In this document: in pieces, positions 1-64,000 of the stretch | How the letters are laid out: every line of letters begins with the position of its first letter | How positions within the stretch are numbered: the stretch's first letter is position 1 | Sequence record: MK509462 | Length of the DNA: 64,000 nucleotides | From: Shigella phage MK-13 | Direction: 5' to 3' (one strand) | Position numbers and translations under genes: made by a program | The notes under the pieces: model-generated | Database searches by the model: none | What the model was told of the DNA's origin: nothing | What the model saw: only the letters and a program-made list of their open reading frames with translations

Positions 1-550
1 ACTTCTTGCTCATGTTGTCTTCAAACAGCTGGGCATAAGACTTCTTGCCGTCGCTGGTAGCAACACGGAACCACTTTGAGAACACGTTGACGAGCGAAGC
101 CCCTTCACCGTTCTGGCCACCAGACTTCTGGTTGTTGTACTCTTCGTCTTCGTCGTTGAAGTTGCTGCCTGCATACAGGGAGCCGAAGAGCATCTCAGGC
201 AACCACTCGTTGGTAACACCGTGCTTCACAACAGGGATGCCCCCGTTATCGGCCACGATGATTTGACCGTTCATCGGGGAAACCGTGACAGTGATTTCCG
301 TCAGGGATTTACCCTCAGGCGTCTTGCTGTGGTCAACACAGTTGGTGATGATTTCATCAAACTGTTTGATCAGGGCGGGGGAGTACTCAAAGTTGTCACG
401 GAAAATGACTTGGTCTTTGGTTGGGTCGTACACCCACACCGTACCAACAGACGAACGGATGCTGCCCAGATGACGCTCTGGGCGAAGGAGGATATGCTCG
501 ACGTGAGTGAGCTTCTTGTACTTGCGTTCAATATCAATTTTATCAGACAT
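1..550 (-). CDS. DNA topoisomerase II ATPase subunit (T4 gp39-like), N-terminal part; C-terminus runs off the window
   Basis: Minus-strand ORF from ATG at 548-550; translation MSDKIDIERKYKKLTHVEHILLRPERHLGS...DEIITNCVD...IIVADNGGIPV matches the type IIA topoisomerase GHKL ATPase N-terminus. Confidence 0.7.
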   Translation of the reverse strand, partial: MSDKIDIERKYKKLTHVEHILLRPERHLGSIRSSVGTVWVYDPTKDQVIFRDNFEYSPALIKQFDEIITNCVDHSKTPEGKSLTEITVTVSPMNGQIIVADNGGIPVVKHGVTNEWLPEMLFGSLYAGSNFNDEDEEYNNQKSGGQNGEGASLVNVFSKWFRVATSDGKKSYAQLFEDNMSKK

Positions 551-599
551 CGGTCTATCCCGTCAATGGTAAACACACAAGATTATGTATGGGCTTGGG

Positions 600-1184
600 T
601 TATAGACCAAATTTAGTACGCCACTTTTCAACTTTGTGTTCAATAGCGTGCTCTACCTTAACAATAGTGCTTTTGAGATTATTGTTATGGTCGCAAGCCA
701 ATTTGGCTGTGTGTTTGATGACACCGTTCACCAACTCGACCAGATTATCATCTGTTCTTTGTGGTTGATTGAGCAACCTGGTAATGCGACCTTTGTAGTG
801 GTTGATCATCGCCATTTGCTTGTCGAGACTATCAACCCCACCACAGAACCAGTAATCTTCCAGGGTGTGTTGTGTAAGATCACTTGTTCGGTTAGCCTGT
901 GACAGAGAGAATATCAATGAATCGAATATCTCGTCTTTGGTCATAGAACCGTGTTGTTGAGTATGCTGGTAGTCGCAAACATACAGCAAGTCCAGAGCAG
1001 AGATAATAACGTCAGCCACTTCACCGTTTAAAGGTTCTGACCCAGCGATACCATACAACACATCAGACAGTTCGCAAGTTTCTTCAACGAGTTTGCAATA
1101 CACAAAAAAGGATGGTCGATTTGGCGTAATCTGGCTCAGTTCGTATGATGTTTCTAACACACGACGAATAAAATTCATTTTCAT
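600..1184 (-). CDS. MazG-like all-alpha NTP pyrophosphohydrolase (candidate dNTPase)
   Basis: 194-aa ORF with EExxEL-like (KLVEETCELSD) and ExxDv (EVADVIISALDLL) motifs typical of MazG/HisE-type NTP-PPases. Confidence 0.45.
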   Translation of the reverse strand: MKMNFIRRVLETSYELSQITPNRPSFFVYCKLVEETCELSDVLYGIAGSEPLNGEVADVIISALDLLYVCDYQHTQQHGSMTKDEIFDSLIFSLSQANRTSDLTQHTLEDYWFCGGVDSLDKQMAMINHYKGRITRLLNQPQRTDDNLVELVNGVIKHTAKLACDHNNNLKSTIVKVEHAIEHKVEKWRTKFGL

Positions 1185-1684
1185 TTCAGAGTTCCTTGTA
1201 TACGGATACGATTAATGTGTGCAATGATATAGTCCATAGAGGTTTGAAAACTATATTTCCCGTTCCGAACGTATGCATGGATCAGAGGGAGTCGACTGTA
1301 CGCCAATCTGATCTTCAGCAGGTCGGGCATTGTCTGGAGTTTCATGCTGGTGGCAAACAGAATGTCCCGCTTGAATTCTTCGGATGATGGATCAAGGACA
1401 GCGATGCGAGTGGCCGCCAACCCCTGCCCATATTGCTTGGCTTCGTAGCCGTCGAGCAAGCGCAGGTTGTCATCCCTGTACTTTAGCCAATACCAGTAGC
1501 CTTCCATGGAGTTGAACACGCCGTGCTCATAGGTAGTCACTGGATGATGGGCAAAATGCGAGAGGAAGCGCCCGAGTTCCGTTTGGCTCTGGCTGTAGAT
1601 GTTGAAGTGATTCTTACCCTCTGTTTCAGGGGTCATCTTGTTCTGTGGAACGCTCATTAACAGCATCATGATGTAGTTTCTCAA
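1181..1684 (-). CDS. hypothetical protein (167 aa)
   Basis: Long minus-strand ORF, stop overlaps the downstream start (ATGA-type); no motif recognised. Confidence 0.55.
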   Translation of the reverse strand: MRNYIMMLLMSVPQNKMTPETEGKNHFNIYSQSQTELGRFLSHFAHHPVTTYEHGVFNSMEGYWYWLKYRDDNLRLLDGYEAKQYGQGLAATRIAVLDPSSEEFKRDILFATSMKLQTMPDLLKIRLAYSRLPLIHAYVRNGKYSFQTSMDYIIAHINRIRIQGTLK

Positions 1685-1711
1685 ATCAAAGTATTGCTGT
1701 GTGCAGCCAGT

Positions 1712-1909
1712 TTATTTCTTCACACACCCCAAATAGGAGCAGAGTAAACCGACAGCAGAAAATATAATGGCAAGTAGGTAACGAGTCACCTGCATTTGTG
1801 ATGTTGTAAGCAGGCTGACAACGCTTTCGAGCGCCAGGAACAAACAAACTCCAGCGACTACACCGAACTTGAACGAATTACGTTCTCTGTTAATTCTGAA
1901 CTTGTACAT
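1712..1909 (-). CDS. small hydrophobic membrane protein (65 aa)
   Basis: ORF with two hydrophobic segments; same strand as neighbours. Confidence 0.4.
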   Translation of the reverse strand: MYKFRINRERNSFKFGVVAGVCLFLALESVVSLLTTSQMQVTRYLLAIIFSAVGLLCSYLGCVKK

Positions 1910-1958
1910 TGTGCGCCTCCTGTTAGGGAAATAGGGGAGTTTCCTCCCCTGTAACTAT

Positions 1959-2459
1959 CTAGCCCAGAAACACTACTAAAGTCAAATTTGTGAAAGCACT
2001 GCGGCTATTGCGCAACATTTCATGGGCGGCAGCCAAGCGTTTCGGATCATGAAGTGTATCAGAGAACACGATGATGTTTGCTTTATCGATACCCGTGCCC
2101 ATGTAATGGGAGATGGTTGTCGTGTGCTGTTTCTTGTCTACATCGGGTGGCGGTACATCCGCGCCTGCTCGGGAGTGGAAGAAATAATCGCGTTCACGAA
2201 CGCTATGGAAGACGCCCATGATGTTGAGGTTGTTCTCTGTCTGGAAATCATAGGACAGAATCTTCTTCAGCGCGGCGGTATGCCCAGTCTGGCGCAGCAT
2301 GCGATAGTACAGTATGTTTCCAGGACAGGTGGGGTCCGTCACGCCTCCCCTCGATTGGCGATCTTTCTGGATTTCATACGCATCCAGGATAAGTTGTTGG
2401 ACCATTCCAATATGGGCAGTCAGGGAGATTTCTACTTTACGCTTGATCATGGATTTCAT
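1959..2459 (-). CDS. hypothetical protein (166 aa)
   Basis: Minus-strand ORF in the co-directional gene block. Confidence 0.5.
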   Translation of the reverse strand: MKSMIKRKVEISLTAHIGMVQQLILDAYEIQKDRQSRGGVTDPTCPGNILYYRMLRQTGHTAALKKILSYDFQTENNLNIMGVFHSVRERDYFFHSRAGADVPPPDVDKKQHTTTISHYMGTGIDKANIIVFSDTLHDPKRLAAAHEMLRNSRSAFTNLTLVVFLG

Positions 2460-2577
2460 TTGGTGTATCCTCAGTTAGGTTCCGCTCATGGGGAACGGGT
2501 CCATTATACACCGAATACTGGAAATGAAAAAGAGGCCGGAGCCTCTTTTGTTAACCCATGATGATCGCGTTCATGAC

Positions 2578-2811
2578 TTATTCCTCTTCATATTTGCCTG
2601 TCCTGAAGTTCCACCTTCGTGCATTCTTCAGGTCGAGGTCTTTGAAGATATTCCCAAAGATCTTTTGGAAGTCGGTCTGCTCTTGTTCTTCCTCAAGATC
2701 CTTGGGTTTCTTGACAGGCTCTTTCACCATACCACCTTCGGGTTTCCCCACATCGGTGGTAGTGGTGCCAGGGGCTGCCGAGTCTTCAAGAAAGTCCTGG
2801 AAGCCCTTCAT
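2578..2811 (-). CDS. hypothetical acidic protein (77 aa)
   Basis: Minus-strand ORF immediately downstream of the Ig-like gene. Confidence 0.4.
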   Translation of the reverse strand: MKGFQDFLEDSAAPGTTTTDVGKPEGGMVKEPVKKPKDLEEEQEQTDFQKIFGNIFKDLDLKNARRWNFRTGKYEEE

Positions 2812-2813
2812 GA

Positions 2814-3623
2814 TTAGACCACAGCCATTTCACAACGGGTGGAGGCCACAGAGTGGCCGTCGGCGTCTTCAACAACACACCAGTACTCACCCTCGTCTGC
2901 GGCATCAACTGCAGTGATAACCAGGCTCGCAGTTGCAGCAGTGGCGTTGGCGCCAGCATCGATCACCACACCTTCACCGCCAGGGACATCAGAGAAGTAC
3001 CAAGCATATGTGTATGGGGTAGTGCCGCCTGTAGCAGCGATGGTGAAGGTTGCGTCTTCACCTGCTGTTACATCCTGAGAAGCAGCCAGATCAGTAGACA
3101 GAGCCAGCGCACCCGCCACTGTGATGACGGTAGAGTCAGTGTGACCACCTTCGATGGTAACACCGTACACAGTCACAGAACCAGGAGCCAGCAGCTTGAA
3201 TTTACCACCGCCGATGTGTACAGCTTTGGTGATGTCACCAGAGTACCAGTTGACACCCTGGTAGGTCGCGTTCGCCGGAGCGACGGTCGCCAGCAGTTCA
3301 ACAACCTGACCGACTTCACCACCAGCAGTCGCAGGGGTGATGGTCAGGCCAGTGGTCAGCACGGCGCTTGGGTCGTGGATTTCGTAAGAGATCTCGAAGC
3401 CGATAGGCTTGGTTGGATCAACTTTGGTCACGCCATCAGCCTGAAGATTGCTCTTGGTCAGAAGTGCATCCAGGCCTTTACACTCGGTCAGGATCTCGTC
3501 AGGGTCTTGGTTAAGACTGGTCTTTTCCCAACCCTTGGCAGTGCCTGTCACGGTGTGCAGACGCTCGGTTTCCGGTTTGTTGCGAACAACTTCCGGTGCT
3601 ACTAATACAGTGATTGTTGGCAT
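2814..3623 (-). CDS. Ig-like domain protein (Hoc-like / BIG2-type)
   Basis: ATG at 3623 with GGAGGA SD; contains a BIG2-like segment (LLATVAPANATYQGVNWYS) and an Ig-like C-terminus (YTYAWYF...GEYWCVVEDADG); ORF-track start at 3635 is GTG. Confidence 0.6.
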   Translation of the reverse strand: MPTITVLVAPEVVRNKPETERLHTVTGTAKGWEKTSLNQDPDEILTECKGLDALLTKSNLQADGVTKVDPTKPIGFEISYEIHDPSAVLTTGLTITPATAGGEVGQVVELLATVAPANATYQGVNWYSGDITKAVHIGGGKFKLLAPGSVTVYGVTIEGGHTDSTVITVAGALALSTDLAASQDVTAGEDATFTIAATGGTTPYTYAWYFSDVPGGEGVVIDAGANATAATASLVITAVDAADEGEYWCVVEDADGHSVASTRCEMAVV

Positions 3624-3994
3624 GGTTTCCTCCACTCGCCCAAATCGTTGTTCAGAGCCATTAATAGCTCGTTATCTGGTTCGTATGAACCGGAACATAA
3701 ATCATCACGCCATACGCCTAACGTCAACAAAGCAGCCTTGAGGCGCGGAAGCTGAGACTTATCCGTTTTCAACACAAGCATACGACAGACTGCTTCTGCT
3801 TCGAACGTATTGAAGAGAGTGATCAGCTGATTCAATATGAGCCTTGGACTCTTGCCAGGCACAAATCTCTTCAATGATTGGTTAATTAGCGAAATTCGCT
3901 GTATGTCTGTCAGCAACTCATCCCGTGAGATAGAATCAACAATGTAATGCCTCAAGGCATACTCTATCAGATTGCTTTCGTCAACGATAACCAT
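3602..3994 (-). CDS. hypothetical protein (130 aa)
   Basis: Minus-strand ORF, overlaps the next gene start. Confidence 0.5.
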   Translation of the reverse strand: MVIVDESNLIEYALRHYIVDSISRDELLTDIQRISLINQSLKRFVPGKSPRLILNQLITLFNTFEAEAVCRMLVLKTDKSQLPRLKAALLTLGVWRDDLCSGSYEPDNELLMALNNDLGEWRKPCQQSLY

Positions 3995-4023
3995 ATAGAT
4001 TAATTCAGCTGTTGTACACTGCT

Positions 4024-4449
4024 TTATTTAATCTGCAATTTTTCGATCAGTTGAGCAATCAACGTAATGCGATCTTCTACTGTGATACCCAAAGGTTCAG
4101 CCAGCAGCTTCAGGTCGTCCATACCCAGAAGGTTCAGAGTATCTGCTGTAATGTTGGTGGAGATGACAGCGCCCTTCTCAAACGGCTTGCCATACTTGTC
4201 GCGACCATAACGCTTCAGCGTGGACGCCAACCCTGGAAGCTCCTGGAGGAGTTCTTTGGTGCCGTCTTGGTATTCGCACACCCAACCGTACCCGCCAGCG
4301 TAGACGACGCCTCCATCCCCGCCTGTAGGCATGTTGTCTACAGCGCGTTGCAGGTAGGTAGGTAACACACCTTCCTCCTTCGCCTGGATGTCATCAACGG
4401 GGGCTGCAGTTGCGGTTTCAACTTTCTTGGTTTCGGGTTTCTTCGCCAT
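4024..4449 (-). CDS. hypothetical protein (141 aa)
   Basis: Minus-strand ORF with lysine-rich N-terminus. Confidence 0.55.
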   Translation of the reverse strand: MAKKPETKKVETATAAPVDDIQAKEEGVLPTYLQRAVDNMPTGGDGGVVYAGGYGWVCEYQDGTKELLQELPGLASTLKRYGRDKYGKPFEKGAVISTNITADTLNLLGMDDLKLLAEPLGITVEDRITLIAQLIEKLQIK

Positions 4450-4723
4450 GATTGGTTCTCCTATAGACTGTTATGTATTTACCACAGCAATTGCAGCAGT
4501 ATACGTGCATTGCATACCCATCATCTGTGAAGTCACAACCACCACAGCGACAGAACAACTTCACGAACTGGTCGCCATGCACTTCACGGGGAGGGAATTG
4601 TTTGTGGGAGTATTCCCTGGTCTCTCCTTCGAATTGGAAAGAGTCAATCAGGAACTTCGTTATCCGGCGGTGTGGTCCATATGCTTGCTGGGCATATTTG
4701 AAGTAGACATCAGTGGTTAACAT
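4418..4723 (-). CDS. cysteine-rich small protein (possible zinc-binding)
   Basis: 101-aa ORF with CRCGGC...CCNCCGK cysteine cluster. Confidence 0.45.
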   Translation of the reverse strand: MLTTDVYFKYAQQAYGPHRRITKFLIDSFQFEGETREYSHKQFPPREVHGDQFVKLFCRCGGCDFTDDGYAMHVYCCNCCGKYITVYRRTNHGEETRNQES

Positions 4724-4774
4724 ATCGACCTCAAAGAAAAGGAGGCCGAAGCCCCCTTGCAGGTTTACTGAAGA

Positions 4775-6337
4775 TTACTTGTACAGGCCAGTGACGTCAA
4801 TAGACTTGTGCTGGCGGTTGTACTCAGCAGTGTAGTCATCCAACACCAGGTATTCGCAGCAGCGGATTTTACTGGAGCCATAATCGTTGGTGATAGACAC
4901 GATATCTTTCGGGTTCAGCTTACAGCGAACAACGCGCTGGCCAACAGAACCGAAACACTGTTTCAGGTAGGCCAGGGAGCACACATGCAGACCGTATGAA
5001 CACAGGTCGGAGTTGTTGTCGTTCACGAATGAGCGAGCCATGCGCACGATAGTGCCTGGTGCGTTGCTGATCGTGTTGCTGTGTTTGTCCATGTAGTTGC
5101 CGCGCACCGATTTGTAGAGGATGATGTCACCATCGTCGTCAATTTCGATGTCGGAGTACGCCATGAACTCATAGATGCGCCCAGACTGAACCAGAGCAGC
5201 CGACGGGTTCTGGAACATTTTGTCCATAAACTTCGCCATGCGGTCCAGGTTGTGGAAGTCACCCTTCAGCATCAGCGCCAGTACACGCTTGGCGATGGAT
5301 GTGCCTGTGATGTCATGGCCAGACCAGCGGACACGGTTGTCAGACACGTCTACCAGACCTTCAGCGTACTTCGCGATGGCATCACGAGGGCGCATCAGCG
5401 AGTATGCCAGCTTCACGTCTTTGTCTTTGATCGCCTGTACGATGCGGTCATATGCTGGATGTGAAGTGGTGATCGTTTCCGGCTTGCCGTCAATTGCGAT
5501 AACAACGCTGTCAGGCAGAATCAGGATCTGGTGTTCGTTCAGGAACACGTCCAGGTCTTTCGCGCCGAAGTCCTGCTTGGTCTTCTTGTCATCAGCCACT
5601 TCTTCAACTTCTTTGATAGCGACAGCGAATTCCACAGAAGACAGAGCCAGGCGCAGGGTGCGGCCGAGGATGGCATCGAAGTAACCAACACGACGACGGG
5701 CATCCAAGGATCCACGAATAGGATAGGTTTCCCCGTCAACCACAACGCTGATTTCAACGTTGCTCGGAACTTTATCCGCACCTTCTGACAGCGCCACAGA
5801 AATTTCTGCCATCTTACCGATAGCTTCAACGCCGAAAGCGCGGCTGTTTCCTTCAACAGGAGTCAGTTCGGATTTTTCAAAGAAAGCCCCTTTGAAATTG
5901 CCGTCGTTAGTGAGACACAGATACTTGTTGTGGTTCGGTAGATATGCCCCAACATACCATTCTGAGTCATCTTTGTCTTTGGCCGTGCCGCCCGGTTGCA
6001 CCTCGAACACTTCCTGCTCTTCCTGCTTGATAGGAGAGATCACAGTTACCTTGTTTTCCTCCTCAGTAATCCGGACCAGCAGAGCGCGAGCAATGGTCTT
6101 GGCGCTTACAGCAAAGAACTCAGCCAGGGCGCGGTTGCTTTCGCCAGCCTTGCTCTTCACCTGAATCTGCTGAATCTCTTCAGTGGTCAGAGATTTCAGC
6201 GATAACGGGTTAACACCGAGTTCCGTGTCTGCAACACGTTGTACAGTCGAGCGGGGTATGCCCAACAGAGTGGCAATTGCGCTCTGGCTCATGCCTGCCT
6301 TCAAATGCTTGAGGATCTTTTCGTCAATCTTGTTCAT
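4775..6337 (-). CDS. rIIB: rIIB-like protein
   Basis: ATG at 6337 (ORF-track start 6424 is TTG); N-terminal HTH-like segment MSQSAIATLLGIPRSTVQRV; C-terminus ...GLHVCSLAYLKQCFG...RVVRCKLNPKDIVSI..DY...KIRCCEY resembles rIIB as recalled; lies directly downstream of rIIA as in T4. Confidence 0.65.
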   Translation of the reverse strand: MNKIDEKILKHLKAGMSQSAIATLLGIPRSTVQRVADTELGVNPLSLKSLTTEEIQQIQVKSKAGESNRALAEFFAVSAKTIARALLVRITEEENKVTVISPIKQEEQEVFEVQPGGTAKDKDDSEWYVGAYLPNHNKYLCLTNDGNFKGAFFEKSELTPVEGNSRAFGVEAIGKMAEISVALSEGADKVPSNVEISVVVDGETYPIRGSLDARRRVGYFDAILGRTLRLALSSVEFAVAIKEVEEVADDKKTKQDFGAKDLDVFLNEHQILILPDSVVIAIDGKPETITTSHPAYDRIVQAIKDKDVKLAYSLMRPRDAIAKYAEGLVDVSDNRVRWSGHDITGTSIAKRVLALMLKGDFHNLDRMAKFMDKMFQNPSAALVQSGRIYEFMAYSDIEIDDDGDIILYKSVRGNYMDKHSNTISNAPGTIVRMARSFVNDNNSDLCSYGLHVCSLAYLKQCFGSVGQRVVRCKLNPKDIVSITNDYGSSKIRCCEYLVLDDYTAEYNRQHKSIDVTGLYK

Positions 6338-6368
6338 CTTGTAGTTCCCACGTTGGTTAACAGGACTA

Positions 6369-9125
6369 TTATGCCCTGATGATGGAATTTGAAATAACGT
6401 CCAAGTAATCCGAAGAATTTTCAATCGGGTTCAGAGCGCTTGGTTTGTAGTTCTCTTTCAAGAACCGGATAACACGGTGGCGCTCGATGGTCAATCGGTT
6501 TTCCCGCCTTGCTTTCAATGACGGAGTCCTCGATATATCAAACGGCGTAAATCCATGAGACCGCAACACATCCGAAGCGTAGCCAAAGATCTGTAGCATC
6601 TGATGTTCTGAACGGAAGATCTTTTCGTCACGCTCGTTGGCGTACAAATTCACGTTAAGAGAATGTATTGTGTCCTGGAAATGGCTAAAGCGGCGCTTGT
6701 CATTGATTGAAACCGGGGCTTTCGCCAGGCTTTGGTAATGACGTACAGTCTGCTCATCCAAGATATCGTCCACGACTTTCATTAACTTGTTGTAACGGCT
6801 GACCAATTTGCCATAACGATCGTCTTCAACATCACCAAACGCCTGGTGAACCAGACGGCTCCCGTATTTTAAACGATCCGCCCCAAGGCGCATGCGGCGG
6901 TATGATTCCAGTATGCGCCTGGCGCTATCGCGCTCCAACATAGGCTTCACGTTTTCCAACATGATCTTCAGGATTTCATCGATCGGGATGAAGACTTCTG
7001 GGAACTTCTTCATCATTGGCACGGATTTACGGCGAGCCAGGAAGATCCTTCTGTGAACGTTCAGTATGTCGCTGATATACACTGGCTTGCCTTCATCGTC
7101 AACACTGACTGCGTGCTCGTACAGAGATTTACGAATACCCCGAGCCGCCGCCGTCGTCAACGTTCTGTCCATCACCTGATGGATACACTCATGGCCGGAC
7201 ACCTCAATGTAGACGATGCGCTCGCCCTTGTTGATAATATCTGAGATCTGGTCGCCCGTCAGTTCTTCTTGCAGGCAGATATCGAAGTTGCTGGATGTGA
7301 ACGGAAACAGGCCAGGGTCTTTGGTGACCGGAGGCGTGACATACGTCAGTTCGTTCATGAACTTGACTTCAGCAGGCTCCAGCACCGCACTCAGCCAATC
7401 GACGAACTTGTCAGCGAAGCACAGATAATCAACCGTCGTTTCTTCTTTACCAATCCAAGTTTCAAAGAAATCATAGAGAGCCTGAGAATTATTGAACGCA
7501 GGGTTGTCCTTAGATTGGTTGCGCTTGGTGACATAGGATGTGTTCGGCTTGGCCACGATGACCATCGTTCCTGTATCTTTCAGCTGCTTGATCTTCAGAT
7601 TACGTGCACGAACACTATCTTCGATCACCACAGTAACGTGCTGTCCACGATCAATCCACTTCTGGATTTCTGAAATGGTCAGGGTACTGGACTCACCCCA
7701 GTCATAGAAGATCTCCATAGAGAACGGCGATGACAGCTCATTGAACGGCGCGGTATGGCCATAATCGCGATCAATCTCAACAGGCAGCGGGTAACGGTAA
7801 TATGAATCATGGAAGCGCTTGTCCGCCGGGTATTCCTTTTCAACCATCTTACGGAACCCGCTACCGAACATTTCGCTCAGTCTTGCCTTCTCCATATACA
7901 GGGCAAGAGGACCACGCTTACACGCCAACTCCAGGTCGCGCATCTTTTCTGCCAAGATTGCATTGGCGGTGCCCTTAAACTCCTCAGAGAGCGTCTCACG
8001 CGTGAATTCGTCATACGACAGGTCTTCACGCGACGGCGGTACGTTCAGGGAACCGAGTTCGAAGAACGTATAGGACGACGGGAACTTGCTCATGATGGAA
8101 GCAGTGTCCGGGTCCAGCTGGTCCAGGTCAATCGGGTACGACACACCACCCATCACAGCATAATGGGTGTTCCCCTGGCCTTTCGGCTGGATGTACGTAT
8201 TGTTGACCTTGAAATCATAACTGATATCTTCCCAGCTGAAGCGGTATGAAGCGTTCTCAACAATTGGGCGTTGTTCAGGGCGCATAACACGACCAAGACG
8301 GACCAGTTCATCGGAGAATGCAGAGAAACGAGCGTTCTTCACCGGGATCTTCACCGTCATACCGTTGAACTCATCAGTGTCTTCCGGCTTTGGATCACGG
8401 GTTTCAAGATCTTTGGTGATCAGATCAACAGTCGGGATGCGCTTGGCGTTCAGGTACATCAGGAAGCGATGGAGTTTACCGTTCATGCGGCTTTCCACAG
8501 TGAACGAATCCGATACCGCAAATGGTGATTTGGAGCCAAGACCGAATGCCCCAATCTGATCATCATCTTCTTCCTTCGTACTGTGGAAGAGGGTGGTGTA
8601 CAATCCAGGCGTACGAATGATCTCGCCGTCTTCACGACGGAACACCAAAGACCCATTGTAGAACCCTGGAATACCGATGACTTCGGCCGAATCGGGGATC
8701 TCGTCTTCCTTCACGACCATGTTGCCTTCCAGCAGCACCTCATCTTCCTGCGCTGGGATGGCTTCACCGATGATCTTCTCAAGCGGCAGACCGATACCGT
8801 AATCACGGATTTCCAGCCATGGCTCAAAGTCATCAGGCAAATGCACAACAACTCGTGTGCCCTTCGGTGCCAGGTATTTGCTGTGGCGGGCAGGAGGGGG
8901 AGTGAGAGGCGCGTAGTGGGATGCTACCATGCGGTGCATACGATCACGCATGCCATGGGAGTCGATGGCGTTACAGGTGGTTTCACGCAGGGCTGCAGCC
9001 TCTTTGTAACGATACAATGATGAGAACAGAGTCTCAAACATCTTGTCGTTCATTTTGACGTTAAACGCCTGCCCCTGAATGGAAGACGACGAGCGGATGA
9101 AGTGCTCGGACTTGCGCATTTTCAT
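6369..9125 (-). CDS. rIIA: rIIA-like protein with N-terminal GHKL ATPase domain
   Basis: 918-aa ORF; Bergerat-fold motifs RETTCNAIDSH (N-box), DYGIG (G1), IGAFGLGSKSPF (G2); GSLNVPPSREDLSYDE segment; adjacent to rIIB and near topoisomerase II as in T4. Confidence 0.8.
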   Translation of the reverse strand: MKMRKSEHFIRSSSSIQGQAFNVKMNDKMFETLFSSLYRYKEAAALRETTCNAIDSHGMRDRMHRMVASHYAPLTPPPARHSKYLAPKGTRVVVHLPDDFEPWLEIRDYGIGLPLEKIIGEAIPAQEDEVLLEGNMVVKEDEIPDSAEVIGIPGFYNGSLVFRREDGEIIRTPGLYTTLFHSTKEEDDDQIGAFGLGSKSPFAVSDSFTVESRMNGKLHRFLMYLNAKRIPTVDLITKDLETRDPKPEDTDEFNGMTVKIPVKNARFSAFSDELVRLGRVMRPEQRPIVENASYRFSWEDISYDFKVNNTYIQPKGQGNTHYAVMGGVSYPIDLDQLDPDTASIMSKFPSSYTFFELGSLNVPPSREDLSYDEFTRETLSEEFKGTANAILAEKMRDLELACKRGPLALYMEKARLSEMFGSGFRKMVEKEYPADKRFHDSYYRYPLPVEIDRDYGHTAPFNELSSPFSMEIFYDWGESSTLTISEIQKWIDRGQHVTVVIEDSVRARNLKIKQLKDTGTMVIVAKPNTSYVTKRNQSKDNPAFNNSQALYDFFETWIGKEETTVDYLCFADKFVDWLSAVLEPAEVKFMNELTYVTPPVTKDPGLFPFTSSNFDICLQEELTGDQISDIINKGERIVYIEVSGHECIHQVMDRTLTTAAARGIRKSLYEHAVSVDDEGKPVYISDILNVHRRIFLARRKSVPMMKKFPEVFIPIDEILKIMLENVKPMLERDSARRILESYRRMRLGADRLKYGSRLVHQAFGDVEDDRYGKLVSRYNKLMKVVDDILDEQTVRHYQSLAKAPVSINDKRRFSHFQDTIHSLNVNLYANERDEKIFRSEHQMLQIFGYASDVLRSHGFTPFDISRTPSLKARRENRLTIERHRVIRFLKENYKPSALNPIENSSDYLDVISNSIIRA

Positions 9126-9202
9126 AGTATAGAAATCCTATCAATGTCAAAGGGAAACATATTGATTGAGTGGGTATGATACTGTGGTGGGCTTCAATTG
9201 AA

Positions 9203-9224
9203 AAAGCCCTCGGCTGAGGGCTTT
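9203..9224 (-). terminator. GC-rich hairpin, likely bidirectional rho-independent terminator
   Basis: aaaGCCCTCggctGAGGGCttt; follows the stop of the 9232-9579 gene and precedes the rIIA start. Confidence 0.5.
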
Positions 9225-9231
9225 GTTCAGA

Positions 9232-9579
9232 TCAATCTTCGGTGGCAAATCGTGCCTGGAAGTTGAATGTCGGTCGGGTTGCCCCAGGCTCAAGGGTTTC
9301 CTCAAGATAGCCCACGACGGTGCGGGTGACTGACACAGGCTCTTTGCGAGGGTTGACCGGAGTGGCCAGTGCGATGATAGAGGACTGCTGCTCTTCTACA
9401 CGCGTGTAGTCCACATTGAAGTGATAACGGCTACCGAACGCGGCCACTTCAACTTCAGTGATCTGTAGATCTTTCAGGTCAGTGCTGCTCAGGGTTCCCA
9501 CGTTCAACTGTGAGCGCAGATGCTCAACAATGTTGGAGTACACATACTGTGGGGTGATCAGCTGTTCAATAGAACTCAT
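9232..9579 (-). CDS. hypothetical protein (115 aa)
   Basis: Minus-strand ORF. Confidence 0.55.
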   Translation of the reverse strand: MSSIEQLITPQYVYSNIVEHLRSQLNVGTLSSTDLKDLQITEVEVAAFGSRYHFNVDYTRVEEQQSSIIALATPVNPRKEPVSVTRTVVGYLEETLEPGATRPTFNFQARFATED

Positions 9580-9734
9580 AACATATCCTCTACTTTTTGG
9601 GTTCGGTTTTACTTAATCGAGCGACCTCTGCTCGAAGGAAGATGATCTCGTCGGCCATCATCTTACCTTCTTCAAACATCACCCATGATCTGGCTAACTT
9701 GGGATTGCCAACGGACAAATCCTTCAGGCGCTCC

Positions 9735-9935
9735 TCACTTACGTTTGCGCTTGTTCTTTCCATTGGTCTTCGCCTTCTTCTTGCGGGTTACAGATGGACG
9801 GCCATGTCCCGGTTCGCCGGGTGTGCCACCCTGAGTGTAACGACGCCCCCACATGTCATCACCACGATGCGCGGCGACGATTTCCATTTCTGACAGCGCT
9901 AGCATAGCAGCAACAGCCGCAGATGATTTCTTCAT
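9735..9935 (-). CDS. hypothetical small basic protein (66 aa)
   Basis: Minus-strand ORF with lysine/arginine-rich C-terminus; weak. Confidence 0.3.
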   Translation of the reverse strand: MKKSSAAVAAMLALSEMEIVAAHRGDDMWGRRYTQGGTPGEPGHGRPSVTRKKKAKTNGKNKRKRK

Positions 9936-10384
9936 TTCGTTTCCCCCTTGGCAGCATAGGACAGCGCCTGAACAATCATCACAGCCAGGCCAATAGAAGC
10001 CTCCAGCCCTTCGCGAACGCTCTGCTCGATTTCATAATCAGACTGAACTTCAGGGCAGTTCTTTTCCTGGCGTCGGCGTTCTGCGTTGATCATATCACGC
10101 AGGAGCAGGTCGGTGAAGGAGTACTCATCAAAGTTCTCCAGATAATTCTGAATCCCCGTGGATACAGGGGCTGGCTCCGGCTCCGGTTCCTGTACCCCAG
10201 GATCTTTCAGGGCAGCAACAGTGGCATCAATATCCCACAGAGGGTTCAGCAGTAACAGAAGATTGACTGTGTTGCCTGACTCCGAAGTCGGGTTATTCCC
10301 CAGCACCTTGTACAGATTCTTCAGCGTCTTGTCAAAGGTCAGAACCACCTGAACGAGTTCTTCATAAGTTGGTTTGGTAGTCAT
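9932..10384 (-). CDS. hypothetical protein (150 aa)
   Basis: Minus-strand ORF, overlaps neighbours. Confidence 0.55.
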   Translation of the reverse strand: MTTKPTYEELVQVVLTFDKTLKNLYKVLGNNPTSESGNTVNLLLLLNPLWDIDATVAALKDPGVQEPEPEPAPVSTGIQNYLENFDEYSFTDLLLRDMINAERRRQEKNCPEVQSDYEIEQSVREGLEASIGLAVMIVQALSYAAKGETK

Positions 10385-10761
10385 TTGCGTTTGCTCCGGC
10401 GTTTATTCTTCATTTTAGCGGCCTGACGTTTGTGAGCAGCGGCTCCACGCAGGCGTGTGGGTTCTTGATAGCGGCGGTCGGCGTAAAATTCACGCATGCT
10501 GGCCTCGGCTGGTAATTCTCTTTCATCCAGTCGTTTCAGCTTGGCGATCAATTCCTTGGTGTCTGGCATCTGTTGTAGCTCGTCACAGATGATCATACGC
10601 TCACCAGGCTCACTCCGACGCTTCGGAATATCGTCGGGAGTGATGTGTACAACCTCAACTCCTGGTAGCTTCTCTTCCAGTAGAACTTTGATCAACCGAG
10701 AGCCCAGTCCGGCTCCAATAATCGCAATCTTTCTTGGCTTGTCTGTCATGTTCCTGTCCAC
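10381..10761 (-). CDS. hypothetical protein (126 aa)
   Basis: Minus-strand ORF; basic C-terminal tail. Confidence 0.55.
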   Translation of the reverse strand: MDRNMTDKPRKIAIIGAGLGSRLIKVLLEEKLPGVEVVHITPDDIPKRRSEPGERMIICDELQQMPDTKELIAKLKRLDERELPAEASMREFYADRRYQEPTRLRGAAAHKRQAAKMKNKRRSKRK

Positions 10762-10762
10762 G

Positions 10763-10810
10763 AAAAAGGGGATAGAGCAATAATACCCTATCCCCTTTTA
10801 TTGAAGAACG
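10763..10810 (-). terminator. Terminator-like hairpin with conserved 5' flank (minus-strand reading CGTTCTTCAATAAAAGGGGATAG...CTATCCCCTTTTT)
   Basis: 8-bp stem GGGGATAG/CTATCCCC followed by a T-run on the minus strand; related copies at 13671-13720 and 18088-18120. Confidence 0.5.
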
Positions 10811-10811
10811 A

Positions 10812-11243
10812 TTAGTCTTCAGATTCTACAACCCCACCGCGCAAATCCTGAACAGGCTTTCCGTCAGGTGCCATAATATAGATGGTGTTGATAGTCTCAA
10901 ACCAAGACAGCTGGTCGATCCCTTCAGTATACGGCGTTACTGGAACAGAAGTCTTGACCTCTTTGCCTTTCGTGTTCGGATGTTCAACCACATCCAAGAA
11001 CGCACAGTTCCCGCTCGGGTGGATCACACCATCAGTAAACAGCACGATCTTCTTGCGAGGGTTGCTGGCCTCACCCAGGCACACCACCAGATGATGAATC
11101 ATCTCGGGGCGGGTAATCAACGTGTCGTCACGGATGATACCTTGCTTGATAGCAGAGATCACCACTTCGTCTAACAGCGCCTGCTGCTGGTCCAGCGTCA
11201 GTGATTCAGTAAGTTTCAGAGCCATTATTCGTACCCCAAACAT
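10812..11243 (-). CDS. hypothetical protein (143 aa)
   Basis: Minus-strand ORF. Confidence 0.55.
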   Translation of the reverse strand: MFGVRIMALKLTESLTLDQQQALLDEVVISAIKQGIIRDDTLITRPEMIHHLVVCLGEASNPRKKIVLFTDGVIHPSGNCAFLDVVEHPNTKGKEVKTSVPVTPYTEGIDQLSWFETINTIYIMAPDGKPVQDLRGGVVESED

Positions 11244-11357
11244 TTGTTTAAGAAAGTCAGAACGTCATCCATGTTCTTGACTTCAATTTCAATGCCAAGC
11301 TCCTTTGCCAGCGTGTTGGCGTGCTTGACGATTTCTTTATCACGTTCTGACATGATA

Positions 11358-11933
11358 TCAGCCTTTGAAGTTGATCGGTTTCTGAACCCCAGCGTCGAAC
11401 GCGGCCTGGGTACGGGTATCGCTCACCACCTGACAGGTCTTGTCAAGATCGATGCGCGGGTAGCCAAACATGCCAGCGATCAACGAACCAGGGAACTGAG
11501 CCAGCTTGGTTTCGTACATTGCGCAGATATCCAGCTTCTTGGTCTGACTGATGCGGAATTCATCACGCCCAGAACTGATCACCACCTGGATCTCTTTGTA
11601 CAGGCTGGAATCGAACTGAATGTTCTGCTCCTGGATCCACTGCATAACAGCCTTGGAACCATCAGCGCCATAACGCCCTTCGAACGTGCCTTTGATCACT
11701 TCCTTCAGGCCGTCTTTGTACATGTCAGGAATCTGCGCCGTCTCCTGAACTTTGAGCGTGTAGTTGCTCAGGTAGTTCTCTGAGTCTTTGTTGAACTTCT
11801 TGACCTGTTGCTCAGTGCGGTTGAAGTCGTTGAAGTAGCTGATGACTGTGCCGATGCCGACAATCACCATGCCCAGCAAAGCCAAACCAACGATCCAACC
11901 TGTTGCAATACCCTTAGATTGAGACATTCTCAC
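11358..11933 (-). CDS. membrane-anchored protein (191 aa, N-terminal TM)
   Basis: Hydrophobic N-terminal segment GIATGWIVGLALLGMVIVGIGTVI. Confidence 0.55.
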   Translation of the reverse strand: MRMSQSKGIATGWIVGLALLGMVIVGIGTVISYFNDFNRTEQQVKKFNKDSENYLSNYTLKVQETAQIPDMYKDGLKEVIKGTFEGRYGADGSKAVMQWIQEQNIQFDSSLYKEIQVVISSGRDEFRISQTKKLDICAMYETKLAQFPGSLIAGMFGYPRIDLDKTCQVVSDTRTQAAFDAGVQKPINFKG

Positions 11934-11945
11934 TTCCTCTTTTGA

Positions 11946-13061
11946 TTAAAAATTAAACGGATAACGACGACGGCCACCATTGTACTCCATTCGCTGCAAT
12001 ATGAAAATTGCGGTGAACGGCAAGCAGCCCAGCAGAACAACAACCACAACTTCCCAGGTCTTGAGTTCCCGCCACTTCAGGTACTCCATTTCCTTCATCT
12101 CAACGCGGTTGTAGCCTTTGGTGATGTTGGCGACAACGTCTGTCATGACGCCGATACCCATATCATGTCCAATCAGGTCCATACCGTTGCGGGAGTGAAG
12201 TTCACGGTTGTGCATACCATCAGCGAACGAAGTGCTCTTACCCCAATTGATCTTCAGGTCTTTGCTGATGTCGGTGACGACAATGACGTCGTTCTTTTTA
12301 CCGCCATCCCATGCATAGACCAAGCCCTGGAAATATTCAACTGGCTGACCGGATGTCACAACCCAGACGATGTTCACCTGCTTGGCCGCGCCCAGCTTCT
12401 TCAGAACATCATTCAGATAGTCGTTCCAGTATGTGGTTGGCAAAGCCAGGCCGGACACGTTCAGGACACGAGTGACACGATAGTAGTCATAGACCTCAGG
12501 GTACTTGGGAATCTTGTCTTTGAAGCGCTCAGCAAACTGCTGGTCTGAGCGGGAGAACAGAGAGTCCTTGTTGCCCAGCACATAGTTCATGTAGGAGTGC
12601 TCACGGGCGGCTGGCTCACCAATCTGAACCTGCGCCCAGCGCGGCGGCTGGCCAAGACCACGGCGATCAATGCGGTCAATCGTCAGATTACCAACAGTCG
12701 TCAGCACATCCCAGTCCACGTCATACGAATGCTCATAGCAGGTGCTGCAATGGCGAGTACGGGTACAGGACTTGCTGCTACCGGAACCGGAGCATGATGT
12801 GGTGTAGTAGCAGTTGCACTGATACGAGTGCTCGCAGCTCACCTTATTGCGCTCCTTGCCAGTGACGTATCCGTTCAGGATCTCAACGTCCCCTGAACTG
12901 CCGAGGGAGAACGCAGCATAAGCCCCGACCTGAATCAGACAGGACAGCACCACCACAATCGCCGTCGCAATCAGAGTCTCTTTCGGCTCATGGGTCTTGC
13001 GGTGGTAGACCACAAACAGGATGGCCAGTATCAATGGCACACCAAACAGGAGATAGATCAT
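11946..13061 (-). CDS. cysteine-rich membrane protein (371 aa)
   Basis: Two N-terminal TM helices, a Cys/Ser-rich block (CEHSYQCNCYYTTSCSGSGSSKSCTRTRHCSTCYEH) and a C-terminal TM. Confidence 0.6.
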   Translation of the reverse strand: MIYLLFGVPLILAILFVVYHRKTHEPKETLIATAIVVVLSCLIQVGAYAAFSLGSSGDVEILNGYVTGKERNKVSCEHSYQCNCYYTTSCSGSGSSKSCTRTRHCSTCYEHSYDVDWDVLTTVGNLTIDRIDRRGLGQPPRWAQVQIGEPAAREHSYMNYVLGNKDSLFSRSDQQFAERFKDKIPKYPEVYDYYRVTRVLNVSGLALPTTYWNDYLNDVLKKLGAAKQVNIVWVVTSGQPVEYFQGLVYAWDGGKKNDVIVVTDISKDLKINWGKSTSFADGMHNRELHSRNGMDLIGHDMGIGVMTDVVANITKGYNRVEMKEMEYLKWRELKTWEVVVVVLLGCLPFTAIFILQRMEYNGGRRRYPFNF

Positions 13062-13444
13062 AACTCACCATCCACGAGTTGTGCCTTGGTCATCCCAAGG
13101 AGTTGATCTTTGTACTCAGGCTTGGCACCGTTCTTTAACAACAGATCCCAACGCTCTTCATGGTACTGTGGGTCCAGCGCTTCATCAAATGTGATGTGAT
13201 GGCGGAACATAACAGTTGCCACTGAATGGACGCAGTGAGCGATTGCGCGCTTCAGAGTGCGTTCTGGCGTAATGTGCTTTTTATATTCAATGCCCATCAG
13301 ATCCAATTCTTTGAAAAGATAGGAGAATGACAGGGCGCCTTGTGAATGCAGCACGACGATAGTGGCTTTCTTAGGGTGGAGTGTACCATCCGTTTCTTTC
13401 ATGAACAGATCGTACAGGTACTGTTTGTATTCGGACTGTGTCAT
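13058..13444 (-). CDS. hypothetical protein (128 aa)
   Basis: Minus-strand ORF, start/stop overlaps with neighbours. Confidence 0.55.
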   Translation of the reverse strand: MTQSEYKQYLYDLFMKETDGTLHPKKATIVVLHSQGALSFSYLFKELDLMGIEYKKHITPERTLKRAIAHCVHSVATVMFRHHITFDEALDPQYHEERWDLLLKNGAKPEYKDQLLGMTKAQLVDGEL

Positions 13445-13653
13445 TTAGATTCACCCATGACGATAACGGAAGCGCCATTACGGAAGCGCCCATATTCAGG
13501 CGGAAGACCTTCGCGAACTTTCTGTGCGAACGCTTCAGAAACCACCAGACGGCCAACCAGAGGGTCTTTTTGTTTCGGAGTGGACTCAAAGTAATCACCA
13601 AAAGTCGCTTCCATATCCAGTAGGGACATATCTTCAATTCGTTTCATTGCCAT
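13441..13653 (-). CDS. hypothetical protein (70 aa)
   Basis: Minus-strand ORF. Confidence 0.45.
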   Translation of the reverse strand: MAMKRIEDMSLLDMEATFGDYFESTPKQKDPLVGRLVVSEAFAQKVREGLPPEYGRFRNGASVIVMGESK

Positions 13654-13670
13654 GATGTATTTCCTTGCAA

Positions 13671-13720
13671 AAAGAAAGGGGAACGGGCTAATATTAACCC
13701 ATTCCCCTTTATTGAAGAAC
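13671..13720 (-). terminator. Terminator-like hairpin with conserved 5' flank (GTTCTTCAATAAAGGGGAA...TTCCCC + T-run on minus strand)
   Basis: Stem GGGGAA(c)GGG / CCC(a)TTCCCC at 13678-13707; minus-strand T-run after it; shares flank with the 10763-10810 element. Confidence 0.5.
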
Positions 13721-13735
13721 GCAATCGCAATCAGA

Positions 13736-13903
13736 TTACTTTTTCTTCAGCTCGTCCAGTTTGGCTTCGATTTGTTCCAGGATGTCTTTACCCTTCTGAA
13801 CAATCACTTCACCGTCTTGCGCGTGTTTGCGGAATACCAGAGCGCCAGCTACGAAGCCGACAACCACACCAGGAAGCGCATAAACCAGCAGATCTTGTAA
13901 CAT
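13736..13903 (-). CDS. small membrane protein (55 aa; not in the ORF track)
   Basis: ATG at 13903 preceded by GAGGA SD; translation MLQDLLVYALPGVVVGFVAGALVFRKHAQDGEVIVQKGKDILEQIEAKLDELKKK. Confidence 0.45.
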   Translation of the reverse strand: MLQDLLVYALPGVVVGFVAGALVFRKHAQDGEVIVQKGKDILEQIEAKLDELKKK

Positions 13904-13906
13904 GAT

Positions 13907-13935
13907 AATATCCTCACTTTATAGGTGAGGATATT
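13907..13935 (-). promoter_or_regulatory. 11-bp-stem hairpin enclosing the SD of the 13736-13903 gene
   Basis: AATATCCTCAC ...7 nt... GTGAGGATATT; sits between the stop of the 410-aa gene (13940) and the next ATG (13903); no U-run. Confidence 0.4.
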
Positions 13936-13939
13936 TATA

Positions 13940-15172
13940 TCAGCGTTTCAAGAGTGCCATGAGGTTGACGCTGCTGGGCTTCGACTTGTCTTCAGGCTTG
14001 ACAGCTGTCTTCGGGCGTTCACACACCTCAGATGGTTCCCAGCGCGTACCCTTTTGCAGGTGCCAAATGTGCAGAGGGATGCCAGTATCAAAGAACACAG
14101 GCATCTTCCACTTCTGGACGCCTGGAACGTGCCCTGCAGGAGCCTTTTCGCATAACAGGGTATCTGGTAACCAGAGTGAACGGGCTTCCCAGAGCGCTGC
14201 ACAGGAGTACTCCGGCCAGATGCGTTCCATGTAGTCGATCTCATCCCAGGTACGCTCGGCATCCCACCCAATGTAACGGGTATTCTTCTCACGGAAGAAC
14301 TTCTTCAGCCAGCATGCACCGGAGGTTTCAAAGTTCAGGCGATTGATGAACGTCAGATGCCCGAACTCAGCCACGCATTCCTTGAACGCCTGTTCAAGGT
14401 CGGCCTCAAGGATGTCACACTCTTCATCAGTGATAGGACAACCATTGATCTTTTTCTTCCCATGCTTGGTCACCCAATCATCACGGTTGGACAAGAACGC
14501 CGCGCCGTTGCGGTTGGACTCGCTGCCATCACGATCACGCAGCATGAAGCCAGGGACGTCGATATCCCACATATTGCCAAACACCATGTTCAGAGCTTCC
14601 AGGAAGTTCCAGGCGCTCAGGCGGCCGAAGTATTTCCAGGACATCGCCGTTTCCCACAACTTAGTGAACTGGTCGCCCTGGGGCTTGGTCTCCAACATCG
14701 GTCGGAATGCTTCCATCTGGGAGCGCCCTGCCAGCCAGTCAATGTAGGACTGAACACATGGGATCATCTTCGACTTGCGATAGCGGCAGTCGGTATCGAA
14801 GCGCATGCGCTCAAAGTTCAGGTTGTACCAATCAGAGAAGCGCTGCATCTCTTCTTTGGACTGAGGGGGTACAGGGAACTCACTGTAGATTGTCCATGGA
14901 CCGATGGCGTTGTAACAGCAGCCCCAAAGGAATGCCATCCAGATTTTGCGCTCGATCTTCTCAAGCTGCGTGATGCCTTCTGTGACTTCGATCGCATAAT
15001 CCATCAGACGCATCTGCTGGTTGTGCTCTTCGGTGTAGGACAGCGCCTCCACCCAAGCCTTGAGCAGGTACATGCGATTCTCAGGCTTGCGATAATCAAC
15101 AGCCAGGTCAATCGGGTACTTCCATTCAGCCGGGGGTGTATAGCCCGTCGGCATTTTAGATAGATGCGTCAT
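13940..15172 (-). CDS. hypothetical protein (410 aa); possible DNA-modification enzyme, unverified
   Basis: Long ORF with ATG start at 15172; no motif recognised; placed among nucleotide-metabolism genes. Confidence 0.6.
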   Translation of the reverse strand: MTHLSKMPTGYTPPAEWKYPIDLAVDYRKPENRMYLLKAWVEALSYTEEHNQQMRLMDYAIEVTEGITQLEKIERKIWMAFLWGCCYNAIGPWTIYSEFPVPPQSKEEMQRFSDWYNLNFERMRFDTDCRYRKSKMIPCVQSYIDWLAGRSQMEAFRPMLETKPQGDQFTKLWETAMSWKYFGRLSAWNFLEALNMVFGNMWDIDVPGFMLRDRDGSESNRNGAAFLSNRDDWVTKHGKKKINGCPITDEECDILEADLEQAFKECVAEFGHLTFINRLNFETSGACWLKKFFREKNTRYIGWDAERTWDEIDYMERIWPEYSCAALWEARSLWLPDTLLCEKAPAGHVPGVQKWKMPVFFDTGIPLHIWHLQKGTRWEPSEVCERPKTAVKPEDKSKPSSVNLMALLKR

Positions 15173-15512
15173 CTTTCGCTTCCTCTTCAGGAGCCAGCTG
15201 AATATCTTCCGGTTTCACGAACCCCATCGGGCGTTCCCACATATCGATAAAGCGACGGTCAGCGGTCACGAACCACAGACGGGCTGCAGTGTGGGTCTTA
15301 CCCGAGATGAACATCTGGGCATTCGTCTGGGTGCGGAACGGAGCCGCTTGCAGCCACTGACCGAAGTCTTTGGACGACGGGTTGGCGTTCAGCTGGAACT
15401 GAGGGATGACACAGTTCTTTTCAGGGATCAGGCGCACAGCCGTAATGTGCTGGGCGTTTCCGGTGTAGTCAATTGCAACGGCCACAGCATTGCGAGGGAT
15501 TTCGATTTTCAT
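15156..15512 (-). CDS. hypothetical protein (about 118 aa)
   Basis: ATG at 15512 overlaps the upstream stop as ATGA (translational coupling); ORF-track start 15647 would overlap the upstream gene. Confidence 0.45.
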   Translation of the reverse strand: MKIEIPRNAVAVAIDYTGNAQHITAVRLIPEKNCVIPQFQLNANPSSKDFGQWLQAAPFRTQTNAQMFISGKTHTAARLWFVTADRRFIDMWERPMGFVKPEDIQLAPEEEAKDDASI

Positions 15513-15712
15513 TTTGGTTCCTTGAATATTTTGTAACCAGCAGCGCCGATAGACATCACCGCGCCAATACAGTACATCACAGTCACGTTCAACTTCTCTG
15601 AGGTTGTTAAGTCCAGAGGGGTGAAATGATAGGCCAGGGCAGCGCACATTGAAACGGCTGCCATAACCAGACCGACGAATAACAGATAATTAGACAACCG
15701 TTTCATGATCAC
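15509..15712 (-). CDS. small membrane protein (67 aa)
   Basis: Two hydrophobic segments; stop overlaps the next start. Confidence 0.5.
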   Translation of the reverse strand: MIMKRLSNYLLFVGLVMAAVSMCAALAYHFTPLDLTTSEKLNVTVMYCIGAVMSIGAAGYKIFKEPK

Positions 15713-16626
15713 CCCTTCTTCATCAGGTCAAGGAGAGAGCGCGACGCTGCCTTCGGTGCTTCCGGCTGGGCACTCGCCTTGGTTTTAGTTTTAGATGCCT
15801 TCTGCGGCTTCTCAGGCACTCTGTGCGCCAAAGGATCATTACCGCCGACCTCACGGGTCATCGGATTGGTTTCGCAGTAGGCGTAGAAGTCTTTGGTGTG
15901 CATGTCAACATCGCGCAGTTCAGAGCGTGTCTGATGACAAATCGCATTACCCACAACCCACAGCGGGGCGTCGTATGGGAGCACCGCCAACTCGGACTGC
16001 TGTTTGGTCGTGAACTCCTGGGTGTTGGCCTCTGGTGCTTTATACAGGATATCCTGTCCGCTGTAATCATCAACAGCCACAGTGAAGCCCAGCGTCAACA
16101 TTTCGGTCTTCGATTTCTCAAACTCCTTGGAGTAAGATTCGTTGCGCGACCAGCCGGAGTCCCCTGCTTCTTTACCAGAGCGACCACGGATGCGGGCATC
16201 GTACTGATAGCGGTCGGGGTACGCAAAGTACAGCAGCGCCAATGATTCAATCGGATAATTCTTGAACATCCACTCAGGACGCCATTTGTCCGACAGCATG
16301 AGGGGTTCGCCCTCGCACACCAGAGTGTAACCCTGCGCCAGCCAGCCCTTGACCAGATCACGGGCGATATCACCCGAGCCTGTGGCAGCATGAATGGCGT
16401 CCATGGAAGTCCAGGAAGCCAGGCCGGATTTGTTGGACACAGTGTACTGGCCGACGAAGATCAACTTCAGCTCTTCGAATTTCAGGCCAAACGGGCGCGT
16501 CTTATCACCAATGGTGTAGGTGAGTTCGGTAGGCTCCAGCTTCGTACGGAGCCATTCGATGAACTGTACAACACGAGTACCCTTACCCGTGCCGCTGGTT
16601 CCTTTGATTACGATGATCTTTGCCAT
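15709..16626 (-). CDS. P-loop kinase (PNK-kinase-like / candidate nucleotide or DNA-base kinase)
   Basis: ATG at 16626; N-terminal Walker A KIIVIKGTSGTGKGT; 305 aa. Confidence 0.55.
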   Translation of the reverse strand: MAKIIVIKGTSGTGKGTRVVQFIEWLRTKLEPTELTYTIGDKTRPFGLKFEELKLIFVGQYTVSNKSGLASWTSMDAIHAATGSGDIARDLVKGWLAQGYTLVCEGEPLMLSDKWRPEWMFKNYPIESLALLYFAYPDRYQYDARIRGRSGKEAGDSGWSRNESYSKEFEKSKTEMLTLGFTVAVDDYSGQDILYKAPEANTQEFTTKQQSELAVLPYDAPLWVVGNAICHQTRSELRDVDMHTKDFYAYCETNPMTREVGGNDPLAHRVPEKPQKASKTKTKASAQPEAPKAASRSLLDLMKKG

Positions 16627-16931
16627 TATACAGCATCCTCAATACGCCAGCTCACGCCGCCCATCCATGGTGCCCAGAATACAGCAACCTGTGGGCGGCC
16701 ATTCTCTTCAAACTTCACTTTATACTGGTCGTCGAAGTTATAGAAGATTTCATCCGCTTCAGAGCGCTGACCGATCTCCACCAGTACGTCATGAAGAGCC
16801 TTGGCTGCGCCGATAGGAGTCGGAGTCTCCTGCTGGCGAATGAAGTTGTTGACATGGATAATCACGCCATCCATATCGCTATCACCGGAACGCTTGTCTG
16901 GGGTTTCCCCAAACTTGGATTGTTCTTGCAC
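16626..16931 (-). CDS. hypothetical protein (101 aa)
   Basis: Minus-strand ORF between the kinase and the HAD hydrolase. Confidence 0.5.
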   Translation of the reverse strand: MQEQSKFGETPDKRSGDSDMDGVIIHVNNFIRQQETPTPIGAAKALHDVLVEIGQRSEADEIFYNFDDQYKVKFEENGRPQVAVFWAPWMGGVSWRIEDAV

Positions 16932-16940
16932 GATGTCCTC

Positions 16941-17720
16941 CTATCGGACGTATTGATAATGACCAATCAAGCGGTTCACCACTTCAACAATATTGTGATT
17001 CAGGAAGTCGAAGTGGTTCTGGCCTTCTACTGGTTTAATATAAAGCATATCTTCCGAGTTCGAAAGATCCAGTTTTTCATAATTGCCCTGAGGAACAAAG
17101 ATGACGAAGATATTGTTCAGGCCGCACGGCTCAACATACTTCGGATTGTCATCAATCAAGACATCGCCTGCCAGCAGATGCTTTTCGTCAGTACTGACAA
17201 ATCCGTTGAAGATACCAGGGAACTTGTCGTAGACAAACTGGCGCTTGCTGCGCTCGTGTTCCGGCTCACACTTGGACACTGCGATGAATTCAACATTGTC
17301 AAAGTCTTCGAGCAGAATCTTCTTCAGATTCACCAGGAACTCGTAAGCACCAGGAAGCGGGTTCATCTTGGCGTACAGGTCAGGGCGACGCCACCAGTCC
17401 ATAGGATCACGCCCTGTAGGAGCATACATCCATTGCCCAGCGAGGTACACGCGGCGTATCAACCACGCCGGATGTGCACGTTCTCGCATCAGAATAGCCA
17501 GGTCGCCAGCATGAGCCATATAGCACTCTTTGGTGATCGGCTGGAACTGATATGACTTATGTTCCCCCGTAGCAATAGCAGCGGCAGCGATGTTCTCTTC
17601 GTTGAACCACTGCACCCAAGGGGAGAGGCTGTCGACCAGCGTCAGGTCAACATCCACGAGGACGCGATACAGACCACCGACCTTTGATTTCATATCATAG
17701 AGACAGACCAGGTTGTTCAT
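16941..17720 (-). CDS. HAD-superfamily hydrolase (nucleotidase/phosphatase-like)
   Basis: HAD motif I VLVDVDLTLVDS (DxDxT) and motif IV AGDVLIDDNPKY (GDxxxD). Confidence 0.6.
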   Translation of the reverse strand: MNNLVCLYDMKSKVGGLYRVLVDVDLTLVDSLSPWVQWFNEENIAAAAIATGEHKSYQFQPITKECYMAHAGDLAILMRERAHPAWLIRRVYLAGQWMYAPTGRDPMDWWRRPDLYAKMNPLPGAYEFLVNLKKILLEDFDNVEFIAVSKCEPEHERSKRQFVYDKFPGIFNGFVSTDEKHLLAGDVLIDDNPKYVEPCGLNNIFVIFVPQGNYEKLDLSNSEDMLYIKPVEGQNHFDFLNHNIVEVVNRLIGHYQYVR

Positions 17721-18067
17721 TTGTCTTCCTCAACTTTGTCGTAGCCCGTAGCAACGCACTGTTCTTCGGTACAATCCGCATACAGAACAACAGACGCCTG
17801 CTTCACGTAGGTGGTGCAGTGGTAGGTTTCGTCTTCCTGGATGGAATCGTCATAGTTGCAGACAGTTTGGAGCGGACCTGGGGTGGTGTTATCCAGCGCT
17901 GCATGTGCCTTGATGGTGTCTTCCATCTTGGCCACGGCTTGTTCGTTGGTGAACGTCGGCGCGTCGAGGTCAGGGGTTGACACGACGTCCGCCAGGGTAG
18001 AGCATGCGGTGGTAGAGAAAGCCAGAGCGCACACCAGAAGAATCTTATTGAGTTTCATTTCAATCAC
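17717..18067 (-). CDS. putative lipoprotein / secreted protein (116 aa)
   Basis: Signal-peptide-like N-terminus KLNKILLVCALAFSTTAC with a lipobox-like cysteine. Confidence 0.5.
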   Translation of the reverse strand: MIEMKLNKILLVCALAFSTTACSTLADVVSTPDLDAPTFTNEQAVAKMEDTIKAHAALDNTTPGPLQTVCNYDDSIQEDETYHCTTYVKQASVVLYADCTEEQCVATGYDKVEEDK

Positions 18068-18087
18068 CTGTTTGTCAAAGGGTTAAC

Positions 18088-18120
18088 AGGGGGAATTATA
18101 TCCCCCTTTGGTTTATTGAA
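18088..18120 (-). promoter_or_regulatory. Intergenic hairpin (AGGGGGA-attata-TCCCCCT) with TTCAATAAA flank
   Basis: 7-bp GC stem between the DNA polymerase stop (18121) and the next start (18067). Confidence 0.4.
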
Positions 18121-21120
18121 TCAACCTTTCTTCTTTTGCATCATGGCAAGAAGGTTCACACGACGCTTGTGTGACCAGCCGACCACGTCAAGGATGGACT
18201 GAATCGGGTCGATGAAGGACTTCTCAAAGGCTGTGTGGTAATCCACCCATTTACCCATACCCAGTTCCTCGGGGAAGAACTCAGGATATGCGAAGTAATT
18301 CTGGCCAAACGGGTTGCCATTCTTCAGCAGTACCATGTTGACCTTATCACCCGACTCAATCATTGGCAGGCCGAGGTCTTCGTTCTTCTCAACCAGACGG
18401 TTGTAACCCACACAAGCCTTGGCAGCGTAGTGAGCACCAGAGATGAACGAGCCGTCGGCGGCCACACACTTCTCTATGTCGGACACACCGGATGCCTTGG
18501 CGATATCGTCTACAGAGAGCTTCATGTACTCCTCTTTGTACTGGGAGATGAGCGTCTGTACTTCCTCTTCTGTGCCGAGCAGGATCTTCTCATAGCACTT
18601 GACAAGGCGCTCACGACACCATTCCGGCGTGGTGGACTTACGGGCTTCCAGACCTTTGAACTTGATCTTCGGCTTCTCGTACTTGATACCCTCACTGTCG
18701 TACACGGCCATGGCATACATCTTCTTGGCTCGCCAGACGGCAGCTGATGCAATTACTTCACGCTCCCACACCATGCGCTGTTCAAATCCGTTCATGGTGT
18801 TACACAGAAGCTGTGCCCACTCATTGGTCTTCGGCTGGTAGTTGTCTTTGATCCATTGGTCGATATTATCAACCATAGCATGATGGTCAGTAACATCAGG
18901 CCACAACTGCTTGACAAGACGCTCAATGCAGATGTAGTTGGAGTCGGTATCACCCGCGATGACGAAGTCCTGGCCTGTCGTGCCGCACAGCTTGTTCAGA
19001 TAGTCATCGGTGTAGCGCTTGTTCCACTTGTTGATCAGCTGACCGGACGTTGTGATGGCTTCGGCGATGTTGAGGTTGAAGTACTCTTTGAACCAGACGT
19101 TTGAGATCGCGCCATAGCCCGCGTTCATCAAGATCTTCAGACCTTGCTGTAGGGTCTCTTGAGCAACGCCCAGATCTTCCCACTTCTTCATCACTTCGGT
19201 CAGTGCATCAAGATCGATGTTCTTGTGCTCTTCATACCACTCTGGATCGTAGTAGCGGGACTTCATCGCAGACTCAAGATGGAAGTCACCCTTCGACATC
19301 TCTTTACACCATCCAGCCCACTGCTCGTACTTCAGCCCCTTGGCTTTCTCTACTTTACGGTCGCTGTAGATGCCGCGCATGATTTCAGACAGGAACGACA
19401 TCTTCTCGTTGCTGAAGAACTGAACGTTCGGCGTGAAGGACACGTTGTAGCGGCGCAGGGTTTCAAAGTGGAACTCACCCAGGGCAACCAGTTCATCAAC
19501 AACCTGCAGGCGTTCGTCAATCGCACGCAACAGCTTATCGTGAAGGGCTTTCATCAACCGACGTTTGTGCATCGGTGTTGCCATGTTATTCATCTGAGCA
19601 GCCAGCTCTTCACACATAGCCTCAATGATCTCACGGCGCTGGTGTTTGTCGCCAACGATAGTCTCAGGACCGAGGTTGTATTGCTGGATGATGTGAGGGT
19701 AGAGGGAGTTCAAGTCCTCAGAGAAGACCCAGAAGTAGATTCCTGGTGTCACCTCCATGACGTATGCGCCCTCAAAATCGGTCGGACCATCGTATACACG
19801 CTGGATCTTAGGCACTATCCCCTTCTCATACAGACGATAGTAGCACATGGCCAGCCACGGAGCCACAGTTCCCAGGCCGTCTTCATAGTTGGACTTGGTG
19901 CGGTACGCAAGGACGAACATCAGCTGAAGCAAACGCAGCTTCTGTTCTAGACGCCACACCAGCTTGACGTCCTTGATACCATATCGGGTGTGTTTGGCAT
20001 AGTCGTTGAAGTACAGGTCAAAGAGCGACTTGCTCTCACTGTAGTCCATCTTCTTCTCACCCAGCTCACAGTAAGCAATCCAGTCAAGAGAGTAGCGCTC
20101 ACGGGTGGTGTACGTGTGCTTCTTGTAGATCTGCATATAATCGAGCATAGGACAGCCCACGAACTGATACGTCGTGATATCGCCCTTCTTATCGCGAATG
20201 ATACGCTTCTTGATGACACCCCATGGGCTGAGGCGGTTGGTTTCGGCTTCGCCCAGTACCTGGTTCATGCGCTCAACAAGATACGGGCTATCGAACGTTT
20301 CAATGTTCCAGCCTGTCCAGCCGTCGAACTGACGCTGTGACCAGAAGTCAAGGAAAGATCGCAGCAGATCCTGCTCGGTGACAAACTCCTTGTACTCCAC
20401 CTCAAGTCCACCGATCTCCGCGTCTTCTGGATCGTATCTGAACTTCGCACGATCCTTCGCGCACGGCATACCCCACACCATGAACTTATTGGTCGCCATG
20501 TCCTGAAGCTGGATAAGCGTGATAGGGAACGCCGCATTCATGTCCTGGGTGATCTTGCCATTGCTATCAATGATAGGGAACTGGTCGGTCACGTTGTTGC
20601 TGATAAAGGAACTGGGGAAGTGCTCACGGATGAAGTCATGGTTGGCCAGTACCTGCTGATGGAAGCGGCGGATGCGTGCCTCGCTACCTTTGAACGTCTG
20701 CTGCTCAATAGTCGGATGAGGGAATGGACCCTTGGTCATCTCCCCATCTTTCCACCCGGCGGTGAACACTTCGATATCGAGGTTGGCGATATGGATATTG
20801 GAGTAATCCGGCTCGATCTTCCCAGGAAAGCTGTGGGCGATGAACTGGTATGCATAATCGGTCTGCCCGTAAATGGCTGCACCCTGGACTTCCTTATACT
20901 CCTCAAGGTAGTTGTCGGCAGTGCGCATGTCAGGGAACTTCTTAGAGACCAGGGGTTCGTTGAGCAAGCCGACCTTTTCAACATTTGAATAATCAGCCGT
21001 GGGTAAATAGAGAGTGGGTTCGAATTTCTTTTTCAACAGACGGCGATTACCCATGTCATCTGCGATTCGAATCAACAGGTCATTGCCCCGGCGGGCAACG
21101 TTCGTATAGAAAACGGTCAT
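18121..21120 (-). CDS. DNA polymerase, family B (T4 gp43-like)
   Basis: 999-aa ORF, ATG at 21120; exonuclease motif ANLDIEV, polymerase motif A DLNSLYPHI, motif B KILMNAGYG, motif C VIAGDTDS. Confidence 0.95.
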   Translation of the reverse strand: MTVFYTNVARRGNDLLIRIADDMGNRRLLKKKFEPTLYLPTADYSNVEKVGLLNEPLVSKKFPDMRTADNYLEEYKEVQGAAIYGQTDYAYQFIAHSFPGKIEPDYSNIHIANLDIEVFTAGWKDGEMTKGPFPHPTIEQQTFKGSEARIRRFHQQVLANHDFIREHFPSSFISNNVTDQFPIIDSNGKITQDMNAAFPITLIQLQDMATNKFMVWGMPCAKDRAKFRYDPEDAEIGGLEVEYKEFVTEQDLLRSFLDFWSQRQFDGWTGWNIETFDSPYLVERMNQVLGEAETNRLSPWGVIKKRIIRDKKGDITTYQFVGCPMLDYMQIYKKHTYTTRERYSLDWIAYCELGEKKMDYSESKSLFDLYFNDYAKHTRYGIKDVKLVWRLEQKLRLLQLMFVLAYRTKSNYEDGLGTVAPWLAMCYYRLYEKGIVPKIQRVYDGPTDFEGAYVMEVTPGIYFWVFSEDLNSLYPHIIQQYNLGPETIVGDKHQRREIIEAMCEELAAQMNNMATPMHKRRLMKALHDKLLRAIDERLQVVDELVALGEFHFETLRRYNVSFTPNVQFFSNEKMSFLSEIMRGIYSDRKVEKAKGLKYEQWAGWCKEMSKGDFHLESAMKSRYYDPEWYEEHKNIDLDALTEVMKKWEDLGVAQETLQQGLKILMNAGYGAISNVWFKEYFNLNIAEAITTSGQLINKWNKRYTDDYLNKLCGTTGQDFVIAGDTDSNYICIERLVKQLWPDVTDHHAMVDNIDQWIKDNYQPKTNEWAQLLCNTMNGFEQRMVWEREVIASAAVWRAKKMYAMAVYDSEGIKYEKPKIKFKGLEARKSTTPEWCRERLVKCYEKILLGTEEEVQTLISQYKEEYMKLSVDDIAKASGVSDIEKCVAADGSFISGAHYAAKACVGYNRLVEKNEDLGLPMIESGDKVNMVLLKNGNPFGQNYFAYPEFFPEELGMGKWVDYHTAFEKSFIDPIQSILDVVGWSHKRRVNLLAMMQKKKG

Positions 21121-21199
21121 GTAATTCTCCAGGTTATCCGTGCCGTTAGCACGTGAGCATATTTAACCATAGAGCCATTCATTGACCAAGGAGTTTATT

Positions 21200-21772
21200 A
21201 TGGCAATCCCCCTCGTTGGTATGATCCCAGGGGCGCTCAAGCAACTCTGGAACCTCGGGACTGATTTGATCCAATATAAGCGGGAAGTTGTTCAAGCCAA
21301 ACACGACGTCAAGCTGGAGGCCATCAAGTCCTCCTCAGATTGGGAGCTGTCTAAGATCACCGAAGTCGGCGGATCTTGGAAAGACGAATTCTGGACTATC
21401 GTGTTAGCCGTACCCGCTATCCTCGTCATGACTGCTCCGGTTGTGGAACTGATTTTGTTCCCTGGTGAGTATCATAAAGGGGATTTCATCAAAGCAGTAA
21501 TCGGTGGCCTCCAGGCGCTCGATACCGCACCTGAATGGTATACCTATTCATTATTGACAGCAATTAGTGCATCATTCGGTATCAAAGGCTACAACCACTA
21601 CAAAAGCAACGGGCGAAAAGCCCAGGCTGTGGATGCTCTCAAGCAGTTTGGGGTCAGGGTCGTACAAAAAGATCCCACTGTTGTTACTCAGTCGGGTGCT
21701 CCCGATCTTGAGTCTGCTCCCCCAGCTGGGTCTACTGCGACCTCTGGTGCGTGGCCTAATCTGAAGAAATAA
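21200..21772 (+). CDS. membrane protein (holin-like?), 190 aa
   Basis: ATG at 21200 with AAGGAG SD (ORF-track start 21182 is TTG); hydrophobic segments MAIPLVGMIPGAL and TIVLAVPAILVMTAPVV. Confidence 0.5.
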   Translation: MAIPLVGMIPGALKQLWNLGTDLIQYKREVVQAKHDVKLEAIKSSSDWELSKITEVGGSWKDEFWTIVLAVPAILVMTAPVVELILFPGEYHKGDFIKAVIGGLQALDTAPEWYTYSLLTAISASFGIKGYNHYKSNGRKAQAVDALKQFGVRVVQKDPTVVTQSGAPDLESAPPAGSTATSGAWPNLKK

Positions 21773-21778
21773 GTTCAA

Positions 21779-21804
21779 GGGGAGGAAACTCCCCTTTCTT
21801 TTGG
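21779..21804 (+). terminator. rho-independent terminator
   Basis: GGGGAG-gaaa-CTCCCC followed by TTTCTTTTGG. Confidence 0.6.
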
Positions 21805-21814
21805 TGTTTAGGGA

Positions 21815-22027
21815 ATGAAAGTGGTAAACAAGAGATTGCTCGTCACCCAAGGCGGGGCGACGATAGTGCGCGGAAGGATCTATGAACAGACACAGCTGGG
21901 TGATCACAAGACACGCCTGACTGTTAAGGCTCCCGATGGTGGTTGGCCGACAAAGGTGATTGTCCCAGACGGTCTCATAGAACGAGGGTCGGCAACGTAC
22001 AAGGGAGCAGAGTTCAAAATTTATTAA
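21815..22027 (+). CDS. hypothetical protein (70 aa)
   Basis: Plus-strand ORF. Confidence 0.4.
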   Translation: MKVVNKRLLVTQGGATIVRGRIYEQTQLGDHKTRLTVKAPDGGWPTKVIVPDGLIERGSATYKGAEFKIY

Positions 22028-22122
22028 AATATTTATTGAATAAAGTTTACTTCTTCAATAACTGGCGTATACTTCTAATTGTAGTACGAGCAAACAACAA
22101 TCTGAAGAGAAGGAAATACATC

Positions 22123-22680
22123 ATGGCAATCGAAATTATCGCTCAATCCAAATCAGGCAAGACTGTAATGTACGGTACTGAAGAAGGCCGCTGCATCATC
22201 AACTACGGCACCATCACTGGCGAGTCTCCAGAGAAAGGCGGTCGCTACCTGGTTGAGTACGGTTCACGCCTGCTGATGGTAAGCAAAGTCGATGGCCGTG
22301 AAATCATGATCCCTCGTAAAGAATACTTTGATTCACGCATTGAAGCCATGCAGTTCTTTTTCTTCCAGAAACGTCACGAACTCTTCGTTGAAGCGAAAGA
22401 CGCAGGTCTGGACGATGCCACTGCCGAACTGATTGCCGAAGGTAAAATGACTCTTGAGGCTGCTCTGGGTGACATGGATTGCGAAGCCGAAGCCCATTAT
22501 ATCGAATATTCCGCTTACCAGAATGAATGTGAAGACGATCCTGAAGACGACGGCTTCGACCCTGACCTTCACGGCGGCGAGGACGACAATACTCCTTCCC
22601 TGGAAGTGATCATGGCAGGCGGTCAGGCCGCTTGGGAGTGGCAGAACGAAAAGAACGCCTGGCTGGATTCCCGTCTTTAA
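22123..22680 (+). CDS. hypothetical protein (185 aa, acidic C-terminus)
   Basis: ATG at 22123 in the conserved context AGGAAATACATCATGGCAATCGAA; ORF-track 5' extension lacks an SD. Confidence 0.6.
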   Translation: MAIEIIAQSKSGKTVMYGTEEGRCIINYGTITGESPEKGGRYLVEYGSRLLMVSKVDGREIMIPRKEYFDSRIEAMQFFFFQKRHELFVEAKDAGLDDATAELIAEGKMTLEAALGDMDCEAEAHYIEYSAYQNECEDDPEDDGFDPDLHGGEDDNTPSLEVIMAGGQAAWEWQNEKNAWLDSRL

Positions 22681-22689
22681 TATGATGAA

Positions 22690-22710
22690 GCCCCTGTGGG
22701 GGCTTACTTT
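22690..22710 (+). terminator. GC hairpin (GCCCC-tgtg-GGGGC), terminator-like
   Basis: Follows the stop at 22680; followed by TTACTTT. Confidence 0.45.
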
Positions 22711-22728
22711 GAACTGAAGGACTATATC

Positions 22729-22893
22729 ATGGCAATCGAATATACCGAATCAGAGCACCGGAAGGTGGGCGCGAAATTGGAAGAATTGGCCAAACTCCTC
22801 CGCGAGTACCCATTCTCCGCTGATGTCAAAGAAGAACTCACTCGTGCCATGATGTCTATGGTGACCCTGTTGGCATTTGAAGTATCTGAATGA
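22729..22893 (+). CDS. hypothetical protein (54 aa)
   Basis: ATG in the conserved context GAAGGACTATATCATGGCAATCGAA. Confidence 0.45.
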   Translation: MAIEYTESEHRKVGAKLEELAKLLREYPFSADVKEELTRAMMSMVTLLAFEVSE

Positions 22894-22904
22894 AGGACTA
22901 TATC

Positions 22905-23456
22905 ATGAGCATTCCAAAAACTCCTGTCCGTATCGCTGTTGAGCCTCTGTTGTCGCAGGCCGAAGAAGCTGCCGAGCAGTACGCGAACAAAATCATCAAG
23001 AACGTGATGGACGACCTGGCCGCCAACGGCTGGGATCTTCAGAAGTGCGCTCCTTGGCCATCAACTGTCGGCATCCGAATGGGGCATCACGATTACCATC
23101 GCATGAAGGCAAAGCAGTCTTTGTATATGAGCCTGACTGCCGACAATAACCCACCAACCCGCTCTTATCGACCAGGTGCACCGAACATCGTCAAGGCCGA
23201 TCCAGAGCGCCAACGTCTGTTCATCAAGGAAGCCCGTCGCAACGCTGCACATCAGTATGAGTCTTTCATCTGCAAACTGGAAGACAAGATTGGCGGTCAC
23301 AGCGCGGCTGTGCTGGACGGTTCCCATATTTGGGGGCATTCAATTCTGACCGTGACTACTCCGGAAGGGATCCAGCGCTGGAAGACCCAGACTATCATCA
23401 ACGTGTCGAAGCTGGGTAAACTCTTTAACCAATATCCAACTCGGAAGGTGAAATGA
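22905..23456 (+). CDS. hypothetical protein (183 aa)
   Basis: ATG in the conserved context GAAGGACTATATCATG. Confidence 0.6.
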   Translation: MSIPKTPVRIAVEPLLSQAEEAAEQYANKIIKNVMDDLAANGWDLQKCAPWPSTVGIRMGHHDYHRMKAKQSLYMSLTADNNPPTRSYRPGAPNIVKADPERQRLFIKEARRNAAHQYESFICKLEDKIGGHSAAVLDGSHIWGHSILTVTTPEGIQRWKTQTIINVSKLGKLFNQYPTRKVK

Positions 23457-23827
23457 TGAACAACTTCGCACAGGAACTACAAGCAACCATAACCCAGGCT
23501 CAGGCCTGGAATGCTATGAGCAAAGTTGAAAAAGCCGTCGACATCTTTGTCAAGGAAGTGAAGAAAAACCTTATGCTCGAGGCGTCACGAGGCGTTGAAA
23601 TTGACGATATGGCATACGTCGTTTGTGGGCATACCTTTGACAATATGTTCACGGCATTCCACCAGGCTTACAGATGTTCACACTATCCGTCAGAGCACGA
23701 AATGAAAAAGTTCAAGAAGTTGCTGGGAGAAAGGATGCTCCAGGAAGGTCTGAAATTCGAATTCCGAAAGAATGAGCGAACCGAAATCGTTACCATGAGA
23801 TTCACAGCCCACACGGGCGAGATTTAA
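23453..23827 (+). CDS. hypothetical protein (124 aa)
   Basis: Plus-strand ORF overlapping the upstream stop. Confidence 0.6.
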   Translation: MMNNFAQELQATITQAQAWNAMSKVEKAVDIFVKEVKKNLMLEASRGVEIDDMAYVVCGHTFDNMFTAFHQAYRCSHYPSEHEMKKFKKLLGERMLQEGLKFEFRKNERTEIVTMRFTAHTGEI

Positions 23828-23832
23828 AAGAA

Positions 23833-23857
23833 AGGGGCTTAATGCCCCTTTTGTTAT
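23833..23857. terminator. bidirectional rho-independent terminator
   Basis: GGGGC-ttaat-GCCCC with T-runs on both strands, between convergent genes (stops at 23827 and 23854). Confidence 0.6.
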
Positions 23858-24312
23858 TCTTCCCAGAAGTCGTCATCGTCCCCGACGGCGGCCAGTTCCG
23901 TGTCCAGGTCTTCATCAGTGAACGGCGGTAGTACCCCATTCTGAATCAGATAATCCATTTCATCGTCTTCCAGCTGCAGGTCAGTGGCAATATACAGCGC
24001 TCCGCTGCCCTCTTCGTCCGTCTCGATACTGTACGAAGTGTATGGCACCCCATTCACTGTAATGATGATAGACGTTGGATCCTCGGGATCTACGTGCGCC
24101 TCGAACGGCACACCATCAATCGGCGCATCTTCCAGGAAGGTGGCAAGGGCTACAGCGGCGCGAACAACATCAGTGCCTTCAACGCCTGCATAGATCTCTT
24201 CCGCGCCCGTCTCTTCACGATCAAACAGCTCAATCGTGATACCGTCTTGAACACCAGTCCATACGGGGATGTCATTGGTGTATTCTGATTCAAACAATTT
24301 GGAGGTTGGCAT
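23854..24312 (-). CDS. hypothetical acidic protein (152 aa)
   Basis: Minus-strand ORF, Asp/Glu-rich. Confidence 0.55.
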   Translation of the reverse strand: MPTSKLFESEYTNDIPVWTGVQDGITIELFDREETGAEEIYAGVEGTDVVRAAVALATFLEDAPIDGVPFEAHVDPEDPTSIIITVNGVPYTSYSIETDEEGSGALYIATDLQLEDDEMDYLIQNGVLPPFTDEDLDTELAAVGDDDDFWEE

Positions 24313-24457
24313 GTTGGGTTCCTCAGTGGGTTAGCCATATGGGGTATTTAGGCTTCCCGCACCGCCAGGCCTGGTTTGTACAGGACGATCTCACGGAAAT
24401 ATTCAAGAAAGGTTTCATAGATACCCCACACGGGTTGTATGGGGTATTTAGAAGGGA

Positions 24458-25756
24458 TCAGGAAGGGGTGAAGCCGTTTACGGGTACTGTTTCAGGGATA
24501 GCCAGCTCAGGGCATGCAGCCTTCATTGGCTCGATGTACGGCTTGCTACCCACAATCCAGAACAGAGTGTTCTCATTGAGCAACTCGGGCTTGTTCTGCT
24601 GGATCCAGGTCATGACCTTGCCTTCATAGCGAGGGTGCAACTCAATATCACCCCACTGATAATCCATCAGGTCATTGTAACGAACCCAGTTGGTGGTGTG
24701 AAGATCCCAATGGTGTACCTCAAAACGAGGAAGCGTTATCTCTGGCTCGTCCTTCTGCCTGATACCACTTAGGAGGCCAGCCAGCGAAACGCTCTTAGAG
24801 GCATGCTGAAGCTCCTTCTTGCCGTGGACATAGTCTGGGTTGTCGTGATAACGGCGGGTGAAGTCGACAATGTGAGGCAGATTGGCTTGCTTACCAATGA
24901 TACGCAGGCGGCTCTCAATGAAGTCCAGGCGGTTTGGTCCAATCCCAATCAGATAAACACGCTTCAGATTAGGCTTAGGATGCATCGCCAGCCCGGTCAG
25001 GATGCTTGTGCATGAGTTGCATGATCCAGCAGGGATGATCAGATCGGTGATGTGGTCTGGGATGTTAGCAACCTGCTCGCCACCCAGCATATGGAAGCCA
25101 GCGATGCGCTCTGGGGAGTGAGCCGTGTGGTCCAGGGTGATACCATATTCCAGGTAGTACGCCTTTGGATTCACCTGCTCAATGAGTTTCTTACAGCGCG
25201 GCTGGATCGTGCTGTTGTAACCCGAGCCGACGAAGTTGAACTCACTGCCGAACCAGGCGCTCATCTCAACCATCCCATGGTTCATGCAAGTGGTTGGTTT
25301 GGTCGCGCCGAGTACAGTGGTTGTCTTTCCGCCGAAGTGCCGAGAGACTGCCGTCGCCATAGGGGATTGCGGACTACCAACGACAGTACCGTGGATGATG
25401 TCAGGGGAACCTCCGGCCTTCAGGTGCTCAACCATCAGCCAGATGGCCTGGCGCAACTTACTGCCATTGATGCCCTGCTGACCATTTGCGTAATTGGACA
25501 GCGGTGCAAAGTAATCTTCACGCTTGAACCAGACCTGCTGATTGGTTTCGGGGTTGGCAACGAGTTCGCACGGGGTGTGCTTGTAGAGATAGTCTTCCCA
25601 GTGGATGACATTGCGGTCAAGCGAGAGAGCATTGAAGATAGTTTTGCGGTCGCCCATAAGGGCATCCGGGGTATATGGAGCAAAGATAAAAGGGCTGGCG
25701 TTTTCTTCTATCGCCTGTTTGGTGATATCTATAAGTTTCTGAGTTTTGTCGTTCAT
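24458..25756 (-). CDS. PLP-dependent enzyme-like protein (fold-type II / ACC-deaminase-like?), 432 aa
   Basis: ATG at 25756 with GGAG SD; segment GINGSKLRQAIWL resembles the GGNKxRKL lysine motif of the ACC-deaminase / D-cysteine desulfhydrase family; weak, by recall. Confidence 0.4.
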   Translation of the reverse strand: MNDKTQKLIDITKQAIEENASPFIFAPYTPDALMGDRKTIFNALSLDRNVIHWEDYLYKHTPCELVANPETNQQVWFKREDYFAPLSNYANGQQGINGSKLRQAIWLMVEHLKAGGSPDIIHGTVVGSPQSPMATAVSRHFGGKTTTVLGATKPTTCMNHGMVEMSAWFGSEFNFVGSGYNSTIQPRCKKLIEQVNPKAYYLEYGITLDHTAHSPERIAGFHMLGGEQVANIPDHITDLIIPAGSCNSCTSILTGLAMHPKPNLKRVYLIGIGPNRLDFIESRLRIIGKQANLPHIVDFTRRYHDNPDYVHGKKELQHASKSVSLAGLLSGIRQKDEPEITLPRFEVHHWDLHTTNWVRYNDLMDYQWGDIELHPRYEGKVMTWIQQNKPELLNENTLFWIVGSKPYIEPMKAACPELAIPETVPVNGFTPS

Positions 25757-25825
25757 TCTATTTCTCCTGTAGACATTGGCTTATCATAGCGTATCTACAG
25801 GAGTATAGAAAAGGAGAATCTCGGC

Positions 25826-26524
25826 TTACTTCTTGAACAGACGAAGGAACTTCATCATGTTTTCCATGAAAGTCGGCTTCTTGACCTTTTGTTTTACCGG
25901 AGCACCCTGATCATTCAGAACACGACTGGCCGGAGGGGTAGGAGCCACAGGTGGCTCTACATATTTTCGATTCAGGCTTTCTTCAATCTCGCCCAATGAG
26001 GCGTCCTTCGTAGCCGGAACGATATTCACTGTATGACGCGGGGATTCAGCGACGTATTTGTTGTCAACCACAGTGACAGGCTTGACGAGATTCTTTTCGT
26101 ACTCGCGAGCCATGGCCTGGTACTTCCGATTCTCTGCGTCGAAGTCCATAGAAACGGCTTTACGACAACGGCGGGTTGCGCTTTCATCACCATAGAAATA
26201 GAAGAAGTTTTTGACCAGCCAATGGATTGCCTGTTCACGCGTATAGAATACTTTGAACGGCTGACCGTCGCCCTCTTCGGCGGCGGTAATACTAGAGTAA
26301 CCCATAAGGACAACCTGCCCCTTCACGCCGAGATCAAAGGGTGTGCATTCGCCAGGCTGGTTGAGATCACGCGGAGCGAGCTGGGAGCCGCGATGGATAT
26401 AATTCGGCGACAAGAACTCGTTCAGAGTACGCTTGTTGCCTTTGTATTGGAACATACGGATTATAGTTGGGGTGGACTGCAATTCCCATTCTTCAGTATT
26501 TTCCCAGATAGAAACATTACGCAT
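25826..26524 (-). CDS. hypothetical protein (232 aa)
   Basis: Minus-strand ORF. Confidence 0.6.
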   Translation of the reverse strand: MRNVSIWENTEEWELQSTPTIIRMFQYKGNKRTLNEFLSPNYIHRGSQLAPRDLNQPGECTPFDLGVKGQVVLMGYSSITAAEEGDGQPFKVFYTREQAIHWLVKNFFYFYGDESATRRCRKAVSMDFDAENRKYQAMAREYEKNLVKPVTVVDNKYVAESPRHTVNIVPATKDASLGEIEESLNRKYVEPPVAPTPPASRVLNDQGAPVKQKVKKPTFMENMMKFLRLFKK

Positions 26525-26594
26525 TGGTGTATCCTCAAATCAATGATAGGGGTTTAACGGTTAAATTTTAAACCCCTATTGGTTGTTGAACAAA

Positions 26595-27113
26595 TTAGAT
26601 GGTGCTCATGTAGAGAGGAACCACCTGCTCTGCGATCAGAACGATCTCATTAATGGTGAAGTCGCCACCATAAGAATACAGCTTCATCTGCGCCCCGTTG
26701 GTTGCGAGGTTCCCTGCCTTGTCAACACTGAAGAACGTGATAAAGGAGAGAACGTCTGGGGGCGGTACGCTGGAATCTCGACTCTTAGACAATTGGTTGC
26801 CTGTAGAGCCAACAAAGTCCAGCAACATCGTCCTGTTGGATGTCGAACCAGACCATGTTCCGATGATGTTCACCTTGACAGGCAAGATAGAATCGACCGG
26901 AAATGCATGGAACTTATGGTCGGACAATTTGAAGAAAGGGGCTAACCCAGTCACAGACGAAGGATGCGGTGTTTTACCGTCCAACAACGTTAAGAGATCA
27001 ACACCAGTCGCTCCAGCAGGCAAAGCCGCTGTGAGGCCAGAGAACCTCACTTCAACTTTGATGCGGTGCGTCTGGAGCATATTGCCCAGGTAAGGAGAAG
27101 GTAGAATGGCCAT
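26595..27113 (-). CDS. hypothetical protein (172 aa)
   Basis: Minus-strand ORF. Confidence 0.55.
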   Translation of the reverse strand: MAILPSPYLGNMLQTHRIKVEVRFSGLTAALPAGATGVDLLTLLDGKTPHPSSVTGLAPFFKLSDHKFHAFPVDSILPVKVNIIGTWSGSTSNRTMLLDFVGSTGNQLSKSRDSSVPPPDVLSFITFFSVDKAGNLATNGAQMKLYSYGGDFTINEIVLIAEQVVPLYMSTI

Positions 27114-27121
27114 GGCTCCTC

Positions 27122-27376
27122 CTAGGAAACGATAACAGAGGAAGCAGAAGACGCGCTCTTAACCCACCCAACAGTCGGCGGGGTGAGCACAACGATATTA
27201 CCTTGATAGAGAGTATGAGCCGGAGAGGAAGCACTCGGCGTGGTTGGACTATCACACAAATACACAGAACCTTGAGTCACTTGTATTGTTTTCAATGATG
27301 TGCCATCTGAGACTTGCGTCCATGTACTTGCATCCAGAGTAAACTTGGCTGTTGCCATGATACACCTCCTGTACAA
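27122..27376 (-). CDS. hypothetical protein (about 78-84 aa)
   Basis: Minus-strand ORF. Confidence 0.4.
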   Translation of the reverse strand: MYRRCIMATAKFTLDASTWTQVSDGTSLKTIQVTQGSVYLCDSPTTPSASSPAHTLYQGNIVVLTPPTVGWVKSASSASSVIVS

Positions 27377-27786
27377 GTTCAGATCTATTTATACCGGACA
27401 AAAGAAAGCCGGATATCCTTATCCGGCTATACCACATCGATGGGATGGGTGGAAAGACTACACACTTTGCACTGGTACTGCCCTATGGGAGAGCGCGTCA
27501 GGAGTCGAACCTGAAGTCGTCGGCGTAGAGAAAGCTATTTGCATTTCACTATCCTCGCCGCGATTTTCTTAACTTCCTAAACACCCGATTACGAGAGAGT
27601 CGGCATGCACACCTTCTAACTCTTCAGGAAGTCACGCCCACAATTTGGTGCCCGTTAGAGGGGTTGAACCTCAGCACTCTGGTGATCAACCCAGAGAGTC
27701 GCGCCTCATCCGTTTGTTAGTCAGATTTGGGTCTTGCAAAACCTTAACCGACCGTCTACAAACAGACTGCTTGACCGAGCGTAATT

Positions 27787-27870
27787 TGGAGCGGGAGAGC
27801 AGGATTCGAACCTGTCCAGTGATCGTCGCCGATGATCAGTCGGCTACTGTCCAACCCCTATGGCTCCCGC
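27787..27870 (-). tRNA. tRNA-like gene, near-canonical (tentative anticodon GAT)
   Basis: Perfect 7-bp acceptor GCGGGAG/CTCCCGC plus T and CCA, T-loop TTCGAAT, 5-bp anticodon stem GCCGA/TCGGC; one extra nucleotide at the T-stem/acceptor junction and a D-stem mismatch. Confidence 0.45.
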
Positions 27871-28093
27871 GAAATAAGGACGGGCTTCACACCCGATTGA
27901 GCATTTGATCTGCCGTAGCCCAACTCCCCGCGCTTCTCAGCGCCGATTGGTTAACTGGCGACCAGTGCCTTCTGGTTCGATCTCCTGGAACTTTACAGGC
28001 TTTGCGCCCGACCATTTCTGGAAGTTGGGGCATCGTTTCCGATGTGGAGTCACCCCATTTTATACACAGCGTGGCTGCAACGCTTACTGTGTT

Positions 28094-28177
28094 TGGTGTG
28101 AGTGGATGGATTCGAACCACCGCGCTGTTACGGGGAGATTTACAGTCTCCTGCATTCGACCGCTCTGCCACACTCAC
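28094..28177 (-). tRNA. tRNA-Tyr (anticodon GTA), type II with long variable arm
   Basis: Acceptor GTGAGTG/CACTCAC + A + CCA; anticodon stem GGAGA/TCTCC with loop CTGTAAA; T-arm GGTGG-TTCGAAT-CCATC; 84 nt. Confidence 0.75.
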
Positions 28178-28434
28178 ATTTGGTCTACCGCTGCGTGCTG
28201 GGCCACGCTCGAGGACATCGGCCATCCTTCCTCAGCTAATCCACGCAGCGGCAGATTTGTTTCAGAGTGTCCGGTGTAGCAACCCGTGAGGTGCGCACTA
28301 CTGTAGCCTCTACACTCTGAATTTGGTGGGCGTTACTATCGTCGTCTTCGGATTCCGTTCGGCTATTGGACAGAGGCTTGGAGCTTGTCGGTCGCGTACT
28401 TCGTGCCTATTCACTTTCGTTCACACCCATTGTC

Positions 28435-28510
28435 TGGCGACGATGACAGGACTTGAACCTGTGACATATGGATTAACAGTCCACCGTTCTACCGACTGAA
28501 CTACATCGTC
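28435..28510 (-). tRNA. tRNA-Asn (anticodon GTT)
   Basis: Full cloverleaf: acceptor GACGATG/CATCGTC, D-arm GTTC-AGTCGGTA-GAAC, anticodon stem GTGGA/TCCAT with loop CTGTTAA, T-arm ACAGG-TTCAAGT-CCTGT, discriminator G, CCA; 76 nt. Confidence 0.9.
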
Positions 28511-28511
28511 T

Positions 28512-28736
28512 TTATCCGTGCTTGTTCGCTTCAATCGCCCTTAATTGGGCATCAGCGTCAGCTTTGGTGTCATGTGTACCAAGAACCTTCGTCTTGGTGT
28601 GGTCAAGGACAACCCACTTGTCACCTCGCTTTTCAACAAACTCGACAATCTCTTTGTTGTCGGTAGCGAGGCCATCCCACTCAGCAATAAAATCACCGAA
28701 CGTTTTCATCATACTCACCAATTGTTTATTGAACAA
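28512..28736 (-). CDS. hypothetical protein (74 aa)
   Basis: Clean minus-strand ORF ending 2 nt before tRNA-Asn. Confidence 0.5.
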   Translation of the reverse strand: MFNKQLVSMMKTFGDFIAEWDGLATDNKEIVEFVEKRGDKWVVLDHTKTKVLGTHDTKADADAQLRAIEANKHG

Positions 28737-28938
28737 CTGGTTTATTTAGGTGCTCCCAAGGCGGTATTTGAATCCCGCGATCCCATCACACCTGCCGTAG
28801 ACCGGAGCTTGCTGGCAGTCCAACAATGTTTGGCGGGGTTTGAGGATTTTCACCTCACCTGCTGGGTTTGGCCGCCCAGCCGTTCTCTATGAGGATTCGC
28901 TGTCCGGACAACTATCCCTTAAACTATCGCCCCTCAAT

Positions 28939-29018
28939 TTGGTTGGAGGAGAAGGATTCGAACCTTCAACGGCTGCCGCCATCCCCTCAGGGAATGTCTA
29001 CCCCTTCCATCATCCTCC
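28939..29018 (-). tRNA. tRNA gene, isotype unresolved (tentative anticodon TGA)
   Basis: Perfect acceptor TGGAGGA/TCCTCCA + A + CCA and T-arm GAAGG-TTCGAAT-CCTTC; D-arm and anticodon-arm register could not be resolved by hand. Confidence 0.55.
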
Positions 29019-30538
29019 AAATTATTGTGTGACCAACCAAGGACTGTCAACCCTTTATCCCGTTTGTGCATGATCAGTTCATGCAGGCCTGTTTGTGCGC
29101 CTCACAGCATGCGCTTCTGTTGGTCATTGGCTTGCACCGTAGCCTCGCAACAGGCGTTTATTTTTCCAGGGCTTTCCACTTGCAAGTCTTAACCATACAG
29201 GGATACGGGCTTGCAAGATCGGGTTGGTCACAACTCTGATGGCTCTCGCCTTTCCGCTCATTTACCTGTCATCCACAACCGATATACATTATGGAATCTT
29301 GAGAGCCATCAGAGTTGCAGCCATGCTACAACCCGCACCTGGGAGAGGACAAGGTGATCGACCCCAGATACTTGCCTGCTTTCGCCAGGCCAAACGGTTT
29401 AGCGTCGGGTGCCTCCCGATGCCATTATCATGGCGAATAATGGCGTTGACTTATCCTCAGGTGGTTCTTGCCACTCAACCCTTGCGCTTAGCAGGATTCA
29501 CTAAACAACCCGCACTTCAGTGTCTTCGTCACACTTCAGCACTTGTCCTCTAACGTTCAGACCAAACGAGGCTGGCCGATAGCAAACTTGTTCTCTGGTA
29601 TTTTGTGACCCGCCAGAACGGTATGGGTTGATAGCCCGAACTCAGTTTGTATCGTAGAGTGATCACACTTGTCAGGATGATCACTATTTTGCGAACTCGA
29701 GAATACTGCACCTGTCTCGGGTTTCCCCTTAGTACGGTCACTCATTGTTCGAAGCAGTCAGGGAGCTACCCTTGATGACCGCGCTTATCTTGAGCTGTTC
29801 CTGGTGCCCACCAGTGTCCGGAATGTATAGGCATCGCAGCTTTACAAGGCAATGGTCTATTTCACCCATCGCTCTCCCAAGTTCGCAAAGTAGAGTTCTC
29901 TGAACTTCAATGACCCCTCATCTTGTACTATCGCCGCCGGGAACGTTCACCATGTGAATCAACCCTTGGGTTAAGTTCAACGTCCAGAGGACTCTACTTT
30001 GCGTTGTGGGGGCTGACCCCCACACGGCTACTTCTTTAACAGGGATTGCCAGCCCTGGGGATTCCACTGTTTAAGGCTTCATCCCATAACGCCTTAGGCG
30101 TGTTCTCAAATTATTGAGCTTGCTTAACTGCAAACTGATGCGCTGTGAGACACATCTTTGAGGGCACTCAGTGTGCAACAGGCTCCGATATTTCATAGGG
30201 CATTACTGCCTCGGATTTGAGTTGCCTTTCTCCTGAAACTCCATGCAGTCTCGCGTCTGACGCGGAATGCCCTCAAAGATGTGGAGCCGCTTTAGGGAGT
30301 CGAACCCAAGTGATTGGCCAGCGCTGACCTCACACCCCACCTGATATGTTCACCGGAACTTGCCTACTCAGGAGCTTATCCCCTTTTGACAATCAGGTAT
30401 AGCGGCATTGTAAATCTGTTTGGGCGGAGGCCTGTAACCAGCAGGCATCTCCTAGCGAACTTCTGAACACCAGGCTCGGGTGCGCCTGTCGCTGTGGTGA
30501 GTTCGACTTAACTCCTGAGCGGTTATTCCCAGTCGTCG

Positions 30539-30628
30539 ACACCCCCCAAACAGATTTTAGTCGGCGGGAGCTTATTAATCACACCCCCCAAACAGATTTT
30601 AGTCGGCGGGAGCTTATTAATCACACCC
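30539..30628. repeat. 42-bp tandem direct repeat, 2 copies plus a partial third
   Basis: acaccccccaaacagattttagtcggcgggagcttattaatc at 30539-30580 and 30581-30622, then acaccc; GGCGGGAG/CTCCCGCC inverted repeat at 30605-30612/30628-30635. Confidence 0.85.
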
Positions 30629-31357
30629 TCCCGCCTATTGTAGTGCGCCGAATTTTGTTATGAGGAGTCGGAAGACCTCACTGACTTATAGGCTATTACG
30701 CCGCCATCAGAACTACATCATCGTTTGCATTTATTTTTGTGGTCTGTTTCTTAAAACCCGCAAAGTCACGCACAACGAAAACGAAAACCTGTTTGAGCAC
30801 AAGACGCCATGTCCTGGGTTCACATCGAAGTGTTTGTCTAATGCCCAAACAGCTTTTCGTTCAATGGGTTAACTATACTCTGCAACCCGTTATTGACAAA
30901 ACTTTAAATCTGCCGGAACTTACGCATCCGGCCTCGCCTGTTGGTGCTCCTTCGAATCCGGGAAGATCAGCAGGAACTATGAATCAAGTTAATTCAACCA
31001 ACAGGAACCTTTGTGTTGCCCTTTGACGCAACATTATGAACCCTCTGTGAAGATCCATAATGTTGTCGGCGTGATGGAACCTGGCAGATCCGTCCTCCCC
31101 TATATGTTGGTGTCGACTTGCCAACGGGGTGCTCTCAAGCATCTGAGCTAATCACGCTACAACAGGGAGTTTCGTTCTCCGACGGTCAGTGCGTCCACTA
31201 ACACCATGCAAGGTGGATGTCACGCCTCTATTCACGCATGCCCCTGAGACTGGGATTAGTGAGGTCGGCTTTAGATGCCTAACTCAATGCGCTGTTCGCC
31301 TCACGTTTAATACTTTACCACAGCCCAGCTAATTTGAAAAGTCCTCTCCTCTTTGAG

Positions 31358-31504
31358 TTACACTGCCCACAGCAGTGCGGACGAACCTTCACTCAAAACC
31401 GGATGCACCGAAGTGGGCGACTGTTTACCGGACTGATCGGGTAGACCCAGGAGAGTAAAGGTAATCCCGATCAGGAGGATGAGGAGTAACATCATGTAAA
31501 ACAT
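31358..31504 (-). CDS. small hydrophobic protein (48 aa; not in the ORF track)
   Basis: Minus-strand ATG preceded by a strong SD GAAGGGAGGGAA; translation MFYMMLLLILLIGITFTLLGLPDQSGKQ... Confidence 0.4.
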   Translation of the reverse strand: MFYMMLLLILLIGITFTLLGLPDQSGKQSPTSVHPVLSEGSSALLWAV

Positions 31505-31561
31505 AGTGTTCCCTCCCTTCCATGCAACTAACTTTACTGCAATTCTTTATTGAATAAAGCG

Positions 31562-32131
31562 TTATTTTACCACTTTTAACTTCACATCACGCTCGAGCAG
31601 ATACACATATTCACGGGCGGCTGCGAGCGACATATAATGGGTGGATGGGGTGCTGTGTTTGTTCAGCGTCTCTTTTAATTCAACTCGCTCAGCCCACCCA
31701 TTGATGGAGGTGCCGTAGAAGCCGATGATAGCAGCGAAATAAATGCGTTGAGTTTCCGGCTCCAGGATGTAGTTCACGGTGAAGCAAACTTCAGAGCGAA
31801 TGCCAGAAGGTTTGATACCAATACGAAAATATGGCATCTCATTGCTAACACACAAATGGCGAAAACGATCACGACGGGCTTGTGTTGACTCCGTAAGTTC
31901 TTTACGCAGATGTATATCGTCGATGTTAAAAGAGAATGTGTTGTTGCTCTTTAGATCTGATTTAGCCAGGTCGATAGCAGAAGGAAGGACACGGCGGAAA
32001 TTGACTTCTTTCTTTGTCAAGCGTTTTGTCTCAGAAGTGATCCACACGAAATCGATATCTTGTACTTTCTTTCCTTCATATTTTTCCAACAAGGGAATGA
32101 TGTGTTTTAATACGGCAGTGTTGATGTGCAT
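31562..32131 (-). CDS. hypothetical protein (189 aa)
   Basis: Minus-strand ORF; palindrome CTTTATTGAATAAAG immediately downstream. Confidence 0.6.
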   Translation of the reverse strand: MHINTAVLKHIIPLLEKYEGKKVQDIDFVWITSETKRLTKKEVNFRRVLPSAIDLAKSDLKSNNTFSFNIDDIHLRKELTESTQARRDRFRHLCVSNEMPYFRIGIKPSGIRSEVCFTVNYILEPETQRIYFAAIIGFYGTSINGWAERVELKETLNKHSTPSTHYMSLAAAREYVYLLERDVKLKVVK

Positions 32132-32430
32132 GAGAGGTTCCTTAATATAGGGTTGATTGACCGGACTATTATATTTGGAAAGGTGTTATTGAATTAAAGG
32201 CCAACAAAATAGGAGTGCGGTTTATTAATAGGCAAAAACTACTTTTCTACAACACTCAGAGACTGTATCTTACTGTGGTGCCCTTTGAGTTGTGAGTGAT
32301 AACGAACAACGAAAAGCAGCCTCCATGGCTGTGGAATGGGACTGCCTGTCAAGGCGGTGTTACGAGCGTAGCGAGTAGGTTAATACTAATCGAGTAATAT
32401 AACGCGCGAGGAAGATTCAATCCCATCCCG

Positions 32431-32438
32431 CTAAATAT
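32431..32438 (+). promoter_or_regulatory. late-promoter-like motif CTAAATAT
   Basis: Variant of the T4 late promoter TATAAATA, about 40 nt upstream of the gp6-like start. Confidence 0.3.
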
Positions 32439-32477
32439 CTTCAACACCATATTCAAGTTCAGGTGATGGAGATAAAC

Positions 32478-34259
32478 ATGGCCACACAAACAGTTCCTTC
32501 ACTCGATGTCAGGGCTTTCGAGTATCTTATCAAGAAGCGCATGAAAGCTGATCCAACTTTCAAGGATTATGACTTTGAAGGTTCTGGTCTCAGTGCAATC
32601 GTGCGTATCTTGGCCTCGGATGCCAACTCTATCGGGTTCATGCAGAACATGCTGAATGGCGAAAGCCATCTTCACTCTGCCCAACAGCGTTCTAATGTCG
32701 GTCTGGCGGCGGGGTTCTTGTCTTACACCCCTCACAACCACCAGGCGGCGTTCCTGTACGCAAACGTCACAGTCACTCCATATGACGCCAGCACGGCTCC
32801 AGACACGATTGTAATGGACCGCCGGGCGATGTTCATTGGAGCGAAGGATGGCAAATCCTACAACTTCACGGTTGACCAACCTGTGAGCGCCTCTCTTGTA
32901 GACGGCTCTTACAAGTTCGAGAACATCAAACTCGTACAGGGCAACTGGCTGTACAAGTCCTATGACGTGGAAGGCAGCGCGATCTCTACCTATGTGATCC
33001 CATCTTCTTCCGTGGACATCAACCACATGGTGGTGCAGGTGCAGGAATCTGAGACCTCCGACGTGCGGTCTACCTTCTCACGATATGTCAGCCCGTTCGA
33101 TTTGAGCCAGTATGCACAACTCTACTTCGTTGAGCTGGGGTTGGACGGGATGTACACGTTTGAATTCGGCGACGGTTATATCTGCAAGCGAGTAGAAGAC
33201 GGCAACGTCGTGTATCTTCAGTATCTGGAGACCTCTGGTGCAGACGGCAATGACATCACTGCCTTGTCCTCTGCGTCTTCCATCGGGGGCTTCAACCTTG
33301 TAGATGTTGAGCTGGTGTCAGAACGTTCTTCCGGCGGTACAGACCCAGAGAGCATTGAAGACATCAAGCGCCTTGCTCCGCTGGCTTATCAGGCTGAGGG
33401 TGCGGCGGTAGCCGAAGTCGATTATGCTGTGTTGACTGAGCGCCTGTTCTCCAACGTCTCCCGCGCCAAAGCATATGGTGGAGACACGCTATCTCCGCCC
33501 GACTCTGGATACGTTTACATTGCTGTAGTACCTTCTGTTGGTGAGACGCTGTCGGACGCTGAGAAGGCAGATATCGTGGCGACTTTGGACAAGTACAATG
33601 TGGGTACGATTACACCCAAGATTGTCGACGCCGAACTGACTTATGTTGATGTCACCACCCGCGTGTTTTGGGATCCGACTTCCACGGCCTACACCGAAGA
33701 GCAGTTGAAGACAGTCGTAAAGAACGGTGTTGTCAACTGGGGCTTGGGGAACCTGGAAGGATTCGACGAACTGTTCGATAAAGAGCAGTTGCAGTCGGCC
33801 ATCACCGACATGGACAGATCGATAGCGTCAAACATCGCTTCCGTGAAGTACAAGCGCCACTTCAAGCCGGACTATGGGGTACTAGACAGCTTCACGTTCG
33901 ATTATGGGCGCTCGATTGCATCTGGTTCTGTGCGTATCAGTGGGTTTAAGCCGCTTCCGGCCGAGGTCGACTTCACTTACTACATGCGCGATGTCAGTGG
34001 TGTCCTGAATATGTACAAGGTGAGTACAGCAGACACGACCAAAGAATATCTGGTACAAGCTGTTGGAACGGTTGATTATGTGAATGGCGTTGTTGAACTC
34101 CAGCGCATCACAGTATCCAACTACAACACCGAGGGAGTGACTATCATCGTGTCCCCAGACGGTCTTGACCAGAACATTCAGGCCACACAAAACCAGGTGC
34201 TTCGCATCGGTGCTGTAACTGTGGAGCCGGAGGTGCGTTATGTCCAAAGATCTCAATAA
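32478..34259 (+). CDS. baseplate wedge protein (T4 gp6-like)
   Basis: ATG at 32478 with GGAG SD (ORF-track start is GTG); N-terminal FKDYDFEGSGLSAIVRILASD resembles the gp6 N-terminus as recalled. Confidence 0.6.
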   Translation: MATQTVPSLDVRAFEYLIKKRMKADPTFKDYDFEGSGLSAIVRILASDANSIGFMQNMLNGESHLHSAQQRSNVGLAAGFLSYTPHNHQAAFLYANVTVTPYDASTAPDTIVMDRRAMFIGAKDGKSYNFTVDQPVSASLVDGSYKFENIKLVQGNWLYKSYDVEGSAISTYVIPSSSVDINHMVVQVQESETSDVRSTFSRYVSPFDLSQYAQLYFVELGLDGMYTFEFGDGYICKRVEDGNVVYLQYLETSGADGNDITALSSASSIGGFNLVDVELVSERSSGGTDPESIEDIKRLAPLAYQAEGAAVAEVDYAVLTERLFSNVSRAKAYGGDTLSPPDSGYVYIAVVPSVGETLSDAEKADIVATLDKYNVGTITPKIVDAELTYVDVTTRVFWDPTSTAYTEEQLKTVVKNGVVNWGLGNLEGFDELFDKEQLQSAITDMDRSIASNIASVKYKRHFKPDYGVLDSFTFDYGRSIASGSVRISGFKPLPAEVDFTYYMRDVSGVLNMYKVSTADTTKEYLVQAVGTVDYVNGVVELQRITVSNYNTEGVTIIVSPDGLDQNIQATQNQVLRIGAVTVEPEVRYVQRSQ

Positions 34260-35094
34260 CGGACACAATGGGGTGAAATATGAAACCCCATTGTTCTACC
34301 AGAATGAATTCCCAGTGTTCATCGAGTTCATGGACACGTTCTTCAACTGGCTGTATCGCCAGCAGGGATTCACCGAAGAGGAGATTTTGGCGTATCTGGC
34401 AGACACTGATGGTTGGGTGAACCCAAATACGGATCAGTCTCCTATTGAGCAGCTGATTGACATCAAGAAGCGCAAGACACCAGGGACCGAGGCCAAGGAC
34501 TTCTTGGAAGACAAGTTCCTGACGCGCACGTTTGAGAACATGATGGCGCTAGACTTCGAAAATTTGCTGGATGTAGACGGTCGGCCATTAATCTCAATGG
34601 AAGACAAGAACGAACGCATCGACGATTGGTATGCTGATTTTGGATTCCAGAGAACGGTTGATAAGACCTTCCTGGAGTTTGGGAAGTTTGTGCCAGTTGG
34701 TTCGGACAGTTTGGTGACTTCAGACGGAGACACGCTCTCTGTGTATGTCGAGGGAACCAAACGCCGAACGCTGGACCATGTCCGCTGGTTGAAGTTGCTT
34801 AAACACATTTATCGCATTCGCGGGACGAAGAAAGCGATTGAATTGTTCTTCTGGATTTACTTTGGTTGCCCAGTGAGTGTGTACTATCCCAAGGAAGAAA
34901 TTGGTGGTTTGGACGATAACTTTGAATGTGACGGCGCGACAGGAATGCGTGACGATTACTACTATGATGAATTCACGTATGTGATAAGAGTTCCTGGCGA
35001 CGTATCTGATTTTGAAGGTGTGTTTGAGCGCGTCTTCCGTCAGCATTTCCATCCTGCTGGGTTTACTGTATTCCTGGAAAGTTCAAGGAGTTAA
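34240..35094 (+). CDS. baseplate/virion structural protein (284 aa)
   Basis: ATG with GGAGG SD; between the gp6-like and tail-fibre genes. Confidence 0.45.
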   Translation: MSKDLNNGHNGVKYETPLFYQNEFPVFIEFMDTFFNWLYRQQGFTEEEILAYLADTDGWVNPNTDQSPIEQLIDIKKRKTPGTEAKDFLEDKFLTRTFENMMALDFENLLDVDGRPLISMEDKNERIDDWYADFGFQRTVDKTFLEFGKFVPVGSDSLVTSDGDTLSVYVEGTKRRTLDHVRWLKLLKHIYRIRGTKKAIELFFWIYFGCPVSVYYPKEEIGGLDDNFECDGATGMRDDYYYDEFTYVIRVPGDVSDFEGVFERVFRQHFHPAGFTVFLESSRS

Positions 35095-35096
35095 AA

Positions 35097-36308
35097 ATGG
35101 CCGATTTTCTGAGTCAATACACAGGTCAGCAGATTGATGCAATCCTTTCTTCTGTTGACGATAAAGTAAGCAAGAACGATGTTATCAACGATTTCGCTGT
35201 TGATGATCCGTTGTTTCCTCCTTCAGCTCATCTGACGTATGAACTGAAGCGTTCTGTGGATGACATCTACGACACGTTGGATAATAAGGTGATTCGCACC
35301 GACGGTGGGGAACAAACTATCAACGGGCGGAAGACTTTTGCCGCAGAAATCCGAGCCAATGCTGGTGTCAGTATCCCTACGGGGAAGAAACTTACCATCG
35401 CAGATGAGCCAGTTGATTCCACTGATGGCGTCAATCTGTCTATGCTGCGCAAGCACGGCGTGAGTGAAGACACTGCCGGGGTTAACTCTGGTCTGAAAAT
35501 CGAGTTGTTATCTGGCGGCTACAACAAACTCACTTTCGACGGCACAAATCTGGCCACTTACTCTGGTACTGGTGTGCCAACTACCATGTTACTGGTGAGT
35601 GGAACCGACACTGTCAAGTACGACACATCTGCGTTTGTGACTTCTATCTTCAATGATACGCGTTTCAACGCTTATCTGAAGGTTGTTGATTACGACGCCG
35701 ATATGTTGGATATCCAGTCTCAGTTCAATACTGTGAACACCACTCTGGCAGCGAAGGTCAACACATCGACTTACAACTCCAAGATGTCTAGCCTGGACAC
35801 CAGTATACTGGATCTGACGAACAACAAAGTGAACGTCAGTACGTATAACACGAAGATGGCGGCGTTGGACAGTTCCATCAGCGGCATTCAGAGTGATATC
35901 GGCACGATCAATACCACGTTGTCTGGAAAGGTCAACACATCGACCTACAACGCCAAAATGACAAGCCTGGACGCCGACATTGCTGCCCGTGTGAAGATCG
36001 GGAAGACCAACCCAAGCGGCATCACTGTCTCTGCTTCGGGGAACTCTGCGTTGCCCGACTTCGATTTGGTGAACCTTTGCCAAGTGTTGATCAGTGCACA
36101 ATGGGGTACAGGCAACGTCGTGGATACGTACCGCGTGACGATCACCCGTGACGGGACTATCAAGTCTGAGCTGTTGATTCAGAAGTCCACTTCCGGTACG
36201 GTGACATTCGCGGGTTCTGTAGTGTCTTCAAAACTTCGTTTGACGATAACAAATGCGAACACGACGACTGCGTGCTCTATTGATTATAGTCTGGTCGCTT
36301 CTTTCTAA
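35097..36308 (+). CDS. tail fibre protein with internal coiled-coil repeats
   Basis: N-terminal INGRKTF motif; three repeats of VNTSTYNxKMxxLDxxI (nucleotide repeats around 35752-35785 and 35926-35960). Confidence 0.65.
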   Translation: MADFLSQYTGQQIDAILSSVDDKVSKNDVINDFAVDDPLFPPSAHLTYELKRSVDDIYDTLDNKVIRTDGGEQTINGRKTFAAEIRANAGVSIPTGKKLTIADEPVDSTDGVNLSMLRKHGVSEDTAGVNSGLKIELLSGGYNKLTFDGTNLATYSGTGVPTTMLLVSGTDTVKYDTSAFVTSIFNDTRFNAYLKVVDYDADMLDIQSQFNTVNTTLAAKVNTSTYNSKMSSLDTSILDLTNNKVNVSTYNTKMAALDSSISGIQSDIGTINTTLSGKVNTSTYNAKMTSLDADIAARVKIGKTNPSGITVSASGNSALPDFDLVNLCQVLISAQWGTGNVVDTYRVTITRDGTIKSELLIQKSTSGTVTFAGSVVSSKLRLTITNANTTTACSIDYSLVASF

Positions 36309-36316
36309 AGTGAAAG

Positions 36317-36324
36317 CTAAATAC
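36317..36324 (+). promoter_or_regulatory. late-promoter-like motif CTAAATAC
   Basis: Lies within the 5' arm of the 36319-36357 hairpin. Confidence 0.35.
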
Positions 36325-36357
36325 CCCTAGATGAAACGAACACATTTAGGGGTATTT
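36319..36357 (+). promoter_or_regulatory. 11-bp-stem hairpin immediately upstream of the tailspike start
   Basis: AAATACCCCTA ...17 nt... TAGGGGTATTT ending 3 nt before the ATG at 36361. Confidence 0.45.
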
Positions 36358-36360
36358 GAA

Positions 36361-39255
36361 ATGGCTAATAAACCAACACAGCCTGTTTTCCCTCTCGGTC
36401 TGGTGGCTGAAGAGCAGTCTACTTTGGCTGGTATCCTCAACACGGGTACGATTGAGCATGGACCAGATGCTGTCCTGACTTTACCCGAGGGTAATGCCAG
36501 TGCAGGTCTCCCGTCTTCTGTTCGCTACAATGCCGACTCCGACGAATTTGAGGGCTTCTACGAAAATGGTGGATGGTTGCCGCTGGGTGGCGGTGGTATC
36601 CGCTGGGAAGCCCTTCCGCATGCCTCTACGGCAACGCTCACTGAAGGGCGAGGCTATCTGGTAGACAACTCCACAGGCGTCTCTACGGTGGTGTTCCCTT
36701 CCCCTACGCGCATTGGCGATTCTGTTACAGTCTGTGACTTGTATGGAAAGTTCTCCCTGTATCCCCTGACCATTGACCCAAATGGTCGCCCAATGTATGG
36801 CTCTGTAGAGCCTATGACGCTCTCCACCGACAGCGTATCTGCGACCTTTACCTGGTCTGGTGACGCGCGTGGCTGGATTGTGACTGCTGGCGTCGGCCTT
36901 GGGCAGGGGCGCGTGTATAGCCGCACGATCTTCACTGAAACCGTTTCGGTAGACACCGCTCAAGTTACTCTGACAACGCAGCCGTCGATTGTTGATGTGT
37001 ATGTTGACGGCAAGCGCCTGCTGGAATCAAAGTATTCCCTCAATGGTTTCAATGTCGACTTCAGTCCATCAATCCCATCAGGTTCCGAGCTGCAGGTCAT
37101 CCAATACGTCCCGATCCAGTTAGGCAATGGCTCCGGTGGTTCCGGCGGCGGTACGGTTATCACTTGGATCTACAATAGTGGATCAGCTGCGGGTGGTGAA
37201 ACCGAGATCGAGTTGGACGTGGATGCCGAAGATGTTTCTGAGATCTTTATCGATGGATCCCGCCAGCAAAAAGGTCTGGGCTTCACTTATGACTCCGTTA
37301 CGAAGATCATCACGCTGGCCGACGAACTCGAAGCTGGTGATGAAGTTGTTGTCGTCATCAATGGCGACCCAACCCTGTACAATCAGATCGACCGTACACC
37401 AAACGAAGTGGCGCGTTCCGTGAACGTGCCGAATTCTCAGGTTATTTTGTCGTCCGATACCATCACCAAACTGGACGGAAAGACGGTTATCTATGATGTG
37501 GTGGCGCAAAAGATTTGGAGCTTACCTTCTGGTATCCCGACAGGTTCTTCTGTTGTATCTGTGAGTGGGAGCACTCTGACATATGCACCAGGGAATGTTG
37601 TTGTTTCTTTGCTCTTGCCGACTTCTGAAAGTTTGGTCGTTTTCCAAGAATTATTAGAGTCTAATGCGGGGGTTGGGTCTATTGGTGGCGTTGCTGTGGA
37701 ATTAGGAGACCGAAACTCGCTAAACTCGAACCAGACCGTGCTCGGGCGTATTGTGGCCAGCAAAACTCTTTCTGGTATTTACAACAAATATTCAGTTGTT
37801 CCCAACACAGGTAAAGTTGCTGACGGTGTGGTATTAATTGACCGCCTGGACGGTAATCAACTTGAAATTCAATTTGAAGACTATATTGATGTTCGCGCTT
37901 TCATGTTCGGCGCAATGACAGATCAGGAAACATTACAGGCAGCATTGGATTATGCGGATAGTGTTTCCGGACATTGCGTAATTGGCATCACACCCAAAAA
38001 CAAAAATGGAGACCCTTGGGTGTTCACGCATCTGCATATTGGTTCTAAAACTATTGTTAAGGGTGCAGGCGGCTGGTTGAAATTCGCAGATAATGTTTGT
38101 AATGATGCGACCAAAGCATATTATCTTGTCGAGAACTTTGATGCACAGGATACCCATTTAATAGATTTGTATATAGACGGAAACCAAGCAAGCAACACAT
38201 TGTATGCTGTAGCCGACATCTTAACGTTCGGTGGGAATCGATGCTCTATCACCAACTGTAAGCTCGTGAATGCCCCCGACTCAGGTCTGATGTTTGCGAC
38301 TACCAAAAACTGCTGGGTGAATGGTCTTTATGTAGAAAACACGCGCGACCTTGGGATCTACTTATCTGCAAGTGTGGCAGGCGGTACTCGTAACTGCGCA
38401 ATGTCCAACCTGGTGTTGCGCGACTGCGCTCAAGGGGCTATGGGTTTCAAACGCTACGTTGCCGACATTGTTGTGGATAATGTTGTAGCCACCAACTGTG
38501 GTAATGGAATCACCTTTGAAGGTTTTGAAGTTGTGACGCCGGGTATGAACCCATCCAATATCACTATGAGCAATATACGTCTGCGTGATATTGGATTTGG
38601 TTATCGGTCTGTTTCAGCGGCAGAGCGAGCTTTAAGTTTCGATTATGCTCGCGGCATCCGTATTAGCAACCTCAGCGTTCAGAACTGTTCTGGTGTCGGT
38701 ATCTTCTTCAGCACTAACACAAGTACTGGTATTTACATTAATGGCGCTAACTTAACTGGATATGCTGCTAACCCACAAATCGCGAGTGGTGTCCCAAACA
38801 ACGATGGTATTCAGTGTAATGGTGCTTCTGGTTTTGAACTGATTAATGTGAACTTGGAAGGGTTCGCAAGATACGCAGCTTGGTTCCTGAGCTGTAGTGG
38901 CGGCAGCGTGGTCGGTGGTCGTTGGACTAATACCCAGGCTAGTGGATATAATGCATACAACGGCGCACGTGTAAATGCAGCCTGTAGTTTCACTAAGTTT
39001 TCGCCTGAGTTTATTAGTGGGGCGAGCGGAACAGACCTAGAATGGTTTAATGGTGCGACTGGAATTACCAAAGACACGATACTGAACAATGCTACTGGCC
39101 CAGCAAAATATGGGTATGTTGTCGTCTCTGGTCCTACGCCTGTGGCTACAGTAACCCCCCGTTTTATTGGGCAGGAAGTCTGGAGTGCAGGTGCGAGTTC
39201 CTGGTGGAAATCACATGGCTTAACCTCCTCAGACTGGAAACAGATGTCAAATTGA
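36361..39255 (+). CDS. tailspike protein (right-handed beta-helix), 964 aa
   Basis: Repeated beta-helix coil motifs (VATNCGNGITFEG, VQNCSGVGIFFST); in the tailspike cluster. Confidence 0.75.
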   Translation: MANKPTQPVFPLGLVAEEQSTLAGILNTGTIEHGPDAVLTLPEGNASAGLPSSVRYNADSDEFEGFYENGGWLPLGGGGIRWEALPHASTATLTEGRGYLVDNSTGVSTVVFPSPTRIGDSVTVCDLYGKFSLYPLTIDPNGRPMYGSVEPMTLSTDSVSATFTWSGDARGWIVTAGVGLGQGRVYSRTIFTETVSVDTAQVTLTTQPSIVDVYVDGKRLLESKYSLNGFNVDFSPSIPSGSELQVIQYVPIQLGNGSGGSGGGTVITWIYNSGSAAGGETEIELDVDAEDVSEIFIDGSRQQKGLGFTYDSVTKIITLADELEAGDEVVVVINGDPTLYNQIDRTPNEVARSVNVPNSQVILSSDTITKLDGKTVIYDVVAQKIWSLPSGIPTGSSVVSVSGSTLTYAPGNVVVSLLLPTSESLVVFQELLESNAGVGSIGGVAVELGDRNSLNSNQTVLGRIVASKTLSGIYNKYSVVPNTGKVADGVVLIDRLDGNQLEIQFEDYIDVRAFMFGAMTDQETLQAALDYADSVSGHCVIGITPKNKNGDPWVFTHLHIGSKTIVKGAGGWLKFADNVCNDATKAYYLVENFDAQDTHLIDLYIDGNQASNTLYAVADILTFGGNRCSITNCKLVNAPDSGLMFATTKNCWVNGLYVENTRDLGIYLSASVAGGTRNCAMSNLVLRDCAQGAMGFKRYVADIVVDNVVATNCGNGITFEGFEVVTPGMNPSNITMSNIRLRDIGFGYRSVSAAERALSFDYARGIRISNLSVQNCSGVGIFFSTNTSTGIYINGANLTGYAANPQIASGVPNNDGIQCNGASGFELINVNLEGFARYAAWFLSCSGGSVVGGRWTNTQASGYNAYNGARVNAACSFTKFSPEFISGASGTDLEWFNGATGITKDTILNNATGPAKYGYVVVSGPTPVATVTPRFIGQEVWSAGASSWWKSHGLTSSDWKQMSN

Positions 39256-39295
39256 TCCGATTCTGTCTAGAGATGTCTAGCAACTTCTATCGATA

Positions 39296-39313
39296 AAGCC
39301 CCTTCAGGGGCTT
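39296..39313 (+). promoter_or_regulatory. GC hairpin GCCCC-ttca-GGGGC
   Basis: Between tailspike genes; near-identical to the 44306-44319 hairpin. Confidence 0.4.
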
Positions 39314-39336
39314 CGTGAGAACAACAGGAGATTCAC

Positions 39337-41439
39337 ATGAATCCGCAATTCAATCAGCCGAAAGGTTCAACGGCCAAAGAAATCAACAAAAACCCGCGTG
39401 AATTATGGCGTCGGACTTTGTCGGAATTGGGTCTTAATTTGGTCGAAGGTAGTTTTGAAGACGGTGCTACTGTGGCGACTGCAACTGACGTCGTGTGGCA
39501 TATCAATGGCGCCCAGTGTTACACCTGGGGTGGGTCTTTACCCAAGACTGTAGACAAAAACTCAACACCGCAATCAACTGGTGGGATATCCGGAGAAGCT
39601 TGGAAGAAATACGATGAAACTTCTCAGGTTACGACACCAGGATACTATGGCGGAACTTGTTTCCCCACGGAAAATAATCTCTCCTTGGCCGTCGGGGATA
39701 TTATCCCGTCAGGAGTAATGTTCGTCAGAATTGATGGTAATCTGATGATGATGAGTTCTTCTCTGACGGAACCCGTGACTGTCACCAGTTTTGATCAGAC
39801 TGTGATCAATGGCTTGCATGAGTTGTATCCAGTATCATTCTTTAACGAAGTGATCACGGGATGGAAGATTGCCCAGAATGACGCACAGCTTACGCGTTTA
39901 CTCCCAAAGGCAGGGAATATTTACATTGGTTATTCTCCAGTGAAAGTTGAAGGAATCTTCATTATTCAGGGAGATATCCGACTCAAGCCATTGCTGCCAA
40001 AAGTAACCGTTGATTCACGTCAGTTCTGGTTGAGATCGCCGCGCGCCTGGAACGAAACAAACCAGGAATATGACTACACCGCGTACGATATTCGTATTGT
40101 CGGTAACTTCCTGTTTGACTTCTATAGGCAAGATGCTTCCTTTGACCCAGGCGTTGGACTAGCTATGCAGTCCGCTGGAACTCTGGAGCTTTCCGGGTGT
40201 GAGTTACAAGGTGCGTGGAGAAGCAACGTAACCATGGATTATGGGCGCTGGTCTATTGCAGACAACTTGTATTCACATGATTGTGGCAGGGGGCAGATTC
40301 AAAATCCAGATGGTAGCAACCGCAATGGTATGGCTATTATTGTTGGTAATGCGACAGAAGCACATATCCATCATATCCGCACCAGAACCACTTGGGCATC
40401 CTCTGTCTTTGTTGATTCTTACCGCCCTGGACGAACGCTTAACGTGATGATCCATGACGTTAGTATTAACGGTTCTGGTGGTAACGGCCTGCGCCTTCAA
40501 TCTGACGATCTTGTTACCGGTGTTGGCGGCGGGCAGGGTACTGCAATTACTCGTGTAAACATCAGCGGCGTAACAATTAAAAACTGTGAATCGCATGGCA
40601 TCCGCGCAAACTTCACCAACGGAAGCGTTACGGGCGTATACATTGAGTCATGTAACGCGGGTATTGCCATTGAGGGTTCTAGTGATGTCACGTATGACAA
40701 CATCACCATCAGGAATTGCTCACAGCCAATCCTCTGTCGATATTATCCGGTAGTCTGCACACGCCTGCGATTTAGTAATATCTTAATATCAGGCCACACA
40801 GATTGGGCTGTGTTCTTTTTGCGTAAGGATGGCTCCTCTCACACGGTAAATCTAGGTGATATTGAATTCGACGGGTTGACAATCCACTGCACACAACCTG
40901 GTTCTAAAGCTGTTATGATTAACTGCGGGTCGAACGCAACAGCTACTTCCGACATCACTATGAAGAACGTGCGTATTGTTGGCGCATTTCCTGATACAGA
41001 CGGAACAGCACTCTGTCAGATTCATAATGCACGACATATTGAAGTAGATAACTGGAACATCAGAGGTGTTAACGGGCTTCCTAGTTCTTATTTGTATGCG
41101 CAAGCATCTCAGAGCTTGAACGTGCATCGCCTGGTTGGCGTTCAACCGTTTGGTACTGTTGATCGTCCTATTGAGTGCGTTGGCGTGGCTGGTCACGTAA
41201 ACATTGTGAATTGTTCTGTTCCTGTAACCACGAACGGAATATTATATACTTCAACTCCTGCATCCCGTTACGAAGAAGGGAACCAGTTTTACAATAGCGC
41301 TCAACCACAACAATTCCCGTTCACCAACGCTGGGCAGTTGCGTGGTGGTGATGTGAACACGTTAACAACCACGCAACTGGCAAACATAGTGGCTACGCTG
41401 ATTAACGATATTAGCCTGGGTAAATTCGTAATCAGATAA
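39337..41439 (+). CDS. tailspike protein, 700 aa
   Basis: N-terminus MNPQFNQPKGS...YTWGGSLPK shared with the 44459 gene; beta-helix-like repeats. Confidence 0.75.
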   Translation: MNPQFNQPKGSTAKEINKNPRELWRRTLSELGLNLVEGSFEDGATVATATDVVWHINGAQCYTWGGSLPKTVDKNSTPQSTGGISGEAWKKYDETSQVTTPGYYGGTCFPTENNLSLAVGDIIPSGVMFVRIDGNLMMMSSSLTEPVTVTSFDQTVINGLHELYPVSFFNEVITGWKIAQNDAQLTRLLPKAGNIYIGYSPVKVEGIFIIQGDIRLKPLLPKVTVDSRQFWLRSPRAWNETNQEYDYTAYDIRIVGNFLFDFYRQDASFDPGVGLAMQSAGTLELSGCELQGAWRSNVTMDYGRWSIADNLYSHDCGRGQIQNPDGSNRNGMAIIVGNATEAHIHHIRTRTTWASSVFVDSYRPGRTLNVMIHDVSINGSGGNGLRLQSDDLVTGVGGGQGTAITRVNISGVTIKNCESHGIRANFTNGSVTGVYIESCNAGIAIEGSSDVTYDNITIRNCSQPILCRYYPVVCTRLRFSNILISGHTDWAVFFLRKDGSSHTVNLGDIEFDGLTIHCTQPGSKAVMINCGSNATATSDITMKNVRIVGAFPDTDGTALCQIHNARHIEVDNWNIRGVNGLPSSYLYAQASQSLNVHRLVGVQPFGTVDRPIECVGVAGHVNIVNCSVPVTTNGILYTSTPASRYEEGNQFYNSAQPQQFPFTNAGQLRGGDVNTLTTTQLANIVATLINDISLGKFVIR

Positions 41440-41473
41440 ATAAGGGTCGCAGGATTAACCCCTTATCCATTCA

Positions 41474-41481
41474 CTAAATAC
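41474..41481 (+). promoter_or_regulatory. late-promoter-like motif CTAAATAC
   Basis: Overlaps the 5' arm of the 41478-41510 hairpin. Confidence 0.35.
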
Positions 41482-41510
41482 CCCATATTGGCAAATCCTC
41501 TATGGGGTAT
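41478..41510 (+). promoter_or_regulatory. 10-bp-stem hairpin sequestering the start region of the next tailspike gene
   Basis: ATACCCCATA ...13 nt... TATGGGGTAT; the 3' arm contains the ATG at 41502 and the SD-like region for the ATG at 41517. Confidence 0.45.
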
Positions 41511-41516
41511 CTTCAA

Positions 41517-44297
41517 ATGTCTAGAAACGTCGAGAGCATCTTTGGAGCGGTTGTAACAGCCCCGCACCAGATTCCATACACTTACACCGCAACGGGTGGA
41601 GAGACGTTTATCTCCCTCCCGTTCTACCCTGTTACAGGCTTCATCACCATCAATGGTGGGGTTCAGGTTCCTGTCGACAACTATGAAATTGATGGTAACA
41701 CTGTGAACCTCGGTCGAGCGCTAGAGGCTGATGATGTAGTGTACTGTCTGTTCGACAAGATCCTGTCCCCAGAAGATTATGAAAACGGGATCCGAATCTA
41801 CAAGTTCCAGGCCGTTGGCAACGAGACCTCATTCACCCCAGACTTCACGACGTATGGTGTGCAATCCCTGTATATCGATGGGAAGTTCCAGGTTCCTGGG
41901 GTTGACTACAATTACAACAGCGCAACTGGTGTGGTGTCATTCCTGAATGGATCTCCGACTGCTGGTGTTTGGGTTGTGGCTGAGATGTCTGTGAAGCAAA
42001 ACTATCTGGCTCTGTCTTCGGAGGGTGGTGCCAGTTTGGTAGGCACGACTTCTGGCAGCACTGTGCAGGAAGAGTTGAACGATGTTGCTGGGCAGCTAGC
42101 CAATTTAGAAGATGATCTTTCTACATTGAAAATTGCAGTGGCCAGTGTTTCCTTTACTCAATTTGGGGCAGTTGGTGACGGCGTGGCTAACGACACGCAC
42201 GCCGTAAAACTGGCGTTCGATTATGCTCTTGCTAATAACGTTGCAGTCGAGCAGCATAGCGGTGTTTTCTTGCTGGATGGCACTGAATACATTGATATCA
42301 GAAACCTGCAAACCGACCTCACCGGATGCGTCCTTAAGCCATCCGCATCATGGACTGGTCAGATTGTGATTTCTCAGACTGGCGCGCCTGTCACTTACGG
42401 TTCTAGTTCTGATGTCGTGACAAAACTTAATACTAACAGTCCAGCCAGCCGCGCCGTTGGAAGTACGATAATGAGCGGGATCGCAACTGATAGCACTTTG
42501 GATGGATGCTACGTCAAAATATCGACTTCTCAGCCAATGTTCGTATTCAGGGACGCTACTTACACAAGGAAAGACCTGAACAGAGTTTATAACCGAGGCA
42601 ACATAGAGAACCCGTTACGCTATGGCCTAGGAACGAATGTTACAGAAGTTATTGCGCTGAAAATTCGCAAAGACGTGCAGACTGTTAAAGGGCTTACTAT
42701 TGATGAAAGCCTGTCGAAAAACTATCGCATTGTGTACATCAACAACGCATCACGCGTTAAGCTTGTCAACACGTCTTTCATCAATGCCCCGATAACGCAG
42801 GATTTCAGTGATACCAGAATTGATATTGCAGGCTCATATGACGTGGAAATTGACGGCCTGTTCACACCGTCTGTGGTCGATTCGTTCAACGGCACTGGTG
42901 ACATCTACTCGTATTCTCTGGGTATAAGCGAGAGCATGAATGTCAGAGTGAAGCATATGACTGCTAACGGTGAAGGATGGGGCGCGACCGGTAGCAACAA
43001 CAGCGCAAACATTACTTTCGAAGAATGCGACTTGAGCAGGATTGACTTTCATATGCCTTTCCAGGGATATTTGCGTGTCAATAAATGCAATGTTGGACGA
43101 TACGGTGTAGTTGTAACTGGCATTGGTGACCTAATCATTGATGATGTCATCTTTAATGGTTCAACTGACCAGCTGGGTTCAATTATCGCCACTCGTCCTG
43201 ACTGCGGCGGGTTCTTCGATGGTGACCTGTATATGTCAAATGTGACTATCGCTGGTCGCCGTTCCGGTCAGATTTCGGCACTAATCCAGGGACCTGCTGA
43301 TGCTGGGCAGGGACCAGCATCAGGATCGCCCATCAACAGCACTCTTTTCAATAAAGTTGTTATTCGCGACCTAAAACTGAAAGACGGATTCTTTGAGCAG
43401 ACTTTTGCCACGCTACTGTATTCCCAGCGTGATTCACAACTACTGTTCCCAAAAGTGGTCGATATTGACGGGCTAAGTTTTGGGGCGCTGCCAAAATCAT
43501 CTGGGGTTGGCCTGAATATCGACTTCTCGCGATTTAAAGCGCTGTTCTCTGATATGACAAACTCAGAGCATCCAGTAACAGGAAGAAAAACGACCGATAT
43601 TATTTTACGTAATATTCAAACACCATATCTGTCGGTAACAGCGGCATCAGCGCGTCATAACCCCTCTATTGTCGCAAGTAACGTGCGTCATGTGATAAGT
43701 GGCGAAGTAGATACGCTGCTGGAGATTAACCAGCGTGGCAGATATTTGTTAGATTCATGCTCACTTGAGCAGTTGAAGCTTTTTTATGGTTCGAACCCCA
43801 ATGGCCTGGTAAGTCTCACAATGCGTGGCGGCAGACTTCAGCAGCCTGTTGCAGCAACCATGCCTATTTCTGGTGAAACCACGCACAGCGTCACCCTAGA
43901 TGGAACGGATATTGTGTGCCAGTTCAACGGGCAAGACTCAACATACCCGATCACCAAAGCAATCATTGCCAGGGCGCTTGTTAAAGACTGTAGATATTGG
44001 GATGTTTCTGGCGCAAGACTAAACAATTTGAGTTTCGTTAAGCCTGAAAGCACTAGCACCACTATAACTGTGACTATGAAGGTTGGTCAAAAATTAGCAG
44101 TGTCTACCGGATACACAGCAGGCAATACTTACACAAGAAGCAACTTTACCGCGTTGTGGGAGTCAGGTGCCAAGCAAGTAGCAAGCATTGGCGCGGCAGG
44201 CAACGTGATTGTCACATATACGGTATCAGGTGATTCGGTTTCACAGATAGTAATGACAAGTCCAGCAAGTAATGAGATCCGCGACGTGTCAATTTAA
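41517..44297 (+). CDS. tailspike protein, about 926 aa
   Basis: Start ambiguous (41502 or 41517); beta-helix-like repeats; N-terminal anchor-like region. Confidence 0.7.
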   Translation: MSRNVESIFGAVVTAPHQIPYTYTATGGETFISLPFYPVTGFITINGGVQVPVDNYEIDGNTVNLGRALEADDVVYCLFDKILSPEDYENGIRIYKFQAVGNETSFTPDFTTYGVQSLYIDGKFQVPGVDYNYNSATGVVSFLNGSPTAGVWVVAEMSVKQNYLALSSEGGASLVGTTSGSTVQEELNDVAGQLANLEDDLSTLKIAVASVSFTQFGAVGDGVANDTHAVKLAFDYALANNVAVEQHSGVFLLDGTEYIDIRNLQTDLTGCVLKPSASWTGQIVISQTGAPVTYGSSSDVVTKLNTNSPASRAVGSTIMSGIATDSTLDGCYVKISTSQPMFVFRDATYTRKDLNRVYNRGNIENPLRYGLGTNVTEVIALKIRKDVQTVKGLTIDESLSKNYRIVYINNASRVKLVNTSFINAPITQDFSDTRIDIAGSYDVEIDGLFTPSVVDSFNGTGDIYSYSLGISESMNVRVKHMTANGEGWGATGSNNSANITFEECDLSRIDFHMPFQGYLRVNKCNVGRYGVVVTGIGDLIIDDVIFNGSTDQLGSIIATRPDCGGFFDGDLYMSNVTIAGRRSGQISALIQGPADAGQGPASGSPINSTLFNKVVIRDLKLKDGFFEQTFATLLYSQRDSQLLFPKVVDIDGLSFGALPKSSGVGLNIDFSRFKALFSDMTNSEHPVTGRKTTDIILRNIQTPYLSVTAASARHNPSIVASNVRHVISGEVDTLLEINQRGRYLLDSCSLEQLKLFYGSNPNGLVSLTMRGGRLQQPVAATMPISGETTHSVTLDGTDIVCQFNGQDSTYPITKAIIARALVKDCRYWDVSGARLNNLSFVKPESTSTTITVTMKVGQKLAVSTGYTAGNTYTRSNFTALWESGAKQVASIGAAGNVIVTYTVSGDSVSQIVMTSPASNEIRDVSI

Positions 44298-44303
44298 AGT
44301 GCT

Positions 44304-44324
44304 TAAGCCCCTTCGGGGGCTTTC
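44304..44324 (+). terminator. rho-independent terminator-like hairpin
   Basis: GCCCC-ttcg-GGGGC followed by TTTCC. Confidence 0.5.
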
Positions 44325-44458
44325 CAATGAGGAACTACACCACCAGTCAACACTAGACATTCTCGAAATTAGACTTCTTGGCGTTTAAACCCAAAATGCA
44401 GAAGAAACGAGTATTATTTGAATTCAATAAACATGACTAAAACAACAGGAGATTCTTT

Positions 44459-46243
44459 ATGAATCCGCAATTTTCACAGCCGAAAGGCTCTGTCTCCAAA
44501 GAGACAAACAAGGACTCCATTGCTCGCAAGTTTGGGTGCAAGAAGTCTGAGGTTCTCTATGCTAAACCAGGTGCTGTCCTGACAGGATACAAGGTGATCT
44601 ACGATAAGGTCACTCAGCGCTCCTATGCACTGCCTTCTAACCTGCCCGCTGGCGCTACCATCACCAGCCTGACAGACGGCATTCTCGTGCACAATACGGG
44701 TACTGTCGATCTGGGTGTTCTCGCAGTGCTTCGGAAGGAATTTGTAACTTTGATCGAAAACTTCGACTCAGGGTTCACAATTCGTGTTAGAAATGAAGTC
44801 GTTTCTGATGGTACAAATCTTTACCGTTGGGGTGGGACTTTACCCAAATCTGTAAACGCTGGTGGCACCATTGCCAATACTGGTGGATTGTCAAGTTCTA
44901 ACTGGGTGAAATTGGATCCAGATGCATTGAGAGATGAGTTATACTCTGGGTTTTATCGTCTAACTGTTATCGACCCTTCGATGTCTCAGTCTCTTATACA
45001 AACTAAATTATCCCAGGGTGGGACATTCCAGTTTCTTCCTGGCAACTATACGGTAACTGGCCAGGCGTTGGCGTTTTATCCTAACTCTGAAATTTATGCG
45101 CATTCCGGCGCTTTATTCTTGGCTGGCGAAAACAACGTTGGTGTACTCACGATTGACCCTTCTCGTTCTGGTGGAAATGCAGTGAGAAACTGCAAATTAC
45201 ACAATATCAGGATATCATTGAATGGTAAAACGGGTTGCGTCGCTTTCAGAGCCAAATATTGGAGGAACCATGGTCATCTAGATATGATGTGGGTAGACAT
45301 GGGGACAGCCATTAATAACGTCGGGATAGAGATAGGGACTTTGTGTTATGGATTGAAGATAGACGGTTGTGAGGTTATCGGTGGTGGGGCTGGTTCGAGT
45401 CGGTTAATAGTACAGAACGGAGCCAATGCTATCGTTATAACAGGATTTGATGGTTATTCCGGTGCTCCGGAAGTGGATATGCCGGATTATGGTATTATCG
45501 TAAGACACTCTACCGACGGCGGGACTTCTTGGGATTATACCACAACATTCCCCACAGAAGCAGTCTGTTTTGTTAACGGATTCAGCCAGAATACCACGAA
45601 GTATGGTTTCTTGGATCAGGCCAAGGGAACTAAGGTGTATGGAATGTATTATGAGAACAATAGTATCTCTGATGTCCGCATCAGTGGTTCTCAAGATGCC
45701 ACATTCCGAGATTGTACACACTCTTCCCCAAGCCAAGGAACCCTCGCGCATGGGTATAGTATAACCAACTCCACCAACAGCTTAATTGATGAGCCGATAT
45801 GGGGAACAAGGGCTGGAGGTTTCTTCGACATTGGTGGTGCACAAGACGCCGGTGTGACTGGCCACATAGTCAACATCGCACGTTGGGGCGCAAGTCGAGG
45901 CATTGATGATCTCGGCGTTGTAACGGCATGTAAATTAAGTCGTGGAAAATTGCCATTACAGCTCACAACTGACTCTGTCGACATAAACAGCGGTTATGGG
46001 TGCTATCGAAGAAACGTTTCTTCTGGTTCCAACATCGCATTTACTGGTACGCCATATGATGGTATGGAGCTGACGTTTTTACTGAGAGGTTCAAACATTG
46101 CTTCATTGAGCATAGCGGGTGTCCCTGTCGATGTGACTGGTGCCAACACCGCCACCACGAAAATGAATCTCGTGAAAATGGTGTATTCAAAAGTAACGAG
46201 CACATGGGTGATCAATGCTGGTCAATGGAATGCTTCCGCTTGA
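44459..46243 (+). CDS. tailspike protein, 594 aa
   Basis: N-terminus MNPQFSQPKGS...YRWGGTLPK shared with the 39337 gene; conserved upstream AACAACAGGAGATTC. Confidence 0.75.
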   Translation: MNPQFSQPKGSVSKETNKDSIARKFGCKKSEVLYAKPGAVLTGYKVIYDKVTQRSYALPSNLPAGATITSLTDGILVHNTGTVDLGVLAVLRKEFVTLIENFDSGFTIRVRNEVVSDGTNLYRWGGTLPKSVNAGGTIANTGGLSSSNWVKLDPDALRDELYSGFYRLTVIDPSMSQSLIQTKLSQGGTFQFLPGNYTVTGQALAFYPNSEIYAHSGALFLAGENNVGVLTIDPSRSGGNAVRNCKLHNIRISLNGKTGCVAFRAKYWRNHGHLDMMWVDMGTAINNVGIEIGTLCYGLKIDGCEVIGGGAGSSRLIVQNGANAIVITGFDGYSGAPEVDMPDYGIIVRHSTDGGTSWDYTTTFPTEAVCFVNGFSQNTTKYGFLDQAKGTKVYGMYYENNSISDVRISGSQDATFRDCTHSSPSQGTLAHGYSITNSTNSLIDEPIWGTRAGGFFDIGGAQDAGVTGHIVNIARWGASRGIDDLGVVTACKLSRGKLPLQLTTDSVDINSGYGCYRRNVSSGSNIAFTGTPYDGMELTFLLRGSNIASLSIAGVPVDVTGANTATTKMNLVKMVYSKVTSTWVINAGQWNASA

Positions 46244-46250
46244 TAGACAA

Positions 46251-46280
46251 AGCCCCTCAGATGAGGGGCTTTTTCTTTCT
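46251..46280 (+). terminator. strong rho-independent terminator
   Basis: AGCCCCTC-agat-GAGGGGCT followed by TTTTTCTTTCT. Confidence 0.65.
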
Positions 46281-46289
46281 ATTCCTCGG

Positions 46290-46318
46290 TTGGCTGTATA
46301 CTAAATATCTCTATAATG
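46290..46318 (+). promoter_or_regulatory. sigma70-like promoter candidate overlapping late-like motif CTAAATAT
   Basis: TTGGCT -17 nt- TATAAT; CTAAATAT at 46301-46308. Confidence 0.35.
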
Positions 46319-46341
46319 GCACCTATCGATGGAGCATCAAA

Positions 46342-49300
46342 ATGCAAGAAATGAACCTCAACCGCCGCCCATACTGGGATGATTGGAATCCAGAGAAGCG
46401 TTTTTCACGCATCCTGTTCCGTCCGGCTCCTATCAAAGTTCAGACCCGTGAACTGAACCAGATGCAGACCATCTTCCAGGATCAGCTGGAGAAACTCGGG
46501 AACCATCTGTTCAAAGACGGTTCGATGGTTATCCCCGGCGGCCTGACAATCACCAACACCGCAGTGTCCATGAAGTTCACTCTGGCTGGTGGTAGCGAGT
46601 TCACCGATCTGGAAGGTATCTCCGAACTCTATGTTCTGGGTAAGGACAACAATGCGAAAGCGCGCGTCCTGTCTCTGGAACGTTACCTGGCTGAGCCGGA
46701 TACAATGTACGCCATCTTAGAGATGACTGAGAGTGGTAGTTCAGACGGTTTCGAAGCTGGTGACAACCTGTACTTCAACACCTACGACGTGAACGATAAC
46801 TTCATCCGTGTCGGCTATGGTGTGGCTGCTACTGTCGGTGGCTCTATTGTTGCGCGCATGACCAAAGGCGTTTACTTTGTCCGCGGTATGTTCCTGGATG
46901 TTGAGGCTGCTACCCTGATCGTCGACAACGCATCCAACTCCACCTCACACCGGGTGGGCTTCAAAGTAACAGAGACCATCGTCACCGAAACCGAAGACGA
47001 AAGTCTGTTCTCCAATGCTCAGGGTACTCCGAACTCCAAAGCCCCTGGTGCGCATCGCCTGCGCATCGACCTCGTGTTGTCTCGCTACGGTTATGATGAA
47101 GAAGTGGCCGACTTCGTAGAGCTGGCGAAAGTCAAAGACGGGCGCATTCAGTCCATGGTGACCCAGTCCACCTACAACATCCTCGAAGACAGTATGGCGC
47201 AGCGCACTTATGAGACCAACGGGGATTACAACGTCTCCACTCATCAGATCGACCTGCGTGAACATCTGAAACAGAACAACAACGGCGGCGTTTATACTCC
47301 TGCCGAAGGTGGTGACGAAAGCAAATTCGTGGCGGTTATGAAGCCAGGCATTTCCTACGTTCGTGGCCGTCGTATCGAAAACCTCGGCGAAGAACTGGTC
47401 ACAATCGACAAAGCCCGTGACACTGATATCTTGAACAACAACCCTGTGGCTGTTGCGACTGGCAACTATCTGGTGTCCAAGAACTCCAAAGGGGTTCCGG
47501 TTGTCTCTCGCACAATCCGTTACAAGTTCCTGAACGCATCCAGCGCTGTCCAGGCCACTGCCCTCCTGATTTCAGCAGAACGTTCTGGGGCGGAATTCCG
47601 TCTGTATATGCGCGACCTGGTTGTGACTGGGGACATGGGTACTGTCACGAAGGTTGCATACGAAGAAAGCGGCACAACGATGTTCTCTTGCGAACTGGAG
47701 TCTAATCAGTTCAGCCAGAGTTCGGCGATTGACCTGATCTTCCCTCTGCCTGTATTTGGCGTGAAGACCCTGGCTCCTACTGGCAACATTGATATCAACT
47801 ACACCGTCCTGCGGTCAAACAAGATCACGTTGAACGCCGCTGGTGCAGGCTCAATCTCTGCTCCTCTGGGTTACAGCTTCAGCCCTGAATTCTCTTTGTA
47901 CTCAGCGGCGAAGGCAGACGGCACTGCAGCTCAGTTTGATATCTCTTCGGGACTGTCCCTGACTGGTACTCCGGTCGGTTCAGCACTGCAGATTTCCCTG
48001 GGCGCGGGGTACGCCAACCAGTCTATCAACCTGTTGGCACTGATGGTCCGCACCACAGCGACGATCAAGACCAAGACTGTTACCGAAGTCACCGAGACTG
48101 TGACGTTCACTTCGGCGGCCAGCGTACAGCTGAACAACCACGACGGTTACAAGCTGGTCAGCGTGAAGAACGCAAATGGCGCTGACGTCACCTCTAACTT
48201 CACTCTGGACGGCGGCCAGCGTGATGCTGCATACTATCGTTCTAACCTGTTATCGGGCACTGGAGCCATTTCAGGGACGTTCACGGTGGTGTATCAGTAT
48301 TTCGCTCACAGCTCTGGTGATTTCTTCACAGCGGATTCCTATTCTTCCATCGATTACCCAGACATCCCGAACTATGTTTCGTCCAGTTCTGGTACTGTGT
48401 ATGGCCTGGCAGACTGCCTGGACTTCCGTCCTAAGATCACCAGCGGTGCTTCCGACACTGATATGGTTCGCCCGAACACTGCTATCGTCCTCGATGCGGA
48501 GTACTATCTGCCTCGTATTGATGCTGTGTATCTGGCCGACAACGGCGTGTTTAACGTTGCGCGTGGTGTGAGTTCCAACAACCTGGCTTCGCCTGCGATC
48601 CCCGACAACGGCATGCGTCTGTACGAATTGATGATCCCGCCTTACACGGCCAACATCGACGATATTCAGATTCGTACCATCGACAACCGTCGTTACACGA
48701 TGCGTGATATCGGTAAACTGGAGACCCGTATCTCCAATGTTGAATACTACACCTCACTGTCACAGCTGGAATCTTCAGCTATGACTCAGCAGGTGTTCGA
48801 CCCGATCACTGGCAACCCGCGCTTCAAAAACGGTATCGCTGCCGACCCGTTCAAAGACTTCCGTCTGATCGACGATTTGTCTGCTGACTGGGTAGGTTCA
48901 ATCGACACTGACAATGGTCGCCTACGCCCGTTCGTTCAGCAGAATGCGGTTGACCTGACGCCAGTGGGCTGGAACAACGTTCAGGATGGCATGGTTGTAT
49001 GCAACTACACCCGTGAGATCTCTGTGCGCCAGGATTATGCGACCACGACCATCAACGTGAACCCATATGCGGTATTCAACTGGGAAGGTTTCCTGAAGCT
49101 GAACCCGACCACCGACTACTGGTTCGAGAACTACTATGTTGCTCCACGTGTGATCAACGAAACGATCAACACACGCGGCGCGATCAAAGAAGGTTCCGTG
49201 TATGGCACATGGCGTACTGTGTCTGTGTCTGAGCGTGTGTGGGAACCACATGGCGCAGGCGGCGTATGGTGGGGCTACCGCTACCGCACGACTGTGTCTA

Positions 49301-51180
49301 CCCGTGACGTCACCACGTACACGTACACCGACAAGACGACGACTACCCTGACTGGCGAGCAGATCGTTGAAACGCAGGTTATTCCATACATGCGCAAAAC
49401 GAACATCAACTTCGAAGCCACAGGCCTGCGTCCGTTCACTCGTGTATATCCGTTCTTCTCAGGGCGTGATGTGAGCGCGTACTGTACTCCAAGTGGTGGC
49501 GTACTGGGTGGCGCGCTGAACACTGATGCCAACGGTAATATCAAAGGCGTGTTCGCAGTGCCTCAGAACGAGACTGTTAAGTTCAACACGGGCGATAACG
49601 TCTTCCGTCTGACTGATAGTCCTGTGGACAGCAAGTCTGCTGACGATACCCTGACCAATGCTGAAGCGGTTCACAAATCCTTTGGTAAGAAACAGGGCAT
49701 TCAAAAGACCTATGTCAACACTCGCGTCCTGGGTTACACCGCGACCAAGTCTACAGAGAACAAAACGGAGACGGTTGAAGTTGCGAAGTGGAAAGACCCG
49801 ATTGCTCAATCCTTCATGGTTGCTACCAATATTGGTGGTGAGTACATCGAAGGGATTGAAGTCTTCTTCTCCACCAAGTCCCGTGATATCCCGATTACTC
49901 TGGAAATCCGCGAGATGAGCAATGGCCTGCCTGCGACGACTGTGGTCACTCGTAAGACTTTGAACCCATCAGAAGTTTCCGTCTCTACAGACTCTTCTGT
50001 GCCAACGATGTTCAAGTTTGATTATCCTGTGTATCTGCAGGCGCAGACGGAGTTCGCGATCGTGCTCCTGGCCAACACTCAGGACTACAACGCATACATC
50101 GCAGAGATGGGCAAAAAGAACTTGCTGACCAACGAGTACATCGCCAAGCAGCCGTACACTGGCGTGTTCTTCACGTCTTCCAACGGCACGACTTGGACTC
50201 CAAACCAGACTGCCGATATGAAGTTCCGTGTGTATCGCTGTAACTTCTCCGCTGGTTCAAACATCGTGACCTTCGATGCTAAAGTCGGTCCGAAGATCCG
50301 CCCTCTGGGTCTGAACACCGTGAAATGTGTCAACGGTTCTTCAACTGTTACAGTGTACGCGCCGGGGCATGGCCTGACTGCGGGTGAAAGTGTTACCCTG
50401 TCTGGTCTGACGGGTGGTTGTGGTTTCACTCCTGAGCAACTGAACGCCCAACACACTGTGACTGACGCGACGTTCACGGCGTTCAAATTTGTTCTGAGTT
50501 CTAACGCCGACTCCGACGGGCAGATTGGTGGTGAAGAGGCTTCTTTCCTGGGCAACTACTTGGTAGACATGTTCTATGCAAGCGTCACCAATTCAGCCCT
50601 GGAAGGATCTGTATTGAAACTGGAATACCGTTACCGCGATGCGACCTCCAACTCATTCTCTGATTGGGCTGAGTTCGAATCCGATACGGACGTGTCTCTG
50701 CCGACGGAAGGCATCTATCGCCAAGTGGGTGACTTCCAGGTGCGGGCGACAATGACGCGTAACGAAAGCAACGTGTACACGGCTCCGATGATCGACGGTG
50801 ATGACTTCACTATCATCTTCAACACCTACGGGGTGGATCCGTTTGAAGACGTGTTCAGTTATGTGACCAAGGATATCGGATTCGATAACCCTTGCACCAC
50901 TCTGAAACAGTACTTCGGTGCGATGCTACCTTCTCAGTCTTCAATGACTGTACAGGTGAAACTGCTCCGCGCTGGTCAGGAGATGGATGATGTCGCATGG
51001 GAAACTGTGACTCCAACATCCCCTCTGGTCAACGATGGTTCTACATTCTTTGAATACGAATATGACAAGACTGTGGACAGCACCAATCCGTTTGTTGGCC
51101 TGAAGATCCGCCTGCTGGTGAGAGGCAACCGTACAGCGCCGCCATCATTCAAAGATTTCCGTTTGATTGCTCTGGCATAA
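46342..51180 (+). CDS. large virion structural protein (1612 aa), baseplate/tail-associated
   Basis: ATG at 46342 with GGAG SD; ORF-track start 46204 rejected because the terminator hairpin lies inside that extension. Confidence 0.7.
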   Translation: MQEMNLNRRPYWDDWNPEKRFSRILFRPAPIKVQTRELNQMQTIFQDQLEKLGNHLFKDGSMVIPGGLTITNTAVSMKFTLAGGSEFTDLEGISELYVLGKDNNAKARVLSLERYLAEPDTMYAILEMTESGSSDGFEAGDNLYFNTYDVNDNFIRVGYGVAATVGGSIVARMTKGVYFVRGMFLDVEAATLIVDNASNSTSHRVGFKVTETIVTETEDESLFSNAQGTPNSKAPGAHRLRIDLVLSRYGYDEEVADFVELAKVKDGRIQSMVTQSTYNILEDSMAQRTYETNGDYNVSTHQIDLREHLKQNNNGGVYTPAEGGDESKFVAVMKPGISYVRGRRIENLGEELVTIDKARDTDILNNNPVAVATGNYLVSKNSKGVPVVSRTIRYKFLNASSAVQATALLISAERSGAEFRLYMRDLVVTGDMGTVTKVAYEESGTTMFSCELESNQFSQSSAIDLIFPLPVFGVKTLAPTGNIDINYTVLRSNKITLNAAGAGSISAPLGYSFSPEFSLYSAAKADGTAAQFDISSGLSLTGTPVGSALQISLGAGYANQSINLLALMVRTTATIKTKTVTEVTETVTFTSAASVQLNNHDGYKLVSVKNANGADVTSNFTLDGGQRDAAYYRSNLLSGTGAISGTFTVVYQYFAHSSGDFFTADSYSSIDYPDIPNYVSSSSGTVYGLADCLDFRPKITSGASDTDMVRPNTAIVLDAEYYLPRIDAVYLADNGVFNVARGVSSNNLASPAIPDNGMRLYELMIPPYTANIDDIQIRTIDNRRYTMRDIGKLETRISNVEYYTSLSQLESSAMTQQVFDPITGNPRFKNGIAADPFKDFRLIDDLSADWVGSIDTDNGRLRPFVQQNAVDLTPVGWNNVQDGMVVCNYTREISVRQDYATTTINVNPYAVFNWEGFLKLNPTTDYWFENYYVAPRVINETINTRGAIKEGSVYGTWRTVSVSERVWEPHGAGGVWWGYRYRTTVSTRDVTTYTYTDKTTTTLTGEQIVETQVIPYMRKTNINFEATGLRPFTRVYPFFSGRDVSAYCTPSGGVLGGALNTDANGNIKGVFAVPQNETVKFNTGDNVFRLTDSPVDSKSADDTLTNAEAVHKSFGKKQGIQKTYVNTRVLGYTATKSTENKTETVEVAKWKDPIAQSFMVATNIGGEYIEGIEVFFSTKSRDIPITLEIREMSNGLPATTVVTRKTLNPSEVSVSTDSSVPTMFKFDYPVYLQAQTEFAIVLLANTQDYNAYIAEMGKKNLLTNEYIAKQPYTGVFFTSSNGTTWTPNQTADMKFRVYRCNFSAGSNIVTFDAKVGPKIRPLGLNTVKCVNGSSTVTVYAPGHGLTAGESVTLSGLTGGCGFTPEQLNAQHTVTDATFTAFKFVLSSNADSDGQIGGEEASFLGNYLVDMFYASVTNSALEGSVLKLEYRYRDATSNSFSDWAEFESDTDVSLPTEGIYRQVGDFQVRATMTRNESNVYTAPMIDGDDFTIIFNTYGVDPFEDVFSYVTKDIGFDNPCTTLKQYFGAMLPSQSSMTVQVKLLRAGQEMDDVAWETVTPTSPLVNDGSTFFEYEYDKTVDSTNPFVGLKIRLLVRGNRTAPPSFKDFRLIALA

Positions 51181-51230
51181 GTAGTAATACCAAGGCGGGG
51201 GCAAGCCCGCCATTAACAGAGGATATTATC

Positions 51231-51479
51231 ATGCGTGGTGTAAAAGTACAGGGGCATGCATCGATGATGAGAAGTAGCTCTTGCCCTGGGGCTATCATCT
51301 GCACAGACAGCGCTGCTGGTTTAGCGGCTCTGAACGCCCGTCGTAATCAGGAAGAAAAGGACAGAACTATTGCAGCGCAGGCAGCGCAAATCGATCAACT
51401 GACAGCGACGGTACAACTCATGGCGGAACACCTCGGGATTGAACTCCCGTCAGGAGGCCAAGATGACAACTCAAACTAA
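51231..51479 (+). CDS. hypothetical protein (82 aa)
   Basis: Plus-strand ORF. Confidence 0.4.
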   Translation: MRGVKVQGHASMMRSSSCPGAIICTDSAAGLAALNARRNQEEKDRTIAAQAAQIDQLTATVQLMAEHLGIELPSGGQDDNSN

Positions 51480-51801
51480 CACTGTGATCGATGTGAAAGC
51501 GATCCTCACCGGGGTGCTGACGGCGGCGATAGTCTCTGTTGGCTCGGTTGTTTGGATGATGGGTAAGTTCGAAAACCGTCTTGATGTGGTTGAGCGGGAT
51601 TCCAACAAGGTTGACCAGATCCTTGTCAAAGTCAACGATATGAGTGAGAAGATCGCTGTATTGAACACAGACGTCAACTACGTCAAGCAGAACGTTGCTG
51701 AATTAAAACTCAATAGCAGCAGTCTGTCCGACGACGTGCGAACTCTGCGGATTACGGTATCTGATCTCCAGAGTGGTAAGGGGAACGTCAATGGCCGTTA
51801 A
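51463..51801 (+). CDS. membrane-anchored coiled-coil protein (112 aa)
   Basis: ATG with AGGAGG SD; N-terminal TM (ILTGVLTAAIVSVGSVVWMM) then heptad-like region. Confidence 0.45.
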   Translation: MTTQTNTVIDVKAILTGVLTAAIVSVGSVVWMMGKFENRLDVVERDSNKVDQILVKVNDMSEKIAVLNTDVNYVKQNVAELKLNSSSLSDDVRTLRITVSDLQSGKGNVNGR

Positions 51802-52543
51802 TTCTATCAGAGACCGCAAGGGGTTTATGAATTACATCCTCAAGAAATTGGGGGCACCCGTAATTCAGATCAACCTCGACCCATCACAGGTGTCCGACGC
51901 TGTCGATGACGCTCTACAGAAATTCTGGGAGTATCACCGCGATGGTAGCCAGGATGCGTTCTTCGTCCATGTCGTTGATGACGACACTATCACGAAGGGC
52001 TACATCGAATTCCCGAAAGATATCGATGACGTCACCGAAGTCATTCCAGGACCACCAATTGAATCTATCGGTAACTGGGCAACCCCTCAGTGGCAAATGG
52101 CGCAGGCTATGTTGGTGCCGAAGTCAGCGCTGGTGTCTATCCGCCTGATCGATTATGTCTCAATGCAGCAGCGTCTGTCCGACATCACCAGTGTGCTGAA
52201 CGTGAAGCGCACCTTCGTGTACAAGAAATTCCAGCGTAAACTCTATCCTCAATTCGCCCTGACGAAGGACGAGGCTCTGGCGTTCAAATGTTTCCAGAAC
52301 ATCGACCCAGAGGTAGAGGGTAATGAAGAAGCATGGAATGACATGTGGCTGAAGGCGTATGCAACAGCTCTGGTAAAACGCCGTTGGGCAGAGGTGCTGA
52401 AGAAGGCAAGAGGCATCCGTCTCCCTGGCGGTATTGAGCTGGATGGTGATACTATGTTCAGTGAGGCTGAAGCGGAGATCGAGCGTTTAGAGGAAGAACT
52501 TCGTACTGGCCAGCAATACCCGATTGACTTCTATATGGGATAA
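51791..52543 (+). CDS. neck/head-completion protein (gp13-like by position)
   Basis: ATG at 51791 (ORF-track start is GTG); assigned by T4 gene order only. Confidence 0.4.
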   Translation: MAVNSIRDRKGFMNYILKKLGAPVIQINLDPSQVSDAVDDALQKFWEYHRDGSQDAFFVHVVDDDTITKGYIEFPKDIDDVTEVIPGPPIESIGNWATPQWQMAQAMLVPKSALVSIRLIDYVSMQQRLSDITSVLNVKRTFVYKKFQRKLYPQFALTKDEALAFKCFQNIDPEVEGNEEAWNDMWLKAYATALVKRRWAEVLKKARGIRLPGGIELDGDTMFSEAEAEIERLEEELRTGQQYPIDFYMG

Positions 52544-52548
52544 GGAAA

Positions 52549-52572
52549 GGCGGGTTCCCCCGCCCTTCTTTT
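52549..52572. terminator. bidirectional terminator hairpin
   Basis: GGCGGG-ttcc-CCCGCC followed by CTTCTTTT; between convergent genes. Confidence 0.55.
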
Positions 52573-52783
52573 AGATTTTCAAATCCAGGTTTCCGTTGCC
52601 ACTACCACGCAGCAGGCCGTCTTCGGTCTTGTCTTTAGAGTTCCACCACTCAATGAAGTCTGTGCCATCCACTTCCTTCACCAGACCGACGATGTCGTAA
52701 TCGCCGCCTCCAATCTTGGCGTCCACACAGATGATTCGGACGCGACGACCACTGCGAACTTCTTTGATGTCTTCCACTTGCAT
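52571..52783 (-). CDS. hypothetical protein (70 aa)
   Basis: Only minus-strand ORF inside the plus-strand structural block. Confidence 0.45.
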   Translation of the reverse strand: MQVEDIKEVRSGRRVRIICVDAKIGGGDYDIVGLVKEVDGTDFIEWWNSKDKTEDGLLRGSGNGNLDLKI

Positions 52784-52812
52784 GAGTTATTCCTCAAAAG
52801 AATAAACTTCGA

Positions 52813-52820
52813 CTAAATAC
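52813..52820 (+). promoter_or_regulatory. late-promoter-like motif CTAAATAC
   Basis: 23 nt upstream of the ATG at 52843. Confidence 0.35.
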
Positions 52821-52842
52821 CTTCAAAATTGAGGGTATCGAT

Positions 52843-53493
52843 ATGGCCACTTCAAAATATTTCAACGCCACCAATCACCAAGGCACACAGAAGCTGATTG
52901 AAGATTTGGTGCAAGAAATGATTCAGTTGCGTGGGATAGACGTCAAGTATATACCACGTTCCATCGTTGAAAAATTCCCAGTTACCAACGATGCAAACCA
53001 TCGATTCGACCAAGCGTTCGACATCGAAGTTTACATGCAGGATTACCAGGGCTTCAACACCCAGATGTGGGAGAAGTTCGGGGGTATTAATCTACAGGAT
53101 GAGGTGACGTTCTCTATCTCGCGCCGCCGCTTTGCTGAGGTGATAGGCAACGGTGTTGGGATTGAACAACAACCTCAGGAAGGTGACCTGATCTACCTGC
53201 CCCTGGCGAACAAGATCTTCAAGGTCAACAACCCGAACAACGATGAAGACTTCATGCAATTTGGCAAATGGTATACGTTCTCTCTGCCGTGCACGTTGTT
53301 CCAGTACGGCAACGAAAACTTCGATACAGGCGTTCCGGAGATCGACGATATCGACAAACGTCTGTCCATCTTGGACGAAGAGAACGAACCGGACGTGTAC
53401 AAGGATTCTTCTCTACAGACCGACAATGCTTTGGCGGATGTGCTTGAGAAGGGGCTTGCAGTAGACAAGATGAAGATCGACTTTGGAGAATAA
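52843..53493 (+). CDS. neck protein (gp14-like by position)
   Basis: 216-aa ORF; assignment by gene order only. Confidence 0.4.
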   Translation: MATSKYFNATNHQGTQKLIEDLVQEMIQLRGIDVKYIPRSIVEKFPVTNDANHRFDQAFDIEVYMQDYQGFNTQMWEKFGGINLQDEVTFSISRRRFAEVIGNGVGIEQQPQEGDLIYLPLANKIFKVNNPNNDEDFMQFGKWYTFSLPCTLFQYGNENFDTGVPEIDDIDKRLSILDEENEPDVYKDSSLQTDNALADVLEKGLAVDKMKIDFGE

Positions 53494-53495
53494 TC

Positions 53496-54191
53496 ATGGC
53501 CAGACCATTTGAAAATTACTTCTACCATGATTCATTGATGAAATACATCAATCTGTTTGCCACCATTATGTCTGATCTGAAGGTGAACACAGAGCGTGGT
53601 CTTATGGAAGTCCCATTACACATGGCCATCGGGAGACGCAATGACCTCAACAGGAACGTGCCATCCAACATGCTCCCATTTGCGACCTTCTCTTTTGGTC
53701 AGTTTGAGATCAACAAACAGGTGACGAAGACGTACCACAATCGACAATCGACGCCAACAGCCGGGGCGAAGCAGCGAATTCCCCTGATTATCGATTTTGA
53801 GTACAATATCCGAACCAAGAAATTGGTTGAGATGTTACAGGTGCTAGAGCAGGTTTATTCGGTATTCACCCCCTCTCTAGACTGTGGCATCAAGGACAAC
53901 GATACACTACAGCAAGACCAGAAGATCAAGATCCAACTGATTAACCACCAGATGTCCGATAACTGGGAAGGGGATGCTTCTGATTCACCACACGTCGACT
54001 GCTCCTTCATGTTCCAGCTGAGCGGCTTCATCTATGGGTACGACTATTGGGTGGACAACGGTGGTGGCGGGGATCCCAACGGGATCAAAGAGATAATTAT
54101 CGAAATGTCTAATGATTTGAAAACGCCGTGGACGGAACTACCAGAGTGGTTCCGTGTTGACAAAGACGGCGTACATCATCCTGGAGATTGA
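53496..54191 (+). CDS. tail completion / sheath stabiliser (gp15-like by position)
   Basis: 231-aa ORF with GGAG SD; gene order only. Confidence 0.4.
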   Translation: MARPFENYFYHDSLMKYINLFATIMSDLKVNTERGLMEVPLHMAIGRRNDLNRNVPSNMLPFATFSFGQFEINKQVTKTYHNRQSTPTAGAKQRIPLIIDFEYNIRTKKLVEMLQVLEQVYSVFTPSLDCGIKDNDTLQQDQKIKIQLINHQMSDNWEGDASDSPHVDCSFMFQLSGFIYGYDYWVDNGGGGDPNGIKEIIIEMSNDLKTPWTELPEWFRVDKDGVHHPGD

Positions 54192-54193
54192 TT

Positions 54194-54895
54194 ATGAGTG
54201 CTATGTCAGAACGCCTATTGTCCACCCTCGGTGCTATCCAAGCGCGGGATGAGGTCGCTCAAGAAGTCATGGAGAAGACCTCGCCTGTGGCTGGAAAAGA
54301 TTATGATCCGGATACAGGCGAATGGTTGGGTGAAAAGCCTGCAGGGTATGAGCCTGTGGTGTTCCCTCCTTCTCTGGACCCAGAAGAGCTGAAGTCCAAG
54401 GAATCTAAGGTTCCAGACTTCGAAGACACGGACGCCACCACCGACTACAAACGCATCCGTGACACGACTTATGCCATGCAGGAAGCCACGATGTTCATGA
54501 TGGGACAGGCGGCCAAACTCGCGACGACCACTGAAGCACCCCGCGCGTTCACAGTCTTCAAAGAGTTGGGCGAACTCATGCGCGGTCTGAACAAAGACCT
54601 GATGGAGAACCAGAAGACCATCAAGGCCGTTACAGGCGACAAAGAGCCACCTCCTGGGGACGAAACAACCGTCGAGGTCACCACGTCCCCTGATGGCACA
54701 ACCACGGTCAACGTCGGCAAACAGGCCAGGTCTTCCCGTGATCTACTGAAGACCATCGAAGACGCCCGTAAACGTGCTGAAGAACGTACTGCAGCGAAAG
54801 CTGCGTCCAAAGGACCTGATCCCGAAGAAGATGTAATCGAAGTTCAGGCAGAGCCGAAGGAAGAAGGTGAAGACGATGGCGTATCAGAAGCGTGA
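54194..54895 (+). CDS. terminase small subunit (putative)
   Basis: ATG at 54194 with GGAG SD; immediately upstream of and overlapping the large terminase; charged low-complexity C-terminus. Confidence 0.5.
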   Translation: MSAMSERLLSTLGAIQARDEVAQEVMEKTSPVAGKDYDPDTGEWLGEKPAGYEPVVFPPSLDPEELKSKESKVPDFEDTDATTDYKRIRDTTYAMQEATMFMMGQAAKLATTTEAPRAFTVFKELGELMRGLNKDLMENQKTIKAVTGDKEPPPGDETTVEVTTSPDGTTTVNVGKQARSSRDLLKTIEDARKRAEERTAAKAASKGPDPEEDVIEVQAEPKEEGEDDGVSEA

Positions 54896-57086
54896 TATTG
54901 AATATGCCCCGATAAAGACGGGATTCAAGATTGATGATGTCAGATTGCGTATGGACCAGACGTTCATGCGCAAGCCGTCTGTGCGTGCTCCTCGTGTAGA
55001 GTTGATGTTGACCGACGATCAAGAATCGGAGTTCGTTGAGTGCGCAATGGACGCTCATTACTTCGCCGCCAACTACTACAAGATCACGACCATCGATAAG
55101 GGCTTCATCCTCTTCGATATGCATGATTATCAGAAGCAGCTGTTCCATGACTTCCAGGATCACCGCTTCAACGCCGTGGTTCAGGCGCGTCAGTCTGGTA
55201 AGTGTGTGAAGGGTGACAGCATCGTCGAGGTTTACGATACGTTCAGCCAAGAAGAGTTTAAAGTCACCATCGAGGAGCTTCACAGCCGCTTCGAGGGACC
55301 AAATCACGCCGAGCCACTGAATGCCTTTGGCAAACACGATAAGTTCGTAGACAGCCGCTTCGGCAAGCGTTATTTTGTTCGCTGTGACAAAGGCTGGGTG
55401 CCTATCATCGCCGCGCACAAGACCAAGCCGTACCAAGAGTACGTTGTCATCACTTCCAGTGGTCGTCGTATCAACGTGGCCGATGATCACATGTTCTTCA
55501 ATCAGAACATGAAGGAAGTGTTTGCTAAAGATCTGGTTGCTGGTTCACGGCTAATGACCGAAGAAGGTCTAGAAGAAGTCGTTGAGGTATGGCAGACTGG
55601 TGAGGTGCATCACATGTTTGACCTACAGGTGAAATCTAGTGATCAGCGCTACTACACCAACGGCTTCCTCAGCCACAACACGACAGTCGTAGCAGCGTTC
55701 CTGCTCTGGTATGCGATGTTCCACTCTGACAAAGAGATCGCGGTACTGGCGAACAAAGAGAAGCAGGCGATTGAAATCCTAGACCGTATCCGCAAGGCAT
55801 ACCAGGATTTGCCATTCTTCCTCCAACAGGGTTGCGAGAAGTTCGGCTCCACGCTCATCGAGTTCGAAAACGGGTCGAAGATCTACGCCTATGCGACATC
55901 CTCTGACTCCATCCGTGGTCGATCTGTATCTCTTCTGTATGTAGACGAAGTGGCGTTCATTGAAAACGACTTTGAATTCTGGGAGTCTACATTCCCGGCG
56001 ATTGCATCTGCAGATACATCACGTTGTATCCTGACCAGTACGCCGAAAGGTCAGCGCGGGTTGTTCTACGACATCGTCACCAAGGCGAACCCAGAACACC
56101 CTCAGTACAACGACTTCAAACTCACAGAGGTTCCATGGTATCGTGTTCCAACATACACCAAGGATCCGAACTGGGAATCCAAACAGAGGGCGAAGCTGGG
56201 CGATGCACGTTTCGATCAGGAATTCGGTATCAAGTTCCGTGGTTCTGTAGGATCACTGATACCTGCCAAGTGTCTAGACAAGATGACCTCGAAACTCTAT
56301 CAGGAGCCGAACGAGTTCACCAAGATCTACCACGATTACGATCCGAAGCGCATCTACATGGGTATCGCCGATACAGGCAAAGGTGTGGAGGGGGATTACT
56401 CTGTTCTGACCATCTTGGACATCACAGACTATCCTCACAAGATTGCGGCCAAGTATCGGAACAACACGATACCTCCAATGATGTATGCATACACTATCGC
56501 CGACATGGGCGAGAAATATGGCACGTGTCCGATGTTGGTTGAAACCAACAACGACGTGGGCGGCCAGGTAATCACAATTCTATATCAGGAAATTGAATAC
56601 CCGGAGATCATCTTCACTACCACAGATGCGAAGGGTACTGGCAAACGAATTGGTGGCCGCCGCCCTGAGCCTGGCATCAACACGAACAAGAAAGTGCGTT
56701 CGAATGGTTGTGCTAACCTCAAGGCGCTTATCGAACGTGAGATGCTGGTGGTTGATGACCAAGACACGATAGATGAACTCAGTACATTCGTATGGACTGG
56801 GACAAGGTATGAAGCCGATGATGGTTGTCATGATGACTGTGTGATGCCTCTCGTGCTCTATGCATGGGCGGTGAAACAAGAATGGTTTAGTGATCTCACA
56901 AACTCAAGTATCTCTGTGGACATGAGAGGAAGATTATCTGCGATGGAAGAATCTCAGATGTTACCTTTCGGGGGTGTGCTTTCAACACCAGATCCTCACT
57001 CTATAGAGAGTATCCCAGGGTTTGGTGGAGTTCAGGTGTATGACGAACGCTCTGGCATGTCCATGGAAGAATGGCTGAGACGGTGA
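54876..57086 (+). CDS. terminase large subunit (T4 gp17-like), interrupted by a mini-intein
   Basis: ATG at 54876 (ORF-track start is GTG); Walker A reconstituted as ARQSGK|TTVVAAF after removing the intein. Confidence 0.9.
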   Translation: MAYQKRDIEYAPIKTGFKIDDVRLRMDQTFMRKPSVRAPRVELMLTDDQESEFVECAMDAHYFAANYYKITTIDKGFILFDMHDYQKQLFHDFQDHRFNAVVQARQSGKCVKGDSIVEVYDTFSQEEFKVTIEELHSRFEGPNHAEPLNAFGKHDKFVDSRFGKRYFVRCDKGWVPIIAAHKTKPYQEYVVITSSGRRINVADDHMFFNQNMKEVFAKDLVAGSRLMTEEGLEEVVEVWQTGEVHHMFDLQVKSSDQRYYTNGFLSHNTTVVAAFLLWYAMFHSDKEIAVLANKEKQAIEILDRIRKAYQDLPFFLQQGCEKFGSTLIEFENGSKIYAYATSSDSIRGRSVSLLYVDEVAFIENDFEFWESTFPAIASADTSRCILTSTPKGQRGLFYDIVTKANPEHPQYNDFKLTEVPWYRVPTYTKDPNWESKQRAKLGDARFDQEFGIKFRGSVGSLIPAKCLDKMTSKLYQEPNEFTKIYHDYDPKRIYMGIADTGKGVEGDYSVLTILDITDYPHKIAAKYRNNTIPPMMYAYTIADMGEKYGTCPMLVETNNDVGGQVITILYQEIEYPEIIFTTTDAKGTGKRIGGRRPEPGINTNKKVRSNGCANLKALIEREMLVVDDQDTIDELSTFVWTGTRYEADDGCHDDCVMPLVLYAWAVKQEWFSDLTNSSISVDMRGRLSAMEESQMLPFGGVLSTPDPHSIESIPGFGGVQVYDERSGMSMEEWLRR
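55203..55679 (+). mobile_element. mini-intein (159 aa) inserted in the terminase Walker A P-loop
   Basis: Starts with Cys right after ARQSGK, ends ...GFLSHN followed by Thr; HINT-like blocks (INVADDHMFF, VHHMFDLQV); no LAGLIDADG/HNH/GIY-YIG motif seen. Confidence 0.8.
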
Positions 57087-57089
57087 TCA

Positions 57090-57097
57090 CTAAATAA
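57090..57097 (+). promoter_or_regulatory. late-promoter-like motif CTAAATAA
   Basis: About 40 nt upstream of the tail sheath ATG. Confidence 0.3.
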
Positions 57098-57138
57098 CTT
57101 TCAAATTGAGCGAAACTCTACCGAGAAGGAATAAGATT

Positions 57139-59034
57139 ATGGCAACTCAAAGCTTCAGCGTTGCGCCGTCCGTACAGTGGACCGAGCGTGATGCCACGCT
57201 TCAGACGTCTCCATCCGTTGTTGTTCAGGGTGCGACCGTCGGTAAATTCCAATGGGGTGAAGCAGAACTCCCTGTGTTGGTCACTGGTGGTGAAACTGGT
57301 CTGGTGAAGAAATTCTTCAAGCCAAACGATGCAACTGCCACCGACTTCCTGGTGATTGCTGACTTCCTGTCTTACAGCTCTGTTGCATGGGTGACCCGTG
57401 TGGTCGGTCCGGCGGCACGTAACGCTGTAACCAAAGGTCAGACTGCAATCCTTATCCGTAACAAACTGGACTTCGAAACCGCGTCCCCATCTGCGTCTAT
57501 TACCTGGACAGGCCGCTATGCTGGCTCCCTGGGTAACGACGTTGCGATCAACGTGTGTGATGCTGCTGGATTCCCGACTTGGGAATTCCGTAACAACTTC
57601 GCCTATGCTCCACAGGCTGGCGAATACCACATCGTCATCGTTGACAAAGTCGGTCGCATCACAGATTCTTCTGGCGCTGTTGGTCAGGTTGATCGTATCT
57701 CTGTATCCGGTACGGCTACTGGTGCAGGCTCAATCTCTGTTGCTGGCGAAGACGTGGCGTACACTGACACTGACACCCCGGCCACCCTGGCGACCAAAAT
57801 CGGCACTGCGTTGACGGCTCTGACTGACGTGTATTCTTCTGTTGTCGTGAAGTCCAACACCGTCACCGTCACTCACAAAGCAATCGGTCCTCAGGCTGTG
57901 ACTGCTATCGTTCCTGATGCGAACGGTCTGACTGCGACTGCAGTGATCACCACTGTTGGTGCTTCCGGTTCCATTATTGAAAAATATGAACTGATGCAGC
58001 TGACTCAGGGATCCAAGAAATCTGACGGCTCCAATGCGTACTTCAAAGATGTGATCAACGACACCTCCAACTGGGTGTACACCTTTGCAAGCACTCTGAC
58101 CGCTGGCGTGACTGAGCTGGAAGGTGGTGTGGACGACTACACTGGCAACCGTGTAGCGGCTATCGAAGCCCTGAACAATGCCGAAGCATACGATGCCAAG
58201 CCTGTGTTCGCATACTGTGAAGAACTCATCGAGCAGCAGACGCTGATCGACCTCTCCACCGAGCGTAAAGACACCGTGTCCTTCGTGTCTCCTCTGCGTG
58301 ACGTTGTGGTCGGCAACCGTGGTCGTGAGATGGACGATGTCGTTGCTTGGCGTGAAAGCCTGGTGCGTGACTCTTCCTACTTCTTCATGGACGACAACTG
58401 GGCGTATGTGTACGACAAGTACAACGACAAGATGCGTTGGATCCCTGCGTGTGGTGGTACGGCGGGTGTTTGGGCACGTAGCATTGAGATCGCGGGTATC
58501 TACAAATCCCCTGCGTTCCACAACCGTGGCAAATACAACAACTACAACCGCATGGCGTGGTCTGCGTCTTCTGACGAACGCGCTGTCCTGTATCGCAACC
58601 AGGTTAACAGCATCGTTACCTTCTCCACTGAAGGCATCGTTCTGTACGGCGATAAGACTGGTTTGACTCGTCCGTCCGCGTTCGACCGCATCAACGTTCG
58701 TGGCCTGTTCATCATGGCCGAGCAGAACATCGCTGCCATCGCCAAATACTACCTTGGTGAGAACAACGATGAATTCACTCGTAGCCTGTTCAGCAACGCT
58801 GTACGCCCATACATCCGCCAGCTGGCCAACATGGGTGCGATCTACGATGGTCAGGTGAAGTGCGACGCCGACAACAACACCGCCGACATCATCGCTGCGA
58901 ACCAGATGGTTGCGGGTATCTGGTTGAAACCAGAATACTCCATCAACTGGGTGTATCTGGACTTTGCTGCAGTACGTCCGGACATGGAGTTCAGCGAGAT
59001 CGAAACTGGCGGTGGCATCGTAGCCGCTTCCTGA
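57139..59034 (+). CDS. tail sheath protein (T4 gp18-like)
   Basis: Matches recalled gp18 motifs: GKFQWGE, DKYNDKMRWIP, IVLYGDKTG, FDRINVRGLF. Confidence 0.9.
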   Translation: MATQSFSVAPSVQWTERDATLQTSPSVVVQGATVGKFQWGEAELPVLVTGGETGLVKKFFKPNDATATDFLVIADFLSYSSVAWVTRVVGPAARNAVTKGQTAILIRNKLDFETASPSASITWTGRYAGSLGNDVAINVCDAAGFPTWEFRNNFAYAPQAGEYHIVIVDKVGRITDSSGAVGQVDRISVSGTATGAGSISVAGEDVAYTDTDTPATLATKIGTALTALTDVYSSVVVKSNTVTVTHKAIGPQAVTAIVPDANGLTATAVITTVGASGSIIEKYELMQLTQGSKKSDGSNAYFKDVINDTSNWVYTFASTLTAGVTELEGGVDDYTGNRVAAIEALNNAEAYDAKPVFAYCEELIEQQTLIDLSTERKDTVSFVSPLRDVVVGNRGREMDDVVAWRESLVRDSSYFFMDDNWAYVYDKYNDKMRWIPACGGTAGVWARSIEIAGIYKSPAFHNRGKYNNYNRMAWSASSDERAVLYRNQVNSIVTFSTEGIVLYGDKTGLTRPSAFDRINVRGLFIMAEQNIAAIAKYYLGENNDEFTRSLFSNAVRPYIRQLANMGAIYDGQVKCDADNNTADIIAANQMVAGIWLKPEYSINWVYLDFAAVRPDMEFSEIETGGGIVAAS

Positions 59035-59042
59035 TGGAACAT

Positions 59043-59058
59043 GCCCTCTTCGGAGGGC
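59043..59058 (+). terminator. hairpin GCCCTC-ttcg-GAGGGC after the sheath gene
   Basis: GC stem directly after the stop; weak T-tract. Confidence 0.4.
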
Positions 59059-59112
59059 AATTTCATTGAAGGCACTAATTAGAATTGTGTAACTCTTTTT
59101 GGAGAATCTATA

Positions 59113-59646
59113 ATGGCTACAGTTAATGAATTTCGCGCGGCCATGTCACGTGGGGGCGGCGTACAACGTCAGCACCGCTGGCGTGTGACCGTCAACTTCC
59201 CAGCATTCGTAGCTGGCGCAGATACCATTCGCGACGTGTCTCTGTTGGCAGTAACAACCAACACTCCTACTGGTCAGCTGGGTGAGATCCTTGTGCCTTG
59301 GGGTGGTCGTGAACTTCCATTCCCTGGTGATCGTCGCTTCGAAGCGCTTCCTATTACGTTCATCAACGTCGTGAACAACTCTGCTTACAACGCCTTTGAA
59401 GTTTGGCAGCAGTACATTAACGGAAGCAACAGCAACCGTGCGGCGGCGAATCCAGATGACTATTTCCGTGACGTGATCATGGAGTTACTGGATGCGAACG
59501 ACAACGTCACTAAGACCTGGACTCTGCAGGGTGGTTGGCCTCAGAACCTCGGCCAGCTGGAACTGGATATGTCTGCAATGGACTCATATACTCAGTTCAC
59601 TGTCGATCTGCGTTACTTCCAGGCCATTTCTGATAAGTCCCTGTAA
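59113..59646 (+). CDS. tail tube protein (T4 gp19-like)
   Basis: 177-aa ORF directly after the sheath gene, with GGAG SD. Confidence 0.75.
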   Translation: MATVNEFRAAMSRGGGVQRQHRWRVTVNFPAFVAGADTIRDVSLLAVTTNTPTGQLGEILVPWGGRELPFPGDRRFEALPITFINVVNNSAYNAFEVWQQYINGSNSNRAAANPDDYFRDVIMELLDANDNVTKTWTLQGGWPQNLGQLELDMSAMDSYTQFTVDLRYFQAISDKSL

Positions 59647-59659
59647 TGTCCTCAGTGCT

Positions 59660-59678
59660 GGGGGAATCTTATTCCCCC
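59660..59678 (+). promoter_or_regulatory. perfect 8-bp palindromic hairpin GGGGGAAT-ctt-ATTCCCCC
   Basis: Between the tail tube and portal genes. Confidence 0.4.
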
Positions 59679-59712
59679 TCACTAATTACAAGAAAATGTT
59701 GAGGACTTAATC

Positions 59713-61404
59713 ATGGCATTCGGTAATGGTGCATTCGGTAACGGGTTCTTCGGTCTGTTCGGTACTGGCGGGAAGATTGAAGCCCCGGTAGACACCGACA
59801 AACTGGTAACGAACCAAGAAGAGAAGTTGCTTTCAAAAGCGGCTGTTGTTGCGCTGGACGATGCTCAGGATGGTTCTATCATCTTGCAGGGCGGTGCCAA
59901 CACATTCAATTTCGTAGGCGTTGAGAGTGAACTACTCAGCGTCAAACAAGTCGTCGAAGAATATCAGTCTATGGCTCAGCAACCTGAGATCCGTAAGGCT
60001 GTCGATATTATCGTGAACGACGTCGTCACCTGTGAAGAGGATGAGACTCCCGTCACAATCAATCTGGAAAAGGTTGAAGGCATCGACGACTCCATCAAAG
60101 AAAAGATCAATGATGCCTTCAAGGAAGTTCTTGAACTCATGGACTTCAACAACACCGCATATCAAAAGATCCGTCGTTGGTATGTAGAAGGTCGTCAAGC
60201 ATACCATGTTGTCGTAGATCCAAAGAACAAGAAAGGTGGTATTGCCAAACTGGTGATGCTGGATTCGCGCTGCATCCGCCCTGTATACATCGTGAAGAAA
60301 GAAGTTCGCGACGGCATCGAGGTAATTGGAGAAGTCAAACTTCAATACTACTACAACCCGAACTACAACCGCAATCAGTTTACTGGGCAATCGGGCACGT
60401 CTCAGAACTTCCAGCCGTCACAGCAGGAACTGGTGTTTGATGAAGAAAGCGTTGTCTACATCGACAGTGGTGAAGATCCGTTGGCCAATGGGGTTATCCC
60501 AGGCTTGCTGAACCCTGCTATCCGTCCCCTGAACAACCTCGTTACAACTGAGGATGCGACGGTCATCTACGCCATCACGCGTGCTCCAGAGAAGCGAGCG
60601 TTCTATCTCGACGTGGGTACTCTGGGTAAGAAGTCTGCGGAAGAGTATATGCAGGCGATGATGGGTAAATTCAAGAACCGTCTGGCGTATGATCGCACCA
60701 CTGGTAAAGTGGCAGGCAATACCCATCTGATGGGTATCGCTGAAGACTACTGGTTGCCGCGCCGCGAAGGGCAGAACGCAACGGAGATATCCAACGTAGG
60801 TGGCGGCGATCAACTGGGTCAAATGGATCATGTGGTATACTTCCGCGAGAAGCTCTACGAGGCTCTGATGATCCCTAAGAGCCGCCTCCAAGAGGAAGGT
60901 TCCATCAACATCGGTGGTTCCAATCTTGCCGAAATCACCCAGGAAGAACTGCGCTTCAACAAATTCTGCGCAGGCCTGCGCCGTCGTTATTCAGGATTCT
61001 TCCTTGAACTTCTTCGTCGTCAGCTGATCCTGAAGAACATCACTGACCAGACTGATTGGAACGAAAAGATCAAGCCGTTTGTCAAGTTCGAATTTACATC
61101 TGACAGCTTCATTCGTGAGCAGCAGGAAAACGAAATCCTGGCGCAACGCATGTCTGCTCTTGGTCAGATCGAACCGTACATTGGCACCCTGTTCTCTATC
61201 GATTATGCTCAGCGCAATCTGCTGCGTATGTCTGACGAAGACATCAAAGATCAGCAAGAGAAGATCGCGCAAGAGAAGAAAGAAGGCAAATATCCTGAAG
61301 TGCAGGCAGATGAATCAGGCGGCTTCGGCGGCGGTGAAGTCAGCCCACTGAAATTCAGACCTAACGTCATCCCAGCGACTAACCCTCCTGGTGGTGAAGA
61401 ATAA
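59713..61404 (+). CDS. portal vertex protein (T4 gp20-like)
   Basis: 563-aa ORF between tail tube and prohead core genes; Gly-rich N-terminus. Confidence 0.8.
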   Translation: MAFGNGAFGNGFFGLFGTGGKIEAPVDTDKLVTNQEEKLLSKAAVVALDDAQDGSIILQGGANTFNFVGVESELLSVKQVVEEYQSMAQQPEIRKAVDIIVNDVVTCEEDETPVTINLEKVEGIDDSIKEKINDAFKEVLELMDFNNTAYQKIRRWYVEGRQAYHVVVDPKNKKGGIAKLVMLDSRCIRPVYIVKKEVRDGIEVIGEVKLQYYYNPNYNRNQFTGQSGTSQNFQPSQQELVFDEESVVYIDSGEDPLANGVIPGLLNPAIRPLNNLVTTEDATVIYAITRAPEKRAFYLDVGTLGKKSAEEYMQAMMGKFKNRLAYDRTTGKVAGNTHLMGIAEDYWLPRREGQNATEISNVGGGDQLGQMDHVVYFREKLYEALMIPKSRLQEEGSINIGGSNLAEITQEELRFNKFCAGLRRRYSGFFLELLRRQLILKNITDQTDWNEKIKPFVKFEFTSDSFIREQQENEILAQRMSALGQIEPYIGTLFSIDYAQRNLLRMSDEDIKDQQEKIAQEKKEGKYPEVQADESGGFGGGEVSPLKFRPNVIPATNPPGGEE

Positions 61405-61435
61405 TTCGACTAAGTATAGAAAACATTTAGAGGAT

Positions 61436-61609
61436 ATGAACATGGCCGCTATCGATCTGGTAAAAGCAATCATCGCTGGTGACACCGATGCTGCTGTTGC
61501 TGAATGTCAAACTGAACTGTCTGCTCGCGCCCAAGAACTCGTTCAACAGGGCACCGCATATGTCATGAACTCTCTGAGTCAAGACATGTCTCCTGCGCAA
61601 GACGAATAA
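61436..61609 (+). CDS. small prohead core protein (gp67-like by position)
   Basis: ATG after GAGGA SD; 57 aa, acidic. Confidence 0.4.
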   Translation: MNMAAIDLVKAIIAGDTDAAVAECQTELSARAQELVQQGTAYVMNSLSQDMSPAQDE

Positions 61610-61619
61610 GGAGAGCATC

Positions 61620-61925
61620 ATGGAAATCGAAGAAGTTGCAACATTCGCTGATTTCCTGGCTTCCCGCATGGACGAGCAGAAAGTCATTGACAAGGTGAAT
61701 GCAAAAGGTAAACGCCGCCGTCGCCTGCAGTGCGCTCCTGGTTTCAAATTGTCTGCGGATGGTTCTCGTTGTGAGGTTATGGTCGCCAGTGAGCGCCGTA
61801 CCCGCAAGCTGGGCAACCGCAAGGCAATCCGAGCCAAGAAACGCATGGGTATGGGCTACAGTCGCAAGATTGAGCGTCGTAAGAAGAAAGCGATGAAGTT
61901 CCGCAAAATGATGGGACTGAGTTAA
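61620..61925 (+). CDS. basic prohead core protein (gp68-like by position)
   Basis: 101-aa ORF with highly basic C-terminus (KRRRRLQ..RKKKAMKFRK). Confidence 0.45.
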   Translation: MEIEEVATFADFLASRMDEQKVIDKVNAKGKRRRRLQCAPGFKLSADGSRCEVMVASERRTRKLGNRKAIRAKKRMGMGYSRKIERRKKKAMKFRKMMGLS

Positions 61926-61932
61926 GGAGCGA

Positions 61933-62601
61933 ATGATGAAACTGTTGCGTGAGATCACGGCGATAGGGAAAGACCTCCAAATTGGTGAAAGCACGACCTC
62001 CACCGGGGGTAAGGCTATGTTCATCGAAGGTCCATTCGTGATGTGTAATCAGGTGAACCGTAATGGACGCAACTACGATCTCCAGAAAGTGGGCATACCA
62101 GCTGTCGAAGCATATGACAAAGAGTATGTTCAGGATCGTCGCGCAATCGGTGAACTCAAACATCCCGACTACCCTTTCCCAGATATTGCTGAAGCTGCGC
62201 TGAAGACCGAGAGCCTCCGTTGGGAGGGTACAAACGCAATCGGTCGAGCGCGCGTGCTAAATACACCAAAAGGCCAGATCATTCGTGCTCTGGCTGAAGC
62301 AGACTTCAACTTGGCCGTGTCTACACGTGGCCTTGGTGAGACCAAGTCGGTGAACGGTTATGACGACGTTCAACCTGGCTTTATGCTCACTGCTGTTGAT
62401 GCAGTCGACCGTCCTTCTGGACAAGTTTGTTATGTAAAGGCTGTGAGCGAATCTGTTGAATGGCAGCTTGATGAATCTTCAGGGATTTGGGTTCCTAAAG
62501 ACATCAAAGGGCAAGTCGTCGATTCATTGGTGAAAACCAATATTCAGTTCGAAGACGACTTCCTGCGCCGCCTCGATATCGCATTGAGACATCTGGGCTG
62601 A
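61933..62601 (+). CDS. prohead core protease/scaffold (gp21-like by position)
   Basis: 222-aa ORF with AAGGAG SD, directly upstream of the scaffold gene. Confidence 0.55.
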   Translation: MMKLLREITAIGKDLQIGESTTSTGGKAMFIEGPFVMCNQVNRNGRNYDLQKVGIPAVEAYDKEYVQDRRAIGELKHPDYPFPDIAEAALKTESLRWEGTNAIGRARVLNTPKGQIIRALAEADFNLAVSTRGLGETKSVNGYDDVQPGFMLTAVDAVDRPSGQVCYVKAVSESVEWQLDESSGIWVPKDIKGQVVDSLVKTNIQFEDDFLRRLDIALRHLG

Positions 62602-62612
62602 ATTCAGCCTCA

Positions 62613-62620
62613 CTAAATAC
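62613..62620 (+). promoter_or_regulatory. late-promoter-like motif CTAAATAC
   Basis: 27 nt upstream of the scaffold ATG. Confidence 0.35.
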
Positions 62621-62646
62621 TGAAAATCGTTCAGAAGGAAACAATC

Positions 62647-63519
62647 ATGAAACCTGAATTGCAAAAACTGTTTGAGGGCGTTAACGGCCTCAGCCCCGAC
62701 TTCCTGGATAAAGTGTCCGGCCTGCTGGAATCTAAGGTAGAAGCCGCTCGCCTGACCGCTATTCAAGAAACCGAAAACGCTGCCAACGTCGAGCGCCTGC
62801 GTCTGGTTGAAGCTCATCAGTCTGAGATTGCTCAGCTGAAAGAGTCTCACTTGATGGAGATCGCAACCAAAGTTGACAGCTTCCTGAACGCTGTTGTAGA
62901 AGAGTGGGCTAACACCAACGCTCCTGCAATCGATGCTCAGATCAAGCGTGAAGCAGCTGAAAACCTGCTGACTGGCCTGACTGGCGTTCTGAAAGAAGCT
63001 GGTATCAACTTTGCGACTGACGAAAACGGCCAGATCGCTGCGCTGACTGCCCGCCTGACAGAAGCAGAACAACGCGCTGCGGCTGCTGAAAGCGAAAACC
63101 GTCAAATCAAAGAAGCCGCGAATGCGACTCTGCGCGACTCTGTGATCGCCCGTATCTGTGAAGGCATGGTCGACACCAAGAAAGCAACGGTTGTCAATCT
63201 GCTGGAAGCGGTGCAGTTCACCACCGAAAGCGAATTCGCTTCCCGCGTACACACCTTCCGCAACCTGGTAGAAGGTAAGTCCGCGAAGAAAGAAGGCGAT
63301 GACGATGACGACTTCCAGGATAAAGTCGGCGGCAAAGATGGCGACGACGACAACAAAGGCGACAAAGACAAAGTCGACGAAGGCAAAAAGTCTAAGAAAG
63401 AAGGCGATGACGGCGACGATGATGGCAAAGACGATGAAGATGAAACAGACAAAGAGCTGAAAGAATCTATCAAGCGTCAGTTGGCCGACTATAATCGTCG
63501 CTTCGGCATCAACGGCTAA
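62647..63519 (+). CDS. prohead scaffold protein (gp22-like)
   Basis: Coiled-coil-like, with a highly acidic D/E/K low-complexity block; directly upstream of the capsid gene. Confidence 0.75.
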   Translation: MKPELQKLFEGVNGLSPDFLDKVSGLLESKVEAARLTAIQETENAANVERLRLVEAHQSEIAQLKESHLMEIATKVDSFLNAVVEEWANTNAPAIDAQIKREAAENLLTGLTGVLKEAGINFATDENGQIAALTARLTEAEQRAAAAESENRQIKEAANATLRDSVIARICEGMVDTKKATVVNLLEAVQFTTESEFASRVHTFRNLVEGKSAKKEGDDDDDFQDKVGGKDGDDDNKGDKDKVDEGKKSKKEGDDGDDDGKDDEDETDKELKESIKRQLADYNRRFGING

Positions 63520-63533
63520 TTTTAGCAGCCACA

Positions 63534-63549
63534 GCCCTCGAAAGGGGGC
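63534..63549 (+). terminator. hairpin GCCCT-cgaaag-GGGGC, terminator-like
   Basis: After the scaffold stop; followed by TTGATTTT. Confidence 0.4.
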
Positions 63550-63610
63550 TTGATTTTGAACTACTAAGTAATTTCAACTTAACTGAATATCAATGTAAGG
63601 AATGACCATC

Positions 63611-64000
63611 ATGGCTAAGAAACTTGTTACTGAACAAATGCGCGAGCAGTGGCTGCCAGTTCTTCAGAAAGAATCTGAAAGTATCCAGCCGCTTTCTGCC
63701 GAAAACGTTGCTGTCCGCCTGCTGCAAAACCAGGCTGAGTGGAACGCCAAAAACCTGGGCGAATCTGACGCTCCTGGTTCTGTGAACAACTCTGTGGGCA
63801 AATGGCAGCCAGTCCTGATCGACATGGCAAAACGTCTGGCTCCGATCAACATCGCGATGGACTTCTTCGGCGTACAGCCGCTGTCTGGTCCTGACGGTCA
63901 GATCTTTGCTCTGCGTGCTCGCCAGGGCGTCGGCGACTCATCCAACACCCAACAGTCCCGTAAAGAACTGTTCATGCAGGAAGCTGATTCCGGCTACTCT
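63611..64000 (+). CDS. major capsid protein (T4 gp23-like), N-terminal part; continues past the window end
   Basis: INIAMDFFGVQPLSGPDGQIFALRA matches the recalled gp23 segment LIAFDICGVQPMNSPTGQVFALRA. Confidence 0.85.
   Translation, partial: MAKKLVTEQMREQWLPVLQKESESIQPLSAENVAVRLLQNQAEWNAKNLGESDAPGSVNNSVGKWQPVLIDMAKRLAPINIAMDFFGVQPLSGPDGQIFALRARQGVGDSSNTQQSRKELFMQEADSGYS

Follow-up and report, generated by a model that had tools for sequence, protein, structure and literature searches.

Orthologues of the ViI thymidine hypermodification enzymes in an Agtrevirus genome, with a polymerase-like C-terminal tail that suggests sliding-clamp tethering

Three genes of Shigella phage MK-13 most probably encode the post-replicative half of the known pathway by which Salmonella phage ViI produces 5-(2-aminoethoxy)methyl-dU (5-NeOmdU), with a HAD phosphatase and a 194-aa protein as probable nucleotide pool editors and with the kinase and transferases putatively tethered to the sliding clamp; a probability of roughly 0.86 is assigned to this reading. 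The modification system itself was already known, and the one new point is a clamp-type tail shared by modifying enzymes and DNA polymerase. The window, meaning the whole 64,000-nucleotide stretch that was analysed (record MK509462), belongs to an Agtrevirus genome (Ackermannviridae, ViI-like) with approximately 96% identity to Shigella phages Gloob and Ag3 and Salmonella phage SKML-39, its section from 13000 to 26000 being 95.9% identical to Agtrevirus phages. The genes concerned are the following:

600-1184, minus strand: 194-aa ORF, predicted all-alpha NTP pyrophosphatase with a dimeric-dUTPase-like fold, orthologue of Vi01_011
13940-15172, minus strand: predicted amino acid:DNA transferase, 410 aa, aGPT-Pplase clade 2, orthologue of ViI gp247
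15709-16626, minus strand: predicted 5-hmdU DNA kinase, clade 2, 305 aa, orthologue of ViI gp243
16626-16931, minus strand: small conserved ORF, 101 aa, DUF7254, between the HAD and kinase genes, homologue of ViI orf00240
16941-17720, minus strand: HAD-superfamily 5'(3')-deoxyribonucleotidase, 259 aa, NT5C family, orthologue of ViI orf00239
18121-21120, minus strand: family B DNA polymerase of the T4 gp43 type (Pfam DNA_pol_B, DNA_pol_B_exo1)
24458-25756, minus strand: predicted PLP-dependent decarboxylase, 432 aa, orthologue of ViI gp226

An earlier note had flagged five of these ORFs (all except the DUF7254 gene and the polymerase), and every one of them is present on the minus strand with its coordinates exact. 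The single small ORF that it had placed between the kinase and HAD genes was likewise recovered, with a match to Pfam PF23912 (6e-54) and 75% identity to its ViI homologue. The five ORFs are real genes and not chance reading frames: hundreds of phage records contain a full-length homologue of each, and they share 79-91% identity with annotated ViI genes whose order and orientation are kept. A tRNA cluster is also found within the window.

In ViI, a member of the genus Kuttervirus, the pathway comprises the kinases gp243 and gp67, the transferase gp247 and the decarboxylase gp226, and its biochemistry has been worked out with purified proteins (Lee et al., 2018, PMC5889632; Lee et al., 2021, PMC8989533). 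The pathway is conserved across the family, and 5-NeOmdU takes the place of about 40% of the T in the DNA of ViI and CBA120 (PMC11721090). In both of these phages the modification blocks many restriction enzymes. The three enzymes of the window share 86-91% identity and the same catalytic residues with their ViI orthologues, and their genes keep the ViI order and orientation with respect to the DNA polymerase, together with the accessory neighbours (homologues of orf00237, 239, 240, 244 and 245). Unlike ViI, the phage analysed here belongs to Agtrevirus, and its homologues of gp67, gp160 and the dUMP hydroxymethylase map beyond the window; as gp67 and gp160 are two of the five genes of the original reconstitution, the completeness of the pathway is taken from relatives.

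The kinase had been recognised by its P-loop, which reads G9TSGTGKGT17, and this call is sharpened by a full-length match to the Pfam 5-hmdU DNA kinase profile (PF18747, HMUD2, 7e-161). It shares 85.5% identity over 304 aa with ViI gp243, for which 5-hmdU DNA kinase activity has been demonstrated (PMC8989533), and is predicted to phosphorylate the 5-hydroxymethyl group of 5-hmdU in DNA, yielding 5-PmdU. The earlier note had also entertained a split polynucleotide kinase/3'-phosphatase, in which the kinase and HAD proteins would heal ends, as with T4 Pnkp and tRNA repair, instead of modifying bases. The two genes are indeed only one small ORF apart, the DxDxT motif of the HAD protein is also used by the phosphatase domain of T4 Pnkp, and the window also contains the tRNA cluster, but this alternative is not supported and is considered very improbable.

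The 410-aa protein, previously described as having no recognisable motif, in fact matches the Pfam amino acid:DNA transferase family strongly (PF18724, ADDT, 2e-61) and is 90.3% identical over its full length to ViI gp247, which in purified form has demonstrated serine:DNA transferase activity (PMC8989533). The glycine:DNA transferases PaMx11 gp46 (PUGT) and M6 gp51, also of aGPT-Pplase clade 2, share its fold family at only 19-23% identity and are approximately 120 residues shorter, without the C-terminal linker and tail. The invariant E282 and C287 of the window enzyme correspond in the alignment to E243 and C247, the catalytic Glu...Cys pair of PaMx11 gp46, with 5-PmdU as the substrate in both cases, whereas the nucleophile is the alpha-amine of glycine in PaMx11 and M6 and would be the serine hydroxyl here. 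The side-chain oxygen of L-serine is thereby predicted to replace the phosphate of 5-PmdU, giving O-serinylthymidine.

The PLP-enzyme-like assignment of the gene at 24458-25756 is upheld by the Schiff-base lysine K100, which corresponds to K92 of ViI, and by 90.7% identity to ViI gp226, a decarboxylase characterised as a purified protein (PMC8989533). Its match to Pfam PALP (1.7e-7, 31.3 bits) falls under the gathering score of 35, and no PDB sequence match was found. The enzyme is expected to convert O-serinylthymidine in DNA to 5-NeOmdU. A nucleoside analysis, or other direct chemistry, was not found in the literature for any Agtrevirus, and the product is for that reason assigned by orthology with the Kuttervirus phages ViI and CBA120. 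This Agtrevirus could arrive at a different product by drawing on another amino acid or by adding a tailoring step, considering that its transferase and decarboxylase depart from their ViI counterparts at about 10% of residues and that clade-2 transferases of other phages use glycine or putrescine. Nonetheless, the 90-91% identity, the retention of all catalytic residues and the conserved neighbourhood make a change of substrate unlikely, and the region yielded no radical SAM, FAD oxidoreductase or GNAT enzyme that might add such tailoring. In ViI and Gloob the PLP gene has a neighbour, labelled 'N-acetyltransferase' in the latter, that encodes an ART-PolyVal-type protein and is missing from the window. 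A product other than 5-NeOmdU is given little credence.

Taken over from ViI on the basis of this identity and the conserved catalytic residues, the reactions would begin with the replacement of T by 5-hmdU during phage DNA synthesis, for which the dUMP hydroxymethylase, the dNMP kinase and the true dUTPase would be supplied from outside the window, and the polymerase is presumed to incorporate 5-hmdUTP. Following phosphorylation by the kinase, Cys287 of the transferase would attack C6 with the assistance of Glu282, the phosphate would be expelled and the serine hydroxyl would add to the exocyclic methylene; the appended serine would then be decarboxylated by the PLP enzyme through Lys100.

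Two further proteins probably act before replication as pool editors. The HAD-family call stands, with motif I (D23-x-D25-x-T27), the invariant K180 and D190-D191 all present, and profile HMMs, motifs and fold identify the protein as an NT5C-type deoxyribonucleotidase, making it a candidate dTMP (or dUMP) phosphatase that would deplete thymidine nucleotides. The 194-aa protein had been termed a MazG-like NTP pyrophosphohydrolase; the acidic signature EExxE-(16)-ExxD is invariant across its family, but the MazG affiliation did not survive, with no sequence match in Pfam or PDB and a fold closest to dimeric dUTPases, and it is now a candidate dTTP/dUTP pyrophosphatase. These candidate roles are assigned by analogy with the Bacillus hmU phages (SPO1, SP8 and phi-e class), where a phage dTTPase/dUTPase and a dTMP 5'-nucleotidase clear away dTTP and dTMP and 5-hmdUTP thereby takes over from dTTP (PMC8989533). 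The suggestion of hypermodified thymidine in the earlier note is accordingly well founded for the three ViI-type enzymes, and is extended more tentatively to this pair.

It is possible, if rather unlikely, that the pathway is limited to the kinase, transferase and PLP enzyme, and that the other two proteins serve nucleotide salvage, house-cleaning or another role and just happen to share the early region. The 194-aa gene is separated from the kinase cluster by 12.7 kb and surrounded by unrelated genes, beside those of the rII region, and ViI-type phages already carry a bona fide dimeric dUTPase (gp63, PF08761). Many phages with unmodified DNA likewise have NT5C-type nucleotidases, PHROG 2643 being labelled an auxiliary metabolic gene. 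Against this, the HAD, kinase and transferase genes are still linked in the distant phages Cygsa01 and D504, where identity has fallen to 33-55% and the flanks are rearranged, and the 194-aa family is confined to Ackermannviridae-like phages (49 clusters). Moreover, dTTPase and dTMPase activities are a known requirement of hmU-type phages, and CBA120 does not incorporate labelled exogenous thymidine (PMC3184105). Pool editing continues to be the favoured role for both proteins.

The new element lies at the C-termini of the polymerase and two of the modifying enzymes:

18124-18159, minus strand: polymerase C-terminal tail VNLLAMMQKKKG, corresponding in position to SLDFLFG, the clamp-binding tail of T4 gp43
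15712-15738, minus strand: putative clamp-binding peptide SLLDLMKKG at the C-terminus of the kinase, preceded by a Lys/Pro/Ala-rich linker
13943-13969, minus strand: putative clamp-binding peptide VNLMALLKR at the C-terminus of the transferase, preceded by a Lys/Pro-rich linker

The clamp-binding motif of T4 is documented (PMC2988020), and the window polymerase, 99.5% identical to that of SKML-39, can be aligned with T4-like polymerases nearly to its C-terminus. A short hydrophobic tail of this kind terminates the kinase, the transferase and, in relatives, the paralogous transferase gp160, and in four phage lineages the enzyme tail matches the clamp-binding tail of the cognate polymerase, with one sub-lineage as an exception. 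Because this docking peptide is shared with the phage DNA polymerase, it is proposed that these DNA-acting enzymes ride the sliding clamp; the similarity suggests that the kinase, transferase and gp160 are tethered to a gp45-type clamp. The architecture resembles that of the T4 clients gp43, gp33 and gp55, in which a variable unstructured linker precedes a terminal hydrophobic peptide that is very similar among the clients of one phage. PhiW-14 carries the same tail type on its homologue of gp33, a second classical clamp client, and the kinases and transferases of the siphoviruses PaMx11 and M6 have no such tails.

As clamp binding is predicted from sequence, the tails may instead bind another partner (SSB, helicase, DNA or each other) or act as shared targeting or degradation signals, an explanation held to be somewhat doubtful given the resemblances above. 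Three Vibrio-type IMG/VR loci (L040-L042) show that the two motifs can come apart, since their polymerase has retained a VNVFSF-type tail and their enzymes terminate in [KR][KR]LW. Basic residues trail the ViI-type tails, in place of the acidic ones of T4, and the tail is absent from the gp33-like and late-sigma proteins of ViI. The clamp was not mentioned in the literature searched on these enzymes, nor were base-modifying clients found reported there, in contrast to the known clients of T4, and the recent failure to reproduce a proposed interaction between T4 alpha-glucosyltransferase and gp45 counts against the proposal. Clamp tethering nevertheless remains the preferred interpretation and, if true, would couple modification to newly replicated DNA.

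The window comes from a ViI-like phage in the genus Agtrevirus (family Ackermannviridae); its base composition is even, with a GC content of ~50%. Over positions 13000-26000 it shares 95.9% identity with both Salmonella phage SKML-39 and Shigella phage Gloob, and 95.1% with Shigella phage Ag3; between the DNA polymerases of the window and SKML-39, identity reaches 99.5%. Relative to the reference genome of Salmonella phage ViI (NC_015296) the window is the reverse complement and spans the record origin, the equivalent span running from Vi01_011 (MazG-like) through rIIB and rIIA and from orf00260 to orf00226, and on to the tRNA, baseplate and tail-spike region. The five dispersed genes in which an earlier note had seen a nucleotide modification set were all found exactly where it had placed them and on the minus strand, with a single small ORF between the kinase and HAD genes, as it had described:

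600-1184, minus strand: ORF of the 194-aa protein termed 'MazG-like'
13940-15172, minus strand: transferase ORF, 410 aa
15709-16626, minus strand: kinase ORF, 305 aa
16626-16931, between the kinase and HAD genes: small ORF, 101 aa
16941-17720, minus strand: HAD ORF, 259 aa
24458-25756, minus strand: ORF of the PLP protein, 432 aa

Small neighbouring genes (homologues of orf00237, 240, 244 and 245) are conserved and syntenic with ViI. The identities of the five proteins to ViI were obtained by direct BLAST against ViI proteins from the reference genome, whose accessions agree with those that Lee et al. 2021 list in their Table 1 (PMC8989533).

Several features of the surrounding sequence have also been observed. 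GC-rich inverted repeats of the intrinsic-terminator type follow the polymerase stop (GGGGGATATAATTCCCCC, 18081-18120) and the transferase stop (CCTCACCTATAAAGTGAGG, 13900-13939), and these putative terminators suggest separate transcription units inside the minus-strand block. The ORF at the rIIB position (4775-6424, minus strand) carries Pfam matches to HTH_38 (2.8e-11) and HTH_23 (9.6e-9) in N-terminal residues 30-113; since it overlaps the end of the ORF at the rIIA position (6369-9125), its true start is uncertain. Beside the PLP gene, the ORF at 25826-26524 (minus strand) has no Pfam assignment and shares 42% identity with ViI Vi01_181, against ~90% for its neighbours; in its product a Lys-rich stretch leads into the terminal ...TFMENMMKFLRLFKK (...SFFRRLMDFLTK in ViI), loosely like the putative clamp-type tails described below. 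A SegD-like homing endonuclease lies between the kinase and the ORF at the DUF7254 position in phages RPN242 (L001:7039-7725) and D504 (L009:4517-5200), an insertion absent from this junction in the window. A cluster of four tRNAs, Ile (GAT), Tyr (GTA), Asn (GTT) and Ser (TGA), occupies a gene-poor stretch at 27787-29019 (minus strand); at its gathering threshold Rfam recovers just two of the four, the Gloob annotation differs (Met, Asn, Tyr, Ser-GCT), and the Rfam scan of the window returned nothing besides tRNAs.

The chemistry with which this gene set is to be compared has been described in ViI and its relatives. The modified nucleoside 5-(2-aminoethoxy)methyl-2'-deoxyuridine (5-NeOmdU) is present in ViI DNA, and lysates expressing gp67, gp160, gp226, gp243 and gp247 convert 5-hmdU DNA to 5-NeOmdU (PMC5889632). 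Phosphorylation of 5-hmdU in DNA to 5-PmdU is carried out by gp243 and gp67, purified gp247 adds L-serine via its side-chain oxygen to give O-serinylthymidine (O-SerT), and purified gp226, a PLP-binding protein, decarboxylates O-SerT to 5-NeOmdU (PMC8989533). Activity of gp247 requires a conserved Cys and a Glu close to it, which fits a reaction by way of a covalent adduct at C6 and an intermediate with an exocyclic methylene (PMC8989533), and the crystal structure of the related PaMx11 gp46 has an active site with E243, T244 and C247 (PMC11472151). According to a 2024 review, 5-NeOmdU takes the place of ~40% of T in Vi01 and CBA120, and conservation of the modification genes extends across Ackermannviridae (PMC11721090). 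The pathway shields phage DNA from many restriction enzymes, a property relevant to therapy, biocontrol, cloning and sequencing.

Within the window, three core genes of this pathway are found. The kinase matches the Pfam family PF18747 (HMUD2, '5-hmdU DNA kinase 2') at 534.7 bits (cut-off 25, E 7e-161), its residues 1-304 covering profile positions 1-298 of 298 and thus the full length, and it is 85.5% identical to ViI gp243, with which it shares the P-loop (Walker A) G9TSGTGKGT17, a GKG variant rather than GK[ST]. An ATP-dependent phosphorylation of 5-hmdU in DNA, demonstrated for gp243 (PMC8989533), would be expected from this degree of identity. The 410-aa protein, in which the earlier note had recognised no motif, matches PF18724 (amino acid:DNA transferase/aGPT-Pplase clade 2) at 208 bits (cut-off 26.2, E 2e-61) and is 90.3% identical to ViI gp247 over its full length. 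In an alignment of seven transferases (window, ViI, Cygsa01, D504, Bane2, PaMx11 gp46 and M6 gp51) its E282 and C287 do not vary and correspond to E243 and C247 of PaMx11 gp46; mutations of the equivalent Cys and Glu abolish activity in gp247 and M6 gp51. Serine, O-linked as in gp247, is the donor that so close a homologue probably uses. The PLP protein has an E value of 1.7e-7 to PF00291 (PALP, fold-type II PLP enzymes) at 31.3 bits, below the gathering score of 35, and no match in a PDB sequence search. It is 90.7% identical to ViI gp226 over 409 aa and occupies the equivalent genomic position, and its Schiff-base lysine K100 aligns with K92 of gp226 in the identical context GINGSKLRQ.

Several other ViI proteins have no match in the window in tblastn searches at E < 1e-3: the thymidylate-synthase-like dUMP hydroxymethylase (gp66), the dNMP kinase (gp65), the dimeric dUTPase (gp63, PF08761), kinase 1 (gp67, PF18748), aGPT-Pplase 1 (gp160, PF18723), the 'MazG-like' protein gp161 and the dCMP deaminase. 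On the ViI map all of these genes lie beyond the 64-kb window, and a Pfam search of 30 further ORFs (1181-27113) gave no other nucleotide-metabolism domain save the family-B DNA polymerase. The system is therefore one already known, another Agtrevirus copy of the ViI 5-NeOmdU pathway of which only three core genes fall inside the window. The literature search found no direct nucleoside chemistry on any Agtrevirus, so 5-NeOmdU is here a product that we infer. As such, the gene set is a re-identification of a known Ackermannviridae pathway and changes nothing.

Of the two interpretations in the earlier note, hypermodified thymidine has held up. The second, prompted by the pairing of a kinase with a HAD phosphatase, was a split polynucleotide kinase/phosphatase; neither a Pnkp-type kinase nor a 3'-phosphatase was recovered, and both the Pfam and the fold results speak against it. 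An acetylation step as in PaMx11, suggested by a 'putative N-acetyltransferase' of Gloob, was likewise rejected. This protein (Gloob gp182) and its ViI homologue (Vi01_183), encoded by a gene of ~150 aa that is flanked by the PLP decarboxylase gene and the homologue of Vi01_184, match PF18760 ART-PolyVal (ADP-ribosyltransferase), not GNAT. The gene is absent from the window, where 145 bp separate the neighbours (gap 24313-24457, after 23854-24312).

Public records of these genes call for correction, a use that the present assignments can serve. The kinase is mislabelled 'guanylate kinase' in RefSeq and PHROGs and 'homing endonuclease' in Gloob, and the label 'terminase small subunit' is attached to ViI gp67, PaMx11 gp49 and M6 gp54. 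The transferase appears as a 'hypothetical protein', and the PLP enzyme of M6 has been named 'threonine dehydratase'.

The 194-aa protein and the HAD protein have been considered as possible editors of the nucleotide pool. The former has no Pfam family and no PDB sequence match even at E 10, and its sole profile match is PHROG 1247 ('MazG-like', profile positions 126-236 of 444), so that no sequence profile places it in strict MazG or in any all-alpha NTP-PPase family. It is 87% identical to ViI Vi01_011 and belongs to a family of 49 clusters, all Ackermannviridae-like and without a Pfam domain. The EExxE...ExxD arrangement is the metal-binding signature of all-alpha NTP pyrophosphatases. It is present here, E34-E35-x-x-E38 followed by E55-x-x-D58 being invariant among 22 members, as are E85 and D88. 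The AlphaFold model (pLDDT 91.6, pTM 0.90) is confident, with eight helices, and structurally similar to solved members of the all-alpha NTP-PPase/dimeric dUTPase group. Going by this model, the protein is a divergent dUTPase_2-fold pyrophosphatase, and the label 'MazG-like' used in the earlier note was imprecise, applying at superfamily level only. ViI-type genomes also encode a canonical dUTPase_2 protein, gp63, beside which the 194-aa protein is a second paralogue.

The HAD protein matches NT5C (PF06941, 5'(3')-deoxyribonucleotidase) at 34.9 bits (gathering score 24.8), and this domain is precomputed in nearly all of its 63 homologues. The HAD motifs (DxDxT, Lys, DD) are represented by D23, D25, T27, K180, D190 and D191, invariant in 23 sequences; fold comparison places the protein nearest to deoxyribonucleotidases rather than other HAD enzymes, and it is 78.8% identical to ViI orf00239. 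The order HAD, small ORF, kinase, transferase is kept in Vibrio phage D504 and Pseudomonas phage Cygsa01 at 33-55% identity and with different flanks. It has been reported that hmU-type phages deplete thymidine nucleotides with a phage dTTPase and a phage dTMPase (PMC8989533), and that labelled thymidine is not incorporated by CBA120, for which a dTTPase activity was proposed (Kutter et al., PMC3184105). Taking into account these precedents and the kept order of the HAD, kinase and transferase genes, the HAD protein is proposed as a candidate dTMPase and the dUTPase-fold protein as a candidate dTTPase/dUTPase. On this view the dTMPase and dTTPase long sought in enteric hmU-type phages would be the NT5C-type phosphatase and the dUTPase-fold protein, respectively, a proposal secondary to the one developed below.

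Pairwise alignments revealed that the window kinase and transferase each end in a short hydrophobic peptide (...AASRSLLDLMKKG and ...KPSSVNLMALLKR, respectively) after a Lys/Pro/Ala-rich linker, and that these resemble the C-terminus of the window DNA polymerase (...HKRRVNLLAMMQKKKG):

13943-13969, minus strand: transferase tail, ...VNLMALLKR, a hydrophobic peptide behind a basic linker
15712-15738, minus strand: kinase tail, ...SLLDLMKKG, a hydrophobic peptide behind a basic linker
18124-18159, minus strand: polymerase tail, a C-terminal tail of the T4 gp43 type

The kinase and transferase tails are putative clamp-binding peptides, as is ...VNLLAMMQKKKG. The polymerase tail is at the position homologous to the C-terminus of T4-type gp43 (...EEKASLDFLFG), and the C-terminal regions can be aligned. 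In T4, gp43, gp55 and gp33 have highly similar hydrophobic C-termini that bind the sliding clamp, can replace one another and are attached by variable linkers (PMC2988020). Of the 384 ORF frames of the window, 3 have the motif [SV][NSL]?L[LM].[LMR][LM] among their last 13 residues, namely polymerase, kinase and transferase. In ViI it is found in the polymerase, gp243, gp247, gp160, the 70-aa ORF Vi01_049c and one tail-tube protein, where its presence is probably fortuitous. No such tail is carried by gp67, by the PLP decarboxylase or by the HAD and dUTPase-like proteins, and in the siphoviruses PaMx11 and M6 both kinase and transferase lack it. Descent of the three window tails from a DNA repeat, which might account for shared peptides, was rejected because they use different codons and are followed by unrelated DNA.

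The motif was set post hoc, and other lineages were therefore tested. Across the whole genome of D504, exactly 3 of 1,490 frames end in KLW, and these are again polymerase, kinase and transferase; with the looser pattern [KR]LW behind a Lys-rich linker, just two more join them, the gp160 homologue and an ORF of 99 aa immediately upstream of DNA ligase. A tail of the xxDxF type is present in 5 of the 2,264 frames of Cygsa01, the fifth being a small ORF directly upstream of ligase. The tails of Cygsa01 and of Delftia phage PhiW-14 are as follows:

Cygsa01: polymerase ...KASVMDFFS; kinase ...KNVFDLF; transferase ...NDLMGFFQ; gp160 homologue ...KSVLDLF
PhiW-14: polymerase ...VAKLGAFFV; kinase gp37 ...HGLGGFFKG; putrescine:DNA transferase gp109 ...TTGLGSFFR; gp72 ...TTTLAQFAP

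The gp33 homologue of PhiW-14 is also tailed (...TSLGGFAAT), and T4 gp33 is a classical clamp client. The peptide on the enzymes co-varies with the cognate polymerase tail in four phage lineages, the series being VNLLxMM, SLLDLM and VNLMxLL in ViI/Agtrevirus (ViI loci L003/L005), [KR][KR]LW in D504 (L012-L015), SVMDFF, NVFDLF, DLMGFF and SVLDLF in Cygsa01 (L008/L045-L048), and KLGAFF, GLGGFF and GLGSFF in PhiW-14 (L049/L050). In a comparison of 29 IMG/VR loci the pattern holds in the enterobacterial group, and the exception is formed by three Vibrio-type loci (L040-L042), in which the enzymes end in [KR][KR]LW and the polymerase in a ...KKVNVFSFIKK-type sequence.

A small ORF near the DNA ligase gene (70-110 aa, no Pfam match), outside the window, has the tail type of its own lineage in three phages and may be a further clamp client or adaptor:

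ViI, L004:30355-30567, minus strand: ...KVNLLSLMRK, a few genes upstream of ligase
D504, L013:5591-5890, plus strand: ...KTKRLW, directly upstream of ligase
Cygsa01, ~109399-109730, minus strand: ...NSLLDFF, directly upstream of ligase

The tails thus combine a terminal hydrophobic motif, a variable linker and a likeness to the cognate polymerase tail, the polymerases of L040-L042 being the exception to the last. On these sequence features we put at about one half the probability that in T4-like thymidine-hypermodifying phages the kinase, aGPT-Pplase 2 and its paralogue aGPT-Pplase 1 are sliding-clamp clients. Enzymes bound in this manner would physically couple hypermodification to the replication fork, or else to clamps that stay behind on nascent DNA. 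The word 'clamp' is absent from both pathway papers (PMC8989533, PMC5889632), while an earlier mention is possible beyond the searchable literature; the only related idea found was the interaction of T4 alpha-glucosyltransferase with gp45, recently not reproduced.

The tails are the one element of the gene set that might repay follow-up. If these putative clients do bind the clamp, deletion or swapping of the tails would provide a handle to engineer or abolish the modification, and the arrangement would parallel, in phages, the maintenance methylation that DNMT1-PCNA couples to replication. It would offer a concrete, testable way for a multi-step modification to keep pace with replication, and could explain how modification is post-replicative yet efficient, and perhaps also the partial or patterned use of sites.

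Follow-up and report, generated by a model that had tools for sequence, protein, structure and literature searches.

Capsid decoration proteins with Ig-like domains are known from phages T4, T5, N4 and Bas63/Sf14, and they differ in how the domains are arranged. Hoc of phage T4 is a small, acidic accessory virion protein with tandem Ig-like domains, whereas T5 pb10 and the Hex-Dec proteins of Bas63 and Sf14 have the reverse polarity to Hoc, i.e. an N-terminal anchoring domain is followed by at least one C-terminal Ig-like domain. Hex-Dec proteins carry 1-4 Ig domains and their genes lie over 10 kb away from the structural module, and strong negative charge has been reported for both Hoc and Hex-Dec (PMC12609058). 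The protein considered here is encoded at 2814..3623 on the minus strand of a 64,000-nucleotide stretch of Shigella phage MK-13 (record MK509462; hereafter the window) and is a conserved Ig-domain virion protein of the ViI-like phages (Ackermannviridae). The gene is already known; it is annotated in RefSeq as a structural protein with an Ig domain, and its product has been found in the virions of relatives. Its domain architecture, its genomic setting and its probable place on the particle are compared below with those of the described decoration proteins.

The window comes from an Agtrevirus phage with 98% DNA identity to Salmonella phage P46FS4. In a Megablast search positions 2400-4500 matched 222 phage records, the top ones (98.2-98.6% identity) being Salmonella phages P46FS4 and SKML-39 and Shigella phage Ag3, which belong to the genus Agtrevirus, subfamily Aglimvirinae, of the Ackermannviridae. 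The gene order, read by mapping the window onto the P46FS4 annotation, has topoisomerase II and MazG genes at the window start, a histone-like gene (1959-2459) that follows the cluster containing the Ig gene, then rIIB (4775-6424), rIIA (6369-9125), and after rIIA the DNA polymerase and four tRNA genes. A morphogenesis block extends from ~32.4 kb and includes baseplate wedge, tailspike, neck, terminase, sheath, tube, portal, protease and scaffold genes; the major capsid gene lies just past the window end. The four tRNA genes (Ile-GAT, Tyr-GTA, Asn-GTT and Ser-TGA) occupy 27787-29019 on the minus strand, a region in which P46FS4 annotates few CDS.

The Ig gene encodes a 269-residue protein of 27.6 kDa with a pI of 4.3 and a net charge of -21. 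It runs on the minus strand from an ATG at 3623 to a TAA stop at 2816-2814, and its first 22 nt are shared with the 3' end of the DUF7207 gene upstream. A mechanical list of open reading frames begins the gene further upstream, at GTG 3635; the ATG at 3623, and with it the coordinates 2814-3623, are right because a Shine-Dalgarno sequence GGAGGA, read from the sequence at 3628..3633 (minus strand), precedes this ATG by 4 nt and because the orthologous proteins begin MPTI. Over residues 1-269 the protein belongs to PHROG 215 ("structural protein with Ig domain", E 3.7e-80), and tblastn matches with a coverage of 80% or more are present in 268 phage records, nearly all of them Ackermannviridae. 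The protein is 99.6% identical to P46FS4 gp169, likewise annotated as a structural protein with Ig domain, 96% identical to the copies in Dickeya phages including ORF6 of LIMEstone1, and ~85% identical to those of the kutterviruses CBA120 (orf006), ViI and others, all by tblastn; the 84% identity and the syntenic position of Sajous1 gp83 were verified as well. P46FS4 gp169, Ag3 orf00006, CBA120 orf006, LIMEstone1 ORF6, Sajous1 gp83 and the copies in SKML-39 and ViI are the same gene; the orthologues are 84-99.6% identical across 100% of the length, differing from the window copy by few substitutions and in nothing of substance. The window, P46FS4, LIMEstone1, CBA120 and Sajous1 share the order rIIA, rIIB, three small genes, Ig gene, small gene and histone-like gene.

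In the record of Salmonella phage 38 (NC_029042.1, 148517-151795) the Ig gene appears as three separate CDS, which are called "tail fiber", "tail fiber" and "Hoc-like head decoration". This apparently truncated gene was considered as evidence that the protein is dispensable, a use that was rejected since adjacent genes in the record are fragmented too, so that frameshift errors are likelier than a natural knockout.

Three regions can be distinguished in the protein: an N-terminal domain, a bacterial Ig-like group 2 (Big_2) domain at residues 87-171 (3111..3365, minus strand) and a classical Ig domain of the Ig_3/I-set type at the C-terminus, residues 172-269 (2817..3110, minus strand). The Big_2 assignment comes from Pfam (PF02368, residues 91-160, E 6.4e-5, 23.3 bits against a cutoff of 22.8), from a match to the Big_2 domain of PDB entry 7quz (E 2.8e-9) and from the AlphaFold2 model. 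The C-terminal domain is matched over residues 182-261 by three Pfam families, each above its curated cutoff: Ig_3 (residues 183-252, E 7.4e-10, 39.6 bits against 30), I-set (E 3.9e-7, 30.5 bits against 23.7) and ig (E 5.6e-6, 27 bits against 21.8). It contains the motifs TPYTYAWYFSD and EGEYWCVVEDA and is very acidic, with a net charge of -14. A full-length AlphaFold2 model, built on an alignment of 26 sequences, has two beta-sandwich domains at residues ~88-170 and 172-269 with block pLDDT values of 85-97 (85-95 in the Big_2 part), and in Foldseek searches it retrieves tandem Ig structures (titin, NCAM, Dscam and a Big_2-CBM56 protein) at E values from 1e-8 to 5e-10. The original prediction, made from the sequence, had described a BIG2-like segment followed by a classical Ig domain with the pattern YxYxWY...GEYWCVV; both the Pfam matches and the motifs agree with this description, and the Ig fold that it had proposed to check by profile search and structure prediction is supported by each. 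The type of C-terminal domain is not fixed within the family, since in some relatives (P0017-P0026) the C-terminal Ig domain is exchanged for one or two Big_2 domains.

The original prediction had also called the protein Hoc-like, and this is true of the architecture only. Like T4 Hoc it is a small, acidic accessory virion protein with tandem Ig-like domains, and a functional analogy as an exposed adhesive fibre appears probable. The similarity, however, is marginal and confined to the Ig regions, hhalign (E 0.0086) and BLASTP (E 0.029) aligning residues 92-269 of the protein with Hoc residues 4-187. In these two comparisons the C-terminal part of Hoc, beyond about residue 290, has no alignment with the Ig protein, which ends in an Ig domain; the conserved non-Ig domain of the latter is N-terminal, so that the polarity is reversed with respect to Hoc. 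Orthology with Hoc was consequently rejected, the Hoc capsid-binding domain having no counterpart. The polarity is instead that of T5 pb10 and the Bas63/Sf14 Hex-Dec proteins, and the family shares with them a variable number of Ig domains, an N-terminal domain of ~86 residues being followed by 1-3 Ig-like domains. The Ig domain of pb10 (5lxk, 8zvi) aligns with residues 170-266 (E 2.7e-7). The difference from the pb10/Hex-Dec type lies in the N-terminal domain, which has neither sequence nor predicted-fold similarity to any PDB chain; binding at hexamer centres is putative. The best solved relative of the C-terminal Ig domain is domain II of N4 gp17 (9e99_J, residues 88-180, E 1.8e-10). At 279 aa gp17 is of similar size and has this one related domain, but it is built from three Ig-like domains lying flat on the capsid and has no separate anchor domain. 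Further matches of the C-terminal Ig domain are to PHROGs 2973, 4069 and 3945, which are labelled "Hoc-like head decoration"; the PDB holds no orthologue of the whole protein.

That the protein is a virion component, and not a non-structural one, has been shown by mass spectrometry in two relatives. ESI-MS/MS of LIMEstone1 virions detected ORF6 through 4 unique peptides, with a coverage of 21.9% (PMC3296691), and the GenBank record marks this protein as "confirmed structural protein"; gp83 of the kuttervirus Sajous1 gave 43 spectra from CsCl-purified virions (PMC10892097). The virion proteomics that the original prediction had proposed as a check had thus been done in relatives, with a positive result, and the non-structural role that it had entertained finds no confirmation in these data. 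The corresponding explanation would be that the protein acts inside the cell, or early, and that its detection in virions reflects carry-over. Its gene does sit among early and replication genes, the same studies caught rIIB, DNA ligase, gp44 and the ssDNA-binding protein at low level (PMC3296691, PMC10892097), and, with the first gene of the Ig-gene cluster starting just 15 nt past the rIIB terminator, the cluster could be transcribed early by read-through from rIIB. We nevertheless regard this explanation as very improbable. Independent detections come from two phages that belong to different subfamilies, and the signal of the protein far exceeds that of the contaminants, non-structural proteins having <5% coverage against 21.9% for ORF6 in LIMEstone1 (PMC3296691), and most of them 1-5 spectra against 43 for gp83 in Sajous1 (PMC10892097). 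Moreover, a conserved anchor combined with Ig-like domains in tandem is what exposed virion proteins typically have, and at the Pfam stage no signal peptide, enzymatic domain or DNA-binding domain was found in the protein. An estimate of copy number from the Sajous1 spectral counts was rejected, since values per residue are similar for the portal, which has 12 copies, and for the multi-copy sheath.

The Ig gene is the fourth of five tightly packed or overlapping genes that form a cluster on the minus strand from 4723 to 2578. The first (4418..4723, 101 aa, PHROG 3805, function not known) is Cys-rich, with a stretch CRCGGCDF...YCCNCCGKY that suggests a small zinc-binding protein, and its start so close to the terminator leaves it without an obvious promoter of its own. 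It is followed by the genes of a DUF7440 protein (4024..4449, 141 aa, Pfam E 9.4e-48) and of the DUF7207 protein whose end overlaps the Ig gene start (3602..3994, 130 aa, Pfam E 1e-27), and beyond the Ig gene by a last gene for an acidic protein (2578..2811, 77 aa, PHROG 4805), whose ATG lies 2 nt past the Ig gene stop. Both ends of the cluster are marked by intrinsic terminators on the minus strand. The upstream boundary is a hairpin after rIIB found in a terminator scan (4739..4758, -13 kcal/mol), which is also annotated in LIMEstone1; the downstream one is a hairpin with a U-run after the last gene (2528..2549, -14.8 kcal/mol, z -4.4). Both are kept in CBA120, a phage of another subfamily than the window phage. 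Directly after the downstream terminator is a sigma-70-like promoter of the histone-like gene (2503-2530, minus strand; TTTTCA, a 16-nt spacer and TATAAT, 10/12 matches), also conserved in CBA120.

The position of the Ig gene, on the minus strand among early genes and far from the main morphogenesis block, had been described correctly in the original prediction, which had seen in it an oddity. For this T4-related family a place beside the rIIA/rIIB and topoisomerase genes is normal, because its structural genes are dispersed and each of them has a separate putative late promoter: gp48, gp53, gp27, the tape measure gene, gp54, gp26, gp5 and gp25 are found among replication genes in this manner, and LIMEstone1 annotates a late promoter for the Ig-gene cluster too. 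The annotated "putative late promoter" is identical to a TAAATA element at 4476..4481 (minus strand) in the window, resembling a late-promoter -10 element, which lies 26 nt upstream of the DUF7440 ATG and inside the 3' end of the preceding open reading frame; the site is kept in CBA120. A second TAAATA motif, at 4025..4030 (minus strand), 30 nt upstream of the DUF7207 ATG, is conserved in CBA120 as well. One of the cluster sites falls in coding sequence, and its conservation could reflect coding.

According to the 2011 paper on CBA120, no late promoter had been identified for ViI-like phages; TAAATA -10 boxes are annotated in the LIMEstone1 record. The exact T4 late promoter TATAAATA was tried and set aside, there being just two copies in the window and none near the Ig gene; the shorter TAAATA is the informative motif. 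It occurs 22 times in the window against 13.4 ± 3.4 expected. Nine of these copies are placed 10-40 nt upstream of a gene ATG, a placement for which the positional background is 1.9% (binomial P ~1e-10). Two of these nine are the cluster sites at 4476-4481 and 4025-4030, and others precede baseplate-wedge, tailspike, neck and scaffold genes; the 26- and 30-nt spacings in the cluster agree with those at the baseplate, neck and scaffold sites. Examples of the motif, which often reads cTAAATAcccca, are found at 24345-24350 and 24445-24450 on the minus strand and at 32432-32437, 36318-36323, 41475-41480, 52814-52819 and 62614-62619 on the plus strand. The strongest sites of the window read cTAAATAcccc, and both cluster sites are without the preceding C and the following CCC. 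By its distribution TAAATA looks like the late promoter of the family, which encodes homologues of gp55, gp33 and gp45 (PMC3184105). Late expression of the Ig gene is plausible on the strength of these conserved sites, enriched at gene starts, together with the presence of the three homologues; a literature search for an Ackermannviridae transcriptome found none. The suggestion, made in the original prediction, of a separately regulated decoration protein has in this way partly held: the protein is in the virion, is decoration-like and is probably separately promoted from the TAAATA sites, while its placement on the head is something we infer.

The N-terminal domain (residues 1-86; 3366..3623, minus strand), presumed to be the virion anchor, is the most conserved part of the protein. 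It is near-invariant, with 50 invariant columns in the alignment of 26 homologues, and over 16 sequences of the same architecture its mean pairwise identity is 0.87, against 0.67 for the Big_2 domain (87-171) and 0.72 for the C-terminal Ig domain (172-269). A phmmer search of 1.84 billion representative proteins gave 11 matches, 7 of them genuine relatives, all of which have the N-terminal domain followed by 1-3 Ig-like domains in a total length of 175-349 aa; three matches were rejected as repeat or composition artefacts, namely P0060 (Cna-B-type repeats), P0062 (repeats) and P0063 (WD40). Searching 5.8 billion proteins with a profile of the domain brought no additional relatives. In the full-length AlphaFold2 model residues 1-81 have pLDDT values below 50; modelled alone, the domain gives a small alpha/beta fold with a pLDDT of 80.8, a level of ~80 that was reached in just 2 of 5 models. 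A Foldseek search of the PDB with this model of moderate confidence returned no match (best E 3.7), and the profile of the domain has 0 matches among PDB sequences at E values up to 10. Taken with the Hoc comparison, these searches detect no similarity of the domain to known capsid-binding domains, and without a PDB match it is therefore not assignable to the pb10 or the Hex-Dec anchor type either.

A possible relative of the N-terminal domain is found within the cluster itself. Residues 11-64 of the Ig protein (3432-3593, minus strand), which resemble the N-terminal half of the DUF7440 protein, weakly match DUF7440 (Pfam E 2.8e-4, under the gathering score) and also PHROG 3795, the family of the gene two upstream (E 2.3e-3), and hhalign aligns the Ig protein with DUF7440 in the same register at E 0.0099, against 0.3 for the reversed control. 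These hints come from profile methods only, BLASTP of the Ig protein against its DUF7440 neighbour being not significant. The Ig protein and the DUF7440 protein may thus share a module, or may descend from an old duplication. A more far-reaching version of this idea, that the N-terminal domain is an undescribed virion-anchoring module confined to Ackermannviridae-like phages, without structural relative and perhaps a paralogue of the DUF7440 protein's N-terminal half, is a speculation to which we would give little credence. The other genes of the cluster, that of the DUF7440 protein included, are not reported in the LIMEstone1 or Sajous1 proteome (PMC3296691, PMC10892097). If the paralogy were true, the cluster would be a small family-specific decoration system and not a single Hoc analogue.

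Where on the particle the protein resides is suggested by its construction and by its relatives. The reading that we favour, with somewhat better than even confidence, is that it is an accessory decoration of the virion surface, anchored by its N-terminal domain, most likely on the gp23-type capsid shell, with its Ig domains directed outward, and probably made late. Surface decoration with an N-terminal anchor is favoured because a conserved module is joined to a variable Ig array, because of the acidity, and because the solved relatives are capsid decorations. The near-invariant domain of ~86 residues would bind a conserved structural lattice, most likely that of the gp23-type shell, and the Big_2 domain, followed by the very acidic I-set-type Ig domain, would point away from the particle as a module that can be exchanged and that serves adhesion or surface modification, in a mode of action like that of T4 Hoc, T5 pb10 and Bas63 Hex-Dec. 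Expression would probably be late, together with the other structural genes, from T4-type TAAATA promoters (dependent on gp55/gp33/gp45) within the terminator-bounded five-gene cluster.

Alternatively, the protein may belong to the tail, neck or baseplate, decorating the sheath, the collar or the branched tailspike complex, where its Ig-like domains would make weak carbohydrate contacts near the host surface. The mass spectrometry gives presence in the virion and no location, and many records name the orthologues "tail fiber" or "tail protein". The Big_2 domain, moreover, has matches to the Big_2 domains at the C-termini of both major and minor tail proteins (PHROGs 3995, 158, 41, 853, 885 and 290), and tail proteins are also among the Foldseek matches to viral models. 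The tail names, however, appear to have been transferred through Ig-domain similarity without experimental support, and the LIMEstone1 authors labelled the same protein "T4 Hoc" (PMC3296691); for neither the "tail fiber" nor the "Hoc" label was an experimental basis found. The closest solved relatives of the C-terminal Ig domain are capsid decorations, PHROG 215 is classed under head and packaging, and an N-terminal anchor with a variable Ig count is the documented layout of hexamer-centre capsid decorations (PMC12609058). On this balance a tail location is possible but a good deal less probable than not, and decoration of the capsid is preferred. Literature searches found no cryo-EM reconstruction of an Ackermannviridae capsid and nothing usable on tailocin proteomics.

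As a discovery the gene carries little weight, being annotated in RefSeq and its product having been established as a virion component of relatives since 2012. The unsupported "tail fiber protein" names in many GenBank records could, however, mislead host-range engineering of Ackermannviridae phages. Surface proteins that bear Ig domains, are probably dispensable and have a conserved anchor of compact size, e.g. T4 Hoc and T5 pb10, are useful display platforms, and the Ig protein would be usable likewise once it is located on the particle. Since its anchor domain is without a structural relative, a cryo-EM structure of this domain would add a new mode of attachment.

Follow-up and report, generated by a model that had tools for sequence, protein, structure and literature searches.

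The 64,000-nt window analyzed here comes from Shigella phage MK-13 (MK509462), an Ag3-like member of the Ackermannviridae, and contains exact copies of the 9-mer TTCAATAAA starting at these positions:

10797, 13708, 18112, 22032, 28725 and 31546, minus strand: exact TTCAATAAA
43347 and 44423, plus strand: exact TTCAATAAA

Enumerated against base composition, as proposed in the initial annotation, the motif is enriched, with 8 exact copies versus 0.48 expected, a number reached in none of 100 shuffles of the window. Seven of the eight lie outside ORFs, the exception being the one at 43347. The copies at 28725 and 43347 were absent from the initial list. In Ag3, the closest relative, 50-kb stretches hold 1, 4, and 5 exact copies, against an expectation of about 0.35 each.

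The 9-mer is one half of a bipartite element, TTCAATAA(A/C), followed after 11 bp (range 9–12) by a σ70-type −10 hexamer such as TATAAT, TATTAT, or TATGAT; in its fuller form the unit reads (TT-n-)TTCAATAA(A/C), 11 bp (9–12), −10 hexamer. When spacings are counted, a gap of 11 after the forward box stands out as a sharp peak of 12 matches over a background of 1–2, and the same count gives no gap-11 peak with a −10 hexamer for the reverse-complement box. Allowing at most one mismatch, box-N11-TAnnnT is found 5 times in the window (0.22 expected) and 2, 2, and 6 times in the Ag3 loci (0.11–0.19 expected), while the whole Ag3 genome gives 20 box/−10 matches compared to 0–3 in shuffles. About 16 of these 20 are intergenic and oriented like the next gene. 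A weight matrix identifies eight window sites (A–H) of at least 18 bits, whereas 20 shuffles gave none. Since the matrix was trained on Ag3 sites including the orthologs of seven of them (all but D), the scores of the window sites are partly circular, but the shuffle control and the comparison with unrelated phages are free of this circularity: its match density is 30 per 100 kb across 608 kb of Ackermannviridae loci, compared with 0.3 per 100 kb across 668 kb from unrelated phages. All eight sites lie on the minus strand within the early/middle gene block at 9–32 kb, with none in the structural block of the window, and at six of the eight the −10 hexamer precedes an ATG by 26–40 nt. The sites are as follows:

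10797..10805, minus strand: site C box TTCAATAAA, preceded by cgttc; 31.6 bits, 8 nt past the stop at 10812
10780..10785, minus strand: site C −10-like TATTAT at the hairpin apex, separated from the box by 11 bp; 30 nt upstream of the ATG at 10749
10764..10799, minus strand: site C terminator-type hairpin, 16 pairs, then a U-run; −24.3 kcal/mol, z = −6.66
13708..13716, minus strand: site B box TTCAATAAA, following the stop codon at 13736; 28.0 bits
13691..13696, minus strand: site B −10-like TAATAT at the hairpin apex; 37 nt upstream of the ATG at 13653
13675..13710, minus strand: site B terminator hairpin, 16 pairs and a U-run; −25.8 kcal/mol, z = −4.49
18112..18120, minus strand: site A box TTCAATAAA, which overlaps the stop codon of DNA polymerase (ggTTGAttcaataaa); 29.0 bits
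18095..18100, minus strand: site A −10 TATAAT, which makes up the hairpin loop; 36 nt upstream of the ATG at 18058
18088..18107, minus strand: site A hairpin, 7 pairs, GGGGGAU/AUUCCCC in RNA; −14.1 kcal/mol, z = −2.07
26546..26590, minus strand: site D as a whole; 21.8 bits, ATG at 26524
26582–26590, minus strand: site D box variant TTCAACAAC, N11 before TAAAAT (26565–26570)
26546–26579, minus strand: site D hairpin, 12 pairs; −14.6 kcal/mol, z = −4.19
28708..28733, minus strand: site E, TTCAATAAA-N11-TATGAT; 29.8 bits
30872..30897, minus strand: site F, GTCAATAAC-N11-TATAGT; 22.7 bits
31531..31554, minus strand: site G, TTCAATAAA-N9-TAAAGT; 26.2 bits, ATG at 31504
32168..32193, minus strand: site H, TTCAATAAC-N11-TATAAT; 27.0 bits, ATG at 32131

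Four of the eight sites (A–D) carry a hairpin with the −10 hexamer at its apex. The initial annotation had described GTTCTTCAATAAA(A)GGGGA followed by a hairpin and a T-run after the stops at 10812 and 13736, with a related copy at 18088–18120, and all three are present. Parts of these composites have been annotated before: the Ag3 authors call site A the σ70 promoter Porf237, class one further box/hairpin site as a σ70 promoter too, and list the site B hairpin (Torf248) as a terminator, while in the GenBank record of LIMEstone1 the terminator at the site C ortholog contains an annotated −10 signal. The box motif itself may already have been described in a 2012 paper. The U-tracts at sites A and D are weak, for which reason the site A hairpin is better regarded as an attenuator than as a canonical terminator. 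The other four sites are hairpin-free, folding giving no terminator hairpin at site E (z = −0.77) and no hairpin at sites G (z = −0.20) and H. The hairpin is therefore optional, and the box/−10 pair is the constant unit.

The −10 hexamer of site E overlaps the annotated ATG of a small ORF upstream of tRNA-Asn, and site F, which read as TTGTCA matches the σ70 −35 at five of six positions with a 16-bp spacer, is followed not by an ORF but by a structured tmRNA-like RNA. Site H lies within the intergenic region 32132–32462, and because this region is divergent, a leftward promoter must exist there.

Comparison with relatives separates what is kept from what is exchanged. The box, the −10 hexamer, and their spacing are constant in five identified genera (Agtrevirus, Limestonevirus, Kuttervirus, and those of Erwinia phage Bue1 and Serratia phage phiMAM1), and likewise in E. 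coli phage KWBSE43-6, whereas spacers, flanks, and hairpin stems are replaced; carriers of the element include phages Marshall, KWBSE43-6, Bue1, and phiMAM1. At site C, the exact box is found in 19 distinct orthologous sequences, and at site B it is unchanged in all eight distinct versions, with TATTAT, TATATT, GATAAT, or TATGAT at the same offset. Eight of the 16 pairs of the site B stem are preserved through changes on both sides, and three to four unrelated stems occur there, all with the box and a −10-like hexamer at constant offset. At site A, Bue1 keeps TTCAATAAC-N11-GATAAT with a different stem, and in phiMAM1 the spacing is longer by 2 bp. Orthologs of site D have TTGTTCAAT(GA)...TAAAAT; at site F, (T/G/A)TCAATAA-N12-TATAGT is present in 10 of 10 sequences examined; and in relatives of site G the box and TAAAGT are constant while the spacer varies. 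Site H has TTCAATAA-N12-TATAAT in 12 of 13 distinct orthologous sequences, LIMEstone1 being the exception, amid unrelated spacers and flanks.

These patterns bear on whether the sites are simply intrinsic terminators. Sites B and C do resemble these, having long GC-rich stems and U-runs directly after a co-oriented gene, and both are strong and canonical. The shared flank could then reflect a duplicated cassette, B and C being paralogs (78% identical over 64 nt), and the A-rich box might merely supply the U-tract of the other strand for two-way termination; indeed, AATAAA beside the stem gives a T-rich tail on the plus strand, where a scan returns site A as a terminator. However, half of the window sites lack a hairpin, the loops are long, AT-rich, and −10-hexamer-like instead of the usual tetraloops, and the box stays at a constant distance from the loop hexamer but lies anywhere from 0 to 5 nt from the stem. 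Moreover, the box is sequence-specific and conserved upstream of the stem, the exact 9-mer, beyond mere A-richness, being retained where stems are fully replaced, and site H has no co-oriented gene upstream to terminate. We consider this explanation highly unlikely.

That the box acts in RNA appears highly unlikely, whether through processing (for example, an RNase E-type cut in UUCAAUAAA beside the stem-loop), through an effect on stability, or through alternative pairing within the 3′ UTR of the upstream message. The box is single-stranded, AU-rich, and directly 5′ of a stable hairpin at sites A–D, and at site B GUUCUUC could instead pair weakly with the 5′ arm, but an RNA role would leave unexplained the conserved −10-like hexamer at a fixed distance, the hairpin-free sites, and site H, whose divergent region has no upstream co-oriented transcript. 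No Rfam family matches the box sites. The initial annotation had favored a combined terminator/promoter or a processing cassette over a generic terminator. Nothing supports RNA processing, while the terminator/promoter half of that proposal agrees with a flank placed 11 bp from the −10-like hexamer in the loop, with a pairing that outlives full replacement of the stem in relatives, and with hairpin-free sites, including one at a point of divergence.

Of the known kinds of element, the closest is the promoter–terminator cassette that T4-like phages carry as PeSLs and PmSLs (promoter-early and promoter-middle stem-loops; Arbiol et al. 2010, PMC2839356; Comeau et al. 2014, PMC4122927). Like the box sites, these are short intergenic composites located after a stop codon and ahead of the next ribosome-binding site and ATG, with many copies in each genome, chiefly among non-structural genes, and like the hairpin sites they unite a promoter with a terminator-type stem-loop. 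In their commonest layouts, the stem-loop lies between −35 and −10 or over −10, as at sites A–D, and PmSLs have a box at about −30 together with a −10. The box sites differ in belonging to another family, the Ackermannviridae, in lacking a stem-loop in half of the cases, and in their upstream element, an invariant TTCAATAA 11 bp from the −10 in place of a −35 hexamer at 17 bp (TTGACA, TTTACW, TTGYVH) or a TGCTT Mot box. Of cassette recombination, the hallmark of PeSLs, the box sites show no more than hints, in the form of indels and gene swaps beside sites A and B.

The initial annotation also suggested comparison with the MotA box of T4 middle promoters, which combine this box with a σ70 −10 and are used through MotA/AsiA σ appropriation (Hinton 2010, PMC2988021). 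The likeness holds for position, in that a 9-bp asymmetric box centered near −30 would replace the −35 at a fixed 11 bp (12 ± 1 in T4) from a near-consensus σ70 −10, and the box sites would likewise serve nucleotide-metabolism, replication-neighborhood, and tRNA genes. It does not extend to sequence, TTCAATAAA being unrelated to (a/t)(a/t)(a/t)TGCTT(t/c)A, and the phage has neither a MotA nor an AsiA homolog (PMC3184105).

Some copies of the 9-mer fall outside the class. Those on the plus strand, and a separate promoter, are:

44423..44431, plus strand: exact 9-mer upstream of the tailspike gene, no −10 partner at 9–12 bp
43347..43355, plus strand: exact 9-mer in the 41502–44297 ORF, no −10 partner
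22032..22073, plus strand: separate T4/PST-early-type promoter, conserved in relatives
22032–22044, plus strand: palindrome TTTATTGAATAAA, its AT-rich upstream region
22045–22051, plus strand: its −35, (G)TTTACT
22054–22062, plus strand: TTCAATAAC in its spacer
22068–22073, plus strand: its −10, TATACT

The copy upstream of the tailspike gene at 44459 exists as initially reported, but we excluded it from the class because it lacks a −10 partner and has no conserved counterpart in Ag3. The one at 43347, inside an ORF and likewise unpartnered, was rejected and is consistent with a chance copy at 0.48 expected per window. Also rejected was the minus-strand copy at 22032–22040, which is merely the other strand of a palindrome. 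Palindromes TTTATTGAATAAAG had been reported at two places; the coordinates 31546–31559, the plus strand of site G, are correct, whereas the other lies at 22032–22045 rather than 22034–22047. Promoters of the T4/PST early type have the form TTTACW-N17-TAYWAT and an AT-rich region upstream; the window contains one, at 22045–22073 (plus strand), and about 10 similar TTTAC-type promoters occur in Ag3. With their proper −35, these form a separate class from the box sites, with which they have TTCTTCAATAA-like sequence in common. They carry the 9-mer in the spacer or, in either orientation, upstream of the −35, and because of these other registers one fixed role fails to cover every copy.

The box could instead be an operator for a phage DNA-binding protein (for example, an early-shutoff repressor, or one that is HU/TF1-like), the closeness to −10 hexamers reflecting regulation of promoters defined by other features. 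The 9-mers in both orientations and in the spacers of the TTTAC-type promoters fit this idea, as do the palindromes TTTATT(G/C)AATAAA at 22032–22044, 31546–31558, and about 74812–74824 of Ag3, and among the Ag3 proteins are two of the HU/histone-like kind and one annotated as a transcriptional regulator. Nevertheless, the majority of copies consist of a single box that is not palindromic and has one orientation and one fixed distance relative to the −10, and the box sites have no other upstream promoter element for a protein to regulate. An operator in place of a polymerase element thus seems unlikely, although the two are compatible, as a single protein might be an activator at about −30 and a repressor at other positions.

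Taken together, TTCAATAAA is probably the upstream recognition box in a class of early/middle promoters that is specific to ViI-like (Ackermannviridae) phages. From the sequence patterns, we infer the promoter activity, start points, timing class, and box-reading protein of the following model. With the −10 at −12 to −7, the box would lie at about −32 to −24, overlapping the 3′ part of the −35 position and extending 5–6 bp into the spacer. The −10 would be read by host RNA polymerase with σ70, and the box presumably by σ region 4 in a non-canonical register or by a phage factor. The 14 bp between TTCAAT and the −10 are too few for a normal σ70 −35, and since in addition no activator is known, the strength of these promoters is uncertain. 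In short intergenic gaps, the promoter would be interleaved with the hairpin that terminates the upstream gene, with the box ahead of the stem and the −10 in the loop. Incoming upstream transcripts would carry the whole hairpin and U-run, and stop, whereas those starting about 7 nt past the −10 would begin in the 3′ arm and, being left without a hairpin, continue into the next gene. Because the −10 often lies in the loop of a terminator hairpin, one short element could thus end one transcript and start the next.

Shigella phage Ag3, a member of the genus Agtrevirus in the family Ackermannviridae (ViI-like phages), is the closest relative of the window, with 95% identity over 12 kb. Between ~600 and 32131, the genes are mostly leftward, with a short rightward block set among them at about 21.2–23.8 kb; the leftward ones include rIIA/B and the DNA polymerase, genes for nucleotide metabolism and thymidine modification, and four tRNAs. 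From 32463 on, rightward genes encode baseplate, tailspike, neck, terminase, tail, and head proteins, and leftward transcription must begin in the divergent region 32132–32462. Two hairpins score as terminators on both strands, one at 21777–21796 behind the first gene of that rightward block and one at 23830–23852 at its right-hand, convergent end.

The initial annotation had drawn attention to recurrent copies of a 9-mer, here called the box, all of which are present in the window. Exact copies of TTCAATAAA occur eight times, compared to 0.48 expected, a number reached in none of 100 shuffles; seven of the eight lie outside ORFs, and the 9-mer is also enriched genome-wide in Ag3. The original list overlooked the copies at 28725 and 43347, and it placed a genuine palindrome near 22034 two nucleotides too far to the right of its true span, 22032–22045. 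Because 0.48 copies are expected by chance, one or two stray 9-mers are unremarkable. The copy at 43347 was rejected as a member of the element, being inside an ORF, and so was the copy ahead of the tailspike gene, at 44423, which had been counted as a member: it lacks a −10 partner and is not conserved in Ag3, homology to which starts only ~20 nt before the ATG.

What the box is paired with is a sigma70-type −10 hexamer. In all three hairpin copies, such a hexamer (TATTAT, TAATAT, and TATAAT) sits in the loop, exactly 11 bp past the 9-mer. The pattern box-N11-TAnnnT with at most one mismatch has five matches in the window (0.22 expected) and ten in three Ag3 loci (about 0.43 expected), and with gaps of 9–12 bp allowed, the Ag3 genome gives 20 matches versus 0–3 in shuffles. 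The gap profile peaks sharply at 11 with the forward box only, and shows no peak with the reverse-complement box. Fifteen non-orthologous Ag3 sites yield the consensus (g)TT-n-TTCAATAAa, N11, TATnATt, in which the box spans −32 to −24 if the −10 element is placed at −12 to −7; the hexamers found at the fixed offset are TATAAT, TATTAT, TATGAT, TAATAT, TATAGT, TAAAAT, or TAAAGT. A two-block weight matrix built on this pairing gives nine matches of at least 18 bits in the window and none in 20 shuffles, scores that are partly circular because the Ag3 training sites include orthologs of seven window sites (all but D), although the shuffle and unrelated-phage controls are not. The matches are as follows.

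Weight-matrix matches in the window. For sites A–H, the position is the first base of the box; hairpin values are from RNA folding.
Site C, 10805, minus strand: box/−10 site with hairpin (−24.3 kcal/mol, z −6.7)
Site B, 13716, minus strand: box/−10 site with hairpin (−25.8 kcal/mol, z −4.5)
Site A, 18120, minus strand: box/−10 site with hairpin (−14.1 kcal/mol, z −2.1)
Site D, 26590, minus strand: box/−10 site with hairpin (−14.6 kcal/mol, z −4.2)
Site E, 28733, minus strand: box/−10 site without hairpin
Site F, 30897, minus strand: box/−10 site without hairpin
Site G, 31554, minus strand: box/−10 site without hairpin
Site H, 32193, minus strand: box/−10 site without hairpin
22045–22073, plus strand: ninth match, a promoter of a different type

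The minus strand of the 9–32 kb non-structural block holds all eight sites, and the structural block has none; Ag3 has about 17. The box lies 4–20 nt past a stop codon at sites A–D, and the distance from the end of the −10 to the start codon is 26–40 nt at six of the eight. No site is present in the 62-bp gap 21121–21181 ahead of the DNA polymerase gene, which must therefore use another signal. Across 608 kb of Ackermannviridae loci, the matrix finds 30 matches per 100 kb, compared to 0.3 per 100 kb in 668 kb of unrelated phage loci, where no match exceeds 22 bits.

Conservation was followed in 45 loci from about 22 Ackermannviridae genomes, including Salmonella phage Marshall, E. coli phage KWBSE43-6, Erwinia phage Bue1, Serratia phage phiMAM1, and LIMEstone1. 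Orthologs of site B carry three or four unrelated stems (GGGGAATGGG..., GGGAATGGGC..., GGGGTGCAGGC..., GGGGTTACAG...), and every stem type retains the exact box together with TAATAT, TATTAT, TATATT, GATAAT, or TATGAT at an unchanged offset. Ungapped alignment of this site gives a 16-pair consensus hairpin, eight pairs of which are kept through changes on both sides. At site A, the stem is new in Bue1, which reads TTCAATAAC-N11-GATAAT, and phiMAM1 keeps a hairpin with TATACT in the loop and a spacing 2 bp longer. Site H, which has no hairpin and lies inside the divergent region, reads TTCAATAA-N12-TATAAT in 12 of 13 distinct orthologous sequences (the exception is LIMEstone1, which is without the element), with the spacer, the flanks, and positions −35 to −33 all differing. 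The same footprint, with box and −10 kept, is seen at sites D, G, and F.

The stem-loop is present and maintained by paired changes at four of the eight window sites and absent at the other four, and it is therefore a frequent partner of the box/−10 pair rather than a required part of it. Sites B and C have the form of intrinsic terminators, with a GC-rich stem-loop followed by a clear U-run and a co-oriented gene upstream; sites A and D have a stem with only a weak U-tract, and RNA folding finds no significant structure at sites E, G, and H (z −0.8 to −0.2). A crude scan of Ag3 for perfect-stem, terminator-like hairpins with a TAnnnT loop returned ten. Five of these have a correctly spaced box, and the remainder, most of them within ORFs, have nothing box-like. 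Among known RNA families, only tRNAs reach the gathering score. At site E (28708–28740, minus strand), a small hairpin (CCAGUUGUU/AACAAUUGG) has the box itself as part of its loop, and the whole 51-nt segment folds at a non-significant −8.7 kcal/mol. The −10 of this site, TATGAT, overlaps the ATG of an annotated 65-aa ORF upstream of tRNA-Asn; that ORF start is provisional, and the target of the putative promoter is perhaps the tRNAs.

Neither a canonical −35 element ~17 bp upstream of the −10 nor a TGCTT Mot box is found at the window sites, where TGCTT is absent. The hexamers 16–17 bp from the −10 read nnTTCA or nnnTTC, with positions −35 to −33 varying (taa, ata, ttc, ttg), and only site A (TTGATT, 18 bp, 4/6) and site F (TTGTCA, 16 bp, 5/6) approach TTGACA. 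Conservation across sites falls on the box, not on a −35 hexamer. We rejected a canonical −35 reading, since the 14 bp between TTCAAT and the −10 are too few for a normal −35 and the hexamers at 16–18 bp are not conserved. If the −10 is moved by 3 bp to give a 17-bp spacer, sites A and E are left with no hexamer, and an extended −10 (TGn) occurs only at Ag3 Porf067. Nor does the element fit a T4-type late promoter (gp55, TATAAATA): the box lacks TATAAATA, reading CAATAAA plus a variable base, the −10 is separate, and there are no sites in the structural block. By-eye comparison with the IHF (WATCAANNNNTTR) and Fis consensus sequences gave no fit.

Some of these loci carry published annotations of one or the other function. 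The Ag3 authors annotated site A as a sigma70 promoter, Porf237 (TTGAttcaataaaccaaagggggaTATAAT), site B as a terminator, Torf248, and Porf067, TTcAatagatgaaggggcTGcTATAAT, as lying on terminator Torf069, and the LIMEstone1 GenBank record has a "putative promoter" −10 signal within a terminator at the site C ortholog. Ag3 also has about 10 T4/PST early-type promoters, TTTACT-N16/17-TATAMT, in eight of which the 9-mer or its complement is found just upstream of the −35 and in five of which TTCTTCAATAA is found in the spacer. The window example is 22032–22073 on the plus strand, and the minus-strand 9-mer at 22032, previously taken for a separate copy, is simply the other strand of the palindrome in this promoter. 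The presence of the 9-mer in both box sites and TTTAC-type promoters may mean that the cassettes share an ancestor, that a regulator binds there, or both, and it is mainly for this reason that we keep a model of the box as an operator as a rival. To judge from the sequence patterns, the most economical reading is a promoter with the box as its upstream element.

Two other promoter-like elements lie outside this set. At 9123–9150 (minus strand), a TTGACA box followed after 15 bp by TACTAT (or after 13 bp by TATACT) runs right up to and into the annotated start codon of rIIA (TATACTATGAAAATG). Transcription from it could start no earlier than that ATG, and the second ATG of rIIA may be the true start, or the message may be leaderless. 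At 2490–2560 (minus strand), the counterpart of Ag3 Porf009, a stem-loop (aaagaggctccggcctcttt) is followed at once by TTCATTTCC...TATAAT, a tandem layout of stem-loop then promoter that is PeSL-like too.

The T4 Mot box is 9 bp long and lies 12 ± 1 bp from the −10 (PMC2988021). The comparison with such middle promoters, suggested initially as a check, holds for position (−32 to −24, with a gap of 11 bp, range 9–12), but not for sequence, TTCAATAAa versus (a/t)(a/t)(a/t)TGCTT(t/c)A. Searches with T4 MotA and AsiA found no homologs: the best tblastn match in the Ag3 genome or the window (E = 0.05) falls within the topoisomerase gene, and phmmer against Ag3 ORFs returned only E values of at least 0.4. 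The closer parallel is with the early and middle promoter plus stem-loop cassettes of T4-like phages: in the composite early-promoter cassettes, PeSLs, the stem-loop is most often between the −35 and −10 or over the −10, and PmSLs consist of a Mot box, a −10, and a stem-loop (PMC2839356; PMC4122927). Like these, the window elements are intergenic, between a stop codon and the next ribosome-binding site or start, and are present in many copies per genome among non-structural genes; unlike them, they belong to a different family, have a different upstream box, and lack a known activator. They probably work like PeSL/PmSL cassettes, with both promoter and terminator activity predicted.

PeSLs have also been described as indel hot spots, and the cassette borders here look like such spots. 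Kuttervirus-type loci (L009, L010, L011, L015, L017–L019, L021, and L027) have a ~205-bp insert with a small ORF at about 6516–6722, which starts exactly past the cassette B T-run (...gcaagga; compare window 13653–13662). Past site A, loci L012, L019, and L034 carry a different gene from a few codons beyond the ATG onward, and cassettes B and C are paralogs with 78% identity over 64 nt. These arrangements are at most suggestive of cassette-mediated gene shuffling; neither a second flanking cassette nor evidence of a mini-circle was found at the cassette B insert or site A replacement loci.

In a short intergenic gap, the box promoter would be interleaved with the terminator of the upstream gene. 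Transcription would start ~7 nt past the −10, within the 3′ arm of the stem, so that new transcripts would lack the hairpin and escape termination, while incoming transcripts would be terminated. As for how the box is read, nnTTCA at a 16-bp spacer and TTGTCA, a good −35, at site F make a non-canonical sigma70 contact possible. Alternatively, a phage factor might read the box, as MotA reads the T4 Mot box. A specific version of the latter, which we consider rather unlikely, is that ViI-like phages encode a transcription factor, not related to MotA, that binds the box and redirects host RNA polymerase: from its position at about −30, it would activate the box promoters of nucleotide-metabolism genes, replication-neighbourhood genes, and tRNAs, and, via the box in the spacer or upstream region, shut off TTTAC-type early promoters. 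The thymidine hypermodification of Ackermannviridae DNA might also be involved.

The region beyond site F contains candidate RNA genes. A tmRNA-like RNA at 30695–30866 (minus strand) begins ~0–20 nt past the predicted start point of this site. It folds at −57 kcal/mol (z = −3.98) and gives a sub-threshold match to Rfam tmRNA_permuted (RF04321; 30.5 bits, gathering score 47) in the resume-codon and tag region. The tag frame, GCA AAC GAT GAT GTA GTT CTG ATG GCG GCG TAA TAG, reads ANDDVVLMAA with two stops after it and is conserved: relatives have ANDNAYLAVA, ANDNTFLAVA, or ANDNAYLMVA and then a stop. ARAGORN reported no tmRNA, and a tRNA-like domain was looked for at 30695–30866 and not found; the Ackermannviridae papers examined mention tmRNA only when citing ARAGORN. 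On the transcribed strand of the ~1.9 kb from site F to tRNA-Ser (about 29020–30890), ORFs do not exceed 63 aa. Further non-coding RNA genes may lie in this stretch, where 29397–29506 (minus strand) matches the sRNA family STnc100 below threshold (RF02076; 33.4 bits, gathering score 47, E = 1.4e-4).

No transcript-end study of Ackermannviridae was found in the literature searched. The abstract of the Viunalikevirus genus proposal (Adriaenssens et al. 2012; Arch Virol 157:2035) reportedly refers to regulatory sequences conserved among these phages, and the motif may already be in print there; the accessible literature, from which that paper and the phiMAM1 paper stand apart, yielded no description of the shared box. 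According to the 2011 CBA120 paper (PMC3184105), ViI-like phages are without MotA, AsiA, Alt, and ModA and have only about eight recognizable sigma70-consensus promoters, and early and middle promoters are not identifiable by informatics, though the divergent gene blocks must have them. The conserved, family-wide box/−10 element provides concrete candidates for such early or middle promoters, one of them at the divergence point, and its nested layout takes PeSL-type promoter–terminator cassettes beyond the T4-like phages proper. Since ViI-like phages are widely used in biocontrol and engineering (Salmonella, E. coli O157, Dickeya, Klebsiella), a usable map of promoters and insulators has practical value. 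Were a phage factor unrelated to MotA to activate the box promoters and shut off the TTTAC-type ones, the T4 superfamily would have solved the early-to-middle switch a second time, independently.

Follow-up and report, generated by a model that had tools for sequence, protein, structure and literature searches.

A hairpin predicted to hide the translation start of a 55-aa membrane-protein gene in Shigella phage MK-13 overlaps a putative late promoter

The small gene and its operon

The analysed window was a 64,000-nt stretch of the genome of Shigella phage MK-13 (MK509462), in which a small gene follows the gene for an amino-acid:DNA transferase. All features of the site (ORF, Shine-Dalgarno sequence, stem and promoter box) lie on the minus strand. 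The small gene (13736–13903) starts with ATG (13903–13901), preceded at a 7-nt spacing by the Shine-Dalgarno sequence GAGGA (13915–13911), and encodes the 55-aa product MLQDLLVYALPGVVVGFVAGALVFRKHAQDGEVIVQKGKDILEQIEAKLDELKKK. These elements had been described in an earlier, sequence-only reading of the locus, which left the strand unstated, and all of them were present. That reading called the gene unlisted; it was indeed absent from the ORF track used there, but it is annotated in public relatives. A longer antisense ORF shadows the gene on the plus strand (13652–13900), and a simple gene caller picked this shadow instead of the small ORF, so the focal site received a dedicated analysis.

Conservation in related phages had been proposed as a check, and the ORF was found annotated in 217 cultured Ackermannviridae genomes at 80–100% identity, under the name 'putative membrane protein'. 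Its counterparts include LIMEstone1 ORF191, CBA120 orf249, AG3 orf00248 and Vi01_200. The variable sites are distributed over codon positions 1, 2 and 3 as 6, 3 and 37, and the protein matches phrog_3879 (E = 1.5e-32), a family of unknown function. On these sequence comparisons we regard the 55-aa ORF as a genuine gene. Mean hydropathy, calculated in 19-residue windows sampled every 3 residues, reached 1.8–1.9 over the windows covering residues 1–25, and after this N-terminal transmembrane helix come RKH and then a charged helix at the C-terminus. Together with the family match, the genome count and the codon-position pattern, the hydrophobic helix bears out the suggestion that the gene encodes a membrane protein. 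The LIMEstone1 annotation of ORF191 likewise lists a transmembrane domain and a coiled coil.

The product has the size and topology looked for in holins (small, at least one transmembrane domain, charged C-terminus), and neither Pfam nor PHROG returned a holin match. No name was obtained from Pfam, PHROG gave 'unknown function', and a search of 5.8 billion proteins yielded nine unnamed close relatives. The distant phrog_3879 homologs in environmental phages adjoin a spanin-like lipoprotein and a holin in lysis cassettes. In LIMEstone1, ORF191 is not linked to the lysis genes, as the endolysin (ORF070) and the spanin (ORF099) are both far away.

The upstream gene (13940–15172, minus strand) encodes a 410-aa amino-acid:DNA transferase of thymidine hypermodification (Pfam ADDT, E = 2e-61), and its TGA stop codon (13942–13940) is separated from the small gene by 36 nt. 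The modification operon is headed by a sigma-70-like promoter, TTGATT-18-TATAAT (18124–18095, 10/12 matches), from which the genes are tightly packed up to an intrinsic terminator after the small ORF. This terminator (13710–13669), a 16-bp stem followed by CTTTTT, closes the small transcription unit and is also annotated in LIMEstone1 and Marshall. The scan detected no strong minus-strand terminator between the sigma-70-like promoter and 13710. This arrangement would allow read-through RNA from the ADDT operon to reach the small gene, with the sigma-70-like promoter as its candidate origin, and the function of the modification genes suggests that this RNA is made early. No sigma-70 promoter was called at the small gene itself; the TTGAAA noticed upstream by eye is wrongly spaced from any −10 element.

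The stem over the ribosome-binding site and the promoter box

The intercistronic region can fold into a perfect 11-bp helix with G-C in 5 of the 11 pairs. Its 5′ arm, AATATCCTCAC (13935–13925), runs from 5 to 15 nt past the upstream stop codon; a 7-nt loop, CTATAAA (13924–13918), leads to the 3′ arm, GTGAGGATATT (13917–13907), which holds the Shine-Dalgarno sequence. The perfect stem placed right after the upstream stop by the sequence-only reading was thus confirmed. An 81-nt context folded at −28.3 kcal/mol, whereas its 200 shuffled versions averaged −12.2 and none of them did as well (z = −5.81); the hairpin by itself folded at −13.4 kcal/mol. In the minimum-free-energy (MFE) structure of the read-through RNA, the helix is extended by pairing of AACG.UGAUA (13947–13938), which takes in the upstream stop codon, with UAUCA.UGUU (13907–13899), which takes in the AUG. 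The pairing probabilities in this RNA were 0.91 for the Shine-Dalgarno sequence and 0.98 for the AUG. An Rfam search with the hairpin returned sub-threshold hairpin noise only. The possibility that the hairpin is itself an intrinsic terminator was rejected, since the sequence after the 3′ arm, AUCAUGUUACAAG, lacks a U-run and the terminator scan did not flag the site. The earlier proposal of a translational control element rather than a terminator is supported computationally by this 91–98% pairing, by the missing U-run and by the 16-bp terminator located downstream.

The earlier reading had missed a second element at the site. Directly after the upstream stop lies TATAAATA (13939–13932), a T4-type late-promoter −10 box whose last 4 nt are shared with the 5′ arm of the hairpin, and which contains the family core TAAATA (13937–13932). 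At the homologous position of LIMEstone1 the authors annotated a 'putative late promoter', along with the terminator after the ORF. In published work the late promoter of the Ackermannviridae was stated as not identified (PMC3184105), and our literature search on transcription starts, transcripts, translation and holins in this family, and on this hairpin, found nothing. The full 8-mer TATAAATA, with at most one mismatch, occurred 15 times in the window against an expectation of 20.2 and so showed no enrichment; the 6-nt core, taken from the LIMEstone1 annotations, was therefore tested against hexamers of the same composition. TAAATA lay 12–60 nt upstream of a same-strand gene start at 36% of its sites in the window and 46% of those in LIMEstone1, compared with 8–10% for the control hexamers (n = 14; p = 5e-4 and 7e-11, respectively), a 4–5-fold enrichment. 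The full T4 consensus was consequently dropped as the family promoter, as only the core behaves like a promoter element.

Late transcription of the T4 type would depend on the late sigma factor gp55, the co-activator gp33 and the clamp gp45. A tblastn search found none of them encoded in the 64-kb window. LIMEstone1 has all three annotated (ORF091, ORF053 and ORF120), AG3 and CBA120 are reported to carry homologs, and the 96%-identical relative SW16-7 is reported to encode a gp33-like protein; the MK-13 genome very likely carries them outside the window. If TATAAATA works as a late promoter here, the T4 spacing rule (PMC3014915) predicts transcription to start 6 nt past the box, at A13926, and the resulting RNA would retain 2 nt of the 5′ arm. 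In this RNA the pairing of the Shine-Dalgarno sequence and AUG falls to 0.45 and 0.55. Three of the five Shine-Dalgarno bases (13913–13911) are in a loop of its MFE structure and the remaining two (13915–13914) in a weak stem. The ribosome-binding site thus stays approximately 45–55% paired through weak alternative pairs, which counts against the lock model favoured below.

Recurrence at other genes and competing explanations

The combination of box and stem is not confined to the small gene but is found again at late genes unrelated to it. Perfect stems of at least 9 bp nucleated by TAAATA were found at 5 of 22 sites in the window (5 of 230, or 2%, among controls; p = 6e-4) and at 9 of 54 in LIMEstone1 (13 of 791, 1.6%; p = 2e-6). 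The genes concerned, at least five in the window and at least nine in LIMEstone1, encode the endolysin, a RuvC-like resolvase, tail and baseplate proteins and the 55-aa membrane protein; the first two are functional counterparts of T4 e and 49. Every 3′ arm in this set ends 1–9 nt before the ATG, while the stem sequences are unrelated between sites and the loops range from 4 to 17 nt. More broadly, Shine-Dalgarno occlusion was 0.70 at gene starts with a box and 0.54 at those without (p = 3e-6). On this sequence evidence the focal site is one instance of a family-wide design, not a one-off. The share of late promoters predicted to be locked in this way may be larger than in T4, judging from the few T4 examples described in PMC3014915 and PMC2988022, with T4 promoters themselves not counted.

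Variation among close relatives was consistent with the stem. The substitutions keep pairing (A-U, G.U, G-C; C-G, U.G), and in the natural variants bearing G.U pairs the sense RNA is 2.3–3.9 kcal/mol more stable than the antisense. Covariation in the eight distinct close variants was not significant (94% of cells paired, 423 of 500 shuffles as good), with no pair changed on both sides, and the L013/L014 lineage has an internal mismatch in the stem. The hairpins of phiMAM1 and its relative did not stand out from shuffled sequences (z = −0.45 and −1.25), so these were used only as a weak hint and not as compensatory evidence.

The arm's position past the ADDT stop also fits translational coupling, in which the hairpin silences the small gene until a ribosome terminating there melts the 5′ arm. 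Output of the small protein would then track ADDT translation on one polycistronic mRNA, and TATAAATA would be incidental or secondary. The arm is within reach of such a ribosome, the extended helix reaches back over the stop codon, and at two sibling sites, 24450(−) and 36318(+), the box also lies near an upstream stop, approximately 10 nt or less from the gene end. Nevertheless, we consider coupling an unlikely main explanation. At 41475, 52814 and 32432 the same architecture occurs with the nearest upstream stop 36 to 270 nt away, and coupling explains neither why the arm is built on a TAAATA box (p = 2e-6) nor the dedicated terminator, nor why phiMAM1 keeps box, stem and terminator in another neighbourhood.

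A stable hairpin directly past a stop codon might instead mark or protect the 3′ end of the upstream operon mRNA, by blocking exonucleases, by being an RNase III-type site or by acting as a weak terminator that has no U-run, with burial of the Shine-Dalgarno sequence as a side effect. Such stems are common between phage genes, and terminators adjoin several of the LIMEstone1 late boxes. We regard this as rather improbable, as 11 bp is a short stem for RNase III, the site lacks a U-run and a canonical terminator follows about 190 nt downstream; a processing element also gives no reason for the 3′ arm to precede the ATG by 1–9 nt at every site, or for a promoter box to serve as the 5′ arm.

The AAATACC/GGTATTT core common to many sites could also be read as coincidence, if the extended late-promoter consensus (TAAATACC..) merely happens to be the reverse complement of the preferred ribosome-binding site plus spacer (..GGTATTT). 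The absence of any regulatory role appears very unlikely, because pairing continues site-specifically past the core (TCCTCAC/GTGAGGA, CCCATAAC/GTTATGGG, CCTTCGCA/TGCGGAGG and CCCCTAGA/TTTAGGGG), the focal fold stands at z = −5.8 and experiments have shown this arrangement to function in T4 gene e (PMC3014915). Least probable is a DNA-level operator, bound by a dimeric protein that represses the late promoter as I-TevI represses its own late promoter: an inverted repeat does overlap the box and there is precedent on T4 late promoters (PMC2988022), but the variable loops and unrelated stems, the G.U pairs that work only in sense RNA and the lack of an evident candidate binding protein all speak against it.

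A predicted late-transcript-specific lock and its relation to known systems

We favour, with a probability of roughly 0.65, the reading that the site is a translational lock of the T4 e/soc/49/I-TevI type, specific to certain transcripts. At the RNA level the small gene would be the last cistron of the earlier-expressed DNA-hypermodification operon, and in these long transcripts the 11-bp hairpin and its flanking pairs would bury the Shine-Dalgarno sequence and the AUG, preventing ribosomes from initiating. The DNA of the 5′ arm would double as a gp55-type late promoter. Once replication begins, late RNA polymerase would start about 6 nt past the box, near A13926, and produce a monocistronic mRNA of approximately 250 nt that lacks the 5′ arm, has a 23-nt leader with an open ribosome-binding site and stops at the terminator after the small ORF. 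As the 5′ arm overlaps the promoter box, the occlusion should affect only transcripts arriving from upstream, and by analogy with T4 the small gene is probably translated only from late transcripts, so that the 55-aa protein would be made late only. The lock may leak, since ribosomes terminating 5 nt before the 5′ arm may partly open it; coupling could coexist with the lock in this form.

The model is testable and would explain how the ViI-like phages (Kuttervirus, Agtrevirus, Limestonevirus), a group in wide use for biocontrol and therapy, keep certain proteins strictly late despite having their genes inside earlier operons. The box-plus-hairpin signature offers a sequence-only handle on the late promoters of the family and their likely start sites, which are undefined in published work. 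It also flags the conserved 55-aa protein as something the phage would avoid making early, which gives reasonable grounds for considering a lysis or membrane-acting role. A broader proposal is possible but doubtful, namely that late-only locks operate genome-wide in Ackermannviridae, that the family late promoter is (C/A)TAAATA with a start approximately 6–7 nt downstream, and that the 55-aa protein is a holin-like or antiholin-like lysis-timing factor. If true, this factor would be the first identified in Ackermannviridae.

Among known elements, a Rho-independent terminator resembles the site in being a stable stem-loop immediately past a stop codon, and differs in having a U-run, which is missing here, where only 5 of the 11 stem pairs are G-C, with the real terminator located after the small ORF. 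Translational coupling through intercistronic stem-loops operates in RNA phage MS2 and in many bacterial operons. These stem-loops likewise bury a downstream Shine-Dalgarno sequence in a stem that starts within the ribosome footprint of the upstream stop, but they need no promoter in the stem and predict no dedicated terminator, and they leave aside the sibling sites without a nearby upstream stop.

The closest parallels are the hairpins of T4, whose mechanism is documented for e, soc, 49 and I-TevI (PMC3014915, PMC2988022). Since the mechanism has been part of the T4 textbook picture from the 1980s on, the conceptual advance is modest, and what the present analysis would add by analogy is the Ackermannviridae case. 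The hairpins of T4 soc, gene 49, I-TevI/II/III and segB and of Aeh1 mobE (PMC3014915, PMC2988022) share the logic predicted here, with a ribosome-binding site hidden in long early or middle RNAs and exposed in RNAs from a late promoter. Like soc and the homing-endonuclease cassettes, the promoter-ORF-terminator unit forms a compact module that some related phages have and others lack. Unlike those cassettes it does not encode an endonuclease, and any mobility is hinted at only by presence or absence and relocation: in Taipeivirus a terminator directly follows the ADDT stop, and in phiMAM1 the unit has moved. In contrast to I-TevI, no autorepressor operator is evident at the site.

In the leader of T4 gene e, a late promoter lies inside a hairpin that sequesters the ribosome-binding site (McPheeters et al. 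1986, reviewed in PMC3014915). Analysed with the same pipeline, this leader showed the layout TATAAATACCTTC...GGAGGTATTATG and read-through pairing of 0.64 and 0.95 for the Shine-Dalgarno sequence and AUG, compared with 0.91 and 0.98 here. The two sites differ in family (Straboviridae for T4), in the number of boxes (two in T4 e, one here), in the length of the effective box, which is the shorter (C/A)TAAATA here, and in the product, a lysozyme in T4 and a 55-aa membrane protein in MK-13. In both, the TATAAATA box encodes the 5′ strand of a helix, and the 3′ strand carries the Shine-Dalgarno sequence and ends next to the AUG. An earlier transcription unit precedes the gene in each case, and the late start falls inside the helix, a position that is predicted for MK-13. 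The arm chemistry is also alike, AAATACC.. pairing with ..GGTATT, and the arms of the LIMEstone1 endolysin leader (AAATACCTTCGCA/TGCGGAGGTATTT) are nearly identical to those of T4 e.

Anatomy of the hairpin and the small gene

The minus strand carries the genes in the focal part of the window, and the upstream gene for a 410-aa amino-acid:DNA transferase (ADDT, 15172..13940; Pfam ADDT, E = 2e-61) is joined to the 55-aa ORF of the ORF list (13903..13736, ATG start) by the sequence TGA(13942-13940)-TATAAATATCCTCACCTATAAAGTGAGGATATTATC-ATG(13903), read 5' to 3'. The sequence-only reading had claimed that the GAGGA Shine-Dalgarno (SD) of this ORF is buried in a perfect 11-bp stem starting right after the upstream stop, and all these elements were found in place on the minus strand. 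The 5' arm AATATCCTCAC (13935-13925) begins 5 nt past the stop codon and pairs perfectly, across a 7-nt loop, with the 3' arm GTGAGGATATT (13917-13907), which contains the SD (13915-13911), 7 nt 5' of the ATG. The 81-nt context folded at -28.3 kcal/mol; shuffled versions averaged -12.2 (z = -5.8), and none of 200 folded as well. In the minimum free energy (MFE) structure the helix was extended, with the upstream stop codon region paired with UAUCA and the AUG paired too.

The window derives from an Ackermannviridae (ViI-like) phage, with Agtrevirus SW16-7 as its closest relative (96% identity). All hairpin variants from Kuttervirus, Agtrevirus and Limestonevirus folded well (z = -3.4 to -5.6), the variable stem pairs being A-U, G.U or G-C at one position and C-G or U.G at another; one lineage (L013/L014) carries an internal mismatch in the stem. 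The pair count over eight distinct, closely related sequences was 94%, and covariation support is not claimed, since 423 of 500 shuffles matched this value. The G.U-bearing variants were 2.3-3.9 kcal/mol more stable as sense than as antisense RNA, which favours an mRNA-level element.

Conservation of the small ORF in related phages, proposed earlier as a check, extends to 217 cultured phage genomes at 80-100% identity. The ORF is annotated as LIMEstone1 ORF191, CBA120 orf249, AG3 orf00248 and Vi01_200, usually as 'hypothetical' or 'putative membrane protein'. Its presence in relatives, the distribution of variable sites over codon positions 1/2/3 (6/3/37) and the conservative replacements mark it as a real gene. 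An 82-aa antisense ORF (13652-13900, plus strand) exceeds the small gene in length, so that gene callers preferring the longest ORF are misled; it was rejected as a shadow, because the pattern of variability over codon positions matches the minus-strand frame. The membrane-protein reading agrees with an N-terminal hydrophobic helix (residues ~5-24), followed by RKH and a charged helix. The product is a member of phrog_3879 (PHROG function label 'unknown'), and neither Pfam, PHROG nor a large protein search gave a name for it. Distant 43-aa homologs (VGF[VI]AGALVFRKHA..EAKGK..LDALKG, with GALVFRKHA near-invariant; phrog_3879 match, E = 4e-13) were found in high-GC environmental phage contigs from IMG/VR (L020-L083, 56-66% G+C; e.g. 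L034 1507-3021), in which no SD-like gene leaders were seen. Downstream of them there are always three genes, which encode a lipoprotein of ~245 aa with a transmembrane segment at its C terminus and a weak hit to Rz-like spanins, an SprT-like protein with an HExxH motif, and a holin (phrog_6384, E = 3e-6); this neighbourhood reads as a lysis-cassette context. In Ackermannviridae, neither the endolysin nor the spanin gene adjoins the small gene. It is a reasonable guess, and no more, that the protein acts on membranes or in lysis timing.

Late box and transcription units

The first eight bases past the ADDT stop codon, TATAAATA, overlap the 5' arm of the hairpin and correspond to the T4 late-promoter -10 consensus, an element that the sequence-only reading did not mention. 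At the homologous position, the LIMEstone1 annotation gives a 'putative late promoter', with a factor-independent terminator after the ORF; promoters of that genome were annotated by similarity to T4 consensus sequences (PMC3296691). Published Ackermannviridae late promoters are predictive only; the family's late promoter was not identified as of PMC3184105, and 17 TATAAATA-like sites were reported for AG3 (PMC3121705). The 8-mer with at most one mismatch showed no enrichment in the window (15 sites against ~20 expected). Most boxes in the LIMEstone1 annotation read (C/A)TAAATA, and the 6-nt core TAAATA is strongly position-biased near gene starts. Of the TAAATA sites, 8 of 22 in the window and 25 of 54 in LIMEstone1 preceded a same-strand gene start by 12-60 nt, versus 8-10% for the 14 other same-composition hexamers (Fisher, p = 5e-4 and p = 7e-11, respectively). 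Many of the LIMEstone1 genes downstream of these boxes are MS-confirmed structural genes.

The only good sigma-70-like promoter upstream of the small gene (TTGATT-18-TATAAT, 18124-18095, minus strand) heads a thymidine-hypermodification operon (13940-18124, minus strand), which includes the 5-hmdU DNA kinase gene (HMUD2, 16626..15709) with ADDT. This promoter overlaps a bidirectional terminator-like stem at 18088-18107. A terminator scan of the window revealed no strong minus-strand terminator between the promoter and 13710, where the terminator of the small gene begins (13710-13675, minus strand; 16-bp stem, then CTTTTT). Because of this arrangement, together with the late box, the small gene is regarded as closing a longer unit as its last cistron and, at the same time, as a self-contained box-ORF-terminator unit. 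The whole module is absent from Klebsiella Taipeiviruses, in which the conserved terminator directly follows the ADDT stop. In one of them, KP6F1 (L087 1745-1830), the box-hairpin-ORF module and the 70-aa gene that comes next in the window are cleanly absent, which argues for a discrete insertable or deletable unit. Serratia phage phiMAM1 carries the ORF among other neighbours, together with a CTAAATA box and a terminator of its own; its stem was not better than chance in the shuffle comparison.

Box-nucleated hairpins at other late genes

Stems were counted when perfect, at least 9 bp long (G.U allowed) and beginning in or beside the box. Such stems occurred at 5 of 22 TAAATA sites in the window versus 5 of 230 sites of the control hexamers (p = 6e-4), and at 9 of 54 versus 13 of 791 in LIMEstone1 (p = 2.4e-6); in every TAAATA case the 3' arm ended 1-9 nt 5' of an ATG. 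The window sites were the focal one (13937, minus strand), 24450-24416 (minus) and 36318-36361, 41475-41517 and 52814-52843 (plus), and 32432-32478 (plus) was added when one internal mismatch was allowed. The five siblings lie at late (structural) gene starts, with 9-16-bp stems whose 5' arm is made of the box and the bases next to it on the 3' side, and with the SD in the 3' arm. Outside a common AAATACC/GGTATTT core the stem sequences vary between sites, a difference that points to selection acting on the pairing itself. SDs were more occluded at gene starts with a box (0.70) than at those lacking one (0.54), at p = 3e-6 for LIMEstone1 and p = 0.02 for the window.

In the stretch 24450-24320 (minus), the box-hairpin at 24450 drives only a 31-aa ORF in the window; the equivalent position in LIMEstone1 holds ORF173, an MS-confirmed structural protein of 152 aa. 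A deletion of ~390 nt appears to have removed one of two tandem paralogs here, the second copy (24312..23854, minus) being intact. At 28748-28712 (minus), in a region with few long ORFs, a TAAATA box stands 2 nt ahead of the perfect 10-bp palindrome ACCAGTTGTT caata AACAATTGGT, after which comes GAGT-ATG; this may be a further class member driving a very small ORF.

Predicted control of translation and the T4 class

Going beyond sequence anatomy, we infer promoter activity, a start site, read-through and a translational effect. In the read-through RNA from the modification operon, the SD window had a mean pairing probability of 0.91 and the AUG one of 0.98. The late RNA, with its predicted start set by T4 spacing 6 nt past the box (A13926), retains just 2 nt of the 5' arm, and the probabilities decreased to 0.45 and 0.55; its MFE structure places three of the five SD bases (13913-13911) in a loop and the first two (13915-13914) in a weak stem. 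As a positive control, the same script was applied to TATAAATACCTTCTATAAATACTTAGGAGGTATTATG, the leader of T4 gene e, which has experimental validation, giving 0.64 (SD) and 0.95 (AUG) for the read-through RNA and 0.16-0.63 and 0.66-0.73 for late RNAs. Modelled in this way, focal SD/AUG occlusion would be at least as strong as in T4 gene e.

Translational coupling, in which a ribosome terminating on ADDT opens the arm, is physically plausible at this site, as the 5' arm starts so close to the stop codon, and some leakiness of the lock may result from it; however, it leaves unexplained the box-arm association, the dedicated terminator and those sibling sites that have no upstream stop nearby. 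A role as terminator or in RNA stability is disfavoured, as the sequence-only reading had already judged for a terminator from the missing U-run: none is present 3' of the stem, and the place of the 3' arm relative to the ATG is fixed. Variable loops, unrelated stem sequences and strand-specific G.U pairs likewise speak against a DNA operator.

By analogy, the focal site is assigned to the T4 class of late-promoter-embedded, RBS-sequestering hairpins, here in another phage family. The late box and the ORF are already annotated in relatives; the recurrence of the design across Ackermannviridae late genes may be new within the literature searched. In T4, genes e and 49 are subject to hairpin-type regulation of this kind (PMC3014915). 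The LIMEstone1 sites include their functional counterparts, the endolysin and a RuvC-like resolvase. The leader of the endolysin gene (ORF070) lies at L085 4246-4290 of the LIMEstone1 sequence, and that of T4 gene e at L090 216-253. The endolysin arms AAATACCTTCGCA/TGCGGAGGTATTT are almost identical to the validated T4 lysozyme arms AAATACCTTC/GGAGGTATT, although the phage families differ.
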